The notes under the pieces are model-generated. The model searched no databases. It saw nothing but the letters and a program-made list of their open reading frames with translations, and had not been told where the DNA came from. From an uncultured Verrucomicrobiae bacterium (GTDB taxonomy: Bacteria; Verrucomicrobiota; Verrucomicrobiia; Limisphaerales; Palsa-1400), in NCBI GenBank assembly GCA_963764165.1, contig CAVXRD010000004.1:160001-224000 (forward strand): a stretch of DNA of 64,000 bases, given 5' to 3'. Each line of letters begins with the position of its first letter. Position 1 is the stretch's first letter. Positions 1 through 64,000 of the stretch are shown here, piece after piece. The position numbers and the translations under genes were made by a program.

Positions 1-1
1 G

Positions 2-298
2 GTAACGGCATCGACTCAGATGCTCAGTGGCCCAATCACAACGTCTGCCAATGCCAGTGGCGCGACACAACTGGCCGCCTATGCCAACGATCCTTCCGGC
101 ACGTCGGTCATTGCGCCCGGGACGAGCCTCGTCCTTTGGAACGGCCAGACATGGGAGGTCGAAGGCACGTCACCCGCCACCGCGAGCACAACTGGCACCA
201 TTGTCGACCTGATGAATGCCAATCACTGGACTCTGTCTCAGGCGGTCAACCAAGTCATGCACGTCGCCCCAGCGCCAATGGCTCCAGGCGGCAAATAA
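2..298 (+). CDS. 3' part of a hypothetical protein, truncated at the window edge
   Basis: Frame is open from base 2 to TAA at 296-298; Thr/Ser/Ala/Gly-rich, like a secreted protein; no recognisable motif. Confidence 0.55.
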   Translation, partial: VTASTQMLSGPITTSANASGATQLAAYANDPSGTSVIAPGTSLVLWNGQTWEVEGTSPATASTTGTIVDLMNANHWTLSQAVNQVMHVAPAPMAPGGK

Positions 299-345
299 CG
301 ATTCGTTCTTTACGGCGGCGCGAAAGTATCGTTTGATCGTGCCGC

Positions 346-1854
346 TTGATCACACCAATTGTTCCAAGCGGCGAAACGGAAGCCAGCAAATCCTCCGCGC
401 TCCAGCGATTCTTCGGAAAATTCGCGGTTCTTCACGACGCGATTCCCGAATTGTGGCTCGTCTTCGCGATTAAATTCATCAGCATCGCGGCTTACGCCGT
501 AACCAACACCACGATTGTCCTCTGGCTCCAATCCGACCTCGGTTTTGGAGACAAGAAAGCTCTGCGCGTTGTGGCGGCGTGGTCGCTTCTGATGTCGTTT
601 GTCACGTTGCTGGTCGGTTCACTGACGGATGTTTTGGGAATGCGCCGAACTCTCTTTATCGGGACGACGATTTGCATTGTGGCGCGATTCGTATTGGTTG
701 TTACCGGGATCAAGTGGCTGGCGCTAGGTTTTGGCTTGGTGCCGCTGGCGGTCGGTGAAGCATTGGGCGGGCCCGTGCTTGTGGCTGCGGCTCGGAAATA
801 TTCCAATACCCGCCAGCGTTCCATGTCCTTCTCGATGATTTACGCGATGATGAATCTTGGATTCTGGATTTCCGCGTTCCTGATTGATCACCTGCGCAAA
901 TGGCTGGGCGAATACGGGCACTGGTCTCTCTTCGGAAATCCGATCTCGACCTATCGCACCATTTTCCTCGCCGGACTGGTGCTGGAGATCCTTTTGCTCC
1001 CGTTGATCTGGATGCTGCGAGAAGGCGCGGAGGCGTCGGATGCAGGCTTGAAAATTGTTCCGCGCGCCGCAAAACCGGCCGGGCGCACGATGATTCAATC
1101 CGTAGGTTTGACAATCTCCGAAGCCGCCAAAGGCACCTGGCAACTGGTCGAGAAGCTGCTTTCCCAAACGATGTTTTACCGCCTGCTGGCGTTTCTGGTG
1201 TTGATTGCGTTTGTGAAATTGATCTATCGGCAGATGGATTACGTTTATCCGCTGTTTGGCATTCGAGAGCTGGGGCCGGGCGCGCCCATCATGACGATGT
1301 GGGGATGGAATAGCCTTTTTGTCATCATTCTCGTGCCGATCATCGGCGCGATGACACAGCGTTTTTCCGCCTACTCGATGGTGATTCTGGGATGTCTGAT
1401 TTCGGCGTGTTCAGTGTTTTTCATGTCGATGCCGCCATCGATGTTTGAGCCGCTGGCGAATGGGTTTCTCGGAAATTTCATTGGCCATACTCTGCTTGGA
1501 GTCCAGGGTGCCGTGCATCCGTATTACGTGATGATAACGCTTTTTGTGTTGATGCTTTCCATTGGCGAATCCTTCTACTCGCCGCGGGTCTACGAATACA
1601 GCGCCGCCATCGCGCCCAAGGGACAGGAAGCGTCCTACAGCGCGCTTTCCTACATCCCACTGCTCTTGCCCAAACTTCTCATCGGAATTTTCTCCGGCAA
1701 TTGGCTGGAGCAATATTGCCCCGCGACCGGGCCGCGCCATTCGCAAACATTGTGGTTGATTGTCGCCCTGATCAGCCTCGTCGCGCCCGTCGGATTGATC
1801 GTTCTCCGGCCATTCATTCGCGTCCACGAAGCCGGGCGCGATGATGCCCATTAG
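346..1854 (+). CDS. MFS transporter (POT/peptide-transporter-like)
   Basis: 502 aa with about 12 hydrophobic segments; MFS motif A-like [23 protein letters not shown] in the C-terminal half. Confidence 0.85.
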
Positions 1855-1903
1855 GCAAAACGACGGTTGCGTTTGGGCGGGGGCGAACTTTACACTTCCG
1901 CAA

Positions 1904-2989
1904 ATGGGCAATTCTTTTGGACATTTGTTTCGCATTACCACATGGGGCGAATCCCATGGGGGTGGCGTCGGCGTTGTAATTGACGGCTGCCCGCCGCGCC
2001 TTGCCTTGACGGAAGCGGACATTCAACCCGATCTCGACCGCCGCCGTCCCGGCCAATCCTCCATCGTCACGCCGCGAAATGAAGCGGATCGCGTGCAAAT
2101 ACTATCCGGAACGTTTGAAGGCAAAACGCTCGGCACTCCCATTTCGATGTGGGTGAAGAATGAAGACATGCGGCCTGAAGCCTATAGCGAAATGGCCACC
2201 AAGTTCCGCCCATCCCACGCAGACTACACTTATCAGGCGAAATACGGCATCCGCAACTGGCAGGGCGGCGGTCGCACCAGCGCGCGTGAAACGATTGGGC
2301 GCGTCGCCGCGGGCGCTGTCGCCAAGAAAATTCTCAGTGAGCAGTTCGGCGTAAACGTGCTCGCTTACGTGACGCAGGTTCAAAAAATCGCCGCGCAAGT
2401 GGACCGTGAACGCGTCACCCCCAAAGAGATTGAGAAAAACATCGTCCGCTGCCCCGACGAAGCGACGGCCCGGAAAATGATCCGGTTGATCGAGAAAATG
2501 CGCCGCGCTGGCGACAGTGTCGGCGGGATTGTCGAGTGCGTGGCGCGCGGCGTTCCTCCCGGCTGGGGCGAACCTGTATTTGACCGCCTGGAAGCGGATC
2601 TGGCCAAGGCGATGCTGAGCTTGCCGGCCTCGAAGGGGTTTGAAATCGGCTCTGGTTTCGGAGGGATTTTGCTGACCGGCCTGGCCCACAACGATGCGTT
2701 CCGGATGAAGGGCGGGAAAGTGCGGACTGTCACGAATAATTCCGGCGGAATTCAGGGTGGCATTTCCAACGGGGAGACAATTTATTGCCGGGTCGCTTTC
2801 AAACCGGTGGCCACTGTGATGCGGGAGCAGGACACTGTCGACACTGCCTTTAAAAACACAACCCTCCGAGGCCGCGGGAGGCATGACCCTTGTGTTTTGC
2901 CACGAGCGGTTCCAATGGTTGAAGCGATGGCTTCTTTAGTTTTGGTCGACCACGCTTTGCGGCAGCGCGCACAATGCGGGCAGGCTTAG
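1904..2989 (+). CDS. aroC: chorismate synthase
   Basis: [30 protein letters not shown] and [12 protein letters not shown] signatures; start moved to the ATG at 1904. Confidence 0.97.
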
Positions 2990-3113
2990 GGCTTCCGCCC
3001 TTCGATTCGGGTGACTTCATGGTTCGACCGCGACACTAGCTTCTAGCTGGCAAACGCCACAAGGAAAATGTACTTGTCGGACGATAAAACAGCGGTGACA
3101 GACGCTGCGGCGG

Positions 3114-4244
3114 CTAATTTTCGACAGCTTCGGCGATGGGCTCCAGCTTGACCGGATCGGCCGGCGGCGGCCCGATCGTCGCGCCCGGTTTGAATTCCAA
3201 ACGCACAAGCAGCGACTTTCTGGCCACCCTGCCCGTCTGCACCAGCTCCATGACTTTTTGCCGGACGTAACGCGCAATCGTCCGCGGATTGTTGGCGTAA
3301 TGGCACACGGGCGGATGCAAGTCCTGGAACCAGCTATCGCTGGGCACGCAGACAAGCGAAATGTCATCCGGCACGGCGAGCCGTTTGGAAGTCATCCACG
3401 AATAGCAGGTGAGCAATTGGCCCGATGAGCAAAACACCAGCGCCGTCGGACGCTCCTCGAGGCCAAACGCTTTCGCGAGCGAACGGGCGACGGATTCCGG
3501 CGAATGGTCGTCCCTGAAAACAATCAACTGCGCCGGTTCCGGACTGGATCCAATCGCCCGGCGCAATCCGCGTTCAATCGCCAGCATGCCCGGCACAATC
3601 TGCTCGAACGCCATTTGCGCGATGACGCGGTGGCCTTGCCGGATTAATTGCAGCCCCGCGTGAAACGCAGCCGATTCCCAATCATTGACGACAAACGGCA
3701 GCTTTACGTCTGGAAACGGAGTGCCATAGATAAACACGGGCAATCCCTGCCGCTCGAACCATCGCTGTGTCGCTTCACCGACGAAATGCAGCATCCACGC
3801 CGCCGAAGGATTCTCAGCAACGAGACGTTTTAAGAATTGATCCGGCCGGCTCGAGTGCAGGTGCACCGAGGAGACAAATCGCAGCTCGCGCTTTTGCTGG
3901 TGAAGATGCTTCTCCAAATCTTCGAGTTCGACATGGATGATCCGGTCAACCATCGGAAACGGCGACAGAAACGTGACGGGAAGCGGATTATCGACTTCGG
4001 CGCGGGCTTCAGGTGGCCCCTGCTTGTGAACCCGCCGCTGCTTTCCCCGGCCGCAGGTGGAAATCCACCGCTCCTGTTCCAGTTGTTTCAAAGCCAGGCG
4101 CAACGTGTCGCGTCCGACGCCAAGCCTGGCTTTCAGCCGGAATTCCCCTGGCAGCACACCGTTGATTTCACCGTCGCTGATCCATCGCTTGAGGATCAAC
4201 GCCGTTTCTGTGACTAGACTTGATCGATGGGGAAGCTGCGCCAT
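3114..4244 (-). CDS. GntR-type HTH plus LacI-type sugar-binding-domain transcriptional regulator
   Basis: LPGEFRLKARLGVGRDTLRLAL winged HTH; C-terminal PTALVF...VPDDISLV LacI-like domain; start could be 4283 or 4244. Confidence 0.85.
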   Translation of the reverse strand: MAQLPHRSSLVTETALILKRWISDGEINGVLPGEFRLKARLGVGRDTLRLALKQLEQERWISTCGRGKQRRVHKQGPPEARAEVDNPLPVTFLSPFPMVDRIIHVELEDLEKHLHQQKRELRFVSSVHLHSSRPDQFLKRLVAENPSAAWMLHFVGEATQRWFERQGLPVFIYGTPFPDVKLPFVVNDWESAAFHAGLQLIRQGHRVIAQMAFEQIVPGMLAIERGLRRAIGSSPEPAQLIVFRDDHSPESVARSLAKAFGLEERPTALVFCSSGQLLTCYSWMTSKRLAVPDDISLVCVPSDSWFQDLHPPVCHYANNPRTIARYVRQKVMELVQTGRVARKSLLVRLEFKPGATIGPPPADPVKLEPIAEAVEN

Positions 4245-4424
4245 AACGGGGGAAGCGTACGAAACCTGCGGCGGCAATGCCATGGGCAAGATGAAAGCAT
4301 GTGTCTTGTTGAAAGACAAGTGAAATTGGCTTTCTTGTGACATTTGCAACCCATTCGCAATGCACTCCGGACGCCCGTTCTCATTTGCCGACAAGGAGCG
4401 AGGAAGGAGTCGCCACTTGTCTTA

Positions 4425-4504
4425 ATGCGAATAGTCATATAATCTCCAAAAATCGGTAACATCGGTTACACTGTTGATTATAAAGCACTTAAAAGGTAAC
4501 AAAA
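4425..4504. repeat. dispersed intergenic element, copy 1 (GGYAAC-phased)
   Basis: Near-identical to 36417-36496: atgcgaatagtYatataatctccaaaaa..ggYaacatcSgttacactgttgattataaagcaYttaa..ggYaacaaaa. Confidence 0.8.
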
Positions 4505-4609
4505 GGTTCCTCGCCATTTTCGGTGGAATGAGACAACTCGTTAGCCGTCGTTGCGGGACAACCCATTTGGAATCCAGGCTTGGCACTGGCTTGGCCAAAG
4601 CTCGGTATA

Positions 4610-4702
4610 ATGTGTGATCTCGAAAAAGGGGCAACACCCGCTACACGGTTGACCATCAACGAGATAAGGGGCAACAAAAATAGCAACAAACCCGCAACAT
4701 TT
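4610..4702. repeat. dispersed intergenic element, copy 2 (diverged)
   Basis: ggcaacacccgctacacggttgaccatcaacgagataaggggcaacaaaaatagcaacaaacccgcaacatt aligns with copies 1 and 3. Confidence 0.65.
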
Positions 4703-5069
4703 CTTCCCGCGCTGTCGGGTTGCATGAAACGCGGCGTCTTTCCGTCGTTCCCTGAAAATTTTCATCAAGATGCCTGCACCATCATTGTTCCATTGAAAAC
4801 AGCGAAGAACCTCACAATTGCCGTCACAAACCCTTGCACAGAGCCATCATAAACGCGGTTGATCAATCCCGGCAGGGGGAACCCCCGTCGATCCCTCATA
4901 TTAAATATTGGGCAGACGCTTGCGCGTGGGGGGCAATAGGGATTTTGTCGCGAAAACCAAGGGTGCAATAGGGTGAAACGCGCCGATCACAGTTTATTCC
5001 CAAGCCCCGAATCAGAGACTCGGAAATCCGCAAAATGTCAAAGAACACGCCCTGACGGCCACAGTGTCA

Positions 5070-5098
5070 AAAATAAAGCCGAAAAGTTTATTTGTCAA
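5070..5098 (-). promoter_or_regulatory. candidate sigma70 promoter TTGACA-N17-TATTTT
   Basis: Perfect -35 at 5098-5093, 17-nt spacer, TATTTT at 5075-5070; followed by boxA-like GTTCTTTGACA at 5046-5036. Confidence 0.45.
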
Positions 5099-5267
5099 TT
5101 AATGAGGTAATTACACGCGTATGTGGTATTGGCAAGGACAAGACAAACGAATCGTCGATTGTTCAGGCGGAACCGGTGGCAAAAAGTCGGCGGCGGCGCT
5201 GGGGGAGGAGTATTGCGGTAAACTGCATTGCAATGAATTGATGCGCCTCCTGCATTTATTCTCGACA

Positions 5268-5817
5268 GTGCGGGCATTTGACAGCCATAGTGCCTAAAGA
5301 TTTAGAACAGCTCAAGCTACAGGCAAATGAACAGCGCAAATCGGAGTCAGTTGAACGATTTTCCTCAAGGTTCCGCCGTCGATTTTGCCGCGACCCAATG
5401 GACCTCTGTCTTGCGTCAAAAAAGGCAAGTGAAGACAAGGAGGAATGGGTTCCGTTGCGGCGCGGATGGTTTCTCGGCGGCCAGAAATTCCGAAAGGAAC
5501 TGCTGGCCCAGATGAGCGAACGACGCCGTGCCAGCCATTACGGGCAGGAAGCAGCGGAGAGCGACATCCAACGCGCGGAATGCGTGGTGGAATCGGATTT
5601 GGGAAGGCTCGGATGGAAGGAGGCGCAACTGGGCCGACGGCGGAAGGGAGATCCGAAATAGGTGGCCATCGCCTTGCGCCTGAGGAAAGAATCGGCGATG
5701 CCGGTGAAATGGATAGCGGAGCGGTTAAAGATGGGATCGCCGGGATCGTTGTCGAACCTGCTCCGCCAAAAGCGCAAATGACAAATATCCAAATATGTAA
5801 TTATGTGGGACTGACCG
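5268..5817 (+). repeat. 550-bp direct repeat, copy 1: chimeric remnant of an ECF-sigma 5' fragment, a RAYT-like transposase 3' end and the element end
   Basis: Near-identical to 6548-7088. Encodes DFAATQWTSVL in one frame, then LRRGWFLGG..KGDPK*VAIALRLRKESAMPVKWIAERLKMGS (internal TAG at 5659-5661). Ends caaatatgtaattatgtgggactgaccg. Confidence 0.85.
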
Positions 5818-5890
5818 CTTTTTTGACCCCTTTTTTCGTGGCGTTTAATCACGTGTTGTTCCTTCGAATACAGTATCGTGATGACGAGCC

Positions 5891-6505
5891 ATGAAGAATA
5901 CAAGGTTACCACGCTCGTCATCGAGTTTGATTGCGCTAACGTTATTGATTTTGGTGCTCGTGCTTATATTCTTGCCGCGCTCAAAGAAATTTGTGCTTTT
6001 GGACGGCACGAGGGTGACTATTTTGGCTCCGAAACCTTTTGCAACCTTGCATGACTCTATTTATCACGTTAGCACTTGGACACAAGATGGCCATACCGGC
6101 GAAATGACCTTGCATGGCGACTTTGAGCGAAACCCTATTTTGACATTCAGCGTCGCGAATGATGATCATGCCTTCTATATCCTCTACGATTGCGATGTCA
6201 TGCTGCGTCTGCTTAAAATCGACACAAAACAGAGCTTTCACGGTTCTGTTGACTTGCTTGCCTCAAATGGGATTGTTGCTAGCTCTTCGCTCTACGTGGA
6301 GGAAGGAAGTAAAAGCGATTGGCTAGGAGCTTTGAACTGCCTAGAGCACATGACAGCGACTGAATTCCAAAAGAATTCCATGCCAACATTGGATGTTGGG
6401 ATTTTACGGATGTATGCCAGACAGGACCTTGTGGTATCCCATATTCGGCGACAAGTGAGTGGCATGTATGGGGGAAAATCGTCTGTTTACGGTATCCGGA
6501 AATAG
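5891..6505 (+). CDS. orphan hypothetical protein with an N-terminal membrane anchor
   Basis: 204-aa ATG ORF with hydrophobic LIALTLLILVLVLIFL; visibly AT-richer than core genes; lies between the two direct repeats. Confidence 0.7.
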   Translation: MKNTRLPRSSSSLIALTLLILVLVLIFLPRSKKFVLLDGTRVTILAPKPFATLHDSIYHVSTWTQDGHTGEMTLHGDFERNPILTFSVANDDHAFYILYDCDVMLRLLKIDTKQSFHGSVDLLASNGIVASSSLYVEEGSKSDWLGALNCLEHMTATEFQKNSMPTLDVGILRMYARQDLVVSHIRRQVSGMYGGKSSVYGIRK

Positions 6506-6547
6506 GGCGCGTTAATGATTGTAAGTGGAAAGAGGTCAACCATTAGG

Positions 6548-7088
6548 GTGCGGGCATTTGACAGCCATAGTACTTAAAGAGTTAGAACAGCTCAAGCCAC
6601 AGGCAAATGAACAGCGCAAATCGGAGTCAGTTGAACGATTTTCCTCAAGGTTCCGCCGTCGATTTTGCCACGACCCAATGGACCTCTGTCTTACGTCAAA
6701 AAGGGCAAGTGAAGATAAGGAGGAATGCGTTCCGTTGCGGCGCGGATGGTTTCTCGGCGGCAAGAAATTCCGGAAGGAACTGCTGGCCCAGATGAGCGAA
6801 CGACGCACTGCCAGCCATTACGGGGCGGAAAGCGACATCGAACGCGCGGAATGCGTGGTGGAATCGGAATTGGGAAGGCTCGGATGGAAGGAGGCGCAAC
6901 TGGGCCGACGGCGGAAGGAGGATCCGAAAAAGGCGGCCATAGCCTTGCGCCTGAGGAAAGAATCGGCGATGCCGGTGAAATGGATAGGGAAGCGGTTAAA
7001 GATGGGATCGCCGGGATCGTTGTCGAACCTGCTCCGCCAAAAACGCAAATGACAAAAATCCAAATATGTAATTATGTGGGACTGACCG
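6548..7088 (+). repeat. 541-bp direct repeat, copy 2 (RAYT-like 3' remnant)
   Basis: Copy of 5268-5817 with a 9-bp deletion (caggaagca) and no internal stop; frame ends ..SLSNLLRQKRK* at 7052. Confidence 0.85.
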
Positions 7089-7196
7089 TTGTTTTTACAA
7101 CTGCCCTCTGCCAAAATCACCCAGATCAAAGAGTTCACGCCAGCGGTCTGGGCCAAAGCGAGAGAGAACAAGCAATCGCTCGTTCAAGCAGCGTGA
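7089..7196 (+). pseudogene. C-terminal fragment of an IS66-family transposase
   Basis: Translates LFLQLPSAKITQIKEFTPAVWAKARENKQSLVQAA*, resembling the IS66 TnpC tail (RLP...I.ELTP.AW). Confidence 0.55.
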
Positions 7197-7252
7197 GCGC
7201 ACGAAGGCATTAATGTTTTCCTCGATGCGAGCGAGCCGCAAATACGGCCGAG

Positions 7253-7996
7253 CTACTTTCGCTCGATCATCTTTCGAGGCGTAGGGTCTGTCGCCGGCTC
7301 GTCCATAACTTGCACATTTGGATGAACCAAAGGGATCGCTGCCTTTGAGCCGGCTACGGCCGTGGCAGAATATTCCAAATTGTAACTTTCGTTTGTATGA
7401 TAGACTCCCTTCGCATCCTTGTAATCCCAAAAAAAGCTAATTAACCCATTGGTTGTTGTTCCCACAAGGTAGCCGAGATAATTGCTTTTGGCATCACAGA
7501 CCTCCACCCGCCAATCTGAATGGGGAGCGGCCACCCGCGCAAAGACCCACATTTGGCTACCGGCGACGTTCCACGGAAGAAAAGTAATCCAATTCGAAAG
7601 AATAATAGAGTTTGTTGCGCTGTAATATAACGGTTCCCCGGAACCGTCATCGGCATCGTCTTCCAAATAAACATCATAAAGGCCATTCGGACAGTCTTGG
7701 GTGTGCCAATGTGCAGAGTAACGGGCAGCAGAGTCTTGGCAGATGCTGACGCTCATAGGCGACCCCGTGCTATGATTTACAATCAGGTAAATTCGCTTGT
7801 CGTTGAAGTTGGACACGTTCACTTTGAATGGCAAACTCACATCACCCTCAAGAATTTCTCCGTTGGTCAAATTAAGGAACTCCAGTGGCCGCAACCCTGG
7901 ATGATTCGCTGACAGAGACGTCGCCGGGTGTTGGCAGCCGTTAAGGATTATCCAAAAAAACGATCCCACTAACAGGATGAAAGCTTGCTTCGCCAT
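7253..7996 (-). CDS. hypothetical lipoprotein with Ig-like, beta-rich domains
   Basis: Signal peptide with lipobox-like ILNGC; WHTQDCPNGLY resembles the Big-domain W.T...NG.Y; AT-richer than the backbone. Confidence 0.65.
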   Translation of the reverse strand: MAKQAFILLVGSFFWIILNGCQHPATSLSANHPGLRPLEFLNLTNGEILEGDVSLPFKVNVSNFNDKRIYLIVNHSTGSPMSVSICQDSAARYSAHWHTQDCPNGLYDVYLEDDADDGSGEPLYYSATNSIILSNWITFLPWNVAGSQMWVFARVAAPHSDWRVEVCDAKSNYLGYLVGTTTNGLISFFWDYKDAKGVYHTNESYNLEYSATAVAGSKAAIPLVHPNVQVMDEPATDPTPRKMIERK

Positions 7997-8312
7997 CTGA
8001 CTGAGCCTCTGCGGGTTCACTCACTAAGGAACCCGCTTTTCGCGCACCTTGTCAATCAGGAAATGGCGGTATCCAACCGGCCAATGTTGAGCGGGATTCG
8101 GAAGGGCGGCCGACCTTGCGCGGCGGCGCAACCGGCAGAAGCGCGGTTAATGCGTGGCCGCTCAGGCGGATACATCGGAAGTGTCACCCGTTAGGGCGTT
8201 GTGTCAACAGATAAAACGCTTCCGTCCTCAATTTTCTTATTGCGCTTTTCCTTCGCTGCAAAAGTCTTCTTTACAGGACGCATCCGATCCCTTCCTCTCG
8301 CATTCGGCTTCG

Positions 8313-10211
8313 TCAATTCCCCAGAATCCGATCCGCGAAAACAACCGCCACACCCATCAAGGCCGCGCCTGCGATCAATCCGGATGCAACCGGGAAGGTG
8401 AATTCCTCGGAACTCTTCGGCGCGGCTTTGGTGTAAATCCAGCTAATCACCGCGCCCACAAAAAAGAGGAAGCTGTAGTACCACTGGAATGTCCATGCCA
8501 GCCCGAGCGCGCCGGCCGAGGGGATGTATTTCTCGTGCTTCGGAAAGATGAATCCGAGCACCGGCAGGATGATTCCCACGATCCCGCCAATCACCATGGA
8601 TTTGACCTTGATTGGCTCCATCGTTTCGAAACCCTTGCTCAACGCCTCCGCGATGGCTTTCCAGGCCTGGGCGGCGGGCGCGCCAAATTTCGCCCCGCCC
8701 AGCGCTTCGGCGTGCGGGCCGATAATGACCCGGTAGGCCAGCACCGTTGTCAGGGTGCCAATGAAGATGCCAAAAAATTGCGCCAAAAACTGCTTGCGCG
8801 GATTGGCTCCCAGCAAATAGCCGCTCTTCAAATCGGTCAGCAAATCCGCAGATGATGCCGCCGAGGCAGCGGTGATGTTGGCGGCCATCAAATTGACGTT
8901 CATGTTGCGGGGGCTTAGCCAGCCGAAGGTCAATTGGGTCACTTTTCCCATCGCGCCCATGGGCGTGGTGTCGGTTTCGCCGGTCACGCGGCACGCCACC
9001 AGCGCGAGGAAAAAGCTCAAGACCACGGCCACCGTTGTTTGCCAAAGAGGCATTTTCAGCGTGTAATGCGCCAGAACCGACAGCCCCGCCCACCCGAAAA
9101 TTTGGCCCGCAAAGAACCACGACATCGGCGGTTCGATGGCCTCCATTTCGTCCTTGGGCGCGGTTCGGTGAAACATCGAACCCAGCCCTTGCATGGCGCG
9201 GGCAATCGACCGCCATTGGGCCAAAAAGGAAACCAGGCTGGAAGTCAGCATGCAGGCCACCCCGCCCCAAACGGTCCACCCAATCAATGTGGGATAACTG
9301 GCCGCGCCGGTGATAAGCCCCTGCTGCTGCAAATTTGGAACGAACACCGCCCAGCAAAGCGTTCCGCCGATAATCATGCTAATGCCAACCCTCATCCCGC
9401 TGATTGCGCCGGCGGCGATGAAAACCGGATCCCATTGAAGCTGAACCGTGCGCGACAGCCATTCCTTTCCCAGCAAATGCTCGTTCGCTTTGCCGACAAT
9501 GGCATCAAGGGAATAAGGCTCCAGCTTAGCGCTAATCAAATGCACGCCTTCGCTCCAAAAATCGCTGATGGCGGCCAGGACGCCCGCGATGCCGAGCGCC
9601 CTTGCCGCCCGCCTGCCCTTTTCGCCATGGCTGTGGAGCGCGCGCAGCGTCTCCGCCGCGGCGATGCCGCTGGGAAAGCGCAATTGCTCGACGTTGATCA
9701 TCTGCCGTTTCATCGGGATTGCCATCGTCACACCGAGCACCGCCAGCAGAAAGACCCATCCGAGCATCAACGGCAGCGGAACGATCTCGTTATGATTAAT
9801 CATGATGTAGGCCGAGAAAGCGGAAACGAGCGTTCCGCCCGTTGAATAGCCCGCCGAGCTGGCGGTCGATTGCATGCAATTGTTCTCGAGGATCGACATT
9901 TGCGATCCCGCCAGGCCCAATTTAAAAAAGGTCGTCCAAAGCGCGTAGGACATGATGCAGGCCGTGATCGCCACGCCCAGGAGCCAGCCGGATTTCAGGC
10001 CGACGTAGACGTTGGTGGTGGAAAGCGCGCCGCCGAGAATCAATCCCATCACGACCGCGCGGACGGTCAGTTGGGGGGTATTGGCGCCGCGCGGTTTGTA
10101 AACTTTCTCGAACCATTGGCGTTCGATTTCCTCGGGAGTTCCCTTGAACCCCTCGATGGGCAACTCGTAATCGTCCTCAGGATTCGCGGCTGGGGGCGGC
10201 GTTTGATTCAT
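8313..10211 (-). CDS. OPT-family oligopeptide transporter
   Basis: QLTVRA, NVYVGLKSG, ENNCMQSTASS, LRFPSG.A.AE and DLKSGYLLGANPRKQ motifs; polytopic membrane protein. Confidence 0.93.
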   Translation of the reverse strand: MNQTPPPAANPEDDYELPIEGFKGTPEEIERQWFEKVYKPRGANTPQLTVRAVVMGLILGGALSTTNVYVGLKSGWLLGVAITACIMSYALWTTFFKLGLAGSQMSILENNCMQSTASSAGYSTGGTLVSAFSAYIMINHNEIVPLPLMLGWVFLLAVLGVTMAIPMKRQMINVEQLRFPSGIAAAETLRALHSHGEKGRRAARALGIAGVLAAISDFWSEGVHLISAKLEPYSLDAIVGKANEHLLGKEWLSRTVQLQWDPVFIAAGAISGMRVGISMIIGGTLCWAVFVPNLQQQGLITGAASYPTLIGWTVWGGVACMLTSSLVSFLAQWRSIARAMQGLGSMFHRTAPKDEMEAIEPPMSWFFAGQIFGWAGLSVLAHYTLKMPLWQTTVAVVLSFFLALVACRVTGETDTTPMGAMGKVTQLTFGWLSPRNMNVNLMAANITAASAASSADLLTDLKSGYLLGANPRKQFLAQFFGIFIGTLTTVLAYRVIIGPHAEALGGAKFGAPAAQAWKAIAEALSKGFETMEPIKVKSMVIGGIVGIILPVLGFIFPKHEKYIPSAGALGLAWTFQWYYSFLFFVGAVISWIYTKAAPKSSEEFTFPVASGLIAGAALMGVAVVFADRILGN

Positions 10212-10391
10212 CCAACCGACGCTGTCCGACGGTCAGGTGAAGTTCAAGGAGAAAATCTGAGCTAGCGAGTCGAATTCCTCACTTTTCTCCTGAGGGATGG
10301 ACGTGCGCGTTTGTAGTATCAATCATCGGCCTGACCCCTTCGTTAACTTTGTTCCCTTCTGTTCAAACACCTTTTTTTTCGGGTTTGAGAG

Positions 10392-10781
10392 TTACGCGAC
10401 GGGTTGAACCAGATTAATCAGGTTGCCACACGTGTCCTCAAACAATACCGCAGTGATCGGCCCCATATTCTTCGGCTCACCACGAAACTGGACGCCGCGC
10501 TCTTTAAGCCGTTGAAATTCTGAATGGACATCGCTTGTTATGAATGCGGTTAAAGGAATCCCGGCGTCGTACAACGCCTTCTGGTAAACCTGCGCTGGCG
10601 GGAAAGCCATCGGGTCCAAAACAAGTTCGACCCCATCGATTCCCTCGGGCGACGACACAGTCAACCATCGAAATGTCCCCATTCGGACGTCATTCTGTTT
10701 CACAAAGCCCAGCTTCGTTGTGTAAAACTCGAGGGCGCTGTCCTGGTTTTTCACCATAATGCTCGCTATCTTAATTTTCAT
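10392..10781 (-). CDS. VOC/glyoxalase-family protein
   Basis: ALEFYTTKLGF..RWLTV..ELVL..FEDTCGNLINL. Confidence 0.92.
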   Translation of the reverse strand: MKIKIASIMVKNQDSALEFYTTKLGFVKQNDVRMGTFRWLTVSSPEGIDGVELVLDPMAFPPAQVYQKALYDAGIPLTAFITSDVHSEFQRLKERGVQFRGEPKNMGPITAVLFEDTCGNLINLVQPVA

Positions 10782-10864
10782 AATATTTTCTAAGCTTCAT
10801 TTCTATGACGAACGAATCAAGGCTTTTTGGAAATTTAACCGTGTTATTGTTGAATTCACTTAAT

Positions 10865-10893
10865 TTGAACCTTTTTCGAGACCGTGGCACAAA
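10865..10893 (+). promoter_or_regulatory. candidate ECF promoter TTGAAC-N15-GGCACAAA, copy 1
   Basis: The same motif with the same spacing recurs at 11430-11458. Confidence 0.55.
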
Positions 10894-10898
10894 AGGGA

Positions 10899-11471
10899 AT
10901 GGATCATGATGAGAGCGTCGCCGCGGCTTTGAAACGCCGCGATCCCGCGTCCATCGAAATGGTGATTGAGACGCTCGGGACGCGGCTGCTGCGTTCCGCC
11001 ACCCTGCTCTGCGGCAATGAGACCCTCGCCCAAGATTTGGTGCAGGATGCTTTTGTCGAGGCGTGTCGATCCATCCACCGTTTTCGCGGGCAGTCGAGCC
11101 TTTACACTTGGCTGCATGCCATACTTCTGAATCTGACGCGCCGCCACTTTCGGGACAACAAACGGCTCGTCTCCGAGAACGAGGTGGCGCTTTCCGAACT
11201 ACCCGCTGCGGAAATTGAGTCGAGCGCACTGGATTTGGAGTTTGCTTCAACGGAATTGGCTCGGGCGCTGGGCAGGCTATCGAGCGCGCATCGGGAGGTG
11301 ATGGTCTTGCGCTTCTACGAGCAGATGAAGATCGCCGATATGGCACGGCATCTGGGGTTGTCCACCGGCACCGTCAAATCTCGTCTGCATTACGCCATCC
11401 AGGAGTTGCGGAAAAATCTGCCGGTGGAATTGAACCTTTTCGGCGCGGGCGGCACAAAGGAAAAGAAATGA
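10899..11471 (+). CDS. ECF RNA polymerase sigma factor
   Basis: AQDLVQDAF, FRGQSSLYTWL and GTVKSRLHYA (regions 2 and 4). Confidence 0.93.
   Translation: MDHDESVAAALKRRDPASIEMVIETLGTRLLRSATLLCGNETLAQDLVQDAFVEACRSIHRFRGQSSLYTWLHAILLNLTRRHFRDNKRLVSENEVALSELPAAEIESSALDLEFASTELARALGRLSSAHREVMVLRFYEQMKIADMARHLGLSTGTVKSRLHYAIQELRKNLPVELNLFGAGGTKEKK
11430..11458 (+). promoter_or_regulatory. candidate ECF promoter, copy 2, upstream of the anti-sigma gene
   Basis: ttgaaccttttcggcgcgggcggcacaaa in the last codons of the sigma gene. Confidence 0.5.
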
Positions 11472-11992
11472 ATTGCGGGCAAATACAGAATCTTCTCTGC
11501 GGACTCACGGACGGTTCGCTACCGCCGCGAACGGCTGCCGCCGCCGAGGAGCATCTCAACGCCTGCCCCGCTTGCCGCCATGCGCGGGAACGCGAACGCG
11601 CGGTTTCCAAGGCTCTTTCCACGCAATTTGAAAACGCCGCGAATTCCGTGTCCTTTGACGAAGCGGCTCGCCGCAAGATGGCCGCGGGGGTTCAACGGCG
11701 CATCGCGAACCCGGGCACCGCGCCGGCAATGCCGTGGTGGAGACGCGTCGCCCTGCCCTTTGGGCTCGGCGTCGCGGGAATTGCGCTGGGCGCATTGCTG
11801 ATGCAGCAATCCGTCTCAACAGGAACTCGCAGGCAGCCGGAGCCGTCCGCCCGCAACGCCACGGGCGCAATTCACATGGAGATTTCCTACTCTCAGCCCG
11901 TTTACACATTCCGGAGGCAGAGCAACACTATTATTGACTCAATCGCTGAGAGTTCGCTGACCGCCGAAGAAACATTCCAGCAGGAGCGATAA
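11468..11992 (+). CDS. zinc-binding (zf-HC2) transmembrane anti-sigma factor
   Basis: MNC...HLNACPAC (HxxxCxxC), one TM helix, ATGA overlap with the sigma gene. Confidence 0.88.
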   Translation: MNCGQIQNLLCGLTDGSLPPRTAAAAEEHLNACPACRHARERERAVSKALSTQFENAANSVSFDEAARRKMAAGVQRRIANPGTAPAMPWWRRVALPFGLGVAGIALGALLMQQSVSTGTRRQPEPSARNATGAIHMEISYSQPVYTFRRQSNTIIDSIAESSLTAEETFQQER

Positions 11993-12015
11993 ACGATTCA
12001 AAAATTCAAACCACT

Positions 12016-12924
12016 ATGAATATATTCCGCACCAAATGCATTATCCTGTGCGCTCTTGTATCGTGCGCGACGTCAGCACTCGCAGGCGACACTCCTAGTC
12101 CAAAACCGGACGGAGATTTCCCGTATGTCATCATGTTCGAGACGGGGAGCGTCGACTTCGCACAGGGAGACGCCATAACGATCTCGGAGCTGCGCGGCTC
12201 CACTAACCGCATTGTGCAAGGCGGCACGTATTGCATTACCGGCGCCTACACACTCGATTCGCAAGATGCGGCAGACCTGTGCTTTTATGCCACTACAACA
12301 AACAAGACGGCCTCGAAGGTGGCTTCGGAGCAGAGTGTGCGAGTGTCGAAAGGCTCTGGATCGTTCCGCCTTGTTAAACGCATGGACGACCCGGGCTATT
12401 TGCATTTGTCGTTTTATGCGCATGGACACAATGTCGGCGGAGTTTATTTCGGCCAGGAACCGTGGGTAATGCGCCGCAAACCAGCTCCTCACTCCAATTC
12501 TGCGGGCGGCGCGCAAAAATATATCCCCAAAGGTCCAAACGATGCGCTTATCCATTATCTCGGCGACCCCGTTCCGCCGCCCGCCGAGTTGGATGCAGCG
12601 TATTCCAAGGACGGATTGGCGCGCGCCATCGACACTGCCGCAGCCAATGCGAACATTAAAATCGCGAAAGTGGAAATCGACGATTCGGAATTCCCTTTCC
12701 TGGTGGCGCTGGATTTCGCCAACAACGGCGACAAGGAAAAGCTAAAGGCGCAAATCGCCAAGATGCCGACCTACGCCGTAACAGGAGGAGTCGGCGGCGA
12801 CACAACCTACGCCACGAGCATCACTCCGACGAGCGTCTTTCCACCCAACTCATACCAAACAATCTACCACCGCCTACTGCTCCGCGAATCGGTGCTCTTC
12901 GAAAGATTCACCGCCACGCAATAA
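12016..12924 (+). CDS. secreted hypothetical protein
   Basis: Signal peptide (..CATSALA/G); 302 aa; third gene of the ECF operon. Confidence 0.75.
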   Translation: MNIFRTKCIILCALVSCATSALAGDTPSPKPDGDFPYVIMFETGSVDFAQGDAITISELRGSTNRIVQGGTYCITGAYTLDSQDAADLCFYATTTNKTASKVASEQSVRVSKGSGSFRLVKRMDDPGYLHLSFYAHGHNVGGVYFGQEPWVMRRKPAPHSNSAGGAQKYIPKGPNDALIHYLGDPVPPPAELDAAYSKDGLARAIDTAAANANIKIAKVEIDDSEFPFLVALDFANNGDKEKLKAQIAKMPTYAVTGGVGGDTTYATSITPTSVFPPNSYQTIYHRLLLRESVLFERFTATQ

Positions 12925-12968
12925 TTTCGCCATGCACTTTTGCGCTCGCTCGATTCGTTGCAGGCACT

Positions 12969-13877
12969 TCACGCCAGGCCGCGCTGCTCCAGGGATTGAA
13001 GCCATTCCAAATATTGATCAGTTGGAGGCGTTGCTAAGTCCATATGAAGTTTTGTAGCCAGAATATCCGTTCTACGCCCAAGGTCTTTCGGCGTTAGCTT
13101 TTCGAGCCTGTTTACTGCCAACCAATAATCCCCCTCGTCCAACTTGAATGGTTTCCATGAACATGGTTTTCCAGTCGCGCCAATGAATTGACCTCGCTGC
13201 AACACAGCAGCAACTATTCGGAGTGGAGGGATAAGTCCGCAGGATGGGATAATTCCTGAATCCAGAAGCAGATTGGCCAATGTTCGGCGCACGTAACCTT
13301 GTTTCCCAGAGTTATCGAGCGTGTATCCAAATCTCTTGCGTCGCCGCAACTCTTGTCGCTTCGCGCACGAACCGTCAGAATCCTCATAGCCATATTTTGC
13401 CGTGAGTTTCGGAAAGCGCTTGGACATCGCCCATTCCTTGAATGCCACTCCTTTGACTCTCTTTGGGTGGTGTTTGTCGCTTGGCATCTCGTGACCTGTT
13501 TTCTGCTCGTAAACGTGAATGGCCGGGTATTGATAGCCCTCGTACTGAGCGGAGTCCGGGTCAATGTTTAGGTCCGCTAGGGATTCCGAATCCGCCATCG
13601 CCTTCTCGAATACAATTCTTCCCATCGAGATCAGAGTGCCGCGGAAATCCATGAAACCATCGTCTGAGCAGCCGCCACAAATAATATATGCTGCGCCCCA
13701 CAGGTCGCTGGTATAAGCCTGATAAAGAAGGGTCGTAAAATGTTGGTCGAACGACTGGACTCCGTCGGCAGCCAGCTTGCGCAACTCGTCCTCAAGCAAT
13801 TCGCATTTTCTGTCCATGTTGCCCCCAGAAGCGCTGTGGACGCGGTGCACGATCGCCCAAAAGTCACCAATGGTCAT
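12969..13877 (-). CDS. DUF4240-domain protein
   Basis: FWAIV, LWGAAYIICGGCSDDGFMDFRGTLISMGRIVFE motif. Confidence 0.8.
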   Translation of the reverse strand: MTIGDFWAIVHRVHSASGGNMDRKCELLEDELRKLAADGVQSFDQHFTTLLYQAYTSDLWGAAYIICGGCSDDGFMDFRGTLISMGRIVFEKAMADSESLADLNIDPDSAQYEGYQYPAIHVYEQKTGHEMPSDKHHPKRVKGVAFKEWAMSKRFPKLTAKYGYEDSDGSCAKRQELRRRKRFGYTLDNSGKQGYVRRTLANLLLDSGIIPSCGLIPPLRIVAAVLQRGQFIGATGKPCSWKPFKLDEGDYWLAVNRLEKLTPKDLGRRTDILATKLHMDLATPPTDQYLEWLQSLEQRGLA

Positions 13878-13975
13878 GGGAAAAGTCTACAAAACCATTG
13901 GATGGCTGACGATACAAAATCTTATGGGGCGTGGATGGCCACCTTCCGCGCAATGGCAAACAATGATTATCCCCT

Positions 13976-14043
13976 GTGCCGCTCCTGGCGGAGCTTGATA
14001 TCCATTTTGGTCGATTCTACAAAGGTGCCGCGCCGACGGCGCT
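13976..14043. repeat. REP-like palindrome (GCCGCTCCT..GGAGCT / CTACAAA..GCC.ACGGCGCT family)
   Basis: Same family as 37125-37196 and 37831-37900. Confidence 0.6.
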
Positions 14044-14064
14044 TCGGCGGATGCGACGGACGAC

Positions 14065-16467
14065 TCAGCGCTTTCGAGCACTGGCAGAAATTTCAATGGT
14101 TTTGGGTCGATATTCTCGAATCACCTCAAATTTCAGACCTTGGTCGGCTGGAGCATTCTCAATCGCGGCCATAAATTGCGAGAGGTTTTTCACAGTTTGC
14201 CCGTTTACCTGCTGGATGAAATCTGCGGTTTGAAGACCGGCGGACCTAGTAGCATCCGAATGAAGGGCGTGCGCGACCAGAACGCCGCGCGCGCCGGCCG
14301 GCAGTCCAAGGGCGGAATATTCCTCGCCGGTGAGTTCCCGCATCGTGGCTCCCAGCCAAGTGATCTGCTCGCCGGTGGCAGATAATTCGCTCTGGGTGGG
14401 CGGGGTGATTTCCGGCTTGCGGGCAATGGCTTTCAGGCGCGGGGATTGCACGCCAAATTGGTCCATCGGAAAATTCACGAAGCCGAGTTTCAACGCTGGA
14501 GATGTTGCTTTGACTCGAAAATCTCCTGCGGCGGGATTCACGAATTGGGCGTCTCCAACCAATGAATCGGCGTCACATCCGTTGGCCGTGAATTTCTGGC
14601 GGTCTGCTTGCGAGGTCGTAAACAAATTTGAATCCACTTCGGCGCCCCATTTGGAGGTTTCCATTATCGCGGGCCGGTATTCACCCATGACGATGTTCCG
14701 CGCAAATAAGTCGCCACTCTGCTCGAACCACACATGCGGATGGAGGCTGTTGTTGACAATGATATTGTTGGTGGCGACGCGCTGGTAGCCTTCGCGCAAT
14801 TTAAGGCCGCCGTGCAACAGGAGGTTGTTGTAAATCCGGTAATTTGATGAGCCGTCGTCGAGATCAATGTCCCAGCCGTGGTCACAGCGCCAGCGGTTGT
14901 TGCGCAAAGTGTTCGGCGCAATCACGTCCAGGAACGGCAGGCGCGGGTCGGCAGCGACCTGTTTTTCCACAACCGCGCGCTCCGGATCCCAATAGCGGTC
15001 GCGGCCCCACGAATTAAAGCTGCCGTGATCACCGGTTTCCATCACCGTGTCGAAAATATCGCAAAACTCAATGATGTCGCCGCCCCAGCAGCCGTCGCCG
15101 ATGTTGATTCCGGCCCGCGGCACGTCGTAAATCGAACAGTGGCGGATGGTGATGTTTTCCGCCAGGTCAATTTCCACCGGCGCAGTCTGTTTCTCGAAAC
15201 GGCCGCTGTGCGTGATCAGGCAATCCTCGACCAAACAGTCCGCGGGATAATTCTCGGTCAGCGGGCCTGGCGTGCGGTCCAGCTTTTCGAAGTCAGATTT
15301 CTTGCTGTAGTTAAACAACGCATTGCGCACGGCCTTTGGATCGCCAACGAAGGCAACCCCGTTTGCGCCGCTGTCCTTGATCAAACAACCGCGCACAACA
15401 ACACGGCGGTTGAAATTGTTGACGAAAATGGCGTTGCCGCCGAGTTGGTCAAAATCGCAGTTCTCAATGCCGACGTCTTCCGCGCCACTAAACAAAACCG
15501 CGCCGCCGCGATAAACCGTCCAATCCGAGCGCAGGATTGGCTCGCGATTTTCCATGAAAGTCCGTGTTGCGTGGCGGAAGGTCAAGCCGCGCAAGGTGAT
15601 GAAGCTCACGGGCTTTTCTGTTGAGCCGACGAATTCCACTAATTGGGCCAATTGGACGGATTCGACAACTGCGGTTTTCAAATCCAGCCCCGGTGGCGGC
15701 ATGAAATAAAGCATCGAATTGCTTGCATCGTGAAACCACTCGCCGGGAGCATCGAGTTCCTCAAATATATTTTCCACGAAACGATATTCGGGGTGCATGG
15801 CGCTGGGCCGATTGTTCTGCCAGCCGCCTTCATAGCGAAGTGAGCCGTCGGGATTTTTGCCAAGGATTCGGTAGTGCATGTCGCCCCAAAGCGCGTTGTG
15901 CATGGCGTGAATGAAGCCGCCGGCGGGATTGGCCCAGTGAGCGGCGCGTTCGCGCGAAATCGCGTCCGCCGCCGAGCCGTCGAACTGTCCAGCCTTTGGA
16001 TTGTAATTTGGATATCGCGCCATGTGCTGGCGCTCGCCGTTGACGAACAATTGGTCCCACACAAGTCCCGGCGGCGTTTTCGCCTGAAAAATCCCATCAC
16101 GATAAGGCGTCCACTCGAGCTTGAGCCGCGCGCCTCCGCTGATGACCGGATGCGCACCCACAGATGCGGAATAAATAACGGGGAATTTCTGTGTGCCGGA
16201 ATCGGCGTCCGTAAATTTGAGCGTGGCTGGCAAGTAATAAGTCCCGTCGTCCAACAGAACGGTTACAGGTTCTTTGCCAGCAAACGATCGCGTCAATTTT
16301 TGCGCCGCCGCGAGCGATGCCACTGGCAGCCGCGCCGTCCCTGGGCTGCCATCGTTGCCGGATGGCAAGACATGAATTTCAGCGGCGGACAACGCTGTGG
16401 ATGACGCATTGGCCAGAAAAATAACCGCTGCAACGAAGCCGCCTGCTCTTTGTCTCAGAAACATCAT
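14065..16467 (-). CDS. secreted right-handed beta-helix (pectin-lyase fold, GH141-like) protein with a C-terminal PDZ domain
   Basis: Signal peptide, V.PSGNDGSPGT...P.ASL, LFVNGERQHMARYPN, ELDAPGEW, DIDLDDGSS and a C-terminal WLGA..AGLQTADFIQQVNG PDZ; start moved to 16467. Confidence 0.85.
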   Translation of the reverse strand: MMFLRQRAGGFVAAVIFLANASSTALSAAEIHVLPSGNDGSPGTARLPVASLAAAQKLTRSFAGKEPVTVLLDDGTYYLPATLKFTDADSGTQKFPVIYSASVGAHPVISGGARLKLEWTPYRDGIFQAKTPPGLVWDQLFVNGERQHMARYPNYNPKAGQFDGSAADAISRERAAHWANPAGGFIHAMHNALWGDMHYRILGKNPDGSLRYEGGWQNNRPSAMHPEYRFVENIFEELDAPGEWFHDASNSMLYFMPPPGLDLKTAVVESVQLAQLVEFVGSTEKPVSFITLRGLTFRHATRTFMENREPILRSDWTVYRGGAVLFSGAEDVGIENCDFDQLGGNAIFVNNFNRRVVVRGCLIKDSGANGVAFVGDPKAVRNALFNYSKKSDFEKLDRTPGPLTENYPADCLVEDCLITHSGRFEKQTAPVEIDLAENITIRHCSIYDVPRAGINIGDGCWGGDIIEFCDIFDTVMETGDHGSFNSWGRDRYWDPERAVVEKQVAADPRLPFLDVIAPNTLRNNRWRCDHGWDIDLDDGSSNYRIYNNLLLHGGLKLREGYQRVATNNIIVNNSLHPHVWFEQSGDLFARNIVMGEYRPAIMETSKWGAEVDSNLFTTSQADRQKFTANGCDADSLVGDAQFVNPAAGDFRVKATSPALKLGFVNFPMDQFGVQSPRLKAIARKPEITPPTQSELSATGEQITWLGATMRELTGEEYSALGLPAGARGVLVAHALHSDATRSAGLQTADFIQQVNGQTVKNLSQFMAAIENAPADQGLKFEVIREYRPKTIEISASARKR

Positions 16468-16474
16468 GCAGCAT

Positions 16475-17401
16475 TCAACCATCCATGGCCCCAAACAATG
16501 CGCGATTTTGGCGAACGTATTCCATCGTCTTGCGATGCAGCTCGTCAAAGTCACGATCATAATCGTGAAAACGAAGGTCCCTCGACATAATCTTGCTCTC
16601 GGTCTCGTCATCCAAAGTTATTCCGTCTGCGTCTGGATCGAACGGATCGCAGCCGCCTTTTTTTCCGAACTCGCGCACGATTTCAACGCACTTCCATAAC
16701 ATTCCCGCAAAGACCGGCTCGTCAATCGCTTCCATCAGTTCCGCGCAGGGAATGACGGCCCAGGCAGCGTGAAAGTACATGTCCTCGAAACCATTCGGCC
16801 AGCAACACCCCGTAAAATAGGGCAGCGACATGACGCGCAATTCCGCCGGTGAACGGTTTCTAAACCCTTCTTGAATCGCCGCAAGCAATGCCCAGTAAGC
16901 CTTCTGCTTATTCTCCATCTTTAGGAAGTCGTCCACATCATATTGCGGCCGGTCAAACTCGGTGAGTGGCTCCAGCAGTTTAATTACCGGCATGCGAACA
17001 GGATGGCTGACTCTGTCATAAGCGAACGAAAGCGGCTTTCTGCCAGCGGTTGTTTTGCGATTCGGGTCGGCGCCGCTCTTAAGAAGCAGTTGGACGATTT
17101 CTGGCGAACTGCAGCCGGCCGCTTCATGCAGGCAGGTTCCACCATCGCTCATTGCCAACATGCGATTTGGATTAGCGCCGGACGCCAACAGCAGCTGCAC
17201 AACTTCGAAATGCCCAAACGGAATGGCCGTTTCCATTAAACCGTTCAAATCGGGTGAGACGCCGCGGTTGAGGCATTCTTTCAATTTGTCCGCCCGCCCA
17301 CTTGCGGCGCAGATAGCCGCGTCCAATTCCAGGGTCCGAACGAATGGGCTCACCGAGAACGTGAAGACGGCCCAGAGATAGGTTGGCATCTTGCCGAACA
17401 T
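16475..17401 (-). CDS. ankyrin-repeat protein with a DUF4375/DMP19-like C-terminal domain
   Basis: GHFEVVQLLLASGANPN and GGTCLHEAA..IVQLLLKSGADPN ankyrin repeats; C-terminal NGF..YF...YVRQNRALF pattern; start uncertain. Confidence 0.75.
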   Translation of the reverse strand: MFGKMPTYLWAVFTFSVSPFVRTLELDAAICAASGRADKLKECLNRGVSPDLNGLMETAIPFGHFEVVQLLLASGANPNRMLAMSDGGTCLHEAAGCSSPEIVQLLLKSGADPNRKTTAGRKPLSFAYDRVSHPVRMPVIKLLEPLTEFDRPQYDVDDFLKMENKQKAYWALLAAIQEGFRNRSPAELRVMSLPYFTGCCWPNGFEDMYFHAAWAVIPCAELMEAIDEPVFAGMLWKCVEIVREFGKKGGCDPFDPDADGITLDDETESKIMSRDLRFHDYDRDFDELHRKTMEYVRQNRALFGAMDG

Positions 17402-17677
17402 CGATTCATGAAACTCGGGCCGCTGCCACCTCAACCGTTTGTCGCACAGTTTTTGCAGGGCTGACCGGCGGGTTGCCCACCACCAACTAGCGGCAGCTTT
17501 TATCCGCTTATTGAAATCGGAGTTTCCCACTTTTCGTTTTCCCATACGGGTGTGAGCCGATTCTGGCCAATTTGAGCGCCGGTTTTCAAGGTTGTTCCAT
17601 TCCAATACTTCGCGGCGTGAGAATTTGACAAATTGCCACCTGAAGAACTAAAGTTTCAGCATAAAATGAGGGGCAGG

Positions 17678-18883
17678 ATGAGCAGTCACAAAGTCTGGAA
17701 TCACTGGCGCGTCGGCGCTATTTCGCTATGGGCGTGCATGGGAATAATGGGAATGAATGCAACCGCCGCAGACAACTCACTGGTCATGTCTGTTTCACCT
17801 CCGAGCAATACCCTCGTCATGCCGCGATCCATGTTTACGGTGACATGGACGGTTCAAAACACGGGAACCACTACGTGGACACCTACCCAAAATGGCTACA
17901 CCATGAACCTTGTTGGAAAAGACAGCATGGGGGCCATTCCTGTTTACACGAACACGTATTCGAAGCATTACGAGCCAAACGCAATTATTGACAGCGGAAA
18001 ATCCATTGCCCCAGGGCAGCAAGCGACCTTCCGGATGACATTTATCGCGCCGGAAACCCCGGGCGCGGTCACCGACATCTTCCAGTTGAACAATGCCAGC
18101 AGCGTGTTCTTTGGACCGCAATTCGCCGCGCAAGTTGTCGTCGCGCAGGCCGGCTCGACCAACCAATATGATCGCGCCAAAGCGGTTTCGTATGCCAACA
18201 ATTACGCGGGCTACATTGTTGGCGACGGTTATTTTTGGACGAATGGATCGGACTATTATTACTACGGCGCAGGGCAGCCGGTACCCACCACGCTGGTCGG
18301 CGATGATTGCGCGCATTTTGTCTCGTGCTGCATCGGCAGCCAGGGAACGCAATGGGGCGGCGGCTTGAAAATCCCGAGTCGGGTGCCCCCAACATACGGC
18401 GAACCCGGAGCTGGCGCGCTGGTCAACACCGTGTTGATCGCGCCCGGCTACGCCACTGAAGTATCGTCGCTGAGTGAAATGTCCCCCGGTGATGTCATCG
18501 GCTGGAACTGGGAGGGCGACACCGATATTGCAGACCTCGATCACGTTACGATTTATCTTGGCAACGGCCTCACCGGCTCCCACGCTGAATCTTGCCTCGA
18601 TGTCTCCGCCAACACCTGGTACCAGAGCGGCGAGTCGGAAGCCGTTCGGCATTTGATTCACATCTATGATGCTCCGACCATTACATGCGGCAAAGCCGGG
18701 GGCAATTTGGTTCTGTCCTGGGGGACGAACTGGACTGGCTATGTATTGCAATCCTCCGCATCCCTGGCGGCCGGCTCAGCGTGGAGCAACGTAAAAACTG
18801 CGCCGACCAAAGTGGGAAGATTGAATCAATTAACCACACCGATGTCGCAAGCTGACGCGTATTTTCGTCTGGTTCTGCCTTGA
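17678..18883 (+). CDS. secreted NBR1-Ig-like plus amidase (NlpC/P60-like Cys-His) protein
   Basis: FTVTWTVQNTGTTTW (NBR1-like); YDRAKAVSYA and DCAHFVSCC..GD..HVTIY (Amidase_6-like); C-terminal LSW..LQSS.SL...W...YFRL tail. Confidence 0.8.
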   Translation: MSSHKVWNHWRVGAISLWACMGIMGMNATAADNSLVMSVSPPSNTLVMPRSMFTVTWTVQNTGTTTWTPTQNGYTMNLVGKDSMGAIPVYTNTYSKHYEPNAIIDSGKSIAPGQQATFRMTFIAPETPGAVTDIFQLNNASSVFFGPQFAAQVVVAQAGSTNQYDRAKAVSYANNYAGYIVGDGYFWTNGSDYYYYGAGQPVPTTLVGDDCAHFVSCCIGSQGTQWGGGLKIPSRVPPTYGEPGAGALVNTVLIAPGYATEVSSLSEMSPGDVIGWNWEGDTDIADLDHVTIYLGNGLTGSHAESCLDVSANTWYQSGESEAVRHLIHIYDAPTITCGKAGGNLVLSWGTNWTGYVLQSSASLAAGSAWSNVKTAPTKVGRLNQLTTPMSQADAYFRLVLP

Positions 18884-19003
18884 TTTAATTGACTGCACTG
18901 GGAACGGCAGGGCGATCGAACAACAAGGCCACAAACACAATGAAGTGGGCTGACCCAGCAAACTGAAGATTCTTCATGCAACACTCCAGCCATTGGGTTC
19001 ACC

Positions 19004-20311
19004 TCAAACCGAAGGCATCCATTGGCGGACAATCTGGCTGGTGGGCACGCGGGCTTTCAACTCGTGAAGCAGCATGCACATGCCGGATTCCGTGCGGGAC
19101 AAGAATACAAACTCCGGCGGCAGAAACTTGTCTTTCAATAGCGCCCCGGCTAGCCGGGTCATTTCATCCATAAACTTCCCGTTTGAAAAATCGACCGTTG
19201 GAGGAGAAGCGTCCAGAGGATGAAATTGATCGTAGAACTGGCGGATCGCATTCATGCATCGGCGAACGCGCGGTTCGGACGAGGAAACCTTCGGACCGAA
19301 CACACCGTGAATCAATTCGGCGAAGAGCCTTTCGTCATTGACCCATTGGCGCGTCCAGAATTGCGCATAACTGCGGACAGCCACCGGCTTGAGGTATTTC
19401 ACGCAGCCGAAATCGATCAAGCCGATACTGCCGTCACTATCAAACAAATAGTTGCCGGGATGCGGATCGGCATGCAGCGCCTGCAGGCGAAACATTTGGA
19501 AGAAGAACAAATGCGTCAGCCCGGCCCCAATTTTATCACGAACTTCCTGCGATGGGTTCTGTTCCAAAAATTCGCGCAACCGCAGCCCTCTGACGCGGGA
19601 CATGGTGAGCACCTGATCGCCGCTTAGCTCCCTGTAAACTTTCGGAAGACGGACAAAATCCAACGGGGCCAAATTTTTGGCAAAGAACTGAATGTTGCGC
19701 GCTTCGTTCTCATAGTCGGTTTCCTCGAGAATGCCGCGTTCCGCTTCGCGCACAACCTCGCTCCGCAGGTGTCCGCTGAGCCGTGCCGCAAAGCCAGCCG
19801 CCCGCAGCATTTTAAAATCACTCTCGATCGCTTCCCGGATGGCCGGGTATTGAATTTTGACGGCGACCTCCTCGCCCTTTTTGGTGACCGCAAAATGCAC
19901 CTGGCCGAGGGAGGCCGCCGCAAAAGGCACGGGGTCGAACGAGCGAAAGACTTCCTCTGGAAACTTCCCCAATGCGCCCTTGAATTGCGCCCGCATTAAT
20001 GTGGCATGCATCGGCGGAGCCTGCATTTGCAATCCGGCCAATTCCTCCACCACATCGGCGTCGAGAAGATGGGTCTGCATGCTCAGCGCCTGCCCAAGCT
20101 TCATTACGGGCCCGCGCAACGTCTGCAAGTCTTCGCGGATTTTTCGCGCGTTCCTGCGGTGAAGCGTCTGGCGCTTTTCGTTGCTTTGCCGCTCGTCCAA
20201 AAAGAGGCGCTGAAACTGGTATCCAATGTAACTCCCGGCAATTCCCGCTCCAAGGCGAGCCAGCTTCGCCGCTCGGCCTATGGGCTTTGGTTCTGTTTTC
20301 ACCAGTTCCAA
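19004..20311 (-). CDS. ABC1/AarF/UbiB-family atypical kinase
   Basis: [29 protein letters not shown] and DFGC motifs. Confidence 0.93.
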
Positions 20312-20961
20312 TCCCCTTTCTCCAGCACGCGCATGCCCAATTTCAGAGATCGATCCAGCAGCGCGACGGTCTTCTGCTTGCGCCGCGATGTGTCATGGAG
20401 CCAGTGCAGGACGATGCCAATGTAGAACAGCCCGACCGCGTAGGCACCCAAGTCGCCCACGCGCGGAATTTCCTCCTTCTTCTCCGCCTGTTCGAGGATG
20501 CCACGCACGAACCGCAGATACTTCAACCGCAACTCCTGGGACTCCAAACTCAGGGGGCTGAGCTTGGAATGCGGCTGCAGAGAACGAAAAAACACCGCGC
20601 CGATGAAATCTTCATAGGGCGCGACGTACTCCAACTGCCGGTGAATGATCGCGAAAAGCTTTTCGGGAAGCGGCGCCCGATGAAGCTCCGCCTGCTTGCC
20701 ATACCACTCCACCAGATCGTTGGTTTCCTTTTGGAAAAAGAAAAGCGCGAGATCCTCCTTTGTCGCGAAATAATTGAAGAGCGTTCCCTCCGCGATTCCA
20801 GCTTTTTGAGAAATCTCTTTTGTCGTGGTTTCGTCGAGGCCTTTTTCGCGGAACAGCGCCAGCGCCGCCGCCAGGATTCTTTCCTTTGTCCTCTCCTTGT
20901 TGCTGTCCCGTTTGCTCTGCGGCTTTGCGTCCGCCTTTTTCGTCTTGCGTGAATTTTTCAT
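20299..20961 (-). CDS. TetR-family transcriptional regulator
   Basis: [37 protein letters not shown]. Confidence 0.93.
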
Positions 20962-20966
20962 AAATT

Positions 20967-21031
20967 ATGAGCGCACTCATATTCATAAGCGAGACCCGCG
21001 ATTCCGTCAAGTGCAACATGAGTGCGCTCAT
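20967..21031. promoter_or_regulatory. two near-palindromic operators flanking a TTGACG -35 (likely TetR autoregulation)
   Basis: ATGAGCGCACTCAT (20967-20980) and ATGAGTGCGCTCAT (21018-21031) are exact reverse complements; TTGACG on the minus strand at 21010-21005. Confidence 0.7.
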
Positions 21032-21300
21032 ATTTCATTGGAATTCAGGGTGGATGCGAAGAGGAAAAGCCTGCAAGCGCTTTTTAATGAAGCGAGCTTC
21101 CGCGCCGAGAACCGGGATTTTTTGGCAAAAGAAACGCCCGGCCTCAAAGCAATCCTGTGGAAAATGATTTTGCCACCAGAGCTAAGGCGCCAGCGGCTGT
21201 TGCCATGTGTCATCGTGGGCGGCTTCTTCTTTCCGTCGCGAACCATGCGCGCAAGAGGCCAATAAAATAACAATCGCGAATGACCATCTCATAACACGTC

Positions 21301-22407
21301 TCAGCGGGGCTTCCGTCGAAACAAGTAGTGCGACACAAGCCATTCCTCCCCATCTCGAAATCCCCACAATTCCGCGCAGGCCATAAAAAACACCCGCCAA
21401 TAGGCCCACCACCGCGTGGCGTTTTGAGCGCCGTACACTTTCGCAAAGAGAGGGCGGATTTCACGCTGATGCGCGTCCATGTTTTTGAGCCATGCTTCGG
21501 CGGTTTTTTCGTAGTGCCGCCCGTTGACGCGCCAGTAATCCTCTGTAACGAAGTGAGTTTGAAAATAGAAAAGCAGATCCTCGGAAGGCATCATTCCGCC
21601 CGTAAAAAAGTGGCGGGCCATCCAGTCTGAGTTTTCCCGCGCCACAAAATGATAAGCATATTTGCGATGCGCAAAAATATGGACGAACAACAGCCCGTCC
21701 AGCTTCAACCAGCGGCTGATGTTTCCAGAGAGCCGCTCAAAATTCTTCATGTGCTCGAACATCTCCACTGAGACAACCCGATCAAATTTCTCCGCAATGT
21801 CGAAATGATTCATGTCGCAGGTAATAACCCGCAAATTCGACAAGCCGCGCCTTTGCGCCTCGCCATCGACAAATAGCTTTTGCGACGCCGAATTCGAAAC
21901 AGCCGTGATTCGGGAATTGGGATAGCGCTCCGCCATCCACAGAGAAAGAGAACCCCAGCCGCATCCCAATTCCAGAATGGAGCTGCCATCGTTGATTCTA
22001 GCCCGCTCGCACGTGAGTTTGAGCATGGCCTCCTCGGCCGCGTCGAGAGTTGTCACCCCGGCAGGCCAATAAGCGGAGCTGTATTTGAGCCGGCGGCCAA
22101 GGCAAAGCTGGTAGAACCGCGCCGGCACTTCGTAATGCTGCTCGTTGGCCGCCGCCGTCTCGATAGCTATGGGGGATTGCTTCAGGCCCGCAACGAAATT
22201 CGTCAAGCGTTCCCGCTGCAGATCCTCATTGGGTTCCATTTCTTCCTTCAATCGAGCGCGCAGCAAGCGCCGGATGCCGATGCGGATGAGCCAGTCCGGC
22301 AGGAGATTGTTTTCGAGCAAGCGGTCCAGCGTTGAGGACGGCGGCGGAGCCGGGGCGCGGATTACTTCGGCGCCGGCATTCAATGTTATTGTATCGTGAT
22401 GACCCAC
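21301..22407 (-). CDS. SAM-dependent methyltransferase (CFA-synthase/coclaurine-NMT-like)
   Basis: [33 protein letters not shown]; start uncertain (GTG at 22407 chosen). Confidence 0.88.
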
Positions 22408-22411
22408 AATT

Positions 22412-23201
22412 CTATTTGGTAAACCACGGCACGAACGCGCTCGTCGTGCGTTGATATTCCCGATACGCCTCACCTCGGCGCTTCAGCGAAAGTTTTTCGG
22501 TCAGGGGGATTCCCGTCACGCGCAGCAAAAAGTAAAGCATCAGCGCCGGGCAAAAAACCGTCCAGCAGCCTCCGGGCGAATTCCACGCAAACATGAAAAA
22601 TCCAACCCACACCAGCCATTCGAAAAAGTAATTTGGGTGCCGTGAATATCGCCACAAGCCGGCTTTGCAAACCAATCCCTTGTTCTCGGAGCGGGAAACG
22701 AAGGTCTTCAATTGATGATCCGCCAACGCCTCGCCGATAACTCCAGCCAGTACCGACTAACGCCCCTGCCCATTCCATTGCGCTTATGCCAGGCCGCGGG
22801 TTCAGGCACGGGACTGCAAACACACTCGAAAAAGCCGCAATTGAAAGCGCCTGGAATTGAAAAAAACAAAATGTTTTCTTCACCAACTTCGGCCCCCACC
22901 CCACCCGCAGGTTGACGTAGCGCGCGTCTTCTCGCGGGTGATGGCGGTAAACGCGCCATGCGACATGGATGCCAAGCCGCGCGCTCCACAGAACGGCCAA
23001 TCCCGCCACGAGCAGGCGGCGCTCGAGATCACCGAGGGTTAGCGCCGCGAACGCGATCGCCAGTGGGAGAAAACTTAGCGCCCAAGCAATGTCAACAATG
23101 CCAAGGTTTTGAATTCGCAACGCCACCCACCAGACGCAAAGCATCAACACAATTGCAAAACCCGCCGCGCCGAGAATCATCCATGGAAATTCATTCAGCA
23201 T
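22412..23201 (-). pseudogene. DUF1295 (steroid 5-alpha-reductase-like) membrane protein, frameshifted near 22755
   Basis: N-half (IVDIAW, WSARLG, EDARY) and C-half ([34 protein letters not shown]) are in different frames. Confidence 0.8.
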
Positions 23202-23548
23202 GCGGTGGAAGCCTCCGTTTCCCGGCGAAGAAGCACGTCTTGGATGCCCGCCGTGGGCGGCAGGCGAAAAAGCGTGATCAGCATGTAAATCGACATCGCG
23301 ATGTTTCCCAAAAGCAAAATGGCGATCAGCCACAAGATGCGCGCCAGCCAGCTTGTCTCTTTGCATGCCACCCACGCGTAAAAAGTCAGAAAGCCAAAGT
23401 AGCAATCCAGCAGCGTCGCAATGAACCAAGGGTGGGTCGCCACGGCATGCGGCGTTTTCCAAAGGGCGCCCTGCTCGGAGGCCCAGCTTGTCCCAGCCAG
23501 CATCGAGATTAAGACGAAAATAAAACAAATTCGGAGCCGCCAGATCAT
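23195..23548 (-). CDS. DUF1475-family membrane protein
   Basis: PWFIATLLDCYFGFLTFYAWV..KE..LGNIAMSIY. Confidence 0.8.
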   Translation of the reverse strand: MIWRLRICFIFVLISMLAGTSWASEQGALWKTPHAVATHPWFIATLLDCYFGFLTFYAWVACKETSWLARILWLIAILLLGNIAMSIYMLITLFRLPPTAGIQDVLLRRETEASTAC

Positions 23549-24825
23549 GATGCCGCAAGGGTTGGGTTATTGGGCCGCGTGTAGACCGCCTGCACGACGG
23601 TGATGTTTCGCATCGCAAATGCGGCCTCGCAGTAAGAAAAATAGTAGTTCCATTTGCGAATGAAGCGCGCATCGAAGCCAAGCCGGCGAACGCCAGCTTC
23701 ATTCGCGTTGAACGAAGCCCGCCATAGGCGCAGCGTTTCCGCGTAGGAAAGACCGAGGTCTCTTAGATCGTGCAAGAACAAATCCCCTGTCCGGCGCAGC
23801 GCTTGATTCACGCGATGCAATGAAAGCAGAAGCGAACCAGGAAAAATGTGCTTCTGAATCCAATCGACGTTCTTGCGAAGCGACTCGTGCCGGGTGTCGG
23901 GACACGTGATCATTTGCAGCGCGAGCAATCCATTTGGCTTCAAAACTTCATGGCACTTGGCGAAATACGTCTCGAGATACGCATCGCCAACAGCTTCAAG
24001 CATCTCTATGGAGGCGATCTTATCGAATTGGCCGGGGATTTTCCGGTAATCCATCAGCTTGATTTCAACGCGATCCGACAAGCGTTCTTTCTCGAAGAGG
24101 TCGCGCGCGAATTTGCATTGCTCCTCGGAAATCGTGACCGTGGTCACGCGGACGCCAAAATATTTTGCGGCGTGCCTGCCGAATCCTCCCCAACCCGAAC
24201 CGATCTCCAAAACGTGTTCGCCGGGTTTTAATTTGAGCTGGCGGCACAACCGGTCGTATTTTGCGACCTGCGCTTGTTCGAGCGTCTGCTTGCGTGACGA
24301 AAAAAGGGCGGACGAATATGTCATTGTCGGATCAAGGAACAGCTTGTAAAAGTCGTTTCCCAAGTCGTAATGTTCCGAAATATTTCTGCGGCTTGTCGCA
24401 AGGCTATTAGGACGAAGCAAGTGTCCGAGGCGATTCCACCAGCCGAAGAGATTCACCAGAATTTTCTTAGCCTTTGCGCCAGAGAGCGTTGGTGCATTTT
24501 CGATATTCAGAATGAACCATGAAATGACGCGCGTGATATCGTCTGTCTCCCACTCACCTGCCACGTATGATTCACCAAAACCAACGTCCCCAAAAAGCAC
24601 GCACCGGCGAAAGAACTCCAAATTGATTACGCGGATGTTGGCGGAAATTTCCGCCCCGGGCTGGCCAAAGAATTTCTGCGTTCCATCGGGCAGGCGCAAT
24701 TGAAGGCAGCCGCGTGTCATCGTTTCCAGCGAACGCAGGACGGCTCTCTGATAAAAACCGGCGGCGCCGCCGCCCGCTTTCGACGACGGGCAGGCTGAAG
24801 TGATTGCAGCTTCGTTCGGGTTCAT
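23545..24825 (-). CDS. cfa: cyclopropane-fatty-acyl-phospholipid synthase-family methyltransferase
   Basis: GFGESYVAGEW, NISEHYDLGNDFY, LEIGSGWGG, IEMLEAVG and YCEAAF; ATGA-coupled to the DUF1365 gene. Confidence 0.9.
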   Translation of the reverse strand: MNPNEAAITSACPSSKAGGGAAGFYQRAVLRSLETMTRGCLQLRLPDGTQKFFGQPGAEISANIRVINLEFFRRCVLFGDVGFGESYVAGEWETDDITRVISWFILNIENAPTLSGAKAKKILVNLFGWWNRLGHLLRPNSLATSRRNISEHYDLGNDFYKLFLDPTMTYSSALFSSRKQTLEQAQVAKYDRLCRQLKLKPGEHVLEIGSGWGGFGRHAAKYFGVRVTTVTISEEQCKFARDLFEKERLSDRVEIKLMDYRKIPGQFDKIASIEMLEAVGDAYLETYFAKCHEVLKPNGLLALQMITCPDTRHESLRKNVDWIQKHIFPGSLLLSLHRVNQALRRTGDLFLHDLRDLGLSYAETLRLWRASFNANEAGVRRLGFDARFIRKWNYYFSYCEAAFAMRNITVVQAVYTRPNNPTLAAS

Positions 24826-25622
24826 TTCGCAGCCAGAGTTGAATGTGGGCGCAGCACATCGCGCTGCAGCGCCAAATCGTTTTGTTTGCGATAAAACGGA
24901 ACGCGTTTTAGCCACAGGCGGAACGCGTGCCAATGAATGAGAAAGATGACTTTCAGCGTCACCATCGGATATTTGATTGAGAACCAAAGAAGGTTTCGGT
25001 TGCCCAAGGCTGCGCGACACCCCGTGAGGGCGCTCATCAAGATTTTCTCGCCACCTTCGAGGTCATCGATCTTGATGTTCAGCGTTTCTCCGGGCACGCG
25101 CAGGCGAAAATCGAATTTCAAATCAAGCCGCGAGAACGGAGAGACATAAAAATGCTTGGCCGTGGTCTTTTGGAAAATCGCGTCCGCTCCAAGATTCCCG
25201 GGACCCAGCAGATACAGTTTCATTTCGCGAAATGTATTGCCGACTTCCGCCACCGCGCACACCGGCTGACCCAGCGCGTCAAAGCAGTAATAAACGGAAA
25301 TGGGATTGAAGATATAGCCGAAGACGCGAGGCAGAGTCAGCAGCATGACGCGCGGCGATCCTTTAATTTCGATTCCATTCGCGGTGACATGCTGGAGAAT
25401 CCGCTGTTTAAGCGAGCCGTTTCCCGCCGGTTCATGATCGGCATCGCGAAAGCTGTAAACATTCCGGCGGTTATGGCTGAAGAGGGCTAGAAGCCACCCT
25501 AGCAATTCGACCTCATCCAAGTCGATGTAGAACATGAAGATGTCATGCTTGAAGGAGTGATTTTTCGGCGCGAGCCGCTGATGCATGACCGAACATTCGT
25601 AAAGGCACGAGTTCACGACCAC
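24822..25622 (-). CDS. DUF1365-family protein
   Basis: H.RL.P..H.F, PRVFGYIFNPISVYY, AEVGNTF and KHFYVSPF. Confidence 0.9.
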   Translation of the reverse strand: MVVNSCLYECSVMHQRLAPKNHSFKHDIFMFYIDLDEVELLGWLLALFSHNRRNVYSFRDADHEPAGNGSLKQRILQHVTANGIEIKGSPRVMLLTLPRVFGYIFNPISVYYCFDALGQPVCAVAEVGNTFREMKLYLLGPGNLGADAIFQKTTAKHFYVSPFSRLDLKFDFRLRVPGETLNIKIDDLEGGEKILMSALTGCRAALGNRNLLWFSIKYPMVTLKVIFLIHWHAFRLWLKRVPFYRKQNDLALQRDVLRPHSTLAAK

Positions 25623-26890
25623 AACCTTTCACCAGTGACGACACGGCTGACCTCCAAGGCGGACGTGAACGCGTCTTCATGAAAGCCATTCCTAAAATAG
25701 CTCCCGCAAAACAAAACACTGCTTTTTGGCGCATTCAATTTTGGCAAGTTTTCTTGAGCCTTGATCGCGCCGAGGCTGAACAACGGATGTTCATATTGAA
25801 TGCGTTTGCGGACCGCCGCCGGATTCACGGAATTTTCGCCATTGATCGAGACGAAATAATTTTCCCGGCCAGAGACGCCCTGCAAACGGTTCATCCAGTA
25901 GGTCGTTGAAGGATGGATATCGCCGCGCTCGTTCCGGTCGATGCGATAATTCCAAGAAGACCAGCACCGTTTTGCCTTCGGCATCACGCTGGCATCGGTG
26001 TGCAAGAGCGCAGAATTCGGCTGATATTTAAATTCGCCTAGCCAATTCGTTTCCCGGAGATCGGCATCTGACAAGAGATTCAAGGCTTCGTCGGCGTGCG
26101 TGGCGAGAATCACGCGGTCGTACAGCTCGGCCCCGCCGGATTCATCTGCGACACTGGCGCCGGCGCTGCCTCGGCGGACAGACACCGCGCCACGCTTCAA
26201 CTTGACGCTCTCCCGAAACGGCGCAGTCAGTTTTTGGACGTAGGATTTTGCGCCATTCACCACCGTCAGCCACGGATGCTGCGTATGCAGCCCAAGAAAA
26301 CCGTGGTTGTGAAAAAAGCGCAGCAGCGCCATGACGGGGAATTCGAGCATCAATTGAGGCGGCGTCGACCAGACGGCGGAACTCATTGGCACGAGATAGA
26401 AATTGAGAAAATCATTGCCGTACTTTCTTTCAGCCACGTATTCCGCCAGCGTTTGCGATTCGAAGGCCGGATCTGCCAGAGCTTCCACCGCCTCGGAATT
26501 AAAACGATTGATTTGCAAAATCATGTGCCAAAACCGCGGGCGCACGAGGTTTCTTCGCTGCGCAAACAGTCCACCCAGGCCTGAGCCGCAAAATTCCAAT
26601 CCTGTCGGCAAATGCTGAACGCTGAAAGACATCGGCGCGGGCTTGGTCTCCACCCCGAGTTCGCGGAACAGGCGCGTCAGGTTCGGGTACGTTATTTCGT
26701 TGAACACCATGAAGCCTGTATCAACCGGAATGGCCCCACTCTCTTCCATAACGCAAATGGTGTTGGAATGCCCGCCCGCATACTCGTTTTTCTCGTATAG
26801 CGTCAAATCGAATTTGCGGTGCAGGAAATGCGCGCAGCCCAGCCCGGCAATTCCAGTCCCAATAATTGCCAGCCTTCGCTTGGAAATCAT
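25613..26890 (-). CDS. FAD-dependent oxidoreductase (COG2907-type)
   Basis: AIIGTGIAGL, GGHSNT, VDTGFMVFN..TYPN and GFHEDA. Confidence 0.92.
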   Translation of the reverse strand: MISKRRLAIIGTGIAGLGCAHFLHRKFDLTLYEKNEYAGGHSNTICVMEESGAIPVDTGFMVFNEITYPNLTRLFRELGVETKPAPMSFSVQHLPTGLEFCGSGLGGLFAQRRNLVRPRFWHMILQINRFNSEAVEALADPAFESQTLAEYVAERKYGNDFLNFYLVPMSSAVWSTPPQLMLEFPVMALLRFFHNHGFLGLHTQHPWLTVVNGAKSYVQKLTAPFRESVKLKRGAVSVRRGSAGASVADESGGAELYDRVILATHADEALNLLSDADLRETNWLGEFKYQPNSALLHTDASVMPKAKRCWSSWNYRIDRNERGDIHPSTTYWMNRLQGVSGRENYFVSINGENSVNPAAVRKRIQYEHPLFSLGAIKAQENLPKLNAPKSSVLFCGSYFRNGFHEDAFTSALEVSRVVTGERLWS

Positions 26891-27864
26891 GGATTGGGAT
26901 TTGAAACGAGTCCTGTGGGCAGAACTTCACCTTTAGGTTCATATGCGGAACGCGGGACAGATTTAAGATCCCAAATGAGGCCGGTCCATGAAAGCGCCTT
27001 CAGCAGGTAGTAGGAAACATCGAGTTCCCACCAATAAAAACCCTGCCGGGTCGCGCTCATGTAGCGGTGGTGATTGTTGTGCCAGCCTTCCCCCAGCGTG
27101 ATAATCGCCAGCAGCAGGCTGTTGCGGCTGTTATCCCTGGTGTCATACCGACGTTTGCCGAGAAGATGCGCCAGCGAATTAATCGAGGATGTCGCGTGAA
27201 ACAAAGCCGTTGTGCTGATGAAAAATCCCCAAACCAGCATCTGCCACGAAGATGCGTGCAGCCCCGGAAACCATCTGCCAAGGGCAAGGCCAAGAATAAA
27301 TAAACACCCCGCAAATAGCACGGGAACGACTGAATCAAACCGGTTGAGAAACACCAGCTCGGGATATTTTGCCAAGTCGGCCACTTGCGAGTAATCAGTC
27401 GGAAAATTCCGCGCGCTGGTTATCCACCCAATATGCGACCACCAAAACCCCCGTCTCGACGGGGAGTGGACATCCTCCTCGTCGTCCGAATGCCGGTGAT
27501 GATGGCGGTGCTGGTAGCTCCACCAGAGCGGTCCCCGTTGAACCGAGGTCTCGCCGAGCACCGCAAATAAAAACTGCGCGAAGCGCGACGTTTGAAAAGT
27601 TCGATGCGAGAAATAGCGGTGATAAAATCCGGTGATGGCAAACATGCGGATGAGATACAAAAAGAGCGCCGCTCCCACCGCTGTCCAGCTCCACCCAGCA
27701 AAAAGGACGCCAAGGCAGCCGAGGTGCAAAATGACAAACGGAAACACGCGAATAAATTCCACTTTGTCCGGCTTGGCCAGAATCTTGGCGATGTCGCCGT
27801 TGCCGTAATCGGCGTCAACCCATTGAACCAAAGAGGTTTTCGTCCTTCCCAGCCATATTCGCAT
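26887..27864 (-). CDS. acyl-CoA/acyl-lipid delta-9-type desaturase
   Basis: His boxes HRYFSH, HRHHH and GEGWHNNHH; start at 27873 or 27864. Confidence 0.93.
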   Translation of the reverse strand: MRIWLGRTKTSLVQWVDADYGNGDIAKILAKPDKVEFIRVFPFVILHLGCLGVLFAGWSWTAVGAALFLYLIRMFAITGFYHRYFSHRTFQTSRFAQFLFAVLGETSVQRGPLWWSYQHRHHHRHSDDEEDVHSPSRRGFWWSHIGWITSARNFPTDYSQVADLAKYPELVFLNRFDSVVPVLFAGCLFILGLALGRWFPGLHASSWQMLVWGFFISTTALFHATSSINSLAHLLGKRRYDTRDNSRNSLLLAIITLGEGWHNNHHRYMSATRQGFYWWELDVSYYLLKALSWTGLIWDLKSVPRSAYEPKGEVLPTGLVSNPNP

Positions 27865-27904
27865 TTTCTTCACAGCATTAATTTTTTCAGCCTTCCTATC
27901 AATG

Positions 27905-27931
27905 AATCGTCTGTGGAAGGGCAATGGATGC
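27905..27931 (-). promoter_or_regulatory. candidate SigK-like ECF promoter GCATCC-N15-ACGATT
   Basis: Upstream of the desaturase, followed by AGGAAGG; resembles the CCATCC-N15-CCGAA SigK consensus. Confidence 0.45.
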
Positions 27932-28089
27932 TAAAATGCCTCTGCGTCCGTTTGCGATCCGCGAGCGTTATTTCATTGTTGAGATGACAACTTGTAACGC
28001 GCCATCAATTTGATATGAACATCAGCGCGCAAACTTATTTTGTGCGGAGCTTTTTGCTGATTGATGAAGAGCCGTCTGGCAAATCCACA

Positions 28090-28674
28090 ATGTTGTCGAA
28101 GCCGGTGAGCGGGACCAAAGCCACCGATGAAGATATCGAGCTGCTGCGTCAAATCGCGGCCGGGGATCGCGCTGCCTTCGCGGCATTCTACGACAAGTAC
28201 TCCACGCTGCTCTACTCGATTGCGCTGAAAATTCTAAATGACAGCGCCGAAGCGCAAGACGTGCTGCAGGAGACGTTTCTTCAATTGTGGGAAAAGGCCC
28301 CTAATTTTGATCCGGCCCTTGGCAAGGCTTCAAGCTGGGTGGCGATTCTGGCGCGGAACAAAGCGGTGGACAAGCTCCGCGCGTCCCAGCGCCGCTCCCG
28401 CCTGGCTGATGAAGCCGGCGCGCAGGAAGCCATTGTTGCGGAGGGCGCGAAGACGGCCAATGAATCCGTTTACGGCCGCGAAAAATCCGCGATGGTGAAT
28501 TCCGCCCTCGCCTCTCTGCCTCCAGACCAGCGCCGGCCGATTGAACTCGCCTATTTTTCCGGCCTTTCGCAAAGCGAGATTGCGGACGTTTTGCAGGAAC
28601 CGCTTGGCACCATCAAGGCGCGCATCCGCCGCGGATTGCTCAAGCTTCGCGACCAACTGGAGGGCATCTTATGA
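28090..28674 (+). CDS. ECF sigma factor (SigK/RpoE-like)
   Basis: AQDVLQETFLQLW, ARNKAVDKLR and LAYFSGLSQSEIA..PLGTIKARIRRGL. Confidence 0.93.
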   Translation: MLSKPVSGTKATDEDIELLRQIAAGDRAAFAAFYDKYSTLLYSIALKILNDSAEAQDVLQETFLQLWEKAPNFDPALGKASSWVAILARNKAVDKLRASQRRSRLADEAGAQEAIVAEGAKTANESVYGREKSAMVNSALASLPPDQRRPIELAYFSGLSQSEIADVLQEPLGTIKARIRRGLLKLRDQLEGIL

Positions 28675-28898
28675 TGGACGAACGGATGGAACAGCAGGCC
28701 GCGCTGCATGTCCTTGGAGCCCTGACCGAGACGGAGGCGCGCGAATTCAAGCAAGCGATGCAAGCCGATCCGGAAATCAAGGAATTTGTCGCCAGCCTGA
28801 GCAAAGCCACGGGTCCGCTGGCCGGCTCGGCGCCAATGGCACAGCCGCCGGCCCAACTGCGCGAAAGCATTCTTTCAAAGGCGCAGCCTCGGCCATAA
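28671..28898 (+). CDS. stand-alone anti-sigma N-terminal domain (RskA/ChrR-like), 75 aa
   Basis: AALHVLGAL..E..EF...PPAQLRESIL; ATGA overlap with the sigma gene; no TM or cupin domain follows. Confidence 0.72.
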   Translation: MMDERMEQQAALHVLGALTETEAREFKQAMQADPEIKEFVASLSKATGPLAGSAPMAQPPAQLRESILSKAQPRP

Positions 28899-28995
28899 GC
28901 GGTCATGCAAGCCGGGCCGGCCGTCTGTAATTGACACACTCCGATTCATTTGCCCTAATATCGGTGGCGTTGGGGCGCGTGCATTATAATCTGCC

Positions 28996-29514
28996 ATGAA
29001 AAGAGATACAAATAAGACAACAACATTTACTCGGCGGGCTGCCATGCGCTCGTTGGCCCTTGCTTTTGGAAGCATGGCCGCAGGAACCCGGGTGCTCGGT
29101 CAGACTCCACCTGCAAACGCCAATGCAGCCCTGACGAATCTGCATCAGGAAGGCGCCTTCAACGTGGAACCCGCGCGCCTGTATGACACTCTGCTCTCGT
29201 CCAAGGAATTCTCCGCCTTCACCAAAACGTCGGCCAAAATCGATGCTGTCGAGGGCGGCGCATTTTCGCTCTTCGGCGGATTGATCGTTGGACGCAATGT
29301 CGAGCTGACTCCCAAGACACGCATCGTCCAGGCCTGGCGCGCGGGCCACTGGGATGCGGGCTTGTATTCCATCGTAAAATTCGAACTGCGGCCGCAGGGC
29401 GCCGAAACGCTTCTTGTCTTGGATCACTGCGGTTTTCCAGCGGGCGAATACGATCACCTCCTCTCTGGTTGGAAAGCGCACTATTATGACCCGTTGAAAA
29501 AGCATTTTGCGTAG
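28996..29514 (+). CDS. SRPBCC/AHSA1-domain protein with a Tat-like signal
   Basis: FTRRAAM leader; GGAFSLFGG..RIVQAWR..GWKAHY. Confidence 0.85.
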   Translation: MKRDTNKTTTFTRRAAMRSLALAFGSMAAGTRVLGQTPPANANAALTNLHQEGAFNVEPARLYDTLLSSKEFSAFTKTSAKIDAVEGGAFSLFGGLIVGRNVELTPKTRIVQAWRAGHWDAGLYSIVKFELRPQGAETLLVLDHCGFPAGEYDHLLSGWKAHYYDPLKKHFA

Positions 29515-29691
29515 AAACCGCCCTTCCCCGCCGCTCGCTTCGCTGTGGCCGATCTCGAGCGCTTCGCAACCCTCATCAACAAAGGTCCACCAATAGACGC
29601 AAGAATCGGGTGGAACTGTCCGCATTTACGGCCATGATGCGCCGGCGGATGGCTGTAAACCCATCGCGAACAAACAGTTTTGTTTCATATT

Positions 29692-30504
29692 ATGAGCCAG
29701 GAACAGGAAAAGGATTACGTGCTCGGAACCCACGACGAGGAAATCGCGCGGCTCGGGCTTCAACATCGCGTTTGGCGGCCCATTGTCCTGGATTGCTGGC
29801 GAAACGCGGGAATTGCGAGCGGGTCCAAAGTCGTTGATGTCGGCGCCGGCCCGGGCTATGCGACGCTGGATTTGGCGGAGATCGTCGGGCCGACGGGCAA
29901 AGTGGTGGCGGTGGAGCGTTCGCGCCGGTTCACCGACGCTGCAAGGCGTTCGTGCAATTTGCCACAGGTCAAATTTCAGGAAGCGGACATCATGGATGCG
30001 GCCATAGACGCCACCGATTTCGATGCCGCGTGGTGCCGCTGGGTGGCGTGTTTTGTTTCATCGCCTGCAACCCTGGTGCGGCGGATCCGAGAGTCCCTCA
30101 AGTCGGGAGGTGTGGCCATTTTTCACGAGTATTCAAATTATGCGACGTGGCAAGTGGCTCCCCGGAAGCAAGCGGTCGAAAGCTTCGTCACGGAAGTCAT
30201 GGCAAGCTGGCGGGCGCAGGGCGGCGAACCAAACATCGCGCTCCAATTCCCCGATTTGCTAAGCGAAGCGGGCTTCACCGTAACAAGCGCGCAACCGCGC
30301 GTTTTCACAGTTGCGCCGCGCGATGAAATGTGGCGATGGCCCGCCAGCTTCATCGAAATTAATCTGACGCGCCTGCAAACTCTCGGCAGAGTAACCAGGG
30401 AATGGGCTGATGTCGTGCGGCGCGAGTTCCAGGAGGCGCAATCAAATCCCGCGACCTGGCTGACAACGCCGATGGTGTTGGAAGTCATAGCGCGCGCTGA
30501 TTGA
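29692..30504 (+). CDS. class I SAM-dependent methyltransferase
   Basis: YVLG...E.ARL..QH and VVDVGAGPG motif I. Confidence 0.88.
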   Translation: MSQEQEKDYVLGTHDEEIARLGLQHRVWRPIVLDCWRNAGIASGSKVVDVGAGPGYATLDLAEIVGPTGKVVAVERSRRFTDAARRSCNLPQVKFQEADIMDAAIDATDFDAAWCRWVACFVSSPATLVRRIRESLKSGGVAIFHEYSNYATWQVAPRKQAVESFVTEVMASWRAQGGEPNIALQFPDLLSEAGFTVTSAQPRVFTVAPRDEMWRWPASFIEINLTRLQTLGRVTREWADVVRREFQEAQSNPATWLTTPMVLEVIARAD

Positions 30505-30545
30505 GACTTTGGCGATCGATTCTACCTAGCCGAATGCCAGCGGCA

Positions 30546-31142
30546 TCAGTCATCATTCAATCCCTTTCCACTGAGGATTCGCGGCATGCACTTCTCCACC
30601 CTCGCCTCCCGGGTCTTGGATTGTTTGGCCGACGACACAAAAATCATGTATCCACGCTGCCGTCCGGGAGTTAGCGCGTGGTAAGCAGTTTTGAGCGCCG
30701 GAATCTCATCCAGCTTCCTTTGCAATTCATCGGGAATCTTGAACTCCGTGATCTTTTTATAAGTTACTTTCCGTCCCGATTTCTCCGCCTCGATAGCTTC
30801 GCGAATGTAAGCAGCCAATGTAGGTTTCCTCGCCGCTATCTCGCGGACGCTTGTGAACTTGATCCAGCGGCCAGATTGGGAATTCTCGCCGGGCGCGCTT
30901 AAAATGCCCTCCGCATCTTTCAACAACGCGCCTTTGCAATACATAAAGGCGCACGAATCCTTCAATGACATGATAACAACCATGTTGCTGTTCTGAAATG
31001 AGTAACAAGGCTTGCCCCACTTCAATTCCTCGGTCAATCCGCAGCCAAGACAGATTCCCCTCAACTTCTTCACTTCCGCCTGCCACTTTTTGGCCCTGTC
31101 CAAATACGCGTCAACCTTGGGGTTCCTTTTACTTGAGTTCAT
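30546..31142 (-). CDS. YdeI/OmpD-associated (DUF1801) protein
   Basis: EELKWGKPCY, KGALLKD, LTPGRQRGY and AKQSKTR. Confidence 0.9.
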   Translation of the reverse strand: MNSSKRNPKVDAYLDRAKKWQAEVKKLRGICLGCGLTEELKWGKPCYSFQNSNMVVIMSLKDSCAFMYCKGALLKDAEGILSAPGENSQSGRWIKFTSVREIAARKPTLAAYIREAIEAEKSGRKVTYKKITEFKIPDELQRKLDEIPALKTAYHALTPGRQRGYMIFVSSAKQSKTREARVEKCMPRILSGKGLNDD

Positions 31143-31603
31143 AGCAATTTGCCCGCCACGTCCTGCAATCGGTTATGCGCCATGTTTATTCCGTTCGGCA
31201 TTCCCATTTTTACCTGTTGGTCACGCTTGGAAGCCGACTCATATATGACACGCATGTTGAGCTTGCTTGTGCCATCAGTGAGTTTGTCAAATTCCAGGAA
31301 TTCGAGCTGCACGCCAAAGGGCATGTTTTCCATCTCAAAGGTGCGCGTGATCTTCTGGTTCTCGGCGAACTCATGGATAACCCCGTTGAAGCCGTATCTG
31401 TTTCCCCGTGGATCGGTTGTTTCAAATTGGTAACTGCCGTGCTTCCTGCTTTCGAGCTTCAACACTTTCGTCCCCATCCACTGCTCCACGATGCCGGGCT
31501 CCACATGCGCTCGGAATAGCAGCTCTAGCGGCAAATCAAATTCCCGTGTAATTACCAATTCCTGCTTGCCGTCTTCGGCGGCGATTTTTGTTTTATGTTC
31601 CAT
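31139..31603 (-). CDS. SRPBCC/AHSA1-domain protein
   Basis: LVITREFDLP..LFRA and ITRTFEME. Confidence 0.88.
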   Translation of the reverse strand: MEHKTKIAAEDGKQELVITREFDLPLELLFRAHVEPGIVEQWMGTKVLKLESRKHGSYQFETTDPRGNRYGFNGVIHEFAENQKITRTFEMENMPFGVQLEFLEFDKLTDGTSKLNMRVIYESASKRDQQVKMGMPNGINMAHNRLQDVAGKLL

Positions 31604-31613
31604 ATATCTTATT

Positions 31614-31937
31614 TTATTTTTTCGATGCGTGTTGCCTCATGACTGCCTCCAATTTATTGAAGCGTCCGTCCCATAATTTTCTGAACGACTCGATGAAATC
31701 CGCCACCTCGGTCATTTTTTTCGCGTTAATGTGATAGTAAATCTCCCTGCCCTCCTGCTCCGGCTTGAGCAATTCGCATTCGGCAAGAATTTGAATGTGC
31801 CGCGAAATGGTTTGGCGCGATGACTTGAAATGATCGGCAATGTCCCCCGGCGTCAGCGCCTGCACCGCAAGCAAAGTGAGAATTGCCCTTCGTGTGGGGT
31901 CGGCGATTGCTTGAAATACGTCTCGTCTCGATTCCAT
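31614..31937 (-). CDS. ArsR/SmtB-family regulator
   Basis: [28 protein letters not shown]. Confidence 0.92.
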
Positions 31938-31938
31938 T

Positions 31939-31984
31939 GCGCAGTTATGTGGCTGCGAATATACGCGCAGCTATTCGGCTGCGC
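31939..31984. promoter_or_regulatory. tandem inverted-repeat operators (ArsR-type)
   Basis: gCGCAGttatgtggCTGCGa and GCGCAGCtattcgGCTGCGC immediately upstream of the ArsR start. Confidence 0.7.
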
Positions 31985-32119
31985 AAGATTTATTTTGCCC
32001 CGCAAGAGGCCCATTCAAAAAATATTCGCCCCTCGTGTAATAATCCTCTCCTTCGCCGCGACTAATAAAATAAAGGTCCGAAACGGACTGAAAAAAAGAC
32101 AACACTTATGAAAATATCT

Positions 32120-33574
32120 CACAGCCATCCCACAGAAAATGAAAAAAGTGTTGGCTTTCCCGTATAAACCTGCCACACGGCAGGCATGAAAAACACGATT
32201 AAGCCAACACGGAGCCAGTTCAACATTTTGCGCCAGATTTGCAATCTTATTCCAAAGCTCGAAGCCGGTAAGATAGCTCGGGAGACTGGAGTAGAAGATC
32301 AGGCTCGCACCTTCAGTCCCTGGAGCCACACGGTCAGCCTGCTGCATGCGCAACTGACTCATTGCATTGGGCTCAACGATCTGTGCGATGGCCTGCGCTT
32401 GCGGTCCGGGGCCGCTGTCGACCATTCGAGGAGCCACCGCGCCCAGCCGCAACGGCCTGTCCCATGCCAACCGGGAGCGATCGCCCGAAATGGCCGAGAA
32501 GCTTTTCTGGCGGACCTTGGAACATCTGACCCAGCAGACGCCCGGCTTTGCGGCGGGAAAACGGCGGGGGCCGGCCTTCCGTTTCAAGATGCCCATCCAT
32601 GTCATCGACAGCACGACGATGGAACTGGTGGCCAACTGCCTGGACTGGGCCAAGCACCGCCGGCGCAAGGCGGCAGCCAAAACCCACATGCGCCTGAACC
32701 TGCAGAGCCTCCTGCCCAGTTTCGTCATCGTGGACACCGCCGCCGAGCACGACAACAAGCGGGCGCGCGAACTGTGCGCCGGCTTGAAAAGCGGCGAAAT
32801 CGTCTTGTTCGACAAGGGTTACGTGGACTTCCTCCATTTGCTGGATTTGGACTTGCGCGGGATTTTTTGGGTGACCAGAGCCAAGGAGAACATGGCCTAT
32901 GAGGTGAGGCGGGAAATGCCCGCCTCCAAGAATCCAAAGATTTTGCGCGACGAAGTGATCGTTCTGGGCAACGAAAACAAACCCGCCCCGGAACTGATGC
33001 GCCGGGTGGTGGCGCTGGTTGAGGTTGAGGGACAGGAGCGGGAGATGGTCTTCCTGACCAACAACCTGGAGTGGAGCCCGCGCAGCGTGGCCGACCTGTA
33101 TCGCTGCCGCTGGCAGATCGAAGTGTTCTTCAAGCAGATCAAGCAGACCCTGCAACTGGGCGATTTCCTGGGCCACAACGCCAACGCAGTGCGCTGGCAG
33201 GTGTGGACGGCGTTGTTAACCTATGTGCTGCTGCGCTATTTGAGCCATCTCTCCAAGTGGGCGCACAGCTTCACCCGCCTGTTCACCATATTGCGCGCCG
33301 TGCTGTGGGAGAAATATGATTTGCACCGGCTTCTAGCCTGCTATGGGACAGCAGGCGGTAGCTTTCGGAATCTAGCCCGGCCCGAGCAGGCCTATTTCCC
33401 CGGGTTCCTATGAGCTACAGCCTATGGGACAGCATCCGAACCCCAGCAAAGACAACCAAGGAGCCACCTCCGGAACGAACCAAAATTTCAGAACACAATT
33501 TCGCCAAAATGGGCGCGCTTCCATTGAAAATCAACCGGTTGCGTCACGATTCATCCCGTTATGGGACGGCTGTG
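32120..33574 (+). mobile_element. IS4-family insertion sequence, 1455 bp, with 9-bp TSD AAAATATCT
   Basis: Terminal inverted repeats CACAGCCATCCCA / TGGGACGGCTGTG; TSD at 32111-32119 and 33575-33583. Confidence 0.93.
32186..33413 (+). pseudogene. IS4-family DDE transposase with a +1 frameshift in GGGG at 32408-32411
   Basis: IDSTT, FDKGY and YRCRWQIEVFFK (YREK) motifs; N-terminal and catalytic parts are in different frames. Confidence 0.85.
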
Positions 33575-34354
33575 AAAATATCTGTATCCATAGAGCCGCG
33601 ATCAACATCCCGCTTGTCACTCCACTTTTGGAACACCGATCCGATACGCACATTTTTGGCGGTTATCGCCGCGGTTCTCTTCTCCACCGGTGCAGCGCAG
33701 GGGCAAGAGACGAATTCTTGCACCAGAGTGGCCAACCAACTTGTGAGCTTGATCAATGCGGGCAATTACGCCGGCATCCAGACCAATTTCAACAAGGAGA
33801 TGGACGCGGCGCTGCCGCTGGACAAATCGAAGGCGTTTTTCCGCAGGCTGTCGCAGCAGGCGGGAAGGATACAGAAACTCGGCGAGCCGCGGCCCGAGGG
33901 CGTGGCGATGGTTTATTCCGCGAAGTTCGAACGGGGCACGTTCGATATGCAGATCGCGCTGGACGATCACGGGTTGATTGCCGGCCTTCTCTTCAAACCG
34001 CACACGGCGACGAAACCCGCGCTGGAAAACCATCAGGCGCAGTTGGATCGCTACACGAAAGTTGCCAGCCAACTCGTCGAGTTGATCAACGCGGGCAGCT
34101 ACGCCAGCATCCAAGCCAAATTCAACAAGGAGATGGACACAGCGCTGCCGCTGGATAAATTGACCGAGTTCTTCAAAGGGCTGACGCAACAGGCGGGGAA
34201 AATTCAAAAGATCGGCCCGCCGCAACCCGCCGGCGAAGGGATGGTTTTCCCCGCGGAATTCGAAAAGGCCGCGGTCGACATGCAGCTTGCGCTGGACGGC
34301 AGTGGCCGGATCGCGGGGCTTACCTTCACGCCGCACGCGCCGGCGAAGCCCTAG
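33572..34354 (+). CDS. secreted protein with two tandem DUF3887-like domains; original ATG at 32108, IS-supplied GTG at 33572
   Basis: Signal peptide ..FSTGAAQG; internal duplication of LINAG.YA.IQ..FNKEMD.ALPLDK...IAGL.F.PH. Confidence 0.8.
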   Translation: MKISVSIEPRSTSRLSLHFWNTDPIRTFLAVIAAVLFSTGAAQGQETNSCTRVANQLVSLINAGNYAGIQTNFNKEMDAALPLDKSKAFFRRLSQQAGRIQKLGEPRPEGVAMVYSAKFERGTFDMQIALDDHGLIAGLLFKPHTATKPALENHQAQLDRYTKVASQLVELINAGSYASIQAKFNKEMDTALPLDKLTEFFKGLTQQAGKIQKIGPPQPAGEGMVFPAEFEKAAVDMQLALDGSGRIAGLTFTPHAPAKP

Positions 34355-34371
34355 TCTGCTCATATAAAAAA

Positions 34372-34902
34372 TTGCGATTGAATTCGACGCCCGCAGACGA
34401 ACGCAAGTTCCTGGAGCTGGTGAATGAGAATCAAAACAGGATTCTCAGGGTCTGCCGCGTCTATGCCTGGAATTCCGCTGACCAGGACGATTTGTATCAG
34501 GAAATCCTGTCCCAGATTTGGCGCGGCCTGCCCGGCCTGAAAGTAGAAAAATTCGCCAACACCTGGCTTTATCGCGTGGCCATCAACTGCGCCATGTCAT
34601 TCGTCCGCAAGCGCGCATCACGCTCTGAACGAGTCGTTCATTTCGAGCCCGCCGACCTGACGCGCGCGATTGAATCGCGGCAGACAATTGAAGAGAACAA
34701 GGATGACCGAATTGCAAATCTTTACACGGCCATCTACAAACTGGACGCGATAGAGAAAGCTCTCGTCACCCTTTTCCTGGAAGACTTCACCTACGAACAA
34801 ATCGCGGAAGCCACGGGCATCAACGCCAATCACGTGGGCGTCATGCTGCACCGGGCCAAGAAAAAGCTTTCCGCTCTGATGAAGGAGGCGCCAAGTGAAT
34901 GA
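34372..34902 (+). CDS. ECF sigma factor
   Basis: DDLYQEI, TWLYRVAIN and YEQIAEATGI...VGVMLHRAK; start uncertain. Confidence 0.9.
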   Translation: MRLNSTPADERKFLELVNENQNRILRVCRVYAWNSADQDDLYQEILSQIWRGLPGLKVEKFANTWLYRVAINCAMSFVRKRASRSERVVHFEPADLTRAIESRQTIEENKDDRIANLYTAIYKLDAIEKALVTLFLEDFTYEQIAEATGINANHVGVMLHRAKKKLSALMKEAPSE

Positions 34903-36394
34903 CGACGATTTGAAGAAACTTTGGCAGCAGCAGCCGCTGAGGGTGCCGGACATATCGGCGGCGCAACTGGTTTCGGCCATGCAAAGCAAGACGAGCCAGC
35001 TTCGCCGCATCGTGGACGCGCGCGATCTTCGTGAAGTTCTGGCCAGCGCCTTTGTTATCATTATTTTTGGAATTTTCTATTTCACTATATATAACAATCC
35101 GATTTCGCGTGTCGGCGACTTGATTGTCATTGGGGGCGCGATATTTATTGCCTGGAAGCTTGTTTACACCCGCCGGTCTCATCCGCCCGCGCCGCCGGGA
35201 GCGGCTACCGTAGAATCTCTGCGGGCGGAACTGAATTCGGTGCGCGCTCAGTCGCGTCTATTGGGGTCGGTTCTGTGGTGGTACCTGCTCCCGCTGGCTA
35301 TCGGCGAGTTGATCGCTACCTGGGGCCTGCAGATCGATCTCTTTTCCAAAAGTTTTGGCGCGTTGATTTTCATTGCGGTAAATGCGTTCATCTATCGGCT
35401 CAATCAGCGGGCGCGGGCCAAACAGCTTCTTCCCGTCGAAGCGCAATTGGAATCGCTGCTTCATTCAGCCGAAACCGGCGAGCCGCTGGATGCAACGCAG
35501 GCAGCAAGTCTTCGTCCGATAGTGGTTTCGATGGCAGCCGCCGGCCATGTAAAACCCGCTGAATTCAAAGTCGCTTTTTGGCAAATCGCCATTCCTGGCG
35601 TAGCCGGATTTGTCGGAATATGGTTCTTTTTGATGATTGGCCTGGGCGTTTACCATGAAAACTGGAAGCCCAAAGAGCCGGCCGTTCAGTCCAATCCCGC
35701 TGCGGAAACAAATCGCTACTTCGTCGTCGTTCAGAAGGCAGTTGAGCTGTTCAACGCAGGCGATTACGCCGCCATGCAAAAGCTATACAATCCGGGAATG
35801 GCTCAGGCGTTTCCGCCACAGAAAAATTCCGCGTTTTATACCGACCTCGCAACACGTTGCGGCAAGATCGAAAGCTTCGACGGGCCCACCACCAACGGCT
35901 ATCACGGCTGGACCGCGTTCTGGCTGCATTGCCAGCACGATGAGTTGGTCATGAGTCTCGCGCTGGATGCGAATGGCAAAATCGCCGGAATCTATTTCCA
36001 GCCTGCCTGGCTTTACCTGGATATCAAATTGTTCATCGCCCGATCTTTCAATTGGCCGCACATGGTTTTGCTCGTGCCCTTCTTTTTGGCCGGGTTGCTA
36101 TATTCAAGAATGCTCCAAAAACTCACGGAGCGCGCGGTGGGGATCAGCACCCTGGGAATTCATCTGCATAAAGGACGAAACCTCGTTCTCTGGGACGAAA
36201 TAAAAGAGGTCCGGCTGCTGAGGATCCTAAATATTCACTCCCTTTGGTTGATCAAAGAATCCGGCGAAAAGACAATCATGCCTTGGAGTTCCTTGGACCG
36301 ACATTCAGACTTGAAGGCGGCGGTGGAAGCCTTTGCCCCGGCAAACCATCCCATACGAAAACACCTGTCTCTGCTAAAACGAACGAGCAGGTAA
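34895..36394 (+). CDS. multi-TM putative anti-sigma/sensor protein with a DUF3887-like domain
   Basis: DDLKKLWQ N-terminus, several TM helices, and an FNAGDYAAM...LALDANGKIAGIYFQP domain. Confidence 0.75.
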   Translation: MNDDDLKKLWQQQPLRVPDISAAQLVSAMQSKTSQLRRIVDARDLREVLASAFVIIIFGIFYFTIYNNPISRVGDLIVIGGAIFIAWKLVYTRRSHPPAPPGAATVESLRAELNSVRAQSRLLGSVLWWYLLPLAIGELIATWGLQIDLFSKSFGALIFIAVNAFIYRLNQRARAKQLLPVEAQLESLLHSAETGEPLDATQAASLRPIVVSMAAAGHVKPAEFKVAFWQIAIPGVAGFVGIWFFLMIGLGVYHENWKPKEPAVQSNPAAETNRYFVVVQKAVELFNAGDYAAMQKLYNPGMAQAFPPQKNSAFYTDLATRCGKIESFDGPTTNGYHGWTAFWLHCQHDELVMSLALDANGKIAGIYFQPAWLYLDIKLFIARSFNWPHMVLLVPFFLAGLLYSRMLQKLTERAVGISTLGIHLHKGRNLVLWDEIKEVRLLRILNIHSLWLIKESGEKTIMPWSSLDRHSDLKAAVEAFAPANHPIRKHLSLLKRTSR

Positions 36395-36416
36395 AGGGAA
36401 TCAAACCCTCTTTTCG

Positions 36417-36530
36417 ATGCGAATAGTTATATAATCTCCAAAAAGTGGCAACATCCGTTACACTGTTGATTATAAAGCATTTAAGTGGCAACAAAAATGG
36501 CAACAAGGTGGCAACAAACCGGCAACATTT
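36417..36530. repeat. dispersed intergenic element, copy 3, with phased GGCAAC units
   Basis: Matches 4425-4504 and 4610-4702; ends ggcaacaaaaat-ggcaacaaggt-ggcaacaaacc-ggcaacatt. Confidence 0.8.
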
Positions 36531-36541
36531 TGGAAAAGGTT

Positions 36542-36723
36542 GAGCGCGGCTGTGTTGAAGACCAGCCGCAGCCACTTCGAAATAAGGGGCACGTTGGAAA
36601 GAGCACCGCGACTCGCCAGCCGCAGTTCCGAAGTTTTGACATGCTTTTCGGAGATGGCCGCAACAAGATTCGCCTTCGGTTGTTTGAGTATTGCTGCGGC
36701 TGGTCTTCGATACAGCCGCGCTC
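36542..36723. repeat. REP-like inverted repeat (GCGCGGCTGTGTYGAAGACCAGCCGC family)
   Basis: Two arms in inverted orientation; a second element lies at 56675-56769. Confidence 0.8.
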
Positions 36724-36818
36724 CGCCTGTCGGACTGCGTCCATCACCGCTTTTAATTGCGCCCGCCGCAACTCTTCGGGTTTGCGCGCCTGATTTCGAT
36801 TCCGAGTAAAGTGGCCTG

Positions 36819-37028
36819 ATGACAGCGGCAAAAGTTATTGAGGAAATCATGCATCTCCCTCGTGAAGAGCAATCCCAGGTCCTCGAATTTGCTCTTGAAC
36901 TCAAGCGCAAGCGCCAGCTTTCGGGAAAGGAGTTATCCTCGTTGGCGCAACGGATGGTTGACTCGGACGATCCCATTGAGGTGGAACGAATGAAATCGGA
37001 GATCATGCGCGGCTTTTACGGAGACTAG
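36819..37028 (+). CDS. small hypothetical protein, antitoxin-like
   Basis: 69-aa ATG ORF; MTAAKVIEEIMHLPREEQ pattern typical of small addiction-module components; the following ORF appears decayed. Confidence 0.6.
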   Translation: MTAAKVIEEIMHLPREEQSQVLEFALELKRKRQLSGKELSSLAQRMVDSDDPIEVERMKSEIMRGFYGD

Positions 37029-37124
37029 CCGTGCCGCGAATCCGAGAGAAGCCATCCCGCGAACCTGTTGGCCCAGATAGGTGAGCGCTGAAATCAATTT
37101 GTTGAAAATGCTATGGCGGGTGTG

Positions 37125-37196
37125 AGTGCCATTAGGCACGGCATATTTGTAGCAACCACGACGAAAGAGTCCCAAGCCCCGTAGGGAGCGACATAT
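37125..37196. repeat. REP-like arm (GCCCCGTAGGG.GCGACATAT family)
   Basis: Inverted relative to 37831-37900. Confidence 0.65.
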
Positions 37197-37249
37197 TCCG
37201 GGCACAAAAGCAGCCAATGCCAGCCGGTTGACGATGCCGCTCCTGACGC

Positions 37250-37542
37250 GCCGACCGTGATATTGGACGCGATCAAAGGCTTGTGCCCCATGGCCGCCAG
37301 CACCGAAACGAGCGTCGTCTTCCCGCACCGTTTTTCCGGCGATTCAATCGCCACAGAAGCCACCGCATCGCGCAGCTCGAAGGTATAAGTGTGCAGCACC
37401 CACACCGCCAAAGCCGCCGCAGCGTGCTCATTGAGCACGACATGCCGCGTGATGACCGCTTCAATATCCGTCAACAACCCGCCAAATCGACCGCCTCTGG
37501 GTATGGCGGCACCGCGTCAAAGAGAAAAGAATCCTGTTTCAT
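37250..37542 (-). pseudogene. truncated, frameshifted DUF3631-like (mobile-element ATPase) gene
   Basis: PYPEAVDLA/LTDIEAVITRHVVL...LAVWVLHTY...SPEKRCGKTTL (Walker A); frameshift near 37476; ends abruptly. Confidence 0.65.
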
Positions 37543-37614
37543 AATTGTCATTTTTCCGTTTGATCCTGCCACCGCCACTTGGACAAAGCTGTCTAGGAGG
37601 GCAGATTTCTTAAT

Positions 37615-37764
37615 GGTAGCGGACCGTCCCGGTCGCCTCCAATCGGCGTCCCGCCAAGTGGCCGCCGCGATCAAAAGTGCCGGTCCTGGATGGACAAAGG
37701 CATCTGAAACTAAAGATGCATTCGGCGGGACGCCAAATGCGGCGGTCGAGACGCCCGCGCTCCC
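37615..37764. repeat. REP-like inverted repeat (GG.AGCG.CCGTCCCGG / CGAGACGCCCGCGCTCCC family)
   Basis: Imperfect palindromic arms in non-coding DNA. Confidence 0.5.
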
Positions 37765-37830
37765 ATGGATTCAACTGAACCGCTCCGGTCAAGCTCCGTA
37801 GACGCGGTACAGTTCGAGTAACGTCAAAGC

Positions 37831-37900
37831 ATATGTCGCCCCTACGAGCCTTAATTCCAGAGAATGCGGGGTTCTACAACGATGTCGCACCTACGGCGCT
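37831..37900. repeat. REP-like arm (ATATGTCGCCCCTACG..CTACAAC..GCACCTACGGCGCT)
   Basis: Complementary to 37125-37196; same family as 13976-14043. Confidence 0.65.
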
Positions 37901-38008
37901 GCTAAAAAGCGAAATGCGGTCGGCGAGGGCGCCAACCGCATCTTAGACGTCGGAAATTAGATGCGTCTGCCCTGACGAGTATGATTGAATGTGGGTGAGC
38001 CTCTCAAA

Positions 38009-38081
38009 AATATTTGGGCGGCGACGCAGCGCCGCCTTACCTCAATTTGGTAGGGCGGACCTGCGTGTCCGCCCAAATATT
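38009..38081. repeat. GTAG-type REP doublet (GGTAGGGCGGACCTGCGTGTCCGCC), left of the island
   Basis: Two back-to-back palindromes with spacer TCAATTT; partner at 43021-43086. Confidence 0.85.
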
Positions 38082-38225
38082 CTCACCTGCTTTCAATCGC
38101 ACCCTGCGGGGAGGGCGCCTCTCACAATACACCCGGCTTGTCGAGCAGGTTGAAGCATGGTAAACTTGGGAAATGAGCGCGACATTGACGATCAATTTGG
38201 ACGCGGACGGAGCGCCCTCAAAATA

Positions 38226-38318
38226 GGGGGCAAACATAATCACATATTTGGCACAGAGATGCCACATTGGGCCGTGAAAACAGGAGATGCAAATATGCAA
38301 TCGTACTGGACTGACACC
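38226..38318. mobile_element. 93-bp miniature element made of two inverted RAYT-like ends
   Basis: Left end GGGGGCAAACATAATCACATATTTG; right end CAAATATGCAATCGTACTGGACTGACACC (20/26 identical to the end at 5790-5815). Confidence 0.6.
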
Positions 38319-38359
38319 TCCATTCCACGCCAGCAAATCTTTCACCGGAACCAAGGGAA

Positions 38360-38446
38360 AGCAAAACTGACCACGGCGGAAGTCAAAGCCTGGATTAGAT
38401 AGAGGCGGCGGTGAGCGGCAGTTTCGTTGTGGATGCGTCCGTCGCG
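38360..38446 (+). pseudogene. vapBC-like remnant: antitoxin tail plus PIN-toxin N-terminus
   Basis: ..KLTTAEVKAWIR*RRR* overlapping GTG-SGSFVVDASVA (PIN first-strand VVDAS motif), then truncated. Confidence 0.5.
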
Positions 38447-38490
38447 TCTCCTTTTCCGCTTTCCCGCTCACGCTTACAGCTACAAACTCC

Positions 38491-39306
38491 TTAATTGGAT
38501 ATCTTCAACCGCTGCATGGACTTGAGTGCTCTACTTGCAGCAGACTGGACCAAAGGCTCGGCGTCATTACTCCATTCCCTCAGCGCCGAAGCAACCGCCT
38601 CATCGTAACCTTCATTCCTCTCTAAAACATGAATAACCTCCAATCGCTGATCGCCGTCTAAGACTTTCGCTCCTATTCTAATAAGAGATGGAAATCCTCG
38701 AGGCCCGAAAGCACCGATGCATTTGACCGTCGTACAAAATGCGCTATAATTGACCATCTCTTGTTCAACAGGAATTTTAGATCGTGGATGGGCCAAAACG
38801 TTTGCTCGTTCCTCCAATTTCGGAATTATGTGGCTAACGCTGTCTCCCAATACTCTAAATGCCAAAACGATAGCTTCGCCATTCGGCCCTTCGTCCAGCG
38901 GAGAGACCCGTGGCGACACAAAGGCACTTATTCTCACTTTCAACCGGGACCAAACACCCGGCTCAGTCAATAATGCAGATGGTCGACGCGTGTCCAAATT
39001 ATAATCCTTAGACAACCAATATAATAAAGTTGGAATGCATTTAGAACCCATACCTCTAATTGCATGCACCGTGTCAGGAGGAGGACTAAACCCACCAAAA
39101 TCGTGGTCGTAATGCGGTAAATCCGATACCCAGTCCGATAGAGTCCTTCCGTCATAAGAGGGGTCTAGCGCAGGTGTCGCCCAGAGATCTACAAAAATAA
39201 TAGATATGCAGACGATAAGCAGTATAACTATAACTATCGATATTTTACTTAAAGTCCTACCTCGAAGGGATCGCCCAGGATAATCACATATTTGACACAA
39301 TCTCAT
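38491..39306 (-). CDS. membrane-anchored HEAT-repeat-like hypothetical protein
   Basis: TM segment ISIVIVILLIVCISIIFV; PSYDGRTLSDW, AIRGMG..IPTLL and D..PLVQSAASRAL; AT-rich; ATG overlaps the REase stop. Confidence 0.7.
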   Translation of the reverse strand: MRLCQICDYPGRSLRGRTLSKISIVIVILLIVCISIIFVDLWATPALDPSYDGRTLSDWVSDLPHYDHDFGGFSPPPDTVHAIRGMGSKCIPTLLYWLSKDYNLDTRRPSALLTEPGVWSRLKVRISAFVSPRVSPLDEGPNGEAIVLAFRVLGDSVSHIIPKLEERANVLAHPRSKIPVEQEMVNYSAFCTTVKCIGAFGPRGFPSLIRIGAKVLDGDQRLEVIHVLERNEGYDEAVASALREWSNDAEPLVQSAASRALKSMQRLKISN

Positions 39307-40292
39307 TTTGGCAGCACATCAGGATACGGTCCAAGAAACCGTTCACCATTGAAATGAATCATATGGTCGGGGTCTTCCGCGATCCATACTTCGGATTCCC
39401 ATGCTATTTGTGAGACAAATGATTGCATGATCCGGCGGGTTTCAAACGCGGTGACAAAAACGAGGCCCGCCTTGCAGCCCGCAAATAATTCTTTGAGTTC
39501 CTTGCGACGTTTGCCGTCCACAGGCCCCGCACTTGTGACGGCTTCGATCAGCAATAGCCAATTTTTTTCGGTGTGGTGAACGATGACATCAGGAATTTTG
39601 GCGGCTGAGTCCAGTGTGACACCGAGAGACTTGAGGCGTTCAACCTCAAGATGAACGAATTTGTTTTCCGTGTCGCCGATGTAGATGACAACGCCGCCCG
39701 GAGCAAAGGCAGGACAAAATTGCTCGATGATTGCTTTGATGAGGGGATTCTGCCCACCCGGCGAAAGCGCCACCTGCGAACCGTCAGGCAATGTGACGGG
39801 CACGCGTGCGAGAGTCCGTTTCCGGGTAATCTCGTCCTTAATGGTCTCCCTGCTAGCAAGGTATTTTCCGACCGCCGGAGTCCATTTTCCGGTTCCAAAA
39901 GTCCGCAGCAATGCGAGTGCCGATGGTTCAATCTGATAGACCGTCTTCCCGCTGTTTGTTGGCCGATTTGGGTCGTCAGGGTTGCGGAGCAGCAATCCAG
40001 CCTCCACAAAAAACTTTACGGCATCGTCTCGAATTGTTTCACGAGTGTTGGGCGCGTAGCGAACCCCATATGCTTCGGCGATAAAATCGATGACTGGCGT
40101 GATGCCACGAAGGGGTGCTTGTGCATCTTCCCAAGAAACCTCTGGCCGAAGATCAAGCAACGCAAGCAAAGTGTAGGCGGCAGTCTCGTTTCTTTGCCTT
40201 GGCCCAAACTGCAACGCGGCAAGAATTTCGCCAGTTTCAGCGAGTTTCTGTTTTCGTGATTTTTCTAAACGATTTGGCCTATTGGTGGGCAT
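39303..40292 (-). CDS. BsuBI/PstI-family type II restriction endonuclease
   Basis: YAPNTRETIR, NPDDPNRPTNS, LSPGG, KIPDV and LIEAVTS.GP, WESEVW, HMIHFNGERFLGPY. Confidence 0.92.
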   Translation of the reverse strand: MPTNRPNRLEKSRKQKLAETGEILAALQFGPRQRNETAAYTLLALLDLRPEVSWEDAQAPLRGITPVIDFIAEAYGVRYAPNTRETIRDDAVKFFVEAGLLLRNPDDPNRPTNSGKTVYQIEPSALALLRTFGTGKWTPAVGKYLASRETIKDEITRKRTLARVPVTLPDGSQVALSPGGQNPLIKAIIEQFCPAFAPGGVVIYIGDTENKFVHLEVERLKSLGVTLDSAAKIPDVIVHHTEKNWLLLIEAVTSAGPVDGKRRKELKELFAGCKAGLVFVTAFETRRIMQSFVSQIAWESEVWIAEDPDHMIHFNGERFLGPYPDVLPK

Positions 40293-41769
40293 GAAGATGC
40301 TTTTCGACGAGTTTATCGAGTGCTTCTTGCGGTTGATCGAGCTGTTCCAATTCGTTTCCCATTGCCTTCAATGTTTTTCGGTCAGGATAGGCCAATTTGC
40401 GCAGGTCGGTGGCATTTACCTGCGTATGCCCGCTGAAACGCCGGAAATACTGGTCAGCCACCGTGGAATTTAGGAAGGCAAAAAGTCCGACCGCCAAGTC
40501 TCTATCCAGCCCGTGACCGTCAGCGTGGAAATAATTAAGATGGTTTTCAAATCCGAGCCATTCGGCATCCACGTCCCGCGGGTCGAATAGGCAGGCAACC
40601 AGGCGGCGGCGTTCCTCTTTGGATGTGAATCGTTTCGTGAGCAAATACACCCCGGATTTTACGAGCCGGGGCCGGGTTTCGTCATTGTCAAGAATGGCGT
40701 TAGGCTTGCGGGCATCCAGTTTCGGCCAATGGACAGTTCCACCATTGAAGTGGCATGGGTAAAGCAGGGGCACGGTTCCGCGCTCCGGCTTCATGCGCAA
40801 AGCATCTTTAAGACGAAAATCAACTACGCGCCCGGTTGAAACGGCAACTCCCAAAGAGGCAAGCGTTGCGCGCAATCCATCCATGACTTTTTTTGCGCTG
40901 GCATGACCTGAAGCGGATGGAATGTGAATGAATTTTTCCGAATCGTTTTCATGAACGATTTCCGCAAATGGGATTTTTGCCTCGACGACAATATCACCAT
41001 GTATCCCGCTGCTGCTGGAAACCACCAGCTTGCCGGGCTGCTTGCGGCCTTTCACGGCGTGGAAAATAATATTTTCCTGCAGCACGCTATCCTCACGGAA
41101 AGCCGCTCCGCGCGATTCAAAAACATGGAGGCGATGGAATTCCAGGTTGGCGAGCAAGTCTTCGCGAAAGGGGCGGAAATACGGGCCGTTGCAAAAACTT
41201 CTTGGGGTGATGGCCACGAGTTGCCCGCCGGGCGCGAGCAATCGGTGGATGAGCGCAATAAAGCCAGCGTAGAGATTGCTGGTTTCAACGCCTACATGGC
41301 GCAAAGCTCGCCTTTCCGCGGAATCGGTGCTGATTTTCCGATAGGGAGGATTTACGATGGCAGCATCGAAAACCGGCGGCTTCGCGCTGAATAAACTATC
41401 TCCAAGACAAGCCGACATTTCTTGAATGAAATCAGTCTCATGGATGGTGAAACTGAATTGAATTCCCGCGTTGTCGCAAATACGCTGGCAGTCCTGCATT
41501 TTTTCCAAAAGCGCATCCTGAATCAGCGGGTCGATCTCGAATAGCGTGGCTTCGACTGCGCTAACAGCGGCGCTGTTCACACATAGATGCGAAACGAAAG
41601 CTGCCGTGAGTGATCCGGCCCCGGCCCCAGCATCAAGCAAACGCACAACTTTGGGGAGCGGCGCGAACAAAGAAGCCATAAAATCAGCGACAGGAGCGGG
41701 GGTAAGGAATTGTCCAAGCTCCCCTTTTCGCTTGCGAGCTGCTGATTCTGCCACGGCCGCGGTTAACAT
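40279..41769 (-). CDS. N6-adenine DNA methyltransferase (gamma class, M.BsuBI/M.PstI-like)
   Basis: GQFLTP, LLDAGAGAG (motif I), NPPY (motif IV), PRSFCNGPYF and GHTQVNATDL. Confidence 0.93.
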   Translation of the reverse strand: MLTAAVAESAARKRKGELGQFLTPAPVADFMASLFAPLPKVVRLLDAGAGAGSLTAAFVSHLCVNSAAVSAVEATLFEIDPLIQDALLEKMQDCQRICDNAGIQFSFTIHETDFIQEMSACLGDSLFSAKPPVFDAAIVNPPYRKISTDSAERRALRHVGVETSNLYAGFIALIHRLLAPGGQLVAITPRSFCNGPYFRPFREDLLANLEFHRLHVFESRGAAFREDSVLQENIIFHAVKGRKQPGKLVVSSSSGIHGDIVVEAKIPFAEIVHENDSEKFIHIPSASGHASAKKVMDGLRATLASLGVAVSTGRVVDFRLKDALRMKPERGTVPLLYPCHFNGGTVHWPKLDARKPNAILDNDETRPRLVKSGVYLLTKRFTSKEERRRLVACLFDPRDVDAEWLGFENHLNYFHADGHGLDRDLAVGLFAFLNSTVADQYFRRFSGHTQVNATDLRKLAYPDRKTLKAMGNELEQLDQPQEALDKLVEKHLHAHQ

Positions 41770-41848
41770 GGCGTGAGGGTATCAAACTTGGCGTTGCTTC
41801 GCAATCGGGCAATATGGGTCAAAGGAAAGTCATCCTGAAAAATGAATC

Positions 41849-41954
41849 CACATAATCACATATTTGACACGTCGAAATCTCAAGGCTGCTTCGGTCGGAT
41901 GATCAAAATGGGATTGCCCGGAAGTTCCGCTGTAACAACGCTGGCTGCCTTTAC
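41849..41954 (+). mobile_element. RAYT-like left end plus decayed transposase 5' codons
   Basis: CACATAATCACATATTTGACAC followed by IARKFRCNNAGCLY, in register with the recalled family start MARKLRxxxxGAxY. Confidence 0.5.
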
Positions 41955-42520
41955 GTATTCTTCGGTTTGATTTCGCCACTTAATAGCCGTTCCACCTCGC
42001 GTGCCAGGCCCAGTTCGCCTGCCCAGCGGCGCAGGTAATTCCTGTCAAGGGCATTGTCTTGCACAGCCACTATCCCTACCGCGTCCCCGATTTGCCGTTC
42101 CGACGGAGAGATGCGATCCCAAACGAGCTTATGCAGGACAACATCTTCCGCTGAGGCAATCCAGGCTGGCTCTCCAAAGAGCGTGACTTCGACGCGTCTC
42201 CTCAGCATCTCCTGGTCGAACGGTTCGGGCTTGGGCAGCCAGAAGTCAACTTTAAGCGCGGACCGGGTATCAATGGCGTTAAACTGATGCGGTGGCCGGT
42301 AAGCGGAACGCACGGAGGCTTCCTCAATGTAGAAATCTCCCCTGAACTCCTCGATGATGCGCGGCACAGCGGACATCGGCATTTGCAGGACGAAGTCCAA
42401 ATCGTGCGTGGTGCGCGGAATGCCCCAGTAATTGCTGGCCATCGACCCGGTGAGATAGTAGGTCACGCCCGCGCGGTTCAACCGGCGCAAACAGTCCGCC
42501 AGCAAATCGCGTTCGTTCAT
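41951..42520 (-). CDS. nucleotidyltransferase (DUF6036-like), putative TA component
   Basis: GSMAS...G.PRTTHDLD polbeta-type GS/DxD motif; SAEDVVLHKL. Confidence 0.8.
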   Translation of the reverse strand: MNERDLLADCLRRLNRAGVTYYLTGSMASNYWGIPRTTHDLDFVLQMPMSAVPRIIEEFRGDFYIEEASVRSAYRPPHQFNAIDTRSALKVDFWLPKPEPFDQEMLRRRVEVTLFGEPAWIASAEDVVLHKLVWDRISPSERQIGDAVGIVAVQDNALDRNYLRRWAGELGLAREVERLLSGEIKPKNT

Positions 42521-42726
42521 GCCACACGGGCCAGTTCAAGGCGGCGGCGCAGGAGGCGCTCGACCTCGTCGGCGCCCGCTTCGGGATGTTGCCGCCGGAT
42601 GCCTTCACGCGCTACATCACAGGATAACTCATGCAGCTCCAGCGCAATCGACAGGCGCTGCTCGCCTGTCATTCCTCGGTAGCGCTCGATTTGCTTTTCC
42701 AATGCGGTAGCCGCGTCCATCACCAC
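42517..42726 (-). CDS. small helical protein coupled to the nucleotidyltransferase
   Basis: 69 aa; YRGMTGEQRL..GIRRQHP pattern; ATGA overlap with the NTase start. Confidence 0.75.
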   Translation of the reverse strand: MVMDAATALEKQIERYRGMTGEQRLSIALELHELSCDVAREGIRRQHPEAGADEVERLLRRRLELARVA

Positions 42727-42853
42727 TCATTAGGCCGATTCCCCGCATTTCACAACCTCAAATGTTTGCGCAGATGCGATGTGAATTTTGGAGCGCGAAC
42801 TCGACGGGGGCTTTTTCCGCGGCGGGGCGGGCGTCCTCTCCAGGACGAGAAAG

Positions 42854-42958
42854 GGAACTGTCCAAGCTCCCCTTTCCGCTTGCGAACTGCAGATTCTGCC
42901 ACGGCCGCGGTTAACATGGCGTGGGGGTTTCAAACTTGGCGTTGCTTCGCAACCGGGC
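42854..42958 (-). repeat. 105-bp duplicate of the methyltransferase upstream region and first ~21 codons
   Basis: Near-identical to 41706-41810; encodes MLTAAVAESAVRKRKGELGQF and then diverges. Confidence 0.85.
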
Positions 42959-43020
42959 GTTGGGCAGGCAAGCGCGGGGTGATCGGAATTGGGTTGGGTG
43001 CAGCCAGCGCGGCTGAAAAA

Positions 43021-43086
43021 ATTTGGGCGGACACGCAGGTCCGCCCTACCAAATTGAGGTAGGGCGGACCTGCGTGTCCGGCCAAT
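43021..43086. repeat. GTAG-type REP doublet, right of the island
   Basis: Same palindrome as 38009-38081; spacer AAATTGA is the reverse complement of the left spacer. Confidence 0.85.
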
Positions 43087-43275
43087 AATTCTCCGGCGCT
43101 TCACGCCCAGAAAAAGGGTCGATCCAATCACGGCGGATGGGGCGAAAGTCCGGCGTTAGAAAGCGCGAATTTCGGCGGTTCACAAATCCCACTTTTCTTT
43201 CGCGGCGGCGGGCGGCAAAATGCGGAGATGGTGTCCTTTAAAGCGTGTCAACCAATCCGATGAAGCAACAAGCCA

Positions 43276-44418
43276 GTGTCAAATAGCGACCTCCCATCCA
43301 GCGGCCGCCCTCGCGTTGGAGTTGATTTTCATACGTGGGACGGCATTTTTCAAGGGACGCGCAGCTACATTCTTGGATTATACCGCGAAGCCATCACTTT
43401 GGCGCCGGATATTGATTTTGTCTTCTTCCTTGATGATGTGGCGTCGCTCAGGGCGGCCCACCCGGAGTTCTCTGCCCCTAACGCCCGCCTTGTTCGCATG
43501 CCGCATCGCCCCGGCCCCTGGCGCCTGGGCGTTCAATTGCCGTGGCTTCAGTGGCGCCATCGCATTGATCTGCTGCATCTCCAATACCGGCTTCCATTTC
43601 TTCGGACGGGTGATTGTGCGGTGACGATTCATGACCTGCTGTTCGAGACGCATCCCCAATTCTTTCTTTCTTCCTACGTGTGGGACGCCAAAATCACGTT
43701 TCGACACGCGGCGCGGCGCGCGAAGTTGCTTTTCACCGTCAGCGAATTCTCCAAGCGCGACATTGCGGCACGTTATGGCGTGGCTGCCGAGCGAATCCAT
43801 GTCACTTGCAACGGTGTTGACGCGCAGCGGTTTCATCCGGCAGCCGATCCCGATCCGCGCCTGGCGGAACTTGGATTGCGCCACAAGAGCTACTTGCTCA
43901 TCGTCGGGAGGCTGGAACCGCGCAAGAATCATCGAACACTGATCCAGGCTTATGCGCAATTGCCCTCGGATGCCCCGCCGCTGATCATCGTGGGGCAGTG
44001 CGATTTCGGTTATGAGCCAATCTTTCAATGCATCCGCGACCACGGTTTGCAAGACCGCGTTCGGGTGCTCCAGAATGTTCGGGATCAGCTTCTGCCGGTC
44101 ATCGTGCGCCATGCGCGGATATTTGTTTTCCCGGCCTTTGCGGAAGGCTTCGGCATCCCCGTCGTCGAAGCAATGGCCAGCGGCGTTCCTGTGATCACAT
44201 CGGACACCGCCGCGCTTCCCGAAGTCGCCGGAGAAGCTGCGCTCTACGCGTCTCCAAGCGATTCGATGGAAATCGCGCGCCTGATGCGATGTGTCCTATC
44301 AGACGAGAATTTATGCAGCACGATGGCGGCGAAAGGCCTCGAGCATGCAGCCAAGTTCACGTGGCGCGCGTCGGCTCAGGTGCTGATCGATGCCTTTCGT
44401 GGAAAAATTCTTCATTGA
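43276..44418 (+). CDS. glycosyltransferase family 4
   Basis: TIHDL, VSEFSK, GRLEPRKN and EGFGIPVVEAMASG. Confidence 0.92.
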   Translation: MSNSDLPSSGRPRVGVDFHTWDGIFQGTRSYILGLYREAITLAPDIDFVFFLDDVASLRAAHPEFSAPNARLVRMPHRPGPWRLGVQLPWLQWRHRIDLLHLQYRLPFLRTGDCAVTIHDLLFETHPQFFLSSYVWDAKITFRHAARRAKLLFTVSEFSKRDIAARYGVAAERIHVTCNGVDAQRFHPAADPDPRLAELGLRHKSYLLIVGRLEPRKNHRTLIQAYAQLPSDAPPLIIVGQCDFGYEPIFQCIRDHGLQDRVRVLQNVRDQLLPVIVRHARIFVFPAFAEGFGIPVVEAMASGVPVITSDTAALPEVAGEAALYASPSDSMEIARLMRCVLSDENLCSTMAAKGLEHAAKFTWRASAQVLIDAFRGKILH

Positions 44419-44450
44419 CCTCCAAAATCCGCCGATGTATGTGTGTGACG

Positions 44451-44522
44451 ATGATCGTTAATCTGAGCCTTCGACTGCTGCTGGAAGCGCTGCTAACAAG
44501 CCGCGCGGCGGTCGAGGTTTAG
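44451..44522 (+). CDS. Leu-rich leader peptide of a leuA attenuator
   Basis: MIVNLSLRLLLEALLTSRAAVEV (7 Leu in 23 residues), just downstream of TTGACC-N17-TATGTG. Confidence 0.7.
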   Translation: MIVNLSLRLLLEALLTSRAAVEV

Positions 44523-44543
44523 TTTTCGCTCACCCGAATTTTC

Positions 44544-44576
44544 AAACCCCATCGCTGGAAACGGCGGTGGGGTTTT
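44544..44576 (+). terminator. attenuator terminator hairpin
   Basis: AAACCCCATCGCTG-GAAA-CGGCGGTGGGGTTTT; the 5' arm can alternatively pair with GCGGTCGAGGTTT at the end of the leader. Confidence 0.72.
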
Positions 44577-44595
44577 GGCGTCTATGGAATGAATT

Positions 44596-46164
44596 ATGAA
44601 AAAGAATCGCATTATTATATTTGACACGACGTTGCGCGACGGCGAGCAATGCCCCGGCGCTTCCATGAACCTTCGCGAAAAACTGGAGATTGCCCGCCAA
44701 CTGGCCCGCCTCAATGTCGATGTCATCGAAGCCGGATTCCCGGTCATCAGCGACGGCGATTTCGCGTCCGTCCGCTCCATCGCCAGGGAAATCAAGGGGC
44801 CGATGATTTGCGGTTTGGCGCGCTGCGTGGATCGCGACATTGATGCGGCGGGCGAAGCGATCAAGCCGGCGGGAGCGCGCGGGCGCATTCACGTTTTCCT
44901 CGCCACCTCGAAAATCCATCGCGAATTCAAGTTGAACAAGGCGCAGGACGAGATCCTTCGCCTTGCGGTGGATGGCGTCAAACGCGCGAAGTCATTTGTG
45001 TCCGATGTCGAATTCTCGCCCGAGGACGGCTCGCGCACGGAACCGGAATTCCTGGTGCAGGTTTGCAAGGCCGTCGTCGCCGCGGGCGCGACGACGGTCA
45101 ACATTCCCGACACCGTCGGATGGGCAGTGCCAGAGCAATATGGCGAGTTGATCCAGCGCCTTCACGATTCCGTGCCCGAATTCCAATCCGGCAAGGCCGT
45201 CATCAGCGTCCATTGCCACGATGACTTGGGATTGGCGGTGGCGAATTCCCTCGCCGCCATACGCCACGGCGCGCGGCAGATCGAGTGCACCGTCAATGGC
45301 ATTGGCGAACGCGCTGGAAATGCGGCGCTCGAGGAAATTGTCTCCGCCATAAAGACGCGCGGCGATTACTACGGGGGCGTTCAATGCGGCGTGCAATCCA
45401 AGGAGATTCTCAAGTCGTCCCGCCTCGTTTCGCGCATGAGCGGACTTGTCGTGCAACGCAGCAAAGCCATCGTCGGGGAAAATGCCTTCGCGCACTCCAG
45501 CGGAATACATCAGGACGGGATTTTGAAGAAGCGCGAAACTTACGAAATCATCGACCCGCAATCGGTCGGCTGGGGCGGGACGGAATTGCCGCTGACCAAG
45601 CACAGCGGGCGGGCCGCGGTCGCCGCGAGGTTAAAGCATCTTGGCTTCAAGATGAACGAAGGCGACATCGCCGCCATCTTCGCCCGCTTCAAGGAAATTG
45701 GTGACAAGAAGAAATTCGTTTACGACGATGATTTGTCCGCGCTCGTGGAAGGCCAGATAACGGAAGTCCAGGAAACGTGGTCGCTGGATTACTTGGCGGT
45801 TTCGACTGGAAGCCAATCCGTTCCCACCGCGACAGTCCGCCTGCAAAAATTGGGCGGCAAGAAGAAGGCTGCCGTTCAGGACGCCAGCATCGGCGACGGG
45901 CCGGTGGATGCCGCGTTGAAGGCAATCGACCGGCTGACCAGCACGCATGGCATTTTGATGGATTATTCGCTGCGGGCAGTCTCGCAAGGCAAAGACGCGC
46001 TGGGCGAAGTCACAGTCAAAGTCGATTTCGGCGGCGGCAAAATGGTGACTGGAAAAGGCGCCAGCACGGATGTCATCGAAGCAAGCGCGCGGGCCTACTT
46101 GAACGCGGTGAACCGCTATCTTGGCCAGTCAAATGGACACGAGACCAAGGAAGAAACTCCATAG
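44596..46164 (+). CDS. leuA: 2-isopropylmalate synthase
   Basis: DTTLRDGEQ, IEAGFP, HCHDDLG, NGIGERAGN, HQDG and the regulatory-domain GDGPVDA. Confidence 0.96.
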   Translation: MKKNRIIIFDTTLRDGEQCPGASMNLREKLEIARQLARLNVDVIEAGFPVISDGDFASVRSIAREIKGPMICGLARCVDRDIDAAGEAIKPAGARGRIHVFLATSKIHREFKLNKAQDEILRLAVDGVKRAKSFVSDVEFSPEDGSRTEPEFLVQVCKAVVAAGATTVNIPDTVGWAVPEQYGELIQRLHDSVPEFQSGKAVISVHCHDDLGLAVANSLAAIRHGARQIECTVNGIGERAGNAALEEIVSAIKTRGDYYGGVQCGVQSKEILKSSRLVSRMSGLVVQRSKAIVGENAFAHSSGIHQDGILKKRETYEIIDPQSVGWGGTELPLTKHSGRAAVAARLKHLGFKMNEGDIAAIFARFKEIGDKKKFVYDDDLSALVEGQITEVQETWSLDYLAVSTGSQSVPTATVRLQKLGGKKKAAVQDASIGDGPVDAALKAIDRLTSTHGILMDYSLRAVSQGKDALGEVTVKVDFGGGKMVTGKGASTDVIEASARAYLNAVNRYLGQSNGHETKEETP

Positions 46165-46177
46165 CAAGTTGCGTCAA

Positions 46178-47059
46178 CTATTCGGATTTCAGCAATCCGC
46201 GCCCTTCCAGCCATCCGGAAAACAATTCGATCCAATGGTCGGTTGGCAAATGCTGCACGCGCATGCCGAACCCGTGGCCGCCTCGCTCGTAGAGATGCAG
46301 TTCGGCGGGTTTGCCGGCCGCAATCCAGCTCTGGTAAAGTTGGACGCTTTCCGGGGCCAGACCAAGTGAATCATCGGAGGCGGCGCAAATAAAGGCAGGC
46401 GGCGCATCTTTTGGAACGCCCGAGCCCTTGATCGCCCAACGGTAAGCGGGATAAATCGGGGCAACGAAATCGGGCCGATTTTCCGGCGTGTAATTCATCG
46501 CCATGGAAACGGCCAGAGTGCCACCCGCGGAGAACCCGATGACTCCAATGCGTTTAGGATTTACACCGAATTCCGAAGCGTGTTTGCGAATGTGGGCGAT
46601 GGCCGCGTTGCCGTCCGCCAGAGCCAATTTCACAATCGGCGCCACCACTTCATCGAGCGGCCCGTGTGACATGACTTCGCGCGTCGGATCATCCCCATTG
46701 CATTGGACGAGGCGATATTTCAGCACAAAACACGTCACGCCCTTTTTCACCAGCCACTTCGCGACATCGTTGCCCTCGCTGTCAATGGACAGCGCGAAGA
46801 ACGCGCCGCCCGGGCAAATCACGACAGCCGTGCCGTTCGCCTTGCCCGCTTCCGGCTGGAAGAGCGTCATCGTCGGACTGGCGACGTTGTATACGACTGG
46901 CGTCTGCCAAAGATTGCTTCGATTTTCCGCCTCGGAATGCTTCCAATCCTCGGAGCCAGGCGCGGGGCCATCGTAGAGTCGGATGACCTTTTGCTGCGCG
47001 TGGGCCTGGACGCAGCACATCGTGAGAAGCACAGCAAGCGTTGGCAGAAAGTGTGTCAT
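46178..47059 (-). CDS. secreted alpha/beta hydrolase (carbohydrate esterase-like)
   Basis: ICPGGAF, GFSAGG nucleophile elbow and GGHGFG; signal peptide; start uncertain. Confidence 0.88.
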   Translation of the reverse strand: MTHFLPTLAVLLTMCCVQAHAQQKVIRLYDGPAPGSEDWKHSEAENRSNLWQTPVVYNVASPTMTLFQPEAGKANGTAVVICPGGAFFALSIDSEGNDVAKWLVKKGVTCFVLKYRLVQCNGDDPTREVMSHGPLDEVVAPIVKLALADGNAAIAHIRKHASEFGVNPKRIGVIGFSAGGTLAVSMAMNYTPENRPDFVAPIYPAYRWAIKGSGVPKDAPPAFICAASDDSLGLAPESVQLYQSWIAAGKPAELHLYERGGHGFGMRVQHLPTDHWIELFSGWLEGRGLLKSE

Positions 47060-47357
47060 ATCCGCCATCATTGGCCCGGCGGCGCAGACGGTCAAAACAA
47101 AATGGTGGGGAAGCTTCGGCGGCGAGGCGTCCCTACCCAAAAGCCCTTGCAATTTCCACGCGCCGCCTTAAACTCCGCGCTAAATGAAGTTCTTCGCATC
47201 AATCTTGGTTTACCTGGCTTTCATGGCGATGATGGGTTTTGGGATTCTCGCCGCCGTGACGAAGGATTCGTATTGGCTTTTGGCCGGCAGTTTTCTTCTT
47301 TACGTGGGAATCATGACCAAGGTCTCGATTCTCAGGCTCCACTGATTTCCCGGCCCG

Positions 47358-47945
47358 TCAAACGCCCTCCAGATTCGTTCCACTGATTCCCGGCGCAACT
47401 GGCCGCGCAGGCGGCTGCGGAGGAGTCGTGCGCGTGCCCCCGGGCCGAATCGTTCCAGCGGCGTTTGAACTTCCCAGGCTTCTTCTGCTGCCGTAGCTGT
47501 AGCTGTAGCGGTTTGGGTAAGAAGTTGCTCGCCCGGTGTAGGAACGCGGATGACTCGGCGGTGCGTCCAGGATCGCGAACAAAGGCGGCGCCGCGCCGGC
47601 CGAAGCAAGGCGGCTGCCGATCGCCATTGTGTTTGACAGCGATTCATCAGACCTGGCGCTCATGGCGATGGGATTGGTCGCGGAAAGCGCCTCGGGCGCG
47701 GGGGGCAGATTGGATTCGTCCAGAAGAGTCAAAATCTTCGCCGGATGTGAAAACGACCAGATAAATTGCGCACACGATGCCATCGTGCGCAAATCAGCCA
47801 GCCACTGTTTCCTGGCAAAATAGTAGTGGCGATATTTGGCGGCTGAGATGGCAGGAGCCCGGTAGAGATATTCGGCCGACGGGATGGCGATGATCGCGGC
47901 AACCAAGAAGACAATCACGAACGCTGCTATAAAACATTTTTTCAT
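47358..47945 (-). CDS. hypothetical exported/membrane-anchored protein with a low-complexity tail
   Basis: MKK plus hydrophobic N-terminus; YSYSYG and Pro-rich C-terminus. Confidence 0.55.
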   Translation of the reverse strand: MKKCFIAAFVIVFLVAAIIAIPSAEYLYRAPAISAAKYRHYYFARKQWLADLRTMASCAQFIWSFSHPAKILTLLDESNLPPAPEALSATNPIAMSARSDESLSNTMAIGSRLASAGAAPPLFAILDAPPSHPRSYTGRATSYPNRYSYSYGSRRSLGSSNAAGTIRPGGTRTTPPQPPARPVAPGISGTNLEGV

Positions 47946-48020
47946 CGACTTGCCTTTCCTGAATTTAAGTAAGTTATGACGTTCCCCACAACTACATGAC
48001 CCGCCAGCCGCCGAATTGTT

Positions 48021-49217
48021 TCAAGGTTTCGATTCGCTCGATCCTTTTCCTTCTGAGGAAGACGAGCCGTGGTCGTGCGCAGGGCGAATCGTATCCATCA
48101 TCGGCTCGACCACCTGCCAGACTTCCTTGGGAACTGACTTGCGTTCTTCGGGCGTGTCAATATTGCCTTCGAAGAGGAGCTTCCCGTGTTTGTCGCGCGC
48201 GGTCAGATGTGTCTTCTCGCCTGATTCGATGACGTATGAGCCGGTCTCATCGGTTTCGACAACGGTTCGATTTGACTTGTTGCGAACGATGACCGTGGCG
48301 TCGGAATCAATGTCCACTCCGCTCTTGGCAAGCGCGGAAAGATCGTGGCTGAGAGCGCTGAGCGCGTGCTTGTCCACGTTGGATTTTCGCATCGCGTCTT
48401 CTATGGCGCGGCGCGTTTGCTCCATCGTGCGCTTGACTTCTGAATTCATCTTGGCCCGATCGACAGAGAGCGACGTGTTCAAACCGCTCAGTTTGCCGCT
48501 CAGCCCGCGCAATTCTCCATTGAGGCCCTGGAGTTTGATCTCCATGTCCTGCAATCCGGACGGCAGCGAGACATCTTCCAGGTCGGCGGATTCTTCCAGA
48601 GTCGTCTTTCCCAGTTTGACCTCGATTGTCTGTTTCTTGCCGCCGCGATAAAACCCGATTTTCACCGAATCCCCTTCGGCGTGCATTTGCACCAGCTTGC
48701 GCAGTTGCATCGGATGAACCAGCATTTGGCCATCCAGATCGACGAGCACGTCGTTCTTGTGAAACTCCGCTTTCTGCGCCGGGCTGTCGTGCGCCACCAT
48801 GCTGACCTTTAAGCCTTCACCTGACTTCAAGCCAAGTTGCGAGGACAGAGCCTCGTCAGTCTCTTCAACTCCCAAGCCAAGCCACGCGACCACCTTGCGT
48901 TTGCCACTTTTCGGATCAGGCTCGACGGCATTGATGACGATGTGGGAATCACCCGAATCATCGGTGGTTATCGCCACTGAATCGACCGACGATGAGCCGG
49001 ACGCGGAGCCAAATCCGACCGCGCTCCCTGAAACTGCGGATGCGGACGGAGCCGCGGGCGTGGCGGGCGTGGCAGGGACGGATGGCGTCGCCGGCACGGG
49101 AGGCGCCGGAGGGACAGTTTGGTCATCGAACCGAGCGAAAGCCGAGCTGGCGCACAGCGCCGCCGACACGATTAAGGCTGCCGCCATTCGCATATATTTG
49201 ACAGAATGAGTTCGCAT
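48021..49217 (-). CDS. secreted PDZ-domain protein
   Basis: Signal peptide, Pro/Ala linker, and WLGLGV...DSPAQKA.F..NDVLV PDZ. Confidence 0.82.
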   Translation of the reverse strand: MRTHSVKYMRMAAALIVSAALCASSAFARFDDQTVPPAPPVPATPSVPATPATPAAPSASAVSGSAVGFGSASGSSSVDSVAITTDDSGDSHIVINAVEPDPKSGKRKVVAWLGLGVEETDEALSSQLGLKSGEGLKVSMVAHDSPAQKAEFHKNDVLVDLDGQMLVHPMQLRKLVQMHAEGDSVKIGFYRGGKKQTIEVKLGKTTLEESADLEDVSLPSGLQDMEIKLQGLNGELRGLSGKLSGLNTSLSVDRAKMNSEVKRTMEQTRRAIEDAMRKSNVDKHALSALSHDLSALAKSGVDIDSDATVIVRNKSNRTVVETDETGSYVIESGEKTHLTARDKHGKLLFEGNIDTPEERKSVPKEVWQVVEPMMDTIRPAHDHGSSSSEGKGSSESKP

Positions 49218-49251
49218 ATGGATTTATTTCAATTCTTGAACTTTTGATTTT

Positions 49252-49719
49252 TTAATAGGTCTCGAATCGCACCGGCGTGACCACAACGCGCGGGTTGCTT
49301 TGCTCAATTTCCAATCCGCTCCGCTTATCGGTGACGATCATCTGGTCGTTCCAGCGATGGCAGCGGAACCGCACCGGCTGGCCGTCGGGAAGCGTTGCCA
49401 CGACATCGAACGACGTCACCAATTCGTGGTCCACCTTCACATCGTCGGCCACCCGCAGGCCGCGGCCCAATTTAGGAGGCTGAGCGACCCGAGGTGTGAC
49501 GAACAGCAACACTGAGAGTGCCGCCGCCAGCGCCGGAGTCGCCCAGCCTAAAATCTTCCACCACGCAATGCCGCCCCAACCGGGTTTGCGGGACGCCGTT
49601 TTCACGGGAATGGGCAACGGCTTTGCCGCGCTCAGCCGGGCCATGAACTCGGCCGGAACTGGAGCGGGCGTCATGCGCCGCAATTCCGCTTCGTAACGAT
49701 CCTGCTCGTGGTCGTTCAT
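49252..49719 (-). CDS. putative single-TM anti-sigma factor
   Basis: EAELRRMTPAP N-terminus, one TM helix, ATGA-coupled to the ECF gene. Confidence 0.7.
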   Translation of the reverse strand: MNDHEQDRYEAELRRMTPAPVPAEFMARLSAAKPLPIPVKTASRKPGWGGIAWWKILGWATPALAAALSVLLFVTPRVAQPPKLGRGLRVADDVKVDHELVTSFDVVATLPDGQPVRFRCHRWNDQMIVTDKRSGLEIEQSNPRVVVTPVRFETY

Positions 49720-50213
49720 GCGAAGACTCCCTGGGTTAACTTGCGCAGTTCCACCAATCCGTAGCGGTAGCGCGAAGCCGCCGTGCTTGCGGGAATTTCA
49801 AGCGCTTCCGCTATTTCCGCGAAGGTCAATTCGCCCCAAACCTTGAGGGTCACGACGTCGCGATACATGGGTTGCAAATCGTTCACAGCTTTTTGAAGGA
49901 CCAAATTTCGTTCGCGGTCGACCACGCTTGAGTCGAACCAAAATTGAGGCGCATCCATGCGCGACTCCGCTTCCCGCCCTGCCCTTCGGCCCGCGCTCCG
50001 GGCCAGGTCGATGGCGCGGCGGCGGACGGTCGCATAGACAAGCCCGATTGCGGGCGGCGCGCCGTCGTTTTGGCGCTGCCATGATTCGACGACTGCTTCC
50101 TGCACCAGGTCTTGCGCGTCTGCCTCGCAATGAGCCTGCTGCCGCGCGAAGAGCAACAGAGGGGGCGCATGCCGCGCCAGCCATTGCTCCCAGTTTGTGT
50201 CTCCGGGCATTTC
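49716..50213 (-). CDS. ECF sigma factor
   Basis: AQDLVQEA and LKVWGELTFAEIAEALEIP..TAASRYRYGL; start at 50234 (GTG) or 50213. Confidence 0.9.
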   Translation of the reverse strand, partial: EMPGDTNWEQWLARHAPPLLLFARQQAHCEADAQDLVQEAVVESWQRQNDGAPPAIGLVYATVRRRAIDLARSAGRRAGREAESRMDAPQFWFDSSVVDRERNLVLQKAVNDLQPMYRDVVTLKVWGELTFAEIAEALEIPASTAASRYRYGLVELRKLTQGVFA

Positions 50214-50343
50214 ATTTTCCGAACCGCTATTCACGCGATTTCATACTACAAGCGGCACCGGCCGGATGTTTTGTCTAAATGAAACGAATTATTTTCCGGG
50301 CTGACCGTTTGACTCCGGGCGCCAGGGATAGGTCAAGTCGAAT

Positions 50344-50847
50344 TTAATAATCGTATAAACCGCTGTCGCGAGTATAGCCGCCCGGCCCTCCGCCGCCGGG
50401 CGCCCCACCCTCGCCGCCCATCAAATCGCCCAAAACATCGCCCATGTCGGCCTCGATTTTTTCAGGATCTTCGCCCGCTTCGAGCCGCTTGATGGCGATG
50501 TCCAATTCCTTCGGCACGGAACCGGCGGGCATCATGTCTTTCATTTTCTTCATCATGTGGGCCATGTGGCGCGGATTGTTTTCGTCCAGATGATCGATGT
50601 CGCGCTCGATTTCCGCCATGGCCCGCGCCACGCGCGGGTCATCCAAATCCGGCATCGCCCCTTCGTCCGAAGCATCGGCGGCGGGCGTTTCGGACAAGCC
50701 GCGCGGCATGGCAAAGGAACTCATTTGCTTGACCATTTTGCGCTGGCCGCATTTGGGGCACTGCGGCGGCTTCTCGGGCTGCAAGCGCTTGGAGAGAAAA
50801 TTAAAAATGCGCCTGCAATGGGGGCAGGCAAATTCGTATATAGGCAC
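50344..50847 (-). CDS. FmdB-family zinc-ribbon protein
   Basis: MPIYEFACPHC...CPKCG. Confidence 0.85.
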   Translation of the reverse strand: MPIYEFACPHCRRIFNFLSKRLQPEKPPQCPKCGQRKMVKQMSSFAMPRGLSETPAADASDEGAMPDLDDPRVARAMAEIERDIDHLDENNPRHMAHMMKKMKDMMPAGSVPKELDIAIKRLEAGEDPEKIEADMGDVLGDLMGGEGGAPGGGGPGGYTRDSGLYDY

Positions 50848-50862
50848 AGTCGGCTCCTTTTC

Positions 50863-52347
50863 TTATCTTTTTGCGGGGGGTAGAATGCTGGCGGCCAGCC
50901 GTCCAATCCAGACGCGCGGCGCGGCCTGTTTCCATTCGACACCCGTTAGTTCAGGTGGCGCGGATCTCGTGAGAGCCAGGCGATCCTGCGGGCGCAACTT
51001 CTTGACCCATGGCTCGTAGTCCGCCGGGTTCCCATCGGAAGCATGCACGGCGCGATAAATTTTCAGATCGTCCTTGGGCATCAGCGCCGGCTCAAAGCCA
51101 GCCATATAGCGCCAGTCCGCGTGAGGATTCTTGTAAAATGTGTTGTAAAAGAATTGCATGTTATCGTTGTAAAAGATTCCACCCGGCCCCGGCATCCACT
51201 CTTTCAATTTTGGATCGGTTCCGTCGACAAACGGTTCAACCAGCGTCAGGGAATAACGGCGGTCCATGTCGTTGGTCATATCCAAATAAAGCGGCAAAAC
51301 GATGCAACCGCAAGCGATCAGCCGGCGCAAGGGCGCGCCGTCCCACAATTTAAAGGAGGCGTTGTCGAATTCCCCGGCCATCCATACCAGCGCGGCGGGC
51401 ATTCCCCAATCGGCCCAAAATCGATCGGCGGAAAATCCCAATATCCAGTTGATGAGGATCATCCAGAAAACCGGCTGGACGGAAAGCGGGCGCGCCGAAC
51501 TGGCCTGCCGCTGCCGCCAGAGATAAACGAGAACCAGCATGGCGACGGTGCCGTATTCTCCGATGCTTGGCTGAAATTCGCCCACCAGCATGTATTTCGG
51601 GGCGTGCTCCTCGTAGACACACTTTGCCATGAAGATGGCGCCATAAAGAAACTTAATCGGCTGCCCTGTCAGCAATGCGCCGATGACCACCCCCGCCAGC
51701 CAGCACCCCGCCAGCCACAATCCCGCCATCCACCGTTGCGCGAGAAAAAACGCGACGAAAAGCAGCACCCACAAATACCACGCGCCATGCACCGCCACCG
51801 AGAGCGTGAATCCAAGGCACGTCAAAGCGATTTTCCACCACGGCGGAATTCGCCTTTCCTCTTTTGACCACGAAAACAGGAGCGCCATCATGATGCCCTC
51901 AGTCAATAAATAGGGCCGCCCTTGGACAAACCGGTTAATCAAATCGGGAATCGCAATGGATTGCGCCAGCAGCGCGGCCAGCCACGCCTCCGGATGTTTG
52001 ACCCAAATCAGCGGCAGCCAAAACACGCACAAGGCCATCGCCACAAGCGAAAAACCAAGCAGCGAATCCTCCCCCATCCCCAGCGTTTTGTGGAGCACGC
52101 CCAGGAACCATTCCCATCCAGGGCTGTGATCGACCACGTATTCCGGGCGCATCACGACGATTTCGGAGTAAGGCTTGGCCGCGAAAGGCTTGGCGGCGTG
52201 GCGGCGGGCATCACCCGGCGGCAGGTAGCCCATGCTCAAAACTTTCAGGCAGATAAACACGCCCGTCAACAAGACAGCGATCCAGCAAATCAGGGGGGCA
52301 TATCGCTGAAGAACGGCGTTTTGATTCATTCTTTTAGGCGTTGCCAT
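50863..52347 (-). CDS. polytopic membrane protein, possibly a GT-C-type glycosyltransferase
   Basis: About 10 TM segments; DARRH after the first TM; the functional call is speculative. Confidence 0.65.
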   Translation of the reverse strand: MATPKRMNQNAVLQRYAPLICWIAVLLTGVFICLKVLSMGYLPPGDARRHAAKPFAAKPYSEIVVMRPEYVVDHSPGWEWFLGVLHKTLGMGEDSLLGFSLVAMALCVFWLPLIWVKHPEAWLAALLAQSIAIPDLINRFVQGRPYLLTEGIMMALLFSWSKEERRIPPWWKIALTCLGFTLSVAVHGAWYLWVLLFVAFFLAQRWMAGLWLAGCWLAGVVIGALLTGQPIKFLYGAIFMAKCVYEEHAPKYMLVGEFQPSIGEYGTVAMLVLVYLWRQRQASSARPLSVQPVFWMILINWILGFSADRFWADWGMPAALVWMAGEFDNASFKLWDGAPLRRLIACGCIVLPLYLDMTNDMDRRYSLTLVEPFVDGTDPKLKEWMPGPGGIFYNDNMQFFYNTFYKNPHADWRYMAGFEPALMPKDDLKIYRAVHASDGNPADYEPWVKKLRPQDRLALTRSAPPELTGVEWKQAAPRVWIGRLAASILPPAKR

Positions 52348-52450
52348 GACGCCGCATCACCAGGGCAAAGGCAAGCCAATTTTCGCTGGGCGCACCGCTT
52401 CCAGCAACCCGTGGATGTTTCATCCGCTTGGTCATTTTTTCAAAATGAAC

Positions 52451-52490
52451 CTTTGTTTACCTATGTTTGCCTTGGTTTGCCTAGGTTTAC
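52451..52490. repeat. 4 x 10-bp tandem repeat (CTWKGTTTRC)
   Basis: ctttgtttac ctatgtttgc cttggtttgc ctaggtttac. Confidence 0.6.
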
Positions 52491-52771
52491 GCATGCAAAC
52501 GCGCCATCGCGGCTGGCAAAAAACTCAGTCCTGGTTTCCGCTCGGCCCCTGGCCCTCAGTCCTTTCCTCCCAATCTTATCAAATATATACATGGATGCAT
52601 TCTGGCACGGGATTGGAAAACAGAAAACCTACCAGAGGTTTTCCAGCACGATTTTTGAAGAAATCTTTCGGAAAATTGAATCTGGAACGCAGGAACGCCG
52701 GAAAAGAGCCTTTTTTCCGTGACAGCCTCCCTGTCGGTGCGTGCCCAATTGCAGTCCCGCCAGGGAAATGA

Positions 52772-52837
52772 GCCACAGACGGACACAGATCAACACAGAC
52801 AAATCAAAAATCTGTGTTGATCTGTGTGATCTGTGGC
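52772..52837. repeat. REP-like palindrome (GCCACAGA..ACACAGAT / ATCTGTGT..TCTGTGGC)
   Basis: Long hairpin built from CACAGA units downstream of the helicase. Confidence 0.8.
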
Positions 52838-52882
52838 CATCCCTCGATCCTTGGCAACCTCAGCCCCAATTAGAAGAGTTTT

Positions 52883-52971
52883 AACAGAAGGAAACGAAGG
52901 TCACGAAGGGGGAACAAAATCGTCTGTCTGGTGCAGTTCGCCATTCTTCATGTGCTCTGTTTCCTTCTGTT
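52883..52971. repeat. REP-like palindrome (AACAGAAGGAAACGAAG family)
   Basis: Inverted arms; a related single arm lies at ~10338-10366. Confidence 0.65.
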
Positions 52972-52973
52972 TG

Positions 52974-55900
52974 TTATTCCGTGAACAGATAACGGAGGTC
53001 GTCCAGGGTGAGGCTTTGGGAGAAGCGCTCCTCGCCGAGGACGTCGTCGGCCAGAGCGGCTTTTTGCTTTTGCAGGGCGCGGATTTTTTGCTCGATGCTT
53101 TCGCGCATCAAAAGCCGGTAAGCCATCACCTTGCTGGTCTGGCCGATGCGGTGCGTGCGGTCAATGGCCTGGTTTTCCACTGCCGGGTTCCACCACGGGT
53201 CGAATAAAACCACATAGGACGCCGCGGTCAGGTTCAATCCAAACCCGCCCGCCTTGAGTGAAATCAAAAACACCGCGCCGCCTTTGTGCGTCTGAAATTT
53301 CTGCACCAGCTCGCCGCGATTTTCCGTTTCGCCGGCCAGATAATAGTGCGGCCACTCGCGCTCGGTCATTTTTTCGCGCAGCAAATCGAGCATCGTGACA
53401 AATTGCGAGAACACCAGCACCTTGTGGCCTTCTTCCATCAGCGGCTCCAGCAAATCCTCCAGCGCGGAAACTTTGGCGCTTTCGGCGTTGCGCAACTTAT
53501 CGTTCACCAGCGCCGGGTGGCAGCAAATCTGCCGCAGCCTCAGCAGCGACGTGAGAATGTTAAACCGCTCCTCGTTGAGCTGCGCGTTCGTTTGGACGCC
53601 GAGGATGAGCAGGCGCGCGCGCTTGAGTTCCGCGTTGTAAAGCGTTTTTTGCTCCCCTTCCATTTCGCAGAGCAAATCCTCCTCGATGCGGTCGGGCAAA
53701 TCCTTTGCCACCTGCCCCTTGGTTCTGCGAAGCAGGAAGGGGCGGACGCGCGCGGCCAGGCGGCGGCGGGCGAGCGGATCGTCCTTCGCGTCAAAGCGGC
53801 GGAGAAAATGCGTGCGATTTCCCAGCGCGCCGGGCATGGCGAAATTAAAAATGCTCCACAAATCGAGCAGCCGGTTTTCAATCGGCGTGCCGGTGAGCGC
53901 AAGGCGATGGCTGGCCTTCAACGCGCGCGCCGCCTGCGTGGTTTGCGAATCGGGATTCTTAATGTATTGCGCCTCATCCAAAATTGCCGCCAGCCATTGC
54001 GCATTGGCAATCGCTGGCGAAAGAGAGCGCAGTTGCGCGTAATTGATCACAATAAGATCGGCGGCTTCGCGCGCGGCGGGAAGTTCGTCGGCAGCTTCCC
54101 CGCGCCACAGGCGGACGCGCAGGCCGGGGCAAAATCTTCCGGCTTCGGCGCGCCAGTTATCCATGACCGATTTTGGGCAAACGACCAGCGACGGGTTGAG
54201 CGCGCAAGGTTCAGACGGAACAGTTTGTTCGCGCAGCCATGCGAGCCAGGCGAGCGTTTGCAGCGTTTTGCCCAGGCCCATGTCGTCGGCCAGCACACCG
54301 CCGAAGCTGTTCGACGTAAGATAGGCCAGAAAGTGAAATCCCTCGGTTTGATACGGTCGCATTTCGGCGCTGATGGCTTGCGGCTGCGCCGGGGAGACGC
54401 GCGTTTTCAATTCGCTCGCGCGGCGCTGGATTTTTTCAACGCGCTCGGGTTCAAGAAACTTTTTCGCCGCATCGTCGGCCAGTTGCAGCGCGTGGAACCG
54501 CTGCGGCTCGGCGGAAAAATCCTTCGCATCGAGGCCAAGCCGCGCGAGCTGCTCGTCGTCCTCCTTCGTGAGGTTGAATTGCAGCCGCCGCCAGCCTTTC
54601 TTGCCGAGCCGCACGTAGCCGCCGCGCGCGTTGAGCAACAGTTTCAACTCGTCTGCCGTGAGCGTGGTGTCGCTAATGTTGAGGGCGACTTTGAGATCGA
54701 ACCAGTCGATTCCCGCTTCGGCGACATCCAGAGAGACACTGCCGGTGATCGGCTCGTCGCGCAGCGTGGCCAATTCCTTGTCCAGCAGCACTTCAATTTC
54801 CGGCGGCAGAGATTTGAGCCACGGCACGAATATTTCGGGAGTTTTTTTGGTAAGCCGCAGCCTCCAATCGCCAGTGTAATCCTGCCACTTCAATCCCAGC
54901 GGGTCGATCCTTCGCGGAAAATGCGTTTGCGGCGTGCGGTCATGCACCACGATCGTGCCATCGCCGCTTTGGCCGGGCGAATGGGATTTGGTGGAGTAAA
55001 CGGACGGAACCCCATGGCCATGAGATTCCGTCGACCATCCGTGCGGCGTGAATCTTTCCTTTGGCAAGCCGGGCGCAGTGGAAGTCACGGTGACGACAAT
55101 GTCCTCGGTCCCGCTGCTGGAAAAAGCCGGCTTGACCATGCACGAGATCATCACGGCAACAGGAATCGTGCGAATGCGCTGGCTCAAATGTTCCGGGAGC
55201 GGGACGTCGGTGGCGCGCAGGAAGCGAAGGCCGTGGGGGGTTTCGAGAGCGGGCGCGGGAATCTTCTTGCGCAACTCGGGCCCCAGAACATCGGCAGGCG
55301 GGCCGGGAAAAAGGCCCCGGCTTGTCAAATACAGCGCCGGACGTCCGGACAGCGAGCAATAAATTTTTGGCGGCGGCGAGCCGTCCGCCGTGACAAGGGA
55401 AAGATCATAATCGGCGCCGCCGTCGGACGGAGGGCGCAACTGAATCTTCAGCGGATCAGATTGACGAACCAGCGGCTGGCCGCCGGCATCCACGACACGA
55501 TCGGGAGCGAGCGGCATTCGCAGCAAACGATTGAGCGCCGGGCGCGCGGTGGAATCCGCGTATCTGAGCGAGCCCCAGCTTTCATAGCTCCACGGTTTGT
55601 AAGTGGCGCTCCACAGTGGAAGCGATTCGGGGGCGATGACCAGGCCGGCGCGCTCGAATTGCTCGGAGAGCCTTTTGCCGTGGGTTTGTTTCATCTCGGC
55701 GTAAGGGGTATTTGGCTCAAGACGCCATTGCAGCCGGGCTTCGGTCTCGTAAACAGCCAGGCGCAATTCCAGCACGCCAGGGTCGGACGTGCCCACGCCA
55801 TGATCGAATTCATGAAACCACTGGTTCCATTTTTTGATTTCCTTTCCGCGCTCCCAATTGCTCATTTCCTTTTCAATGATGGAGAAGTCCGTGATGCCGT

Positions 55901-56561
55901 TCATGAACGCAGGCCACGGCATGTCGCGGCGGCGCAATTCCCATGCGACATAAAGCCAGAACTCGAAATCATCCCTGGGGAAATCAAGCCAAAGCTCGAT
56001 TTTATTCCAATAATCATGATAATTTGGCGCGACCCGCAAACCGGCCAGTTCACTCAAGTCCCCTCCGGTCACAGCTCCCCGCTCGGCTTGAGCGTAATGC
56101 CGTTGCACGGTCCGAATGAAGCTGGCTTCGTCGCGAGTGAGCGCGCGCCCGAGGCTCCCCGCAAGCTTGCTGGCGAGCGGCGAAGGCGGAGGCTGCGGCG
56201 CGATTGGCTCCCTGGCCGGCGGGCCAAAACTCTTCACTTTTTTCCCGGGCGCATTTGCCTCAGCCGCAGCAGCGACGGTAGCCTGTCTTTGCAATTCCAT
56301 CATGGCGGCAACAATGTGTTTGCACTCCAGCACATCCGAGCAGCCACAATCGCCATCCCATTCGCCCTTAATATATTCCAGCCCCACCTCGTAATCCGTG
56401 CCCCCGATCACTATCGCGGTGTAAAGGCAATCCGGCACCTCGCACTTTAATTCCACCACATCGCCGCGCGCGAAATAGCCGTGGCCGCGCTTGAGCGTCT
56501 TGGGTGGGATGGCATCGAGAAAACGATCAATCGCTTCCAGCAAATCTTTCCGCAACTTCAT
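52974..56561 (-). CDS. SWIM zinc-finger plus SNF2-family helicase
   Basis: CGC....CKH SWIM motif; LADDMGLGKT, DEAQ, TGTPIEN, FSQF, SLKAGG.GLNL and QAIDRTHRIGQ. Confidence 0.95.
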   Translation of the reverse strand: MKLRKDLLEAIDRFLDAIPPKTLKRGHGYFARGDVVELKCEVPDCLYTAIVIGGTDYEVGLEYIKGEWDGDCGCSDVLECKHIVAAMMELQRQATVAAAAEANAPGKKVKSFGPPAREPIAPQPPPSPLASKLAGSLGRALTRDEASFIRTVQRHYAQAERGAVTGGDLSELAGLRVAPNYHDYWNKIELWLDFPRDDFEFWLYVAWELRRRDMPWPAFMNGITDFSIIEKEMSNWERGKEIKKWNQWFHEFDHGVGTSDPGVLELRLAVYETEARLQWRLEPNTPYAEMKQTHGKRLSEQFERAGLVIAPESLPLWSATYKPWSYESWGSLRYADSTARPALNRLLRMPLAPDRVVDAGGQPLVRQSDPLKIQLRPPSDGGADYDLSLVTADGSPPPKIYCSLSGRPALYLTSRGLFPGPPADVLGPELRKKIPAPALETPHGLRFLRATDVPLPEHLSQRIRTIPVAVMISCMVKPAFSSSGTEDIVVTVTSTAPGLPKERFTPHGWSTESHGHGVPSVYSTKSHSPGQSGDGTIVVHDRTPQTHFPRRIDPLGLKWQDYTGDWRLRLTKKTPEIFVPWLKSLPPEIEVLLDKELATLRDEPITGSVSLDVAEAGIDWFDLKVALNISDTTLTADELKLLLNARGGYVRLGKKGWRRLQFNLTKEDDEQLARLGLDAKDFSAEPQRFHALQLADDAAKKFLEPERVEKIQRRASELKTRVSPAQPQAISAEMRPYQTEGFHFLAYLTSNSFGGVLADDMGLGKTLQTLAWLAWLREQTVPSEPCALNPSLVVCPKSVMDNWRAEAGRFCPGLRVRLWRGEAADELPAAREAADLIVINYAQLRSLSPAIANAQWLAAILDEAQYIKNPDSQTTQAARALKASHRLALTGTPIENRLLDLWSIFNFAMPGALGNRTHFLRRFDAKDDPLARRRLAARVRPFLLRRTKGQVAKDLPDRIEEDLLCEMEGEQKTLYNAELKRARLLILGVQTNAQLNEERFNILTSLLRLRQICCHPALVNDKLRNAESAKVSALEDLLEPLMEEGHKVLVFSQFVTMLDLLREKMTEREWPHYYLAGETENRGELVQKFQTHKGGAVFLISLKAGGFGLNLTAASYVVLFDPWWNPAVENQAIDRTHRIGQTSKVMAYRLLMRESIEQKIRALQKQKAALADDVLGEERFSQSLTLDDLRYLFTE

Positions 56562-56674
56562 TGGCCAATAAAATGGAGAATCCAGCACAGTGTGACAAGC
56601 GGCGACTATTCACAATGAATTCACAATTTCCGGCAGGGGTATGGTTAGAGCCGCGGATGGACGCAGCCCTTCAA

Positions 56675-56769
56675 GCGCGGCTGTGTCGAAGACCAGCCGC
56701 GGCGCGTCGCAGCGCCGGGCGCTCCGGTCAATTCCACGTTCCTGCAACTGGTCTTCGACGCAGCCGCGC
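56675..56769. repeat. REP-like inverted repeat (same family as 36542-36723)
   Basis: gcgcggctgtgtcgaagaccagccgc ... ctggtcttcgacgcagccgcgc. Confidence 0.75.
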
Positions 56770-56850
56770 CGGTGGATGCGCCCCCGGGTGCATCTGAGTT
56801 TTTGTGAGGGCGGACTTCTGCCAAAAGCTCGGCAGGTCGACAAGTGATCG

Positions 56851-57002
56851 CTCTCACCCCGCCAAGCTTGGCGGGGAGAGAGAAGGAGAGAGGGGCAACT
56901 CATTAATGCTAGGCGAGGCGATGCGCATTGAGGCCGATGGATTTTAGTCGTTTGCTAAGCTCCCCTCTCCCTAACCCTCTCCCCGCTGGGCGGGGCGAGG
57001 GA
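56851..57002. repeat. REP-like palindromes (CCCTCTCCC..GGGGAGAGGG family)
   Basis: ctctcaccccg..cggggagag and cccctctccctaaccctctccccg..cggggcgaggg. Confidence 0.65.
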
Positions 57003-57176
57003 ATCCGCGTTTCGTCGGCAAGGGATTGCCAAAAAGTGAGATGCGCCCTGCGCCCCCCAGAATTCCACTTGCAACTTTTTCCGCGCGGCGGGTTAATACA
57101 TGGGACGTGTTGAGCAACGGCAAAGATGCCGATTGCCAGGATCTCGTGTATAGTTACGGACAAGCAGCTCGGATTT

Positions 57177-58460
57177 ATGGCCCAATTTCAATACAAGGCG
57201 CGCCGCCGCGATGGCCAAACGGTCACCGGCATTTTGGAAGTCGCCGATCGCGGCGCGGCGCTCATGCAAATTGAGCGGCTCGGATTGTTTCCGCTGGCTG
57301 TGGAAATGCCCAAAGGCAGCGCCGCGGCGGCAGCGGCGGACAAGCCGAATGCACGGTCCGGCTCGTGGACGCAATTTCTTCCCGCCAGCCTCCGCCATTA
57401 TTTCGTCCGCCAGCGGAAGCCCAAATTGCAGGAATTGGCCACCTTCACCAATCAATTGGCCAATCTGATCAAATCCGGCATGCCTCTGACCGTGGCCCTC
57501 AACAGCATGACGCACCTGGAGACCAAGGGCATTCCCGCCGACGTCAGCCGCCAGCTCAAGAACGACGTGACGGAAGGCAAAGGCCTTTCGGAGGCGATGG
57601 CCAAGCAGCCCGTTATTTTTTCAAGCCTCTACGTCAACATGGTAAGAGCCGGCGAGCAAAGCGGCGCTTTGGTGGACGTTCTCCGGCGCATGGGCGAGCA
57701 TTTCGAACGGTTCTCGGAAGTCTCCGCGAAATTTCGCTCGGCCATGATTTACCCGATCTTCGTCTGCTGCGTCGGAATCGCGATCAGTATTTTCTTCATG
57801 ACCGTGATGCTGCCGAGCTTCATCAAATTGTTCCAGGGATTGGGGAACATCCAATTGCCGCTGATGACGCGCATTCTCATCGGCCTGAATGATTTTGTGA
57901 AGACCTGGTATTGGGTCGGGATTCTGCTGGTGGTGGCGTTCGCCATCATCTTCAATCGTTTCCGCGCCAGCCCCGGTGGCCGGCGCACGATTGACCGCTG
58001 GAAGATTTCGGCTCCGATTTTTGGCAAGGTGACGCGGCTCCATCTCTTCGGGCAGTTTTCGCGGGTGCTGGCCACGTTGCTGCACAACGGGGTGCCGGTG
58101 CTCACCTCTTTGGAAATCACCGAGCAGATCATACCCAATATCATCGTCAAGGAGGCGATCGCGAAGGCGCGCCAGGAAGTCACCGACGGCAAGGCATTGG
58201 CCCAGCCGCTCGCGAAAAGCAAAATTTTTCCGCAGCTCATGGTCGATCTTTTGAAGATCGGAGAGGAAACCGGCGACGTCCCCGGCGCGCTCGGGAATCT
58301 GGCGGAAACGTACGAAACGGAATTGCAGCTCGCGCTGCGGGTGATGACCAACATGATCGAGCCGGTCATCATTTGCGTGATGGCGCTCGGCGTCGGGTTT
58401 TTGCTGGTCAGCATTTTGTCCGCGCTGTTCGCGATCACATCCAGCATTTCGGCCCGATAA
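57177..58460 (+). CDS. gspF: type II secretion system F / PilC-family inner-membrane protein
   Basis: FQYKAR, LYVNMVRAGEQSG, AMIYP, IGEETG and IEP. Confidence 0.88.
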   Translation: MAQFQYKARRRDGQTVTGILEVADRGAALMQIERLGLFPLAVEMPKGSAAAAAADKPNARSGSWTQFLPASLRHYFVRQRKPKLQELATFTNQLANLIKSGMPLTVALNSMTHLETKGIPADVSRQLKNDVTEGKGLSEAMAKQPVIFSSLYVNMVRAGEQSGALVDVLRRMGEHFERFSEVSAKFRSAMIYPIFVCCVGIAISIFFMTVMLPSFIKLFQGLGNIQLPLMTRILIGLNDFVKTWYWVGILLVVAFAIIFNRFRASPGGRRTIDRWKISAPIFGKVTRLHLFGQFSRVLATLLHNGVPVLTSLEITEQIIPNIIVKEAIAKARQEVTDGKALAQPLAKSKIFPQLMVDLLKIGEETGDVPGALGNLAETYETELQLALRVMTNMIEPVIICVMALGVGFLLVSILSALFAITSSISAR

Positions 58461-58464
58461 CGAC

Positions 58465-58983
58465 ATGATCGCTCCCATCCATTCCCATGTTTCCCCTCCG
58501 CTTCGCGGAAAAGGAGGGGATTGGCGCCCTGGCAAGAACGGTCGCATCGAGGGCTTCACCCTGATTGAGATCATGATGGTCGTGGCCATTCTCGGACTCA
58601 CCTTGACGATGGGTGTGCCCGCCTTGTGGAAAACGATTCGCCGAGAGGGCATGGGAAAAGTCGAAGCGGACTTGATCAAGGGCTGCCAGGAAGCCAGGCG
58701 CTCGGCGATTATGGACAATAAGGACGCTTTCCTGGTCATCCGCCCGCATGATCGCACGATCATGGTGGGATCGGAAGCGTCCATCATTCCGGACAATGTG
58801 ATTATTGACTCACTCGGTGTTAATTTTGTCGAACTGCGCGATGCCGATGAGGCGAGAGTCAAATTCACGCCGCAAGCCAGGAGCGATGAGTTCACAATAT
58901 TGATGCATGGTGTCGATGGAAGGTATCGCAAGATTTCCCTCGATACGGTGACGGCGCTGGTTCAAGTGGAGAATATAAATTGA
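58465..58983 (+). CDS. minor pseudopilin (GspH-like)
   Basis: G/FTLIEIMMVVAILG prepilin motif; ARRSAI. Confidence 0.8.
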   Translation: MIAPIHSHVSPPLRGKGGDWRPGKNGRIEGFTLIEIMMVVAILGLTLTMGVPALWKTIRREGMGKVEADLIKGCQEARRSAIMDNKDAFLVIRPHDRTIMVGSEASIIPDNVIIDSLGVNFVELRDADEARVKFTPQARSDEFTILMHGVDGRYRKISLDTVTALVQVENIN

Positions 58984-59504
58984 ACATCAAGCGCGAAACA
59001 GCAGCGAATCTTGGCGGGGCAAAGCTCCAGCCGGGCCTTTCCACCAAAGAGGACTCGGCAGGAGCCTCGCCCTGCCTCGCTTGCCGCCTTGCGGAGCGCG
59101 CCGTCGAAACCGCCGCTTTCACGCTCATCGAGGTGATGATTGCCATCACCATTTTTTTCATGTCCATGTTCGCGCTGCTTGGCGTGTTGAGCGCGGGCAT
59201 CCATGCCGCAAGCATCCTGCGCAGCAGCGGGCCGACCGCGGGGATGGTGGCGAGTTATTTTGCTGTCAGCAATAAAATCGAGGAGGGAAGTTTCGATGGC
59301 GATTTCAGTGACATCGCCGGGTATCAAAATTATCGCTGGAAGGCCGAGGCAAGGCTGATCACGAACGATCTATATAAAATGGACTTCGTGGTGCTTGACC
59401 CCAACAATCAACAGAGTTCGTTTCTCAACGACGTGAAGTTCTACAAGCCCGGCTCCAGCCAGGGCACAAAGCTGGGCTTGCAGCCGCAGCCAGGGCAGCA
59501 TTGA
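58980..59504 (+). CDS. minor pseudopilin (GspI-like)
   Basis: A/FTLIEVMIA; GDF...YRW; start uncertain. Confidence 0.78.
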   Translation: MNIKRETAANLGGAKLQPGLSTKEDSAGASPCLACRLAERAVETAAFTLIEVMIAITIFFMSMFALLGVLSAGIHAASILRSSGPTAGMVASYFAVSNKIEEGSFDGDFSDIAGYQNYRWKAEARLITNDLYKMDFVVLDPNNQQSSFLNDVKFYKPGSSQGTKLGLQPQPGQH

Positions 59505-59508
59505 CGAC

Positions 59509-60168
59509 ATGAAAACGCCACTCAAAATACGTCGAGACACGCTGGCGTTCACGCTGCTGGAGATCTGCATTTCCATTACAGTTTTCACTTTTATCTTGAT
59601 CAGCATTCTCGGCATCTGGAAATGCATCATCAAGGGCAAGATGATCGCGGAGGACGCCGCCGCCGCGGCGCAGCGCGCGCGGGTGGGAATGAGCACCGTG
59701 GTTGAAGCGCTGACCTGCACGGAGCTGGACGCGCGGAATCTGCAGTTCTACGAATTTGACACCGATACGAGCGGAAAATTTGCGGCGCTCAGCCTCGCGG
59801 CCCGTTTGCCGGGGGATTTTCCCGGGTCAGGATTGTACGGCGATATCGTGATGCGCCGGGTGACATTCGACATCGAGCGCGACGCCGAAGGAAAGGATAA
59901 CCTCGTGATGAAACAATCGCCGCTGCTGGCGGTCGTCGACAATCAACACACGCCCTACGACCTCACTCTGGCGCGGGACGTCAATGTGTTCATGCTGGAA
60001 TTCTGGAGCACGCAGGATAACGAATGGGAGGTTTCCTGGGAATCGACCAGCAATTTGCCCCCGATGGTTCGTGTGACGCTGGGCTGCGGCCATTCCGCGC
60101 AGCATCCGGACGCGCCCTACACGTTGATTTGCCGCACCGTCGCCCTGCCCGCCGGAGCCCACAATTAA
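59509..60168 (+). CDS. minor pseudopilin (GspJ-like)
   Basis: A/FTLLEI; C-terminal W...W....LP.MVRVTL. Confidence 0.78.
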   Translation: MKTPLKIRRDTLAFTLLEICISITVFTFILISILGIWKCIIKGKMIAEDAAAAAQRARVGMSTVVEALTCTELDARNLQFYEFDTDTSGKFAALSLAARLPGDFPGSGLYGDIVMRRVTFDIERDAEGKDNLVMKQSPLLAVVDNQHTPYDLTLARDVNVFMLEFWSTQDNEWEVSWESTSNLPPMVRVTLGCGHSAQHPDAPYTLICRTVALPAGAHN

Positions 60169-61359
60169 GTGAAAATTCGCATTTCCAAAGCATCGCCGCC
60201 CTCGGGATTCGCGTTGATCCTGGTCATGTGCGTCGTCATCGCGCTGACGGCCGTGGTCGGTTCATTCGCCATTTCGATGAACACAGAAATCCGCCTCGCG
60301 CGCAACAGCGATTATGACGACAAGACGGAGTGGATGGGACGCAGCGGCATCGAGGAAGCCCGCTGCCTGCTGGCCAACAAATCCCCCGAGCAGAGATCCG
60401 TCGACGCGCTGAATCAATATTGGGCGCACGGCAGCAACATCGGCAGCAACGATTTGTCCATGATTATTCCGCTCGACAACGAGCCGATGGGCGAAGGCAC
60501 GCGCACCCTGGTCATCGAGGACATGGAGCGGAAATGGTGCATCAACAACGTGGCCGGGGTTTTCGGCCAGCCCCAGCGGGATATCTTGCAACGGGCGCTG
60601 CAAGTGGTTGGCGTCACCGACACCGGCCTCGCCGCCACGATTGAAGATTCGATCATCGATTGGGTTCGCCCGAACACGGGCACGCAGAATGCCGCGGGCG
60701 CCAACAGCGATTATTACATGCACTTGGAGACGCCGTATTATTGCAAGGCCGGCCAGATTGACGATCTTTCCGAATTGCTGCTCATCAAGGGCATGACGCC
60801 GGATATTTATTGGGGCTCGAATTCCACCAATCATCCTGTTTCCGCCTATCAGCAGCATGGCGGCGGCGCTTTCGGCCAGCCGATTGTTGGACACGGCGGC
60901 TTCGGCGGCAATAAGGATCAGCCAGAGTATCCATACGGATTGGTGCAATTGTTCTCGCCGCTCGGGGGCAAGCTGAACATCAACACCGCCTCGGTGCTGA
61001 CGTTGCAGATGATACCCGGCATGGACGAAGCGACCGCCGCGCGCATCATCCAGCAGCGCGCCGGCCCCGATGGCGTCGATGGCACCGATGACGATGTTCC
61101 GTTTATGAACATCGGCGAAATCAACGGCGGATTGCCCGGTGGCGGCGGTGCGGCGCCTGGCAACGTCGGAGTGAAGGGCGGGCCGGCGGCGGGAATCGCG
61201 GCACAGGGGATGAACGCTTACATCGATGTCCGCAGCTACGTTTTCAAAGTGCGTGTCGACACGGAAATCAACGGCTACAAGCGCAGCTATTATGGCATCG
61301 TCAGCCGCCAGGGCAGCAACGCGCAGAAATTGAACTGCGTTAAGTTTTATTGGGAGTGA
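60169..61359 (+). CDS. gspK: general secretion pathway protein K
   Basis: GFALILVM, IIDW, ELLLIKGM and KLNINTAS..L..IPG. Confidence 0.87.
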   Translation: MKIRISKASPPSGFALILVMCVVIALTAVVGSFAISMNTEIRLARNSDYDDKTEWMGRSGIEEARCLLANKSPEQRSVDALNQYWAHGSNIGSNDLSMIIPLDNEPMGEGTRTLVIEDMERKWCINNVAGVFGQPQRDILQRALQVVGVTDTGLAATIEDSIIDWVRPNTGTQNAAGANSDYYMHLETPYYCKAGQIDDLSELLLIKGMTPDIYWGSNSTNHPVSAYQQHGGGAFGQPIVGHGGFGGNKDQPEYPYGLVQLFSPLGGKLNINTASVLTLQMIPGMDEATAARIIQQRAGPDGVDGTDDDVPFMNIGEINGGLPGGGGAAPGNVGVKGGPAAGIAAQGMNAYIDVRSYVFKVRVDTEINGYKRSYYGIVSRQGSNAQKLNCVKFYWE

Positions 61360-61360
61360 A

Positions 61361-61441
61361 GGTACGGACGCCTCGCCGAGGCGTCCGGGGTTGCGTGCGA
61401 ACGAAGCCTGCCGCCGGACGCCTCGGCGAGGCGTTGCTACC
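61361..61441. repeat. GTAG-type REP doublet (GGACGCCTCGCCGAGGCGTCC)
   Basis: Two palindromes in inverted orientation; a partial arm lies at ~47117-47138. Confidence 0.75.
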
Positions 61442-61497
61442 TTTTCTGGGCGACGAAACGCTTGCTCTCGACCGGCCTCTCTCGCAGGATTATCTGC

Positions 61498-62610
61498 ATG
61501 CCTGTCCATCGCTTCGCGAACATTGCTGGCGCCATTCTCTGCTCGTGGCTTCTCGCCGCAAGTGCTGACGCGCAGAAAACCTTTTCCAACCCGCTTCCTG
61601 TCAAATTGGGCGACCCCTTCGCGCTCAAGGCGGATTCTGGAAAATATTTTCTCTACGGCACCGGCGGCGTCGAAAACGGTTTCAAAACGTATTCGTCCGA
61701 CGACCTTGTCAATTGGAAAGACGAAGGGCCCGTATTCCACGGAGCGACGGGCTCTGATTGGTGCACGGGAAATTTCTGGGCGCCCGAAGTCTTCGAGCAC
61801 CATGGGAAGTTCTACATGTTTTACAGCGCGGATTGGAGCGAGAATCCCACTCACGAAAAGGAAAATTTTCGCATTGGCGTCGCCGTTGCCGATCAGGCCA
61901 CCGGCCCATTCAAGCATGTCCAAAACCGGCCGATCTTCGACCCGGGCTATCCAATTATTGACGCTGACGTTTTGTTCAATGACGACGGAAGGGTGTATCT
62001 CTATTTCTCGCGCTGCTGCTACAAACACGCCGTTGAATCCGAAGTCGCCGAATGGGCTAGAAAAAAAGGATGGTACAAGGAAATCGAGGAAAGCTGGGTT
62101 TACGGAGTGGAAATGAAACCGGACTTTTCCGGCGTCATCGGCGAGCCCGTTCTCCTCTTGCAGCCGCCGCTGAAGATGACCGACTCCCAGTCCGAATGGG
62201 AAAGCCGCTCCGTCACCGGGCACGAGGTGAATCGGCGCTGGACGGAAGGTTCGTGCATTCTCAAGCACGGCGGCGCGTATTACATCATGTATTCCGCAAA
62301 CTTCTTCGGCGGCGAAAATTACGCCGTCGGCTACGCCACCGGTTCCTCGCCACTCGGCCCCTTCCACAAGGCGGAAAACAATCCCGTGCTGCAAAAGAAC
62401 ACCGGCAAAGGCGGCATCGTCACCGGCACCGGCCACAACTCCGTCGTTGCCTCGCCCAATGGCAAAGACCTTTACTGCGTCTACCATGGCCGCACCCAAA
62501 CCACCGGCGACGAACGCGTCGTCTTCATCGACAAGCTCGAGTTCGACGGCAAGGGGCGCTTGCTCGTCGACGGGCCCACGACATCGCCGCAGCCGTATCC
62601 AGCGAAGTAA
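61498..62610 (+). CDS. glycoside hydrolase family 43, secreted
   Basis: GDP, WAPE, IDA, EGS and GHNS five-blade propeller motifs; signal peptide. Confidence 0.92.
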   Translation: MPVHRFANIAGAILCSWLLAASADAQKTFSNPLPVKLGDPFALKADSGKYFLYGTGGVENGFKTYSSDDLVNWKDEGPVFHGATGSDWCTGNFWAPEVFEHHGKFYMFYSADWSENPTHEKENFRIGVAVADQATGPFKHVQNRPIFDPGYPIIDADVLFNDDGRVYLYFSRCCYKHAVESEVAEWARKKGWYKEIEESWVYGVEMKPDFSGVIGEPVLLLQPPLKMTDSQSEWESRSVTGHEVNRRWTEGSCILKHGGAYYIMYSANFFGGENYAVGYATGSSPLGPFHKAENNPVLQKNTGKGGIVTGTGHNSVVASPNGKDLYCVYHGRTQTTGDERVVFIDKLEFDGKGRLLVDGPTTSPQPYPAK

Positions 62611-62856
62611 GAACAAATTGAAACCCAAGACAACTCGACGGATCCAAACGAAAGGACGAAACTTCTTCAAACGGTCTTGCCATTGTGCGCACAGGGCGCG
62701 GTTGGCCCGGGAAACAACATCACCAAGCCCACAGGTTGGGCGTGAGATAAAATTCTTCATGCCGCATGGAGCGCCAACGCAAAGGCGCCGTGAACATTTC
62801 GTTCGGCGGAAGCGTCTGTTGTAAACCACGCGCTTTTTGCGGCTGGTTTTGGAATT

Positions 62857-63522
<666 letters not shown>

Positions 63523-63666
63523 CCGGGCTCGATTTTTGCTTTGGCGATGGCTTCGCATCTTGCTGTTTAGGCAAATAACTGGCATGTAGACTGGAGTCGT
63601 GAGCAATCCGGCCGCGCAAGCAAACAATGCCGCGTGCCGCTCCCAAACAAAAGCGGTACTCGAATT

Positions 63667-64000
63667 ATGAACCAGAAAACGATGCAACTCGGCATGATCG
63701 GCCTCGGCCGCATGGGAGCCAACATGGTGCGGCGCCTCATCAAAAACGGACACACCTGCGTGGTCTTCGATCGGTCGCAGGACGCGGTCAACTCTTTGGT
63801 TAAAGACAAGGCGGTCGGCGCCACGGCGCTGGCGGACTTCGTCAGCAAGCTCGAAAAGCCGCGCGCGATTTGGCTGATGGTGCCGGCGGCCGTGGTGGAT
63901 CAATCCATCGCCGATCTGCTGCCGCTGCTGGAGAAGGGCGATATTCTTATTGACGGGGGCAATTCCTATTATGTGGATGATATCCGGCGCGGCAAGGAAC
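63667..64000 (+). CDS. gnd: 6-phosphogluconate dehydrogenase (decarboxylating), 5' part, runs off the window
   Basis: MQLGMIGLGRMGANMVRRL, PRAIWLMVPA and IDGGNS; absent from the ORF track because it has no stop in the window. Confidence 0.92.
   Translation, partial: MNQKTMQLGMIGLGRMGANMVRRLIKNGHTCVVFDRSQDAVNSLVKDKAVGATALADFVSKLEKPRAIWLMVPAAVVDQSIADLLPLLEKGDILIDGGNSYYVDDIRRGKE

Follow-up and report, generated by a model that had tools for sequence, protein, structure and literature searches.

Scattered ends of TIRYT elements in a Verrucomicrobiae genome and its relatives follow a junction rule and face foreign-looking genes

The window analysed here, which is the whole stretch of 64,000 nt, contains six copies of a short repeat core, at the very positions listed by the first-pass annotation: five are exact (5790 and 7061 on the minus strand; 38236, 39280 and 41852 on the plus strand) and one is degenerate, with three mismatches (38290, minus strand). 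With up to three mismatches allowed, nine matches are found in the window against 1.55 expected, and the genome as a whole (G000) holds 7 exact, 12 one-mismatch and 36 two-mismatch copies. In the same line, a profile score of at least 18 bits is reached by 45 sites genome-wide, compared to none in reversed or complemented controls. The features around these copies are the following.

5268 to 5818, plus strand: remnant 1, in which the start of an unrelated gene (about 150 bp) runs into the 3' half of a TIRYT gene (5428-5775, interrupted by one stop), followed by its right terminal repeat (core 5790-5804, head ending at 5818)
5824 to 5830, minus strand: tandem-duplicated repeat head (GGGGTCA) outside the right end of remnant 1, after a linker of 5-6 A bases
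5891 to 6505, plus strand: orphan gene of 204 aa (GC 0.46), hydrophobic near its N-terminus and pointing away from remnant 1
6532 to 6538, plus strand: GAGGTCA, possibly another repeat head (seven bases, one of them mismatched), which faces the orphan gene and lies 10 bases ahead of remnant 2
6548 to 7089, plus strand: remnant 2, which repeats remnant 1 in direct orientation and has its own right terminal repeat (core 7061-7075)
7089 to 7196, plus strand: last 35 codons of a gene, directly abutting the right end of remnant 2
7253 to 7996, minus strand: 247-aa gene, GC 0.49, reading toward the 7061 end, a counter-example to outward orientation
38133 to 38219, plus strand: internally deleted DUF6364/PIN toxin-antitoxin pair, abutting the 38236 end and reading toward it
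38220 to 38320, no strand: 100-bp miniature element with inward-facing repeats (cores 38236, plus, and 38290, minus) and no coding part
38328 to 38441, plus strand: Phd antitoxin gene tail and opening codons of the gene that follows, the join lying about 10 bases beyond the end of the miniature
38491 to 39306, minus strand: HEAT-like 271-aa gene, GC 0.46, between two outward-facing ends, its longest frame starting inside the 39280 repeat
39264 to 39300, plus strand: solo left-type end (core 39280-39294), its inner side entering the 3' end of the restriction gene
39303 to 41769, minus strand: restriction-modification operon of BsuBI/PstI type, with matches 73-78% identical in four relatives
41815 to 41821, plus strand: repeat head at which homology with a paralogous methylase start stops
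41836 to 41930, plus strand: degenerate left end (core 41852-41866), with a possible decayed transposase start at 41913
42854 to 42958, minus strand: duplicate (93%) of the region ahead of the methylase gene and of its opening codons, lacking the repeat and used as the uninterrupted counterpart of the 41815 junction

We identify the motif as the terminal inverted repeat of a TIRYT/TIRtron element (TnpA-Y1 subclass 2.1), and the window contains wrecks of this element, namely two right-half remnants, one 100-bp miniature and two solo left ends. The two remnants are 93% identical and begin with a gene start that may be sigma-factor-like. Their transposase parts share 48-49% identity with a full-length Y1 protein of G000 (residues 195-308), the window holding only C-terminal halves of the Y1 gene. 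Right-type copies had been said to follow a transposase C-terminus, which is true of those at 5790 and 7061 and not of the one at 38290, which closes the miniature together with 38236. A relative of this miniature is found at C4:312206 of G000, and the intact version of the DUF6364/PIN pair lies at C2:1442445-1443120, where a left end follows too. The tail at 7089-7196 gives no Pfam hit and resembles the C-terminus of a transposase-like protein at C3:261648, perhaps of the IS66 kind, and 38328-38441 has an uninterrupted paralog (92%) at C4:314011-313898; the element ends next to 7089 and 38328 adjoin gene tails and cut frames rather than precise whole-gene boundaries. As to the degenerate left end, about 65 bp of its inner sequence recur at C2:1443117 and C2:283966. 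The putative RAYT start IARKFRCNNAGCLY at 41913 agrees with the N-terminus of the intact enzyme P0001 at 6 of 14 residues. At the DNA level, the sequence behind the repeat does not outscore shuffled sequence (37 and 35 compared to a shuffled mean of 34).

Additional TTTGACCC motifs had also been pointed out at 5822 and 41816. As a word, this motif occurs at chance level (3 found, 2.46 expected), but both copies are duplicated repeat heads located at junctions: at 41816, homology to the paralog 42854-42958 breaks five bases earlier, and the pattern of 5824-5830 is also seen at C1:318796. The lone CTGACCCC at 10331, a chance-level word (1 found, 1.20 expected) without a repeat body, was discarded as an element end.

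The genes at 5891 and 38491 are orphans, as previously proposed, no relative being found among the candidates scored, and the second one is HEAT-like according to language-model features (0.95). The former is missing from the paralogous locus C2:137990-140213, the three copies compared for this difference being about equally diverged. The restriction-modification operon is confirmed as a BsuBI/PstI-type pair; its 3' end sits on the inner side of the 39280 end, and no repeat is present in the flanking sequence examined around its matches in the four relatives. A search for empty sites in five relatives revealed no synteny around 36-43 kb, and the MFS and OPT genes flanking window positions 1.8-8.3 kb are adjacent in G001 and G002. 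A promoter scan of 38100-42000 stayed at chance level and did not call the TTGACA of the left ends. In the sequencing runs searched, one weak match was listed, with no RNA run among those listed and no contig across the repeats.

The identity of the motif arises from a genome of the same family, G019, in which an intact 309-aa gene lies between two inverted motif copies and bears GGGGTCAG heads at both ends. An intact gene with these ends was the evidence hoped for at the outset, and it establishes the suggested link to a RAYT-like (Y1/HUH) element. Among 112 related loci (6 of an initial 118, lacking a match of at least 45%, were dropped), ends of the GG[GT]GTC[AG]G type are found on the left at 89 and on the right at 69, both being present at 58, with many of the remaining loci cut by contig ends. 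P0001 possesses the Y1 HUH core, with an HFH metal motif and the tyrosine signature YVHLNP, and PF01797 is matched by all 17 aligned family members. The structure model matches the TnpA-REP structure 4ER8 (Z 15.0, rmsd 2.7), and its residues 229-309 align best to DnaA domain IV, at a middling level (four entries, Z 6.3-6.8, rmsd 2.3-4.0). On the basis of this structural match, the enzyme carries a C-terminal helix-turn-helix extension (Bac_DnaA_C, HTH_23 or HTH_28 like), while no Pfam helix-turn-helix matched the extension in the 17 members, a search of the tail against the sequences of solved structures returned nothing, and a single-sequence fold of the last 100 residues gave a poor model in which only helices were matched. 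The gene is surrounded by inverted repeats fitting GGGGWSAS. Membership of the REPtrons (RAYT groups 2 and 3) was considered and rejected, since the aligned full-length genes are flanked by non-palindromic inverted ends and no GTAG-tagged palindromic REPs, and since the NF047646 score of 54.7 stays under the cut-off of 80. The only full-length enzyme of TIRYT type in G000 has a sister end sequence and YFH replacing HFH, and no intact enzyme of the window's end family was found in this genome. The working trans-acting enzyme once envisaged for the window's ends was therefore not recovered, and their family looks inactive in G000.

With its high AT content, its intergenic position and its tens of copies, the motif could be taken for an ordinary transcription-factor site upstream of accessory genes. 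As an account of the motif's origin, this reading is refuted by the intact transposase gene carrying the motif at both ends; the motif also forms the inverted ends of miniatures, and it lies behind gene stops as often as ahead of starts, and we grant this possibility next to no weight. A link of the ends to a dispersed promoter-like repeat was likewise examined and is not general (3 inner and 2 outer cases among 64 sites in G000, 16 and 3 among 89 in relatives).

Comparison with uninterrupted copies reveals where the ends have been joined. The outer flank ceases to match at positions -6 to -1 from the GGGGTCAG head in 14 of 23 junctions, and 10 of the 20 junctions breaking within 12 bases display a C at -6 followed by a purine at -5, the other half falling outside this rule. 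In a wider set of 231 ends, a C+purine step ending at -5 is seen in 70, compared to a background of 15%, and in 52 of the 170 ends devoid of duplicated heads (p 3e-7). The peak is shifted to -6 in G000 (15 of 47), and the junctions in the window itself depart from the modal register, with 38320 breaking at -10 and 41815 lying one base off. At inner breakpoints, C+purine is not enriched (12 of 32, background 31%). The joining at TGACCC sites that the first-pass annotation had put forward is upheld in so far as joins fall at a fixed distance from this motif. Outside 61 of the 231 ends, another head is found no more than 50 bases away, versus 17 and 24 in control windows, most commonly as a 7-base head with a 4-base linker. 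In G004, left-type ends have been joined four times into their own element in this register. Of 26 truncated bodies, 14, as read by eye, stop where another head begins.

Genes of foreign appearance are much commoner than host genes on the side that the scattered ends face. According to gene calls from a simple caller, the outer neighbour has a GC of at most 0.52 in 34 of 57 cases in G000 (5 of 69 sites, scoring under 20 bits, were dropped from this table), compared to 8 of 42 inner neighbours and 9.9% of control gaps, and in 28 of 68 cases compared to 1 of 35 in four relatives. When exactly one neighbour is low in GC, it is the outer one in 24 of 29 pairs in G000 and in 22 of 26 in the four relatives; these kin genomes are non-independent samples, and the set of 231 ends overlaps that of the four-relative neighbours. 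Genes without a Pfam family follow the same trend (22 of 56 outer versus 2 of 28 inner genes, once two inner genes that were also outer genes had been dropped), low-GC and family-less genes gathering on the outer side of the ends. The enrichment in defence functions is modest, with 3 methylases, 3 RHS proteins and 1 antitoxin among the 56 outer genes, 10 of which are IS genes. HEAT-like genes adjoin ends in three genomes. The proposed outward orientation of the cargo does not extend beyond 3 of the 6 window ends (5790, 39280 and 41852), the 7061 end being followed by the 35-codon tail and a gene pointing toward it, and the 38290 end by the antitoxin tail and the 3' end of the HEAT gene; genes read away from the ends 28 times and toward them 29 times in G000, and 26 and 42 times, respectively, in the four relatives. 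With such an outer-side bias in five genomes, the vague notion of repeats near accessory genes becomes a directional statement.

These observations are probably best accounted for by TIRYT ends that behave as independent joining units, an explanation that we favour with some reserve. The DnaA-like C-terminal domain would bind the repeat body, and the enzyme would nick single-stranded DNA at C|R on the inward-reading strand, as TnpA-REP analogously cleaves at C|T and C|A. The nick is predicted at a C+purine 4-5 bases outside the head, and the nicked end, each one alone, would be transferred to another C+purine site. Joins to nearby sites may generate deletions and tandem copies, whereas joins to incoming DNA may attach foreign genes, and single-gene brackets could be built one end at a time and kept if the gene is useful or its loss harmless. 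The ends would thus likely face foreign-looking genes because the enzyme joins each of them alone to new DNA at a fixed spot. Also in favour of this explanation, an 8-kb array in G016 has inward-facing heads near both borders, and the genes that border it are separated by 21 bp in G000. Syntenic flanks could be identified at 4 of 51 loci in relatives. No recent event between close strains was caught, the nearest relatives being 70-84% identical in matched blocks, which speaks against it. Capture of foreign DNA by one-ended joins is plausible; the polarity could, however, stem from selection on deletions instead of capture. We regard as tentative, and less probable than its converse, the broader proposal that TIRYT ends are an integrase-free capture platform, through which a widespread "domesticated" HUH enzyme would offer orphan surface, toxin-immunity and restriction genes a direct entry route and pile them into arrays.

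An alternative, which we consider rather unlikely, is passive debris left by whole-unit transposition into neutral AT-rich hotspots and ordinary deletion, the surviving ends facing dispensable foreign DNA. It is consistent with the intact elements, which mostly have ordinary, host-like neighbours (in two collection scans of full-length elements, 5 of 43 neighbours were at least 5 points below local GC), with the hotspots that the repeats share with toxin-antitoxin fragments, other repeats and IS elements, with the restriction-modification homologs devoid of ends, and with two lineage-specific inserts of G000 (4.1 kb and 10.4 kb, versus 0.7-0.9 kb in relatives) that exceed the brackets inside them. 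However, ordinary deletion predicts neither breaks within 1-6 bases of the head on its outer side, nor a fixed C+purine, nor tandem heads, nor joins into the element's own gene; about half of the truncated bodies end at another head, and the paired outer/inner test controls for hotspot position. The third explanation, a dedicated integron-like system in which paired ends would act as an attachment site where a trans-acting enzyme inserts expression-oriented, mobile cassettes, finds some echo in tight brackets around single reading frames in G004 (366 and 411 bp), in 8 brackets within 4 kb in G000, in the three-copy array at C4:237.8-243.6 kb with low-GC genes between copies, in the HEAT-like genes beside ends, in the unit missing from the C2 paralog and in a slight tendency of neighbours to share the direction of the transposase gene (67 of 102, p 0.002). 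We nonetheless consider it improbable. Genes show no outward bias; the 284 outer flanks yielded no cargo present at more than one end, IS elements and a single segmental duplication excepted; the two ends around a gene belong to different repeat families in 6 of 11 brackets and to the same one in 5; 12 of 89 outer frames in relatives run across the junction, and genes are therefore cut; G000 lacks an intact enzyme for the window's end family, and the three copies compared between window and C2 are about equally diverged. The initial suggestion of an integron-like cassette system is accordingly not borne out.

Under the favoured nick-and-join explanation, the junction rule predicts precisely where the cut would fall, namely at the C+purine located 4-5 bases outside the head, and P0001 and L005 provide an intact enzyme-end pair for this prediction. 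If the joins capture incoming DNA, they would represent a common, unrecognised route of gene acquisition and a DNA-joining enzyme acting at short sites; if they do not, a clear picture of element erosion and island rearrangement still emerges.

Arrays of short, low-GC, family-less genes parted by a repeated site are also seen in integrons. Contrary to these, the TIRYT ends come with no tyrosine recombinase, no attC-like hairpin and no common orientation, their genes are often cut, and no cassette was seen at two sites in the outer flanks. In the one-ended events of IS91/ISCR and in IS-driven adjacent deletions, a single end is joined to variable sites, yielding deletions, partial tandem copies and passenger DNA. 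IS91/ISCR elements rely on Y2/Y1 rolling-circle enzymes and have two unlike ends, whereas TIRYT ends are alike and inverted.

TIRtron/TIRYT (Di Nocera et al. 2013, PMC3733652) corresponds, as far as the accessible parts of these papers go, to TnpA-Y1 subclass 2.1 (Quentin et al. 2018, PMC6006769) and to RAYT group 1 (Bertels et al. 2017, PMC5581495), the equation of RAYT group 1 with subclass 2.1 being stated in 10.1101/2020.03.09.984088. It is an already described type of tyrosine-transposase element, whose accessible descriptions share with the present one a Y1/HUH gene with a long C-terminal helix-turn-helix extension, inverted repeats fitting GGGGWSAS, and dispersed single, paired and grouped repeats, with no claim of REP hairpins. 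Those same portions call for biochemical tests and give no cut site, junction rule, tandem head duplication or foreign-gene bias; the TIRYT/RAYT literature found, in its accessible parts, reports no activity of subclass 2.1 enzymes, and the openly available literature searched yielded no published capture role or cut site for these ends. According to the available text of Quentin et al. (PMC6006769), 14.9% of the strains in their survey carry subclass 2.1 genes. TnpA-REP of the REPtrons has the same catalytic fold (4ER8) and, in the accessible part of Corneloup et al. (2021, PMC8266576), cuts close to the repeat it binds, at a dinucleotide beginning with C (C|T, C|A), before strand transfer. 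It recognises a GTAG-tagged hairpin there, whereas the repeat here is non-palindromic and about 25-30 bp long, the enzyme has an extra DnaA-like domain, and the step would be C+purine at a fixed distance. Finally, Laurenceau et al. (10.1101/2020.03.09.984088) described subclass 2.1 TnpA-REP genes beside prochlorosin genes, where complete copies and truncated ones, the latter often reduced to the C-terminal half, are scattered among variable accessory genes, and proposed a role in diversification, the authors later adding that causality is unresolved. Their case differs by its single gene family, its facing orientation and the absence of inverted repeats among their findings. Taken together, the junction rule and the outer-side polarity hold, and a one-ended nick-and-join chemistry, with capture of foreign DNA as a plausible outcome, is the best reading of the TIRYT ends.

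All six window positions at which the first-pass annotation had seen the core motif were confirmed, five of them as exact copies. From its outer to its inner side, the complete site comprises a GGGGTCAG head (the outermost bases of the repeat), a short spacer and this core. When a matrix built from 12 copies was run over G000, the 7.0-Mb genome (57% GC) that holds the window at C4:160001-224000, 45 sites reached at least 18 bits, with none in reversed or complemented controls, and a second-round search yielded 51 sites of the window's family (control: 1) in addition to 18 of a sister family with related but distinct ends. In the related genome G019, P0001, an intact 309-aa Y1 gene, sits between two inverted copies of exactly the window's site, so that an intact enzyme does carry these ends on both sides; because of this gene, the reading of the motif as a transcription-factor site falls. 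Heads were counted at 112 of 118 related loci, those with a match of at least 45%, and were found at the left end in 89, at the right end in 69 and at both in 58. The structural model of P0001 matches TnpA-REP, and the best match of its last 80 residues is DnaA domain IV. Inverted ends, a TnpA-REP-like fold and a DnaA-like C-terminus are the marks of TIRYT/TIRtron (TnpA-Y1 subclass 2.1, a RAYT-like HUH transposase gene between terminal inverted repeats), whose published repeat consensus reads GGGGWSAS (PMC3733652, PMC6006769); the element type is thus already known.

An intact gene for the window's end family is absent from G000, whose single full-length TIRYT has sister ends and YFH replacing HFH and lies 14 kb past the window, in a three-copy array. 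This array (L001, contig C4:237800-243650) consists of three tandem sister-family copies with low-GC genes between them, encoding 334 aa and 306 aa, as well as a gene tail followed by a membrane gene of 136 aa, and is closed by a solo end belonging to the window's family. The window itself holds remnants:

5268-5818 and 6548-7089: direct repeats, 93% identical, each joining the start of an unrelated gene to a TIRYT gene's 3' half with its right end
38220-38320: miniature element whose flanks derive from two different toxin-antitoxin loci
39264 and 41836: solo left ends

A paralogous locus on contig C2 has a single unit of the direct repeat, without the gene at 5891. The methylase start has a second copy, devoid of the repeat, at 42854-42958, and the homology breaks off 5 bases ahead of an extra head at 41815; a nucleotidyltransferase-like gene and an Rv0078B-type antitoxin (41951-42720) lie between the two copies. 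Elsewhere, aroC, a regulator and a repeat-rich block (1841-8300) stand between MFS and OPT genes with nothing between them in G001 and G002, and a 120-bp repeat at 8180-8300, common to G002 and G004, starts with a truncated sister-family head. A dispersed promoter-like repeat (5021-5218), present in about 50 copies in G000 and often located inward of repeat chains in G004, has a conserved TGTTCTTTGACA box similar to antitermination boxA.

With homology ends accepted within 25 bases, outer-flank homology to an uninterrupted copy breaks at -6 to -1 relative to the head in 14 of 23 junctions (p 2e-4), and C at -6 plus a purine at -5 accompanies 10 of 20 near breaks. This dinucleotide, ending at -5, is found at 70 of all 231 ends (52/170 after removal of duplicated heads) against a 15% background; in G000 its peak lies at -6 (15/47), as a linker of five A bases would predict. 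At inner breakpoints alone, C plus purine is not enriched (12/32 against 31%). A second head stands just outside 61 of the 231 ends, compared to 17 and 24 in control windows. The form seen most often has seven bases of head and four of linker, which amounts to a join at the C plus purine within the head itself. G004 offers four cases of ends joined into the element they belong to, and roughly half of the truncated bodies end where another head begins (14/26, counted by eye). Single left ends with long tandem runs of at least seven duplicated heads occur at L140, L087 and L141.

IS elements of two types are inserted at the repeat. In two genomes, an IS110-family element sits at the identical base just outside the head, with flanks 95% identical, and it occupies both ends of one TIRYT element, which makes the repeat its apparent target site; a second IS type lies within the head, where G018 and G004 share the insertion position.

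L159:8302 and 9325, L261:3901, L015 right end: IS110-family insertions
L160:10999, L161:6503, L249:4208, L169:6971, L171:7691: second IS type insertions

Low-GC genes (at most 0.52) are the outer neighbour of G000 sites in 34/57 cases and the inner one in 8/42, with 9.9% in control gaps (64 of 69 sites used for neighbour counts); in four relatives (G004, G007, G016, G018), the figures are 28/68 outer, 1/35 inner and 14/157 distal. When every outer/inner pair is scored a single time, 24 of 52 pairs in G000 have a low-GC gene on the outer side alone and 5 on the inner side alone (p 0.0005); the relatives give 22 and 4 of 65 (p 0.0005). No Pfam family is assigned to 22/56 outer genes versus 2/28 inner ones, the latter being mostly metabolic, and an array in G016 occupies 8 kb between genes only 21 bp apart in G000. 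Counter to this polarity, just 5/43 neighbours of elements from collection scans lie at least 5 points under local GC, and inserts in G000 exceed the size of the brackets (paired ends) inside them.

The integron-like picture of outward-reading cassettes is unsupported. The nearest outer gene reads away from the end in 28 cases and toward it in 29 in G000 (n=57), and in 26 and 42 in the four relatives (n=68); in collection-scan elements, the transposase gene and its neighbours tend to be co-directional (67/102). Among 284 outer flanks, sequence common to two ends comes down to one segmental duplication or to IS elements inserted in the head; repeat families are mixed in 6/11 brackets, and 12/89 outer frames cross the junction. 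Matches to the restriction-modification genes in four relatives have no end within the available flanking sequence. Three genomes have divergent HEAT-like proteins with a membrane anchor outside TIRYT ends (window 38491-39306, L077:2106-2885, L239:2863-3552), the first two sharing 25% identity over 215 residues. At L026, L053, L062, L109, L120, L162, L173 and L241, right ends run straight into the interior of RHS-repeat or similar genes, and in several of these joins a frame beginning within the repeat continues in register into the cut gene; such frame starts could supply a start codon to orphan toxin modules.

HUH enzymes yield a 3' hydroxyl alongside a 5' phosphotyrosine, and one of them, TnpA-REP, cleaves close to its repeat, at C|T or C|A, before strand transfer (PMC8266576). 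We infer the same chemistry for TIRYT by analogy. The C-terminal domain would hold the repeat while the catalytic core would cut at a C|purine step lying 4-5 bases beyond the head, the genomic data allowing either strand and some latitude in the exact bond, and the cut end would pass to another C|purine site. A near target would give head duplication, one in the flank deletion, one inside the element's own gene nested partial copies, and one on incoming DNA the attachment of foreign sequence, often severed within a gene. The foreign genes may be caught by resident ends, may arrive together with them, or may be mere leftovers of erosion. Dedicated cassette capture seems quite improbable; that end joining genuinely and frequently results in capture is possible, if doubtful. 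Details of the first proposal are refuted, yet the proposed end-joining mechanism is sharp and testable, with a real chance of a role in gene capture.

Literature searches turned up neither the cut-site signature nor the outer-side bias, although figures or supplementary files of the papers cited might bear on both. A preprint connects subclass 2.1 with clusters of variable genes, a claim that it subsequently tones down (10.1101/2020.03.09.984088). The element is an additional member of this biochemically uncharacterised but already described kind.
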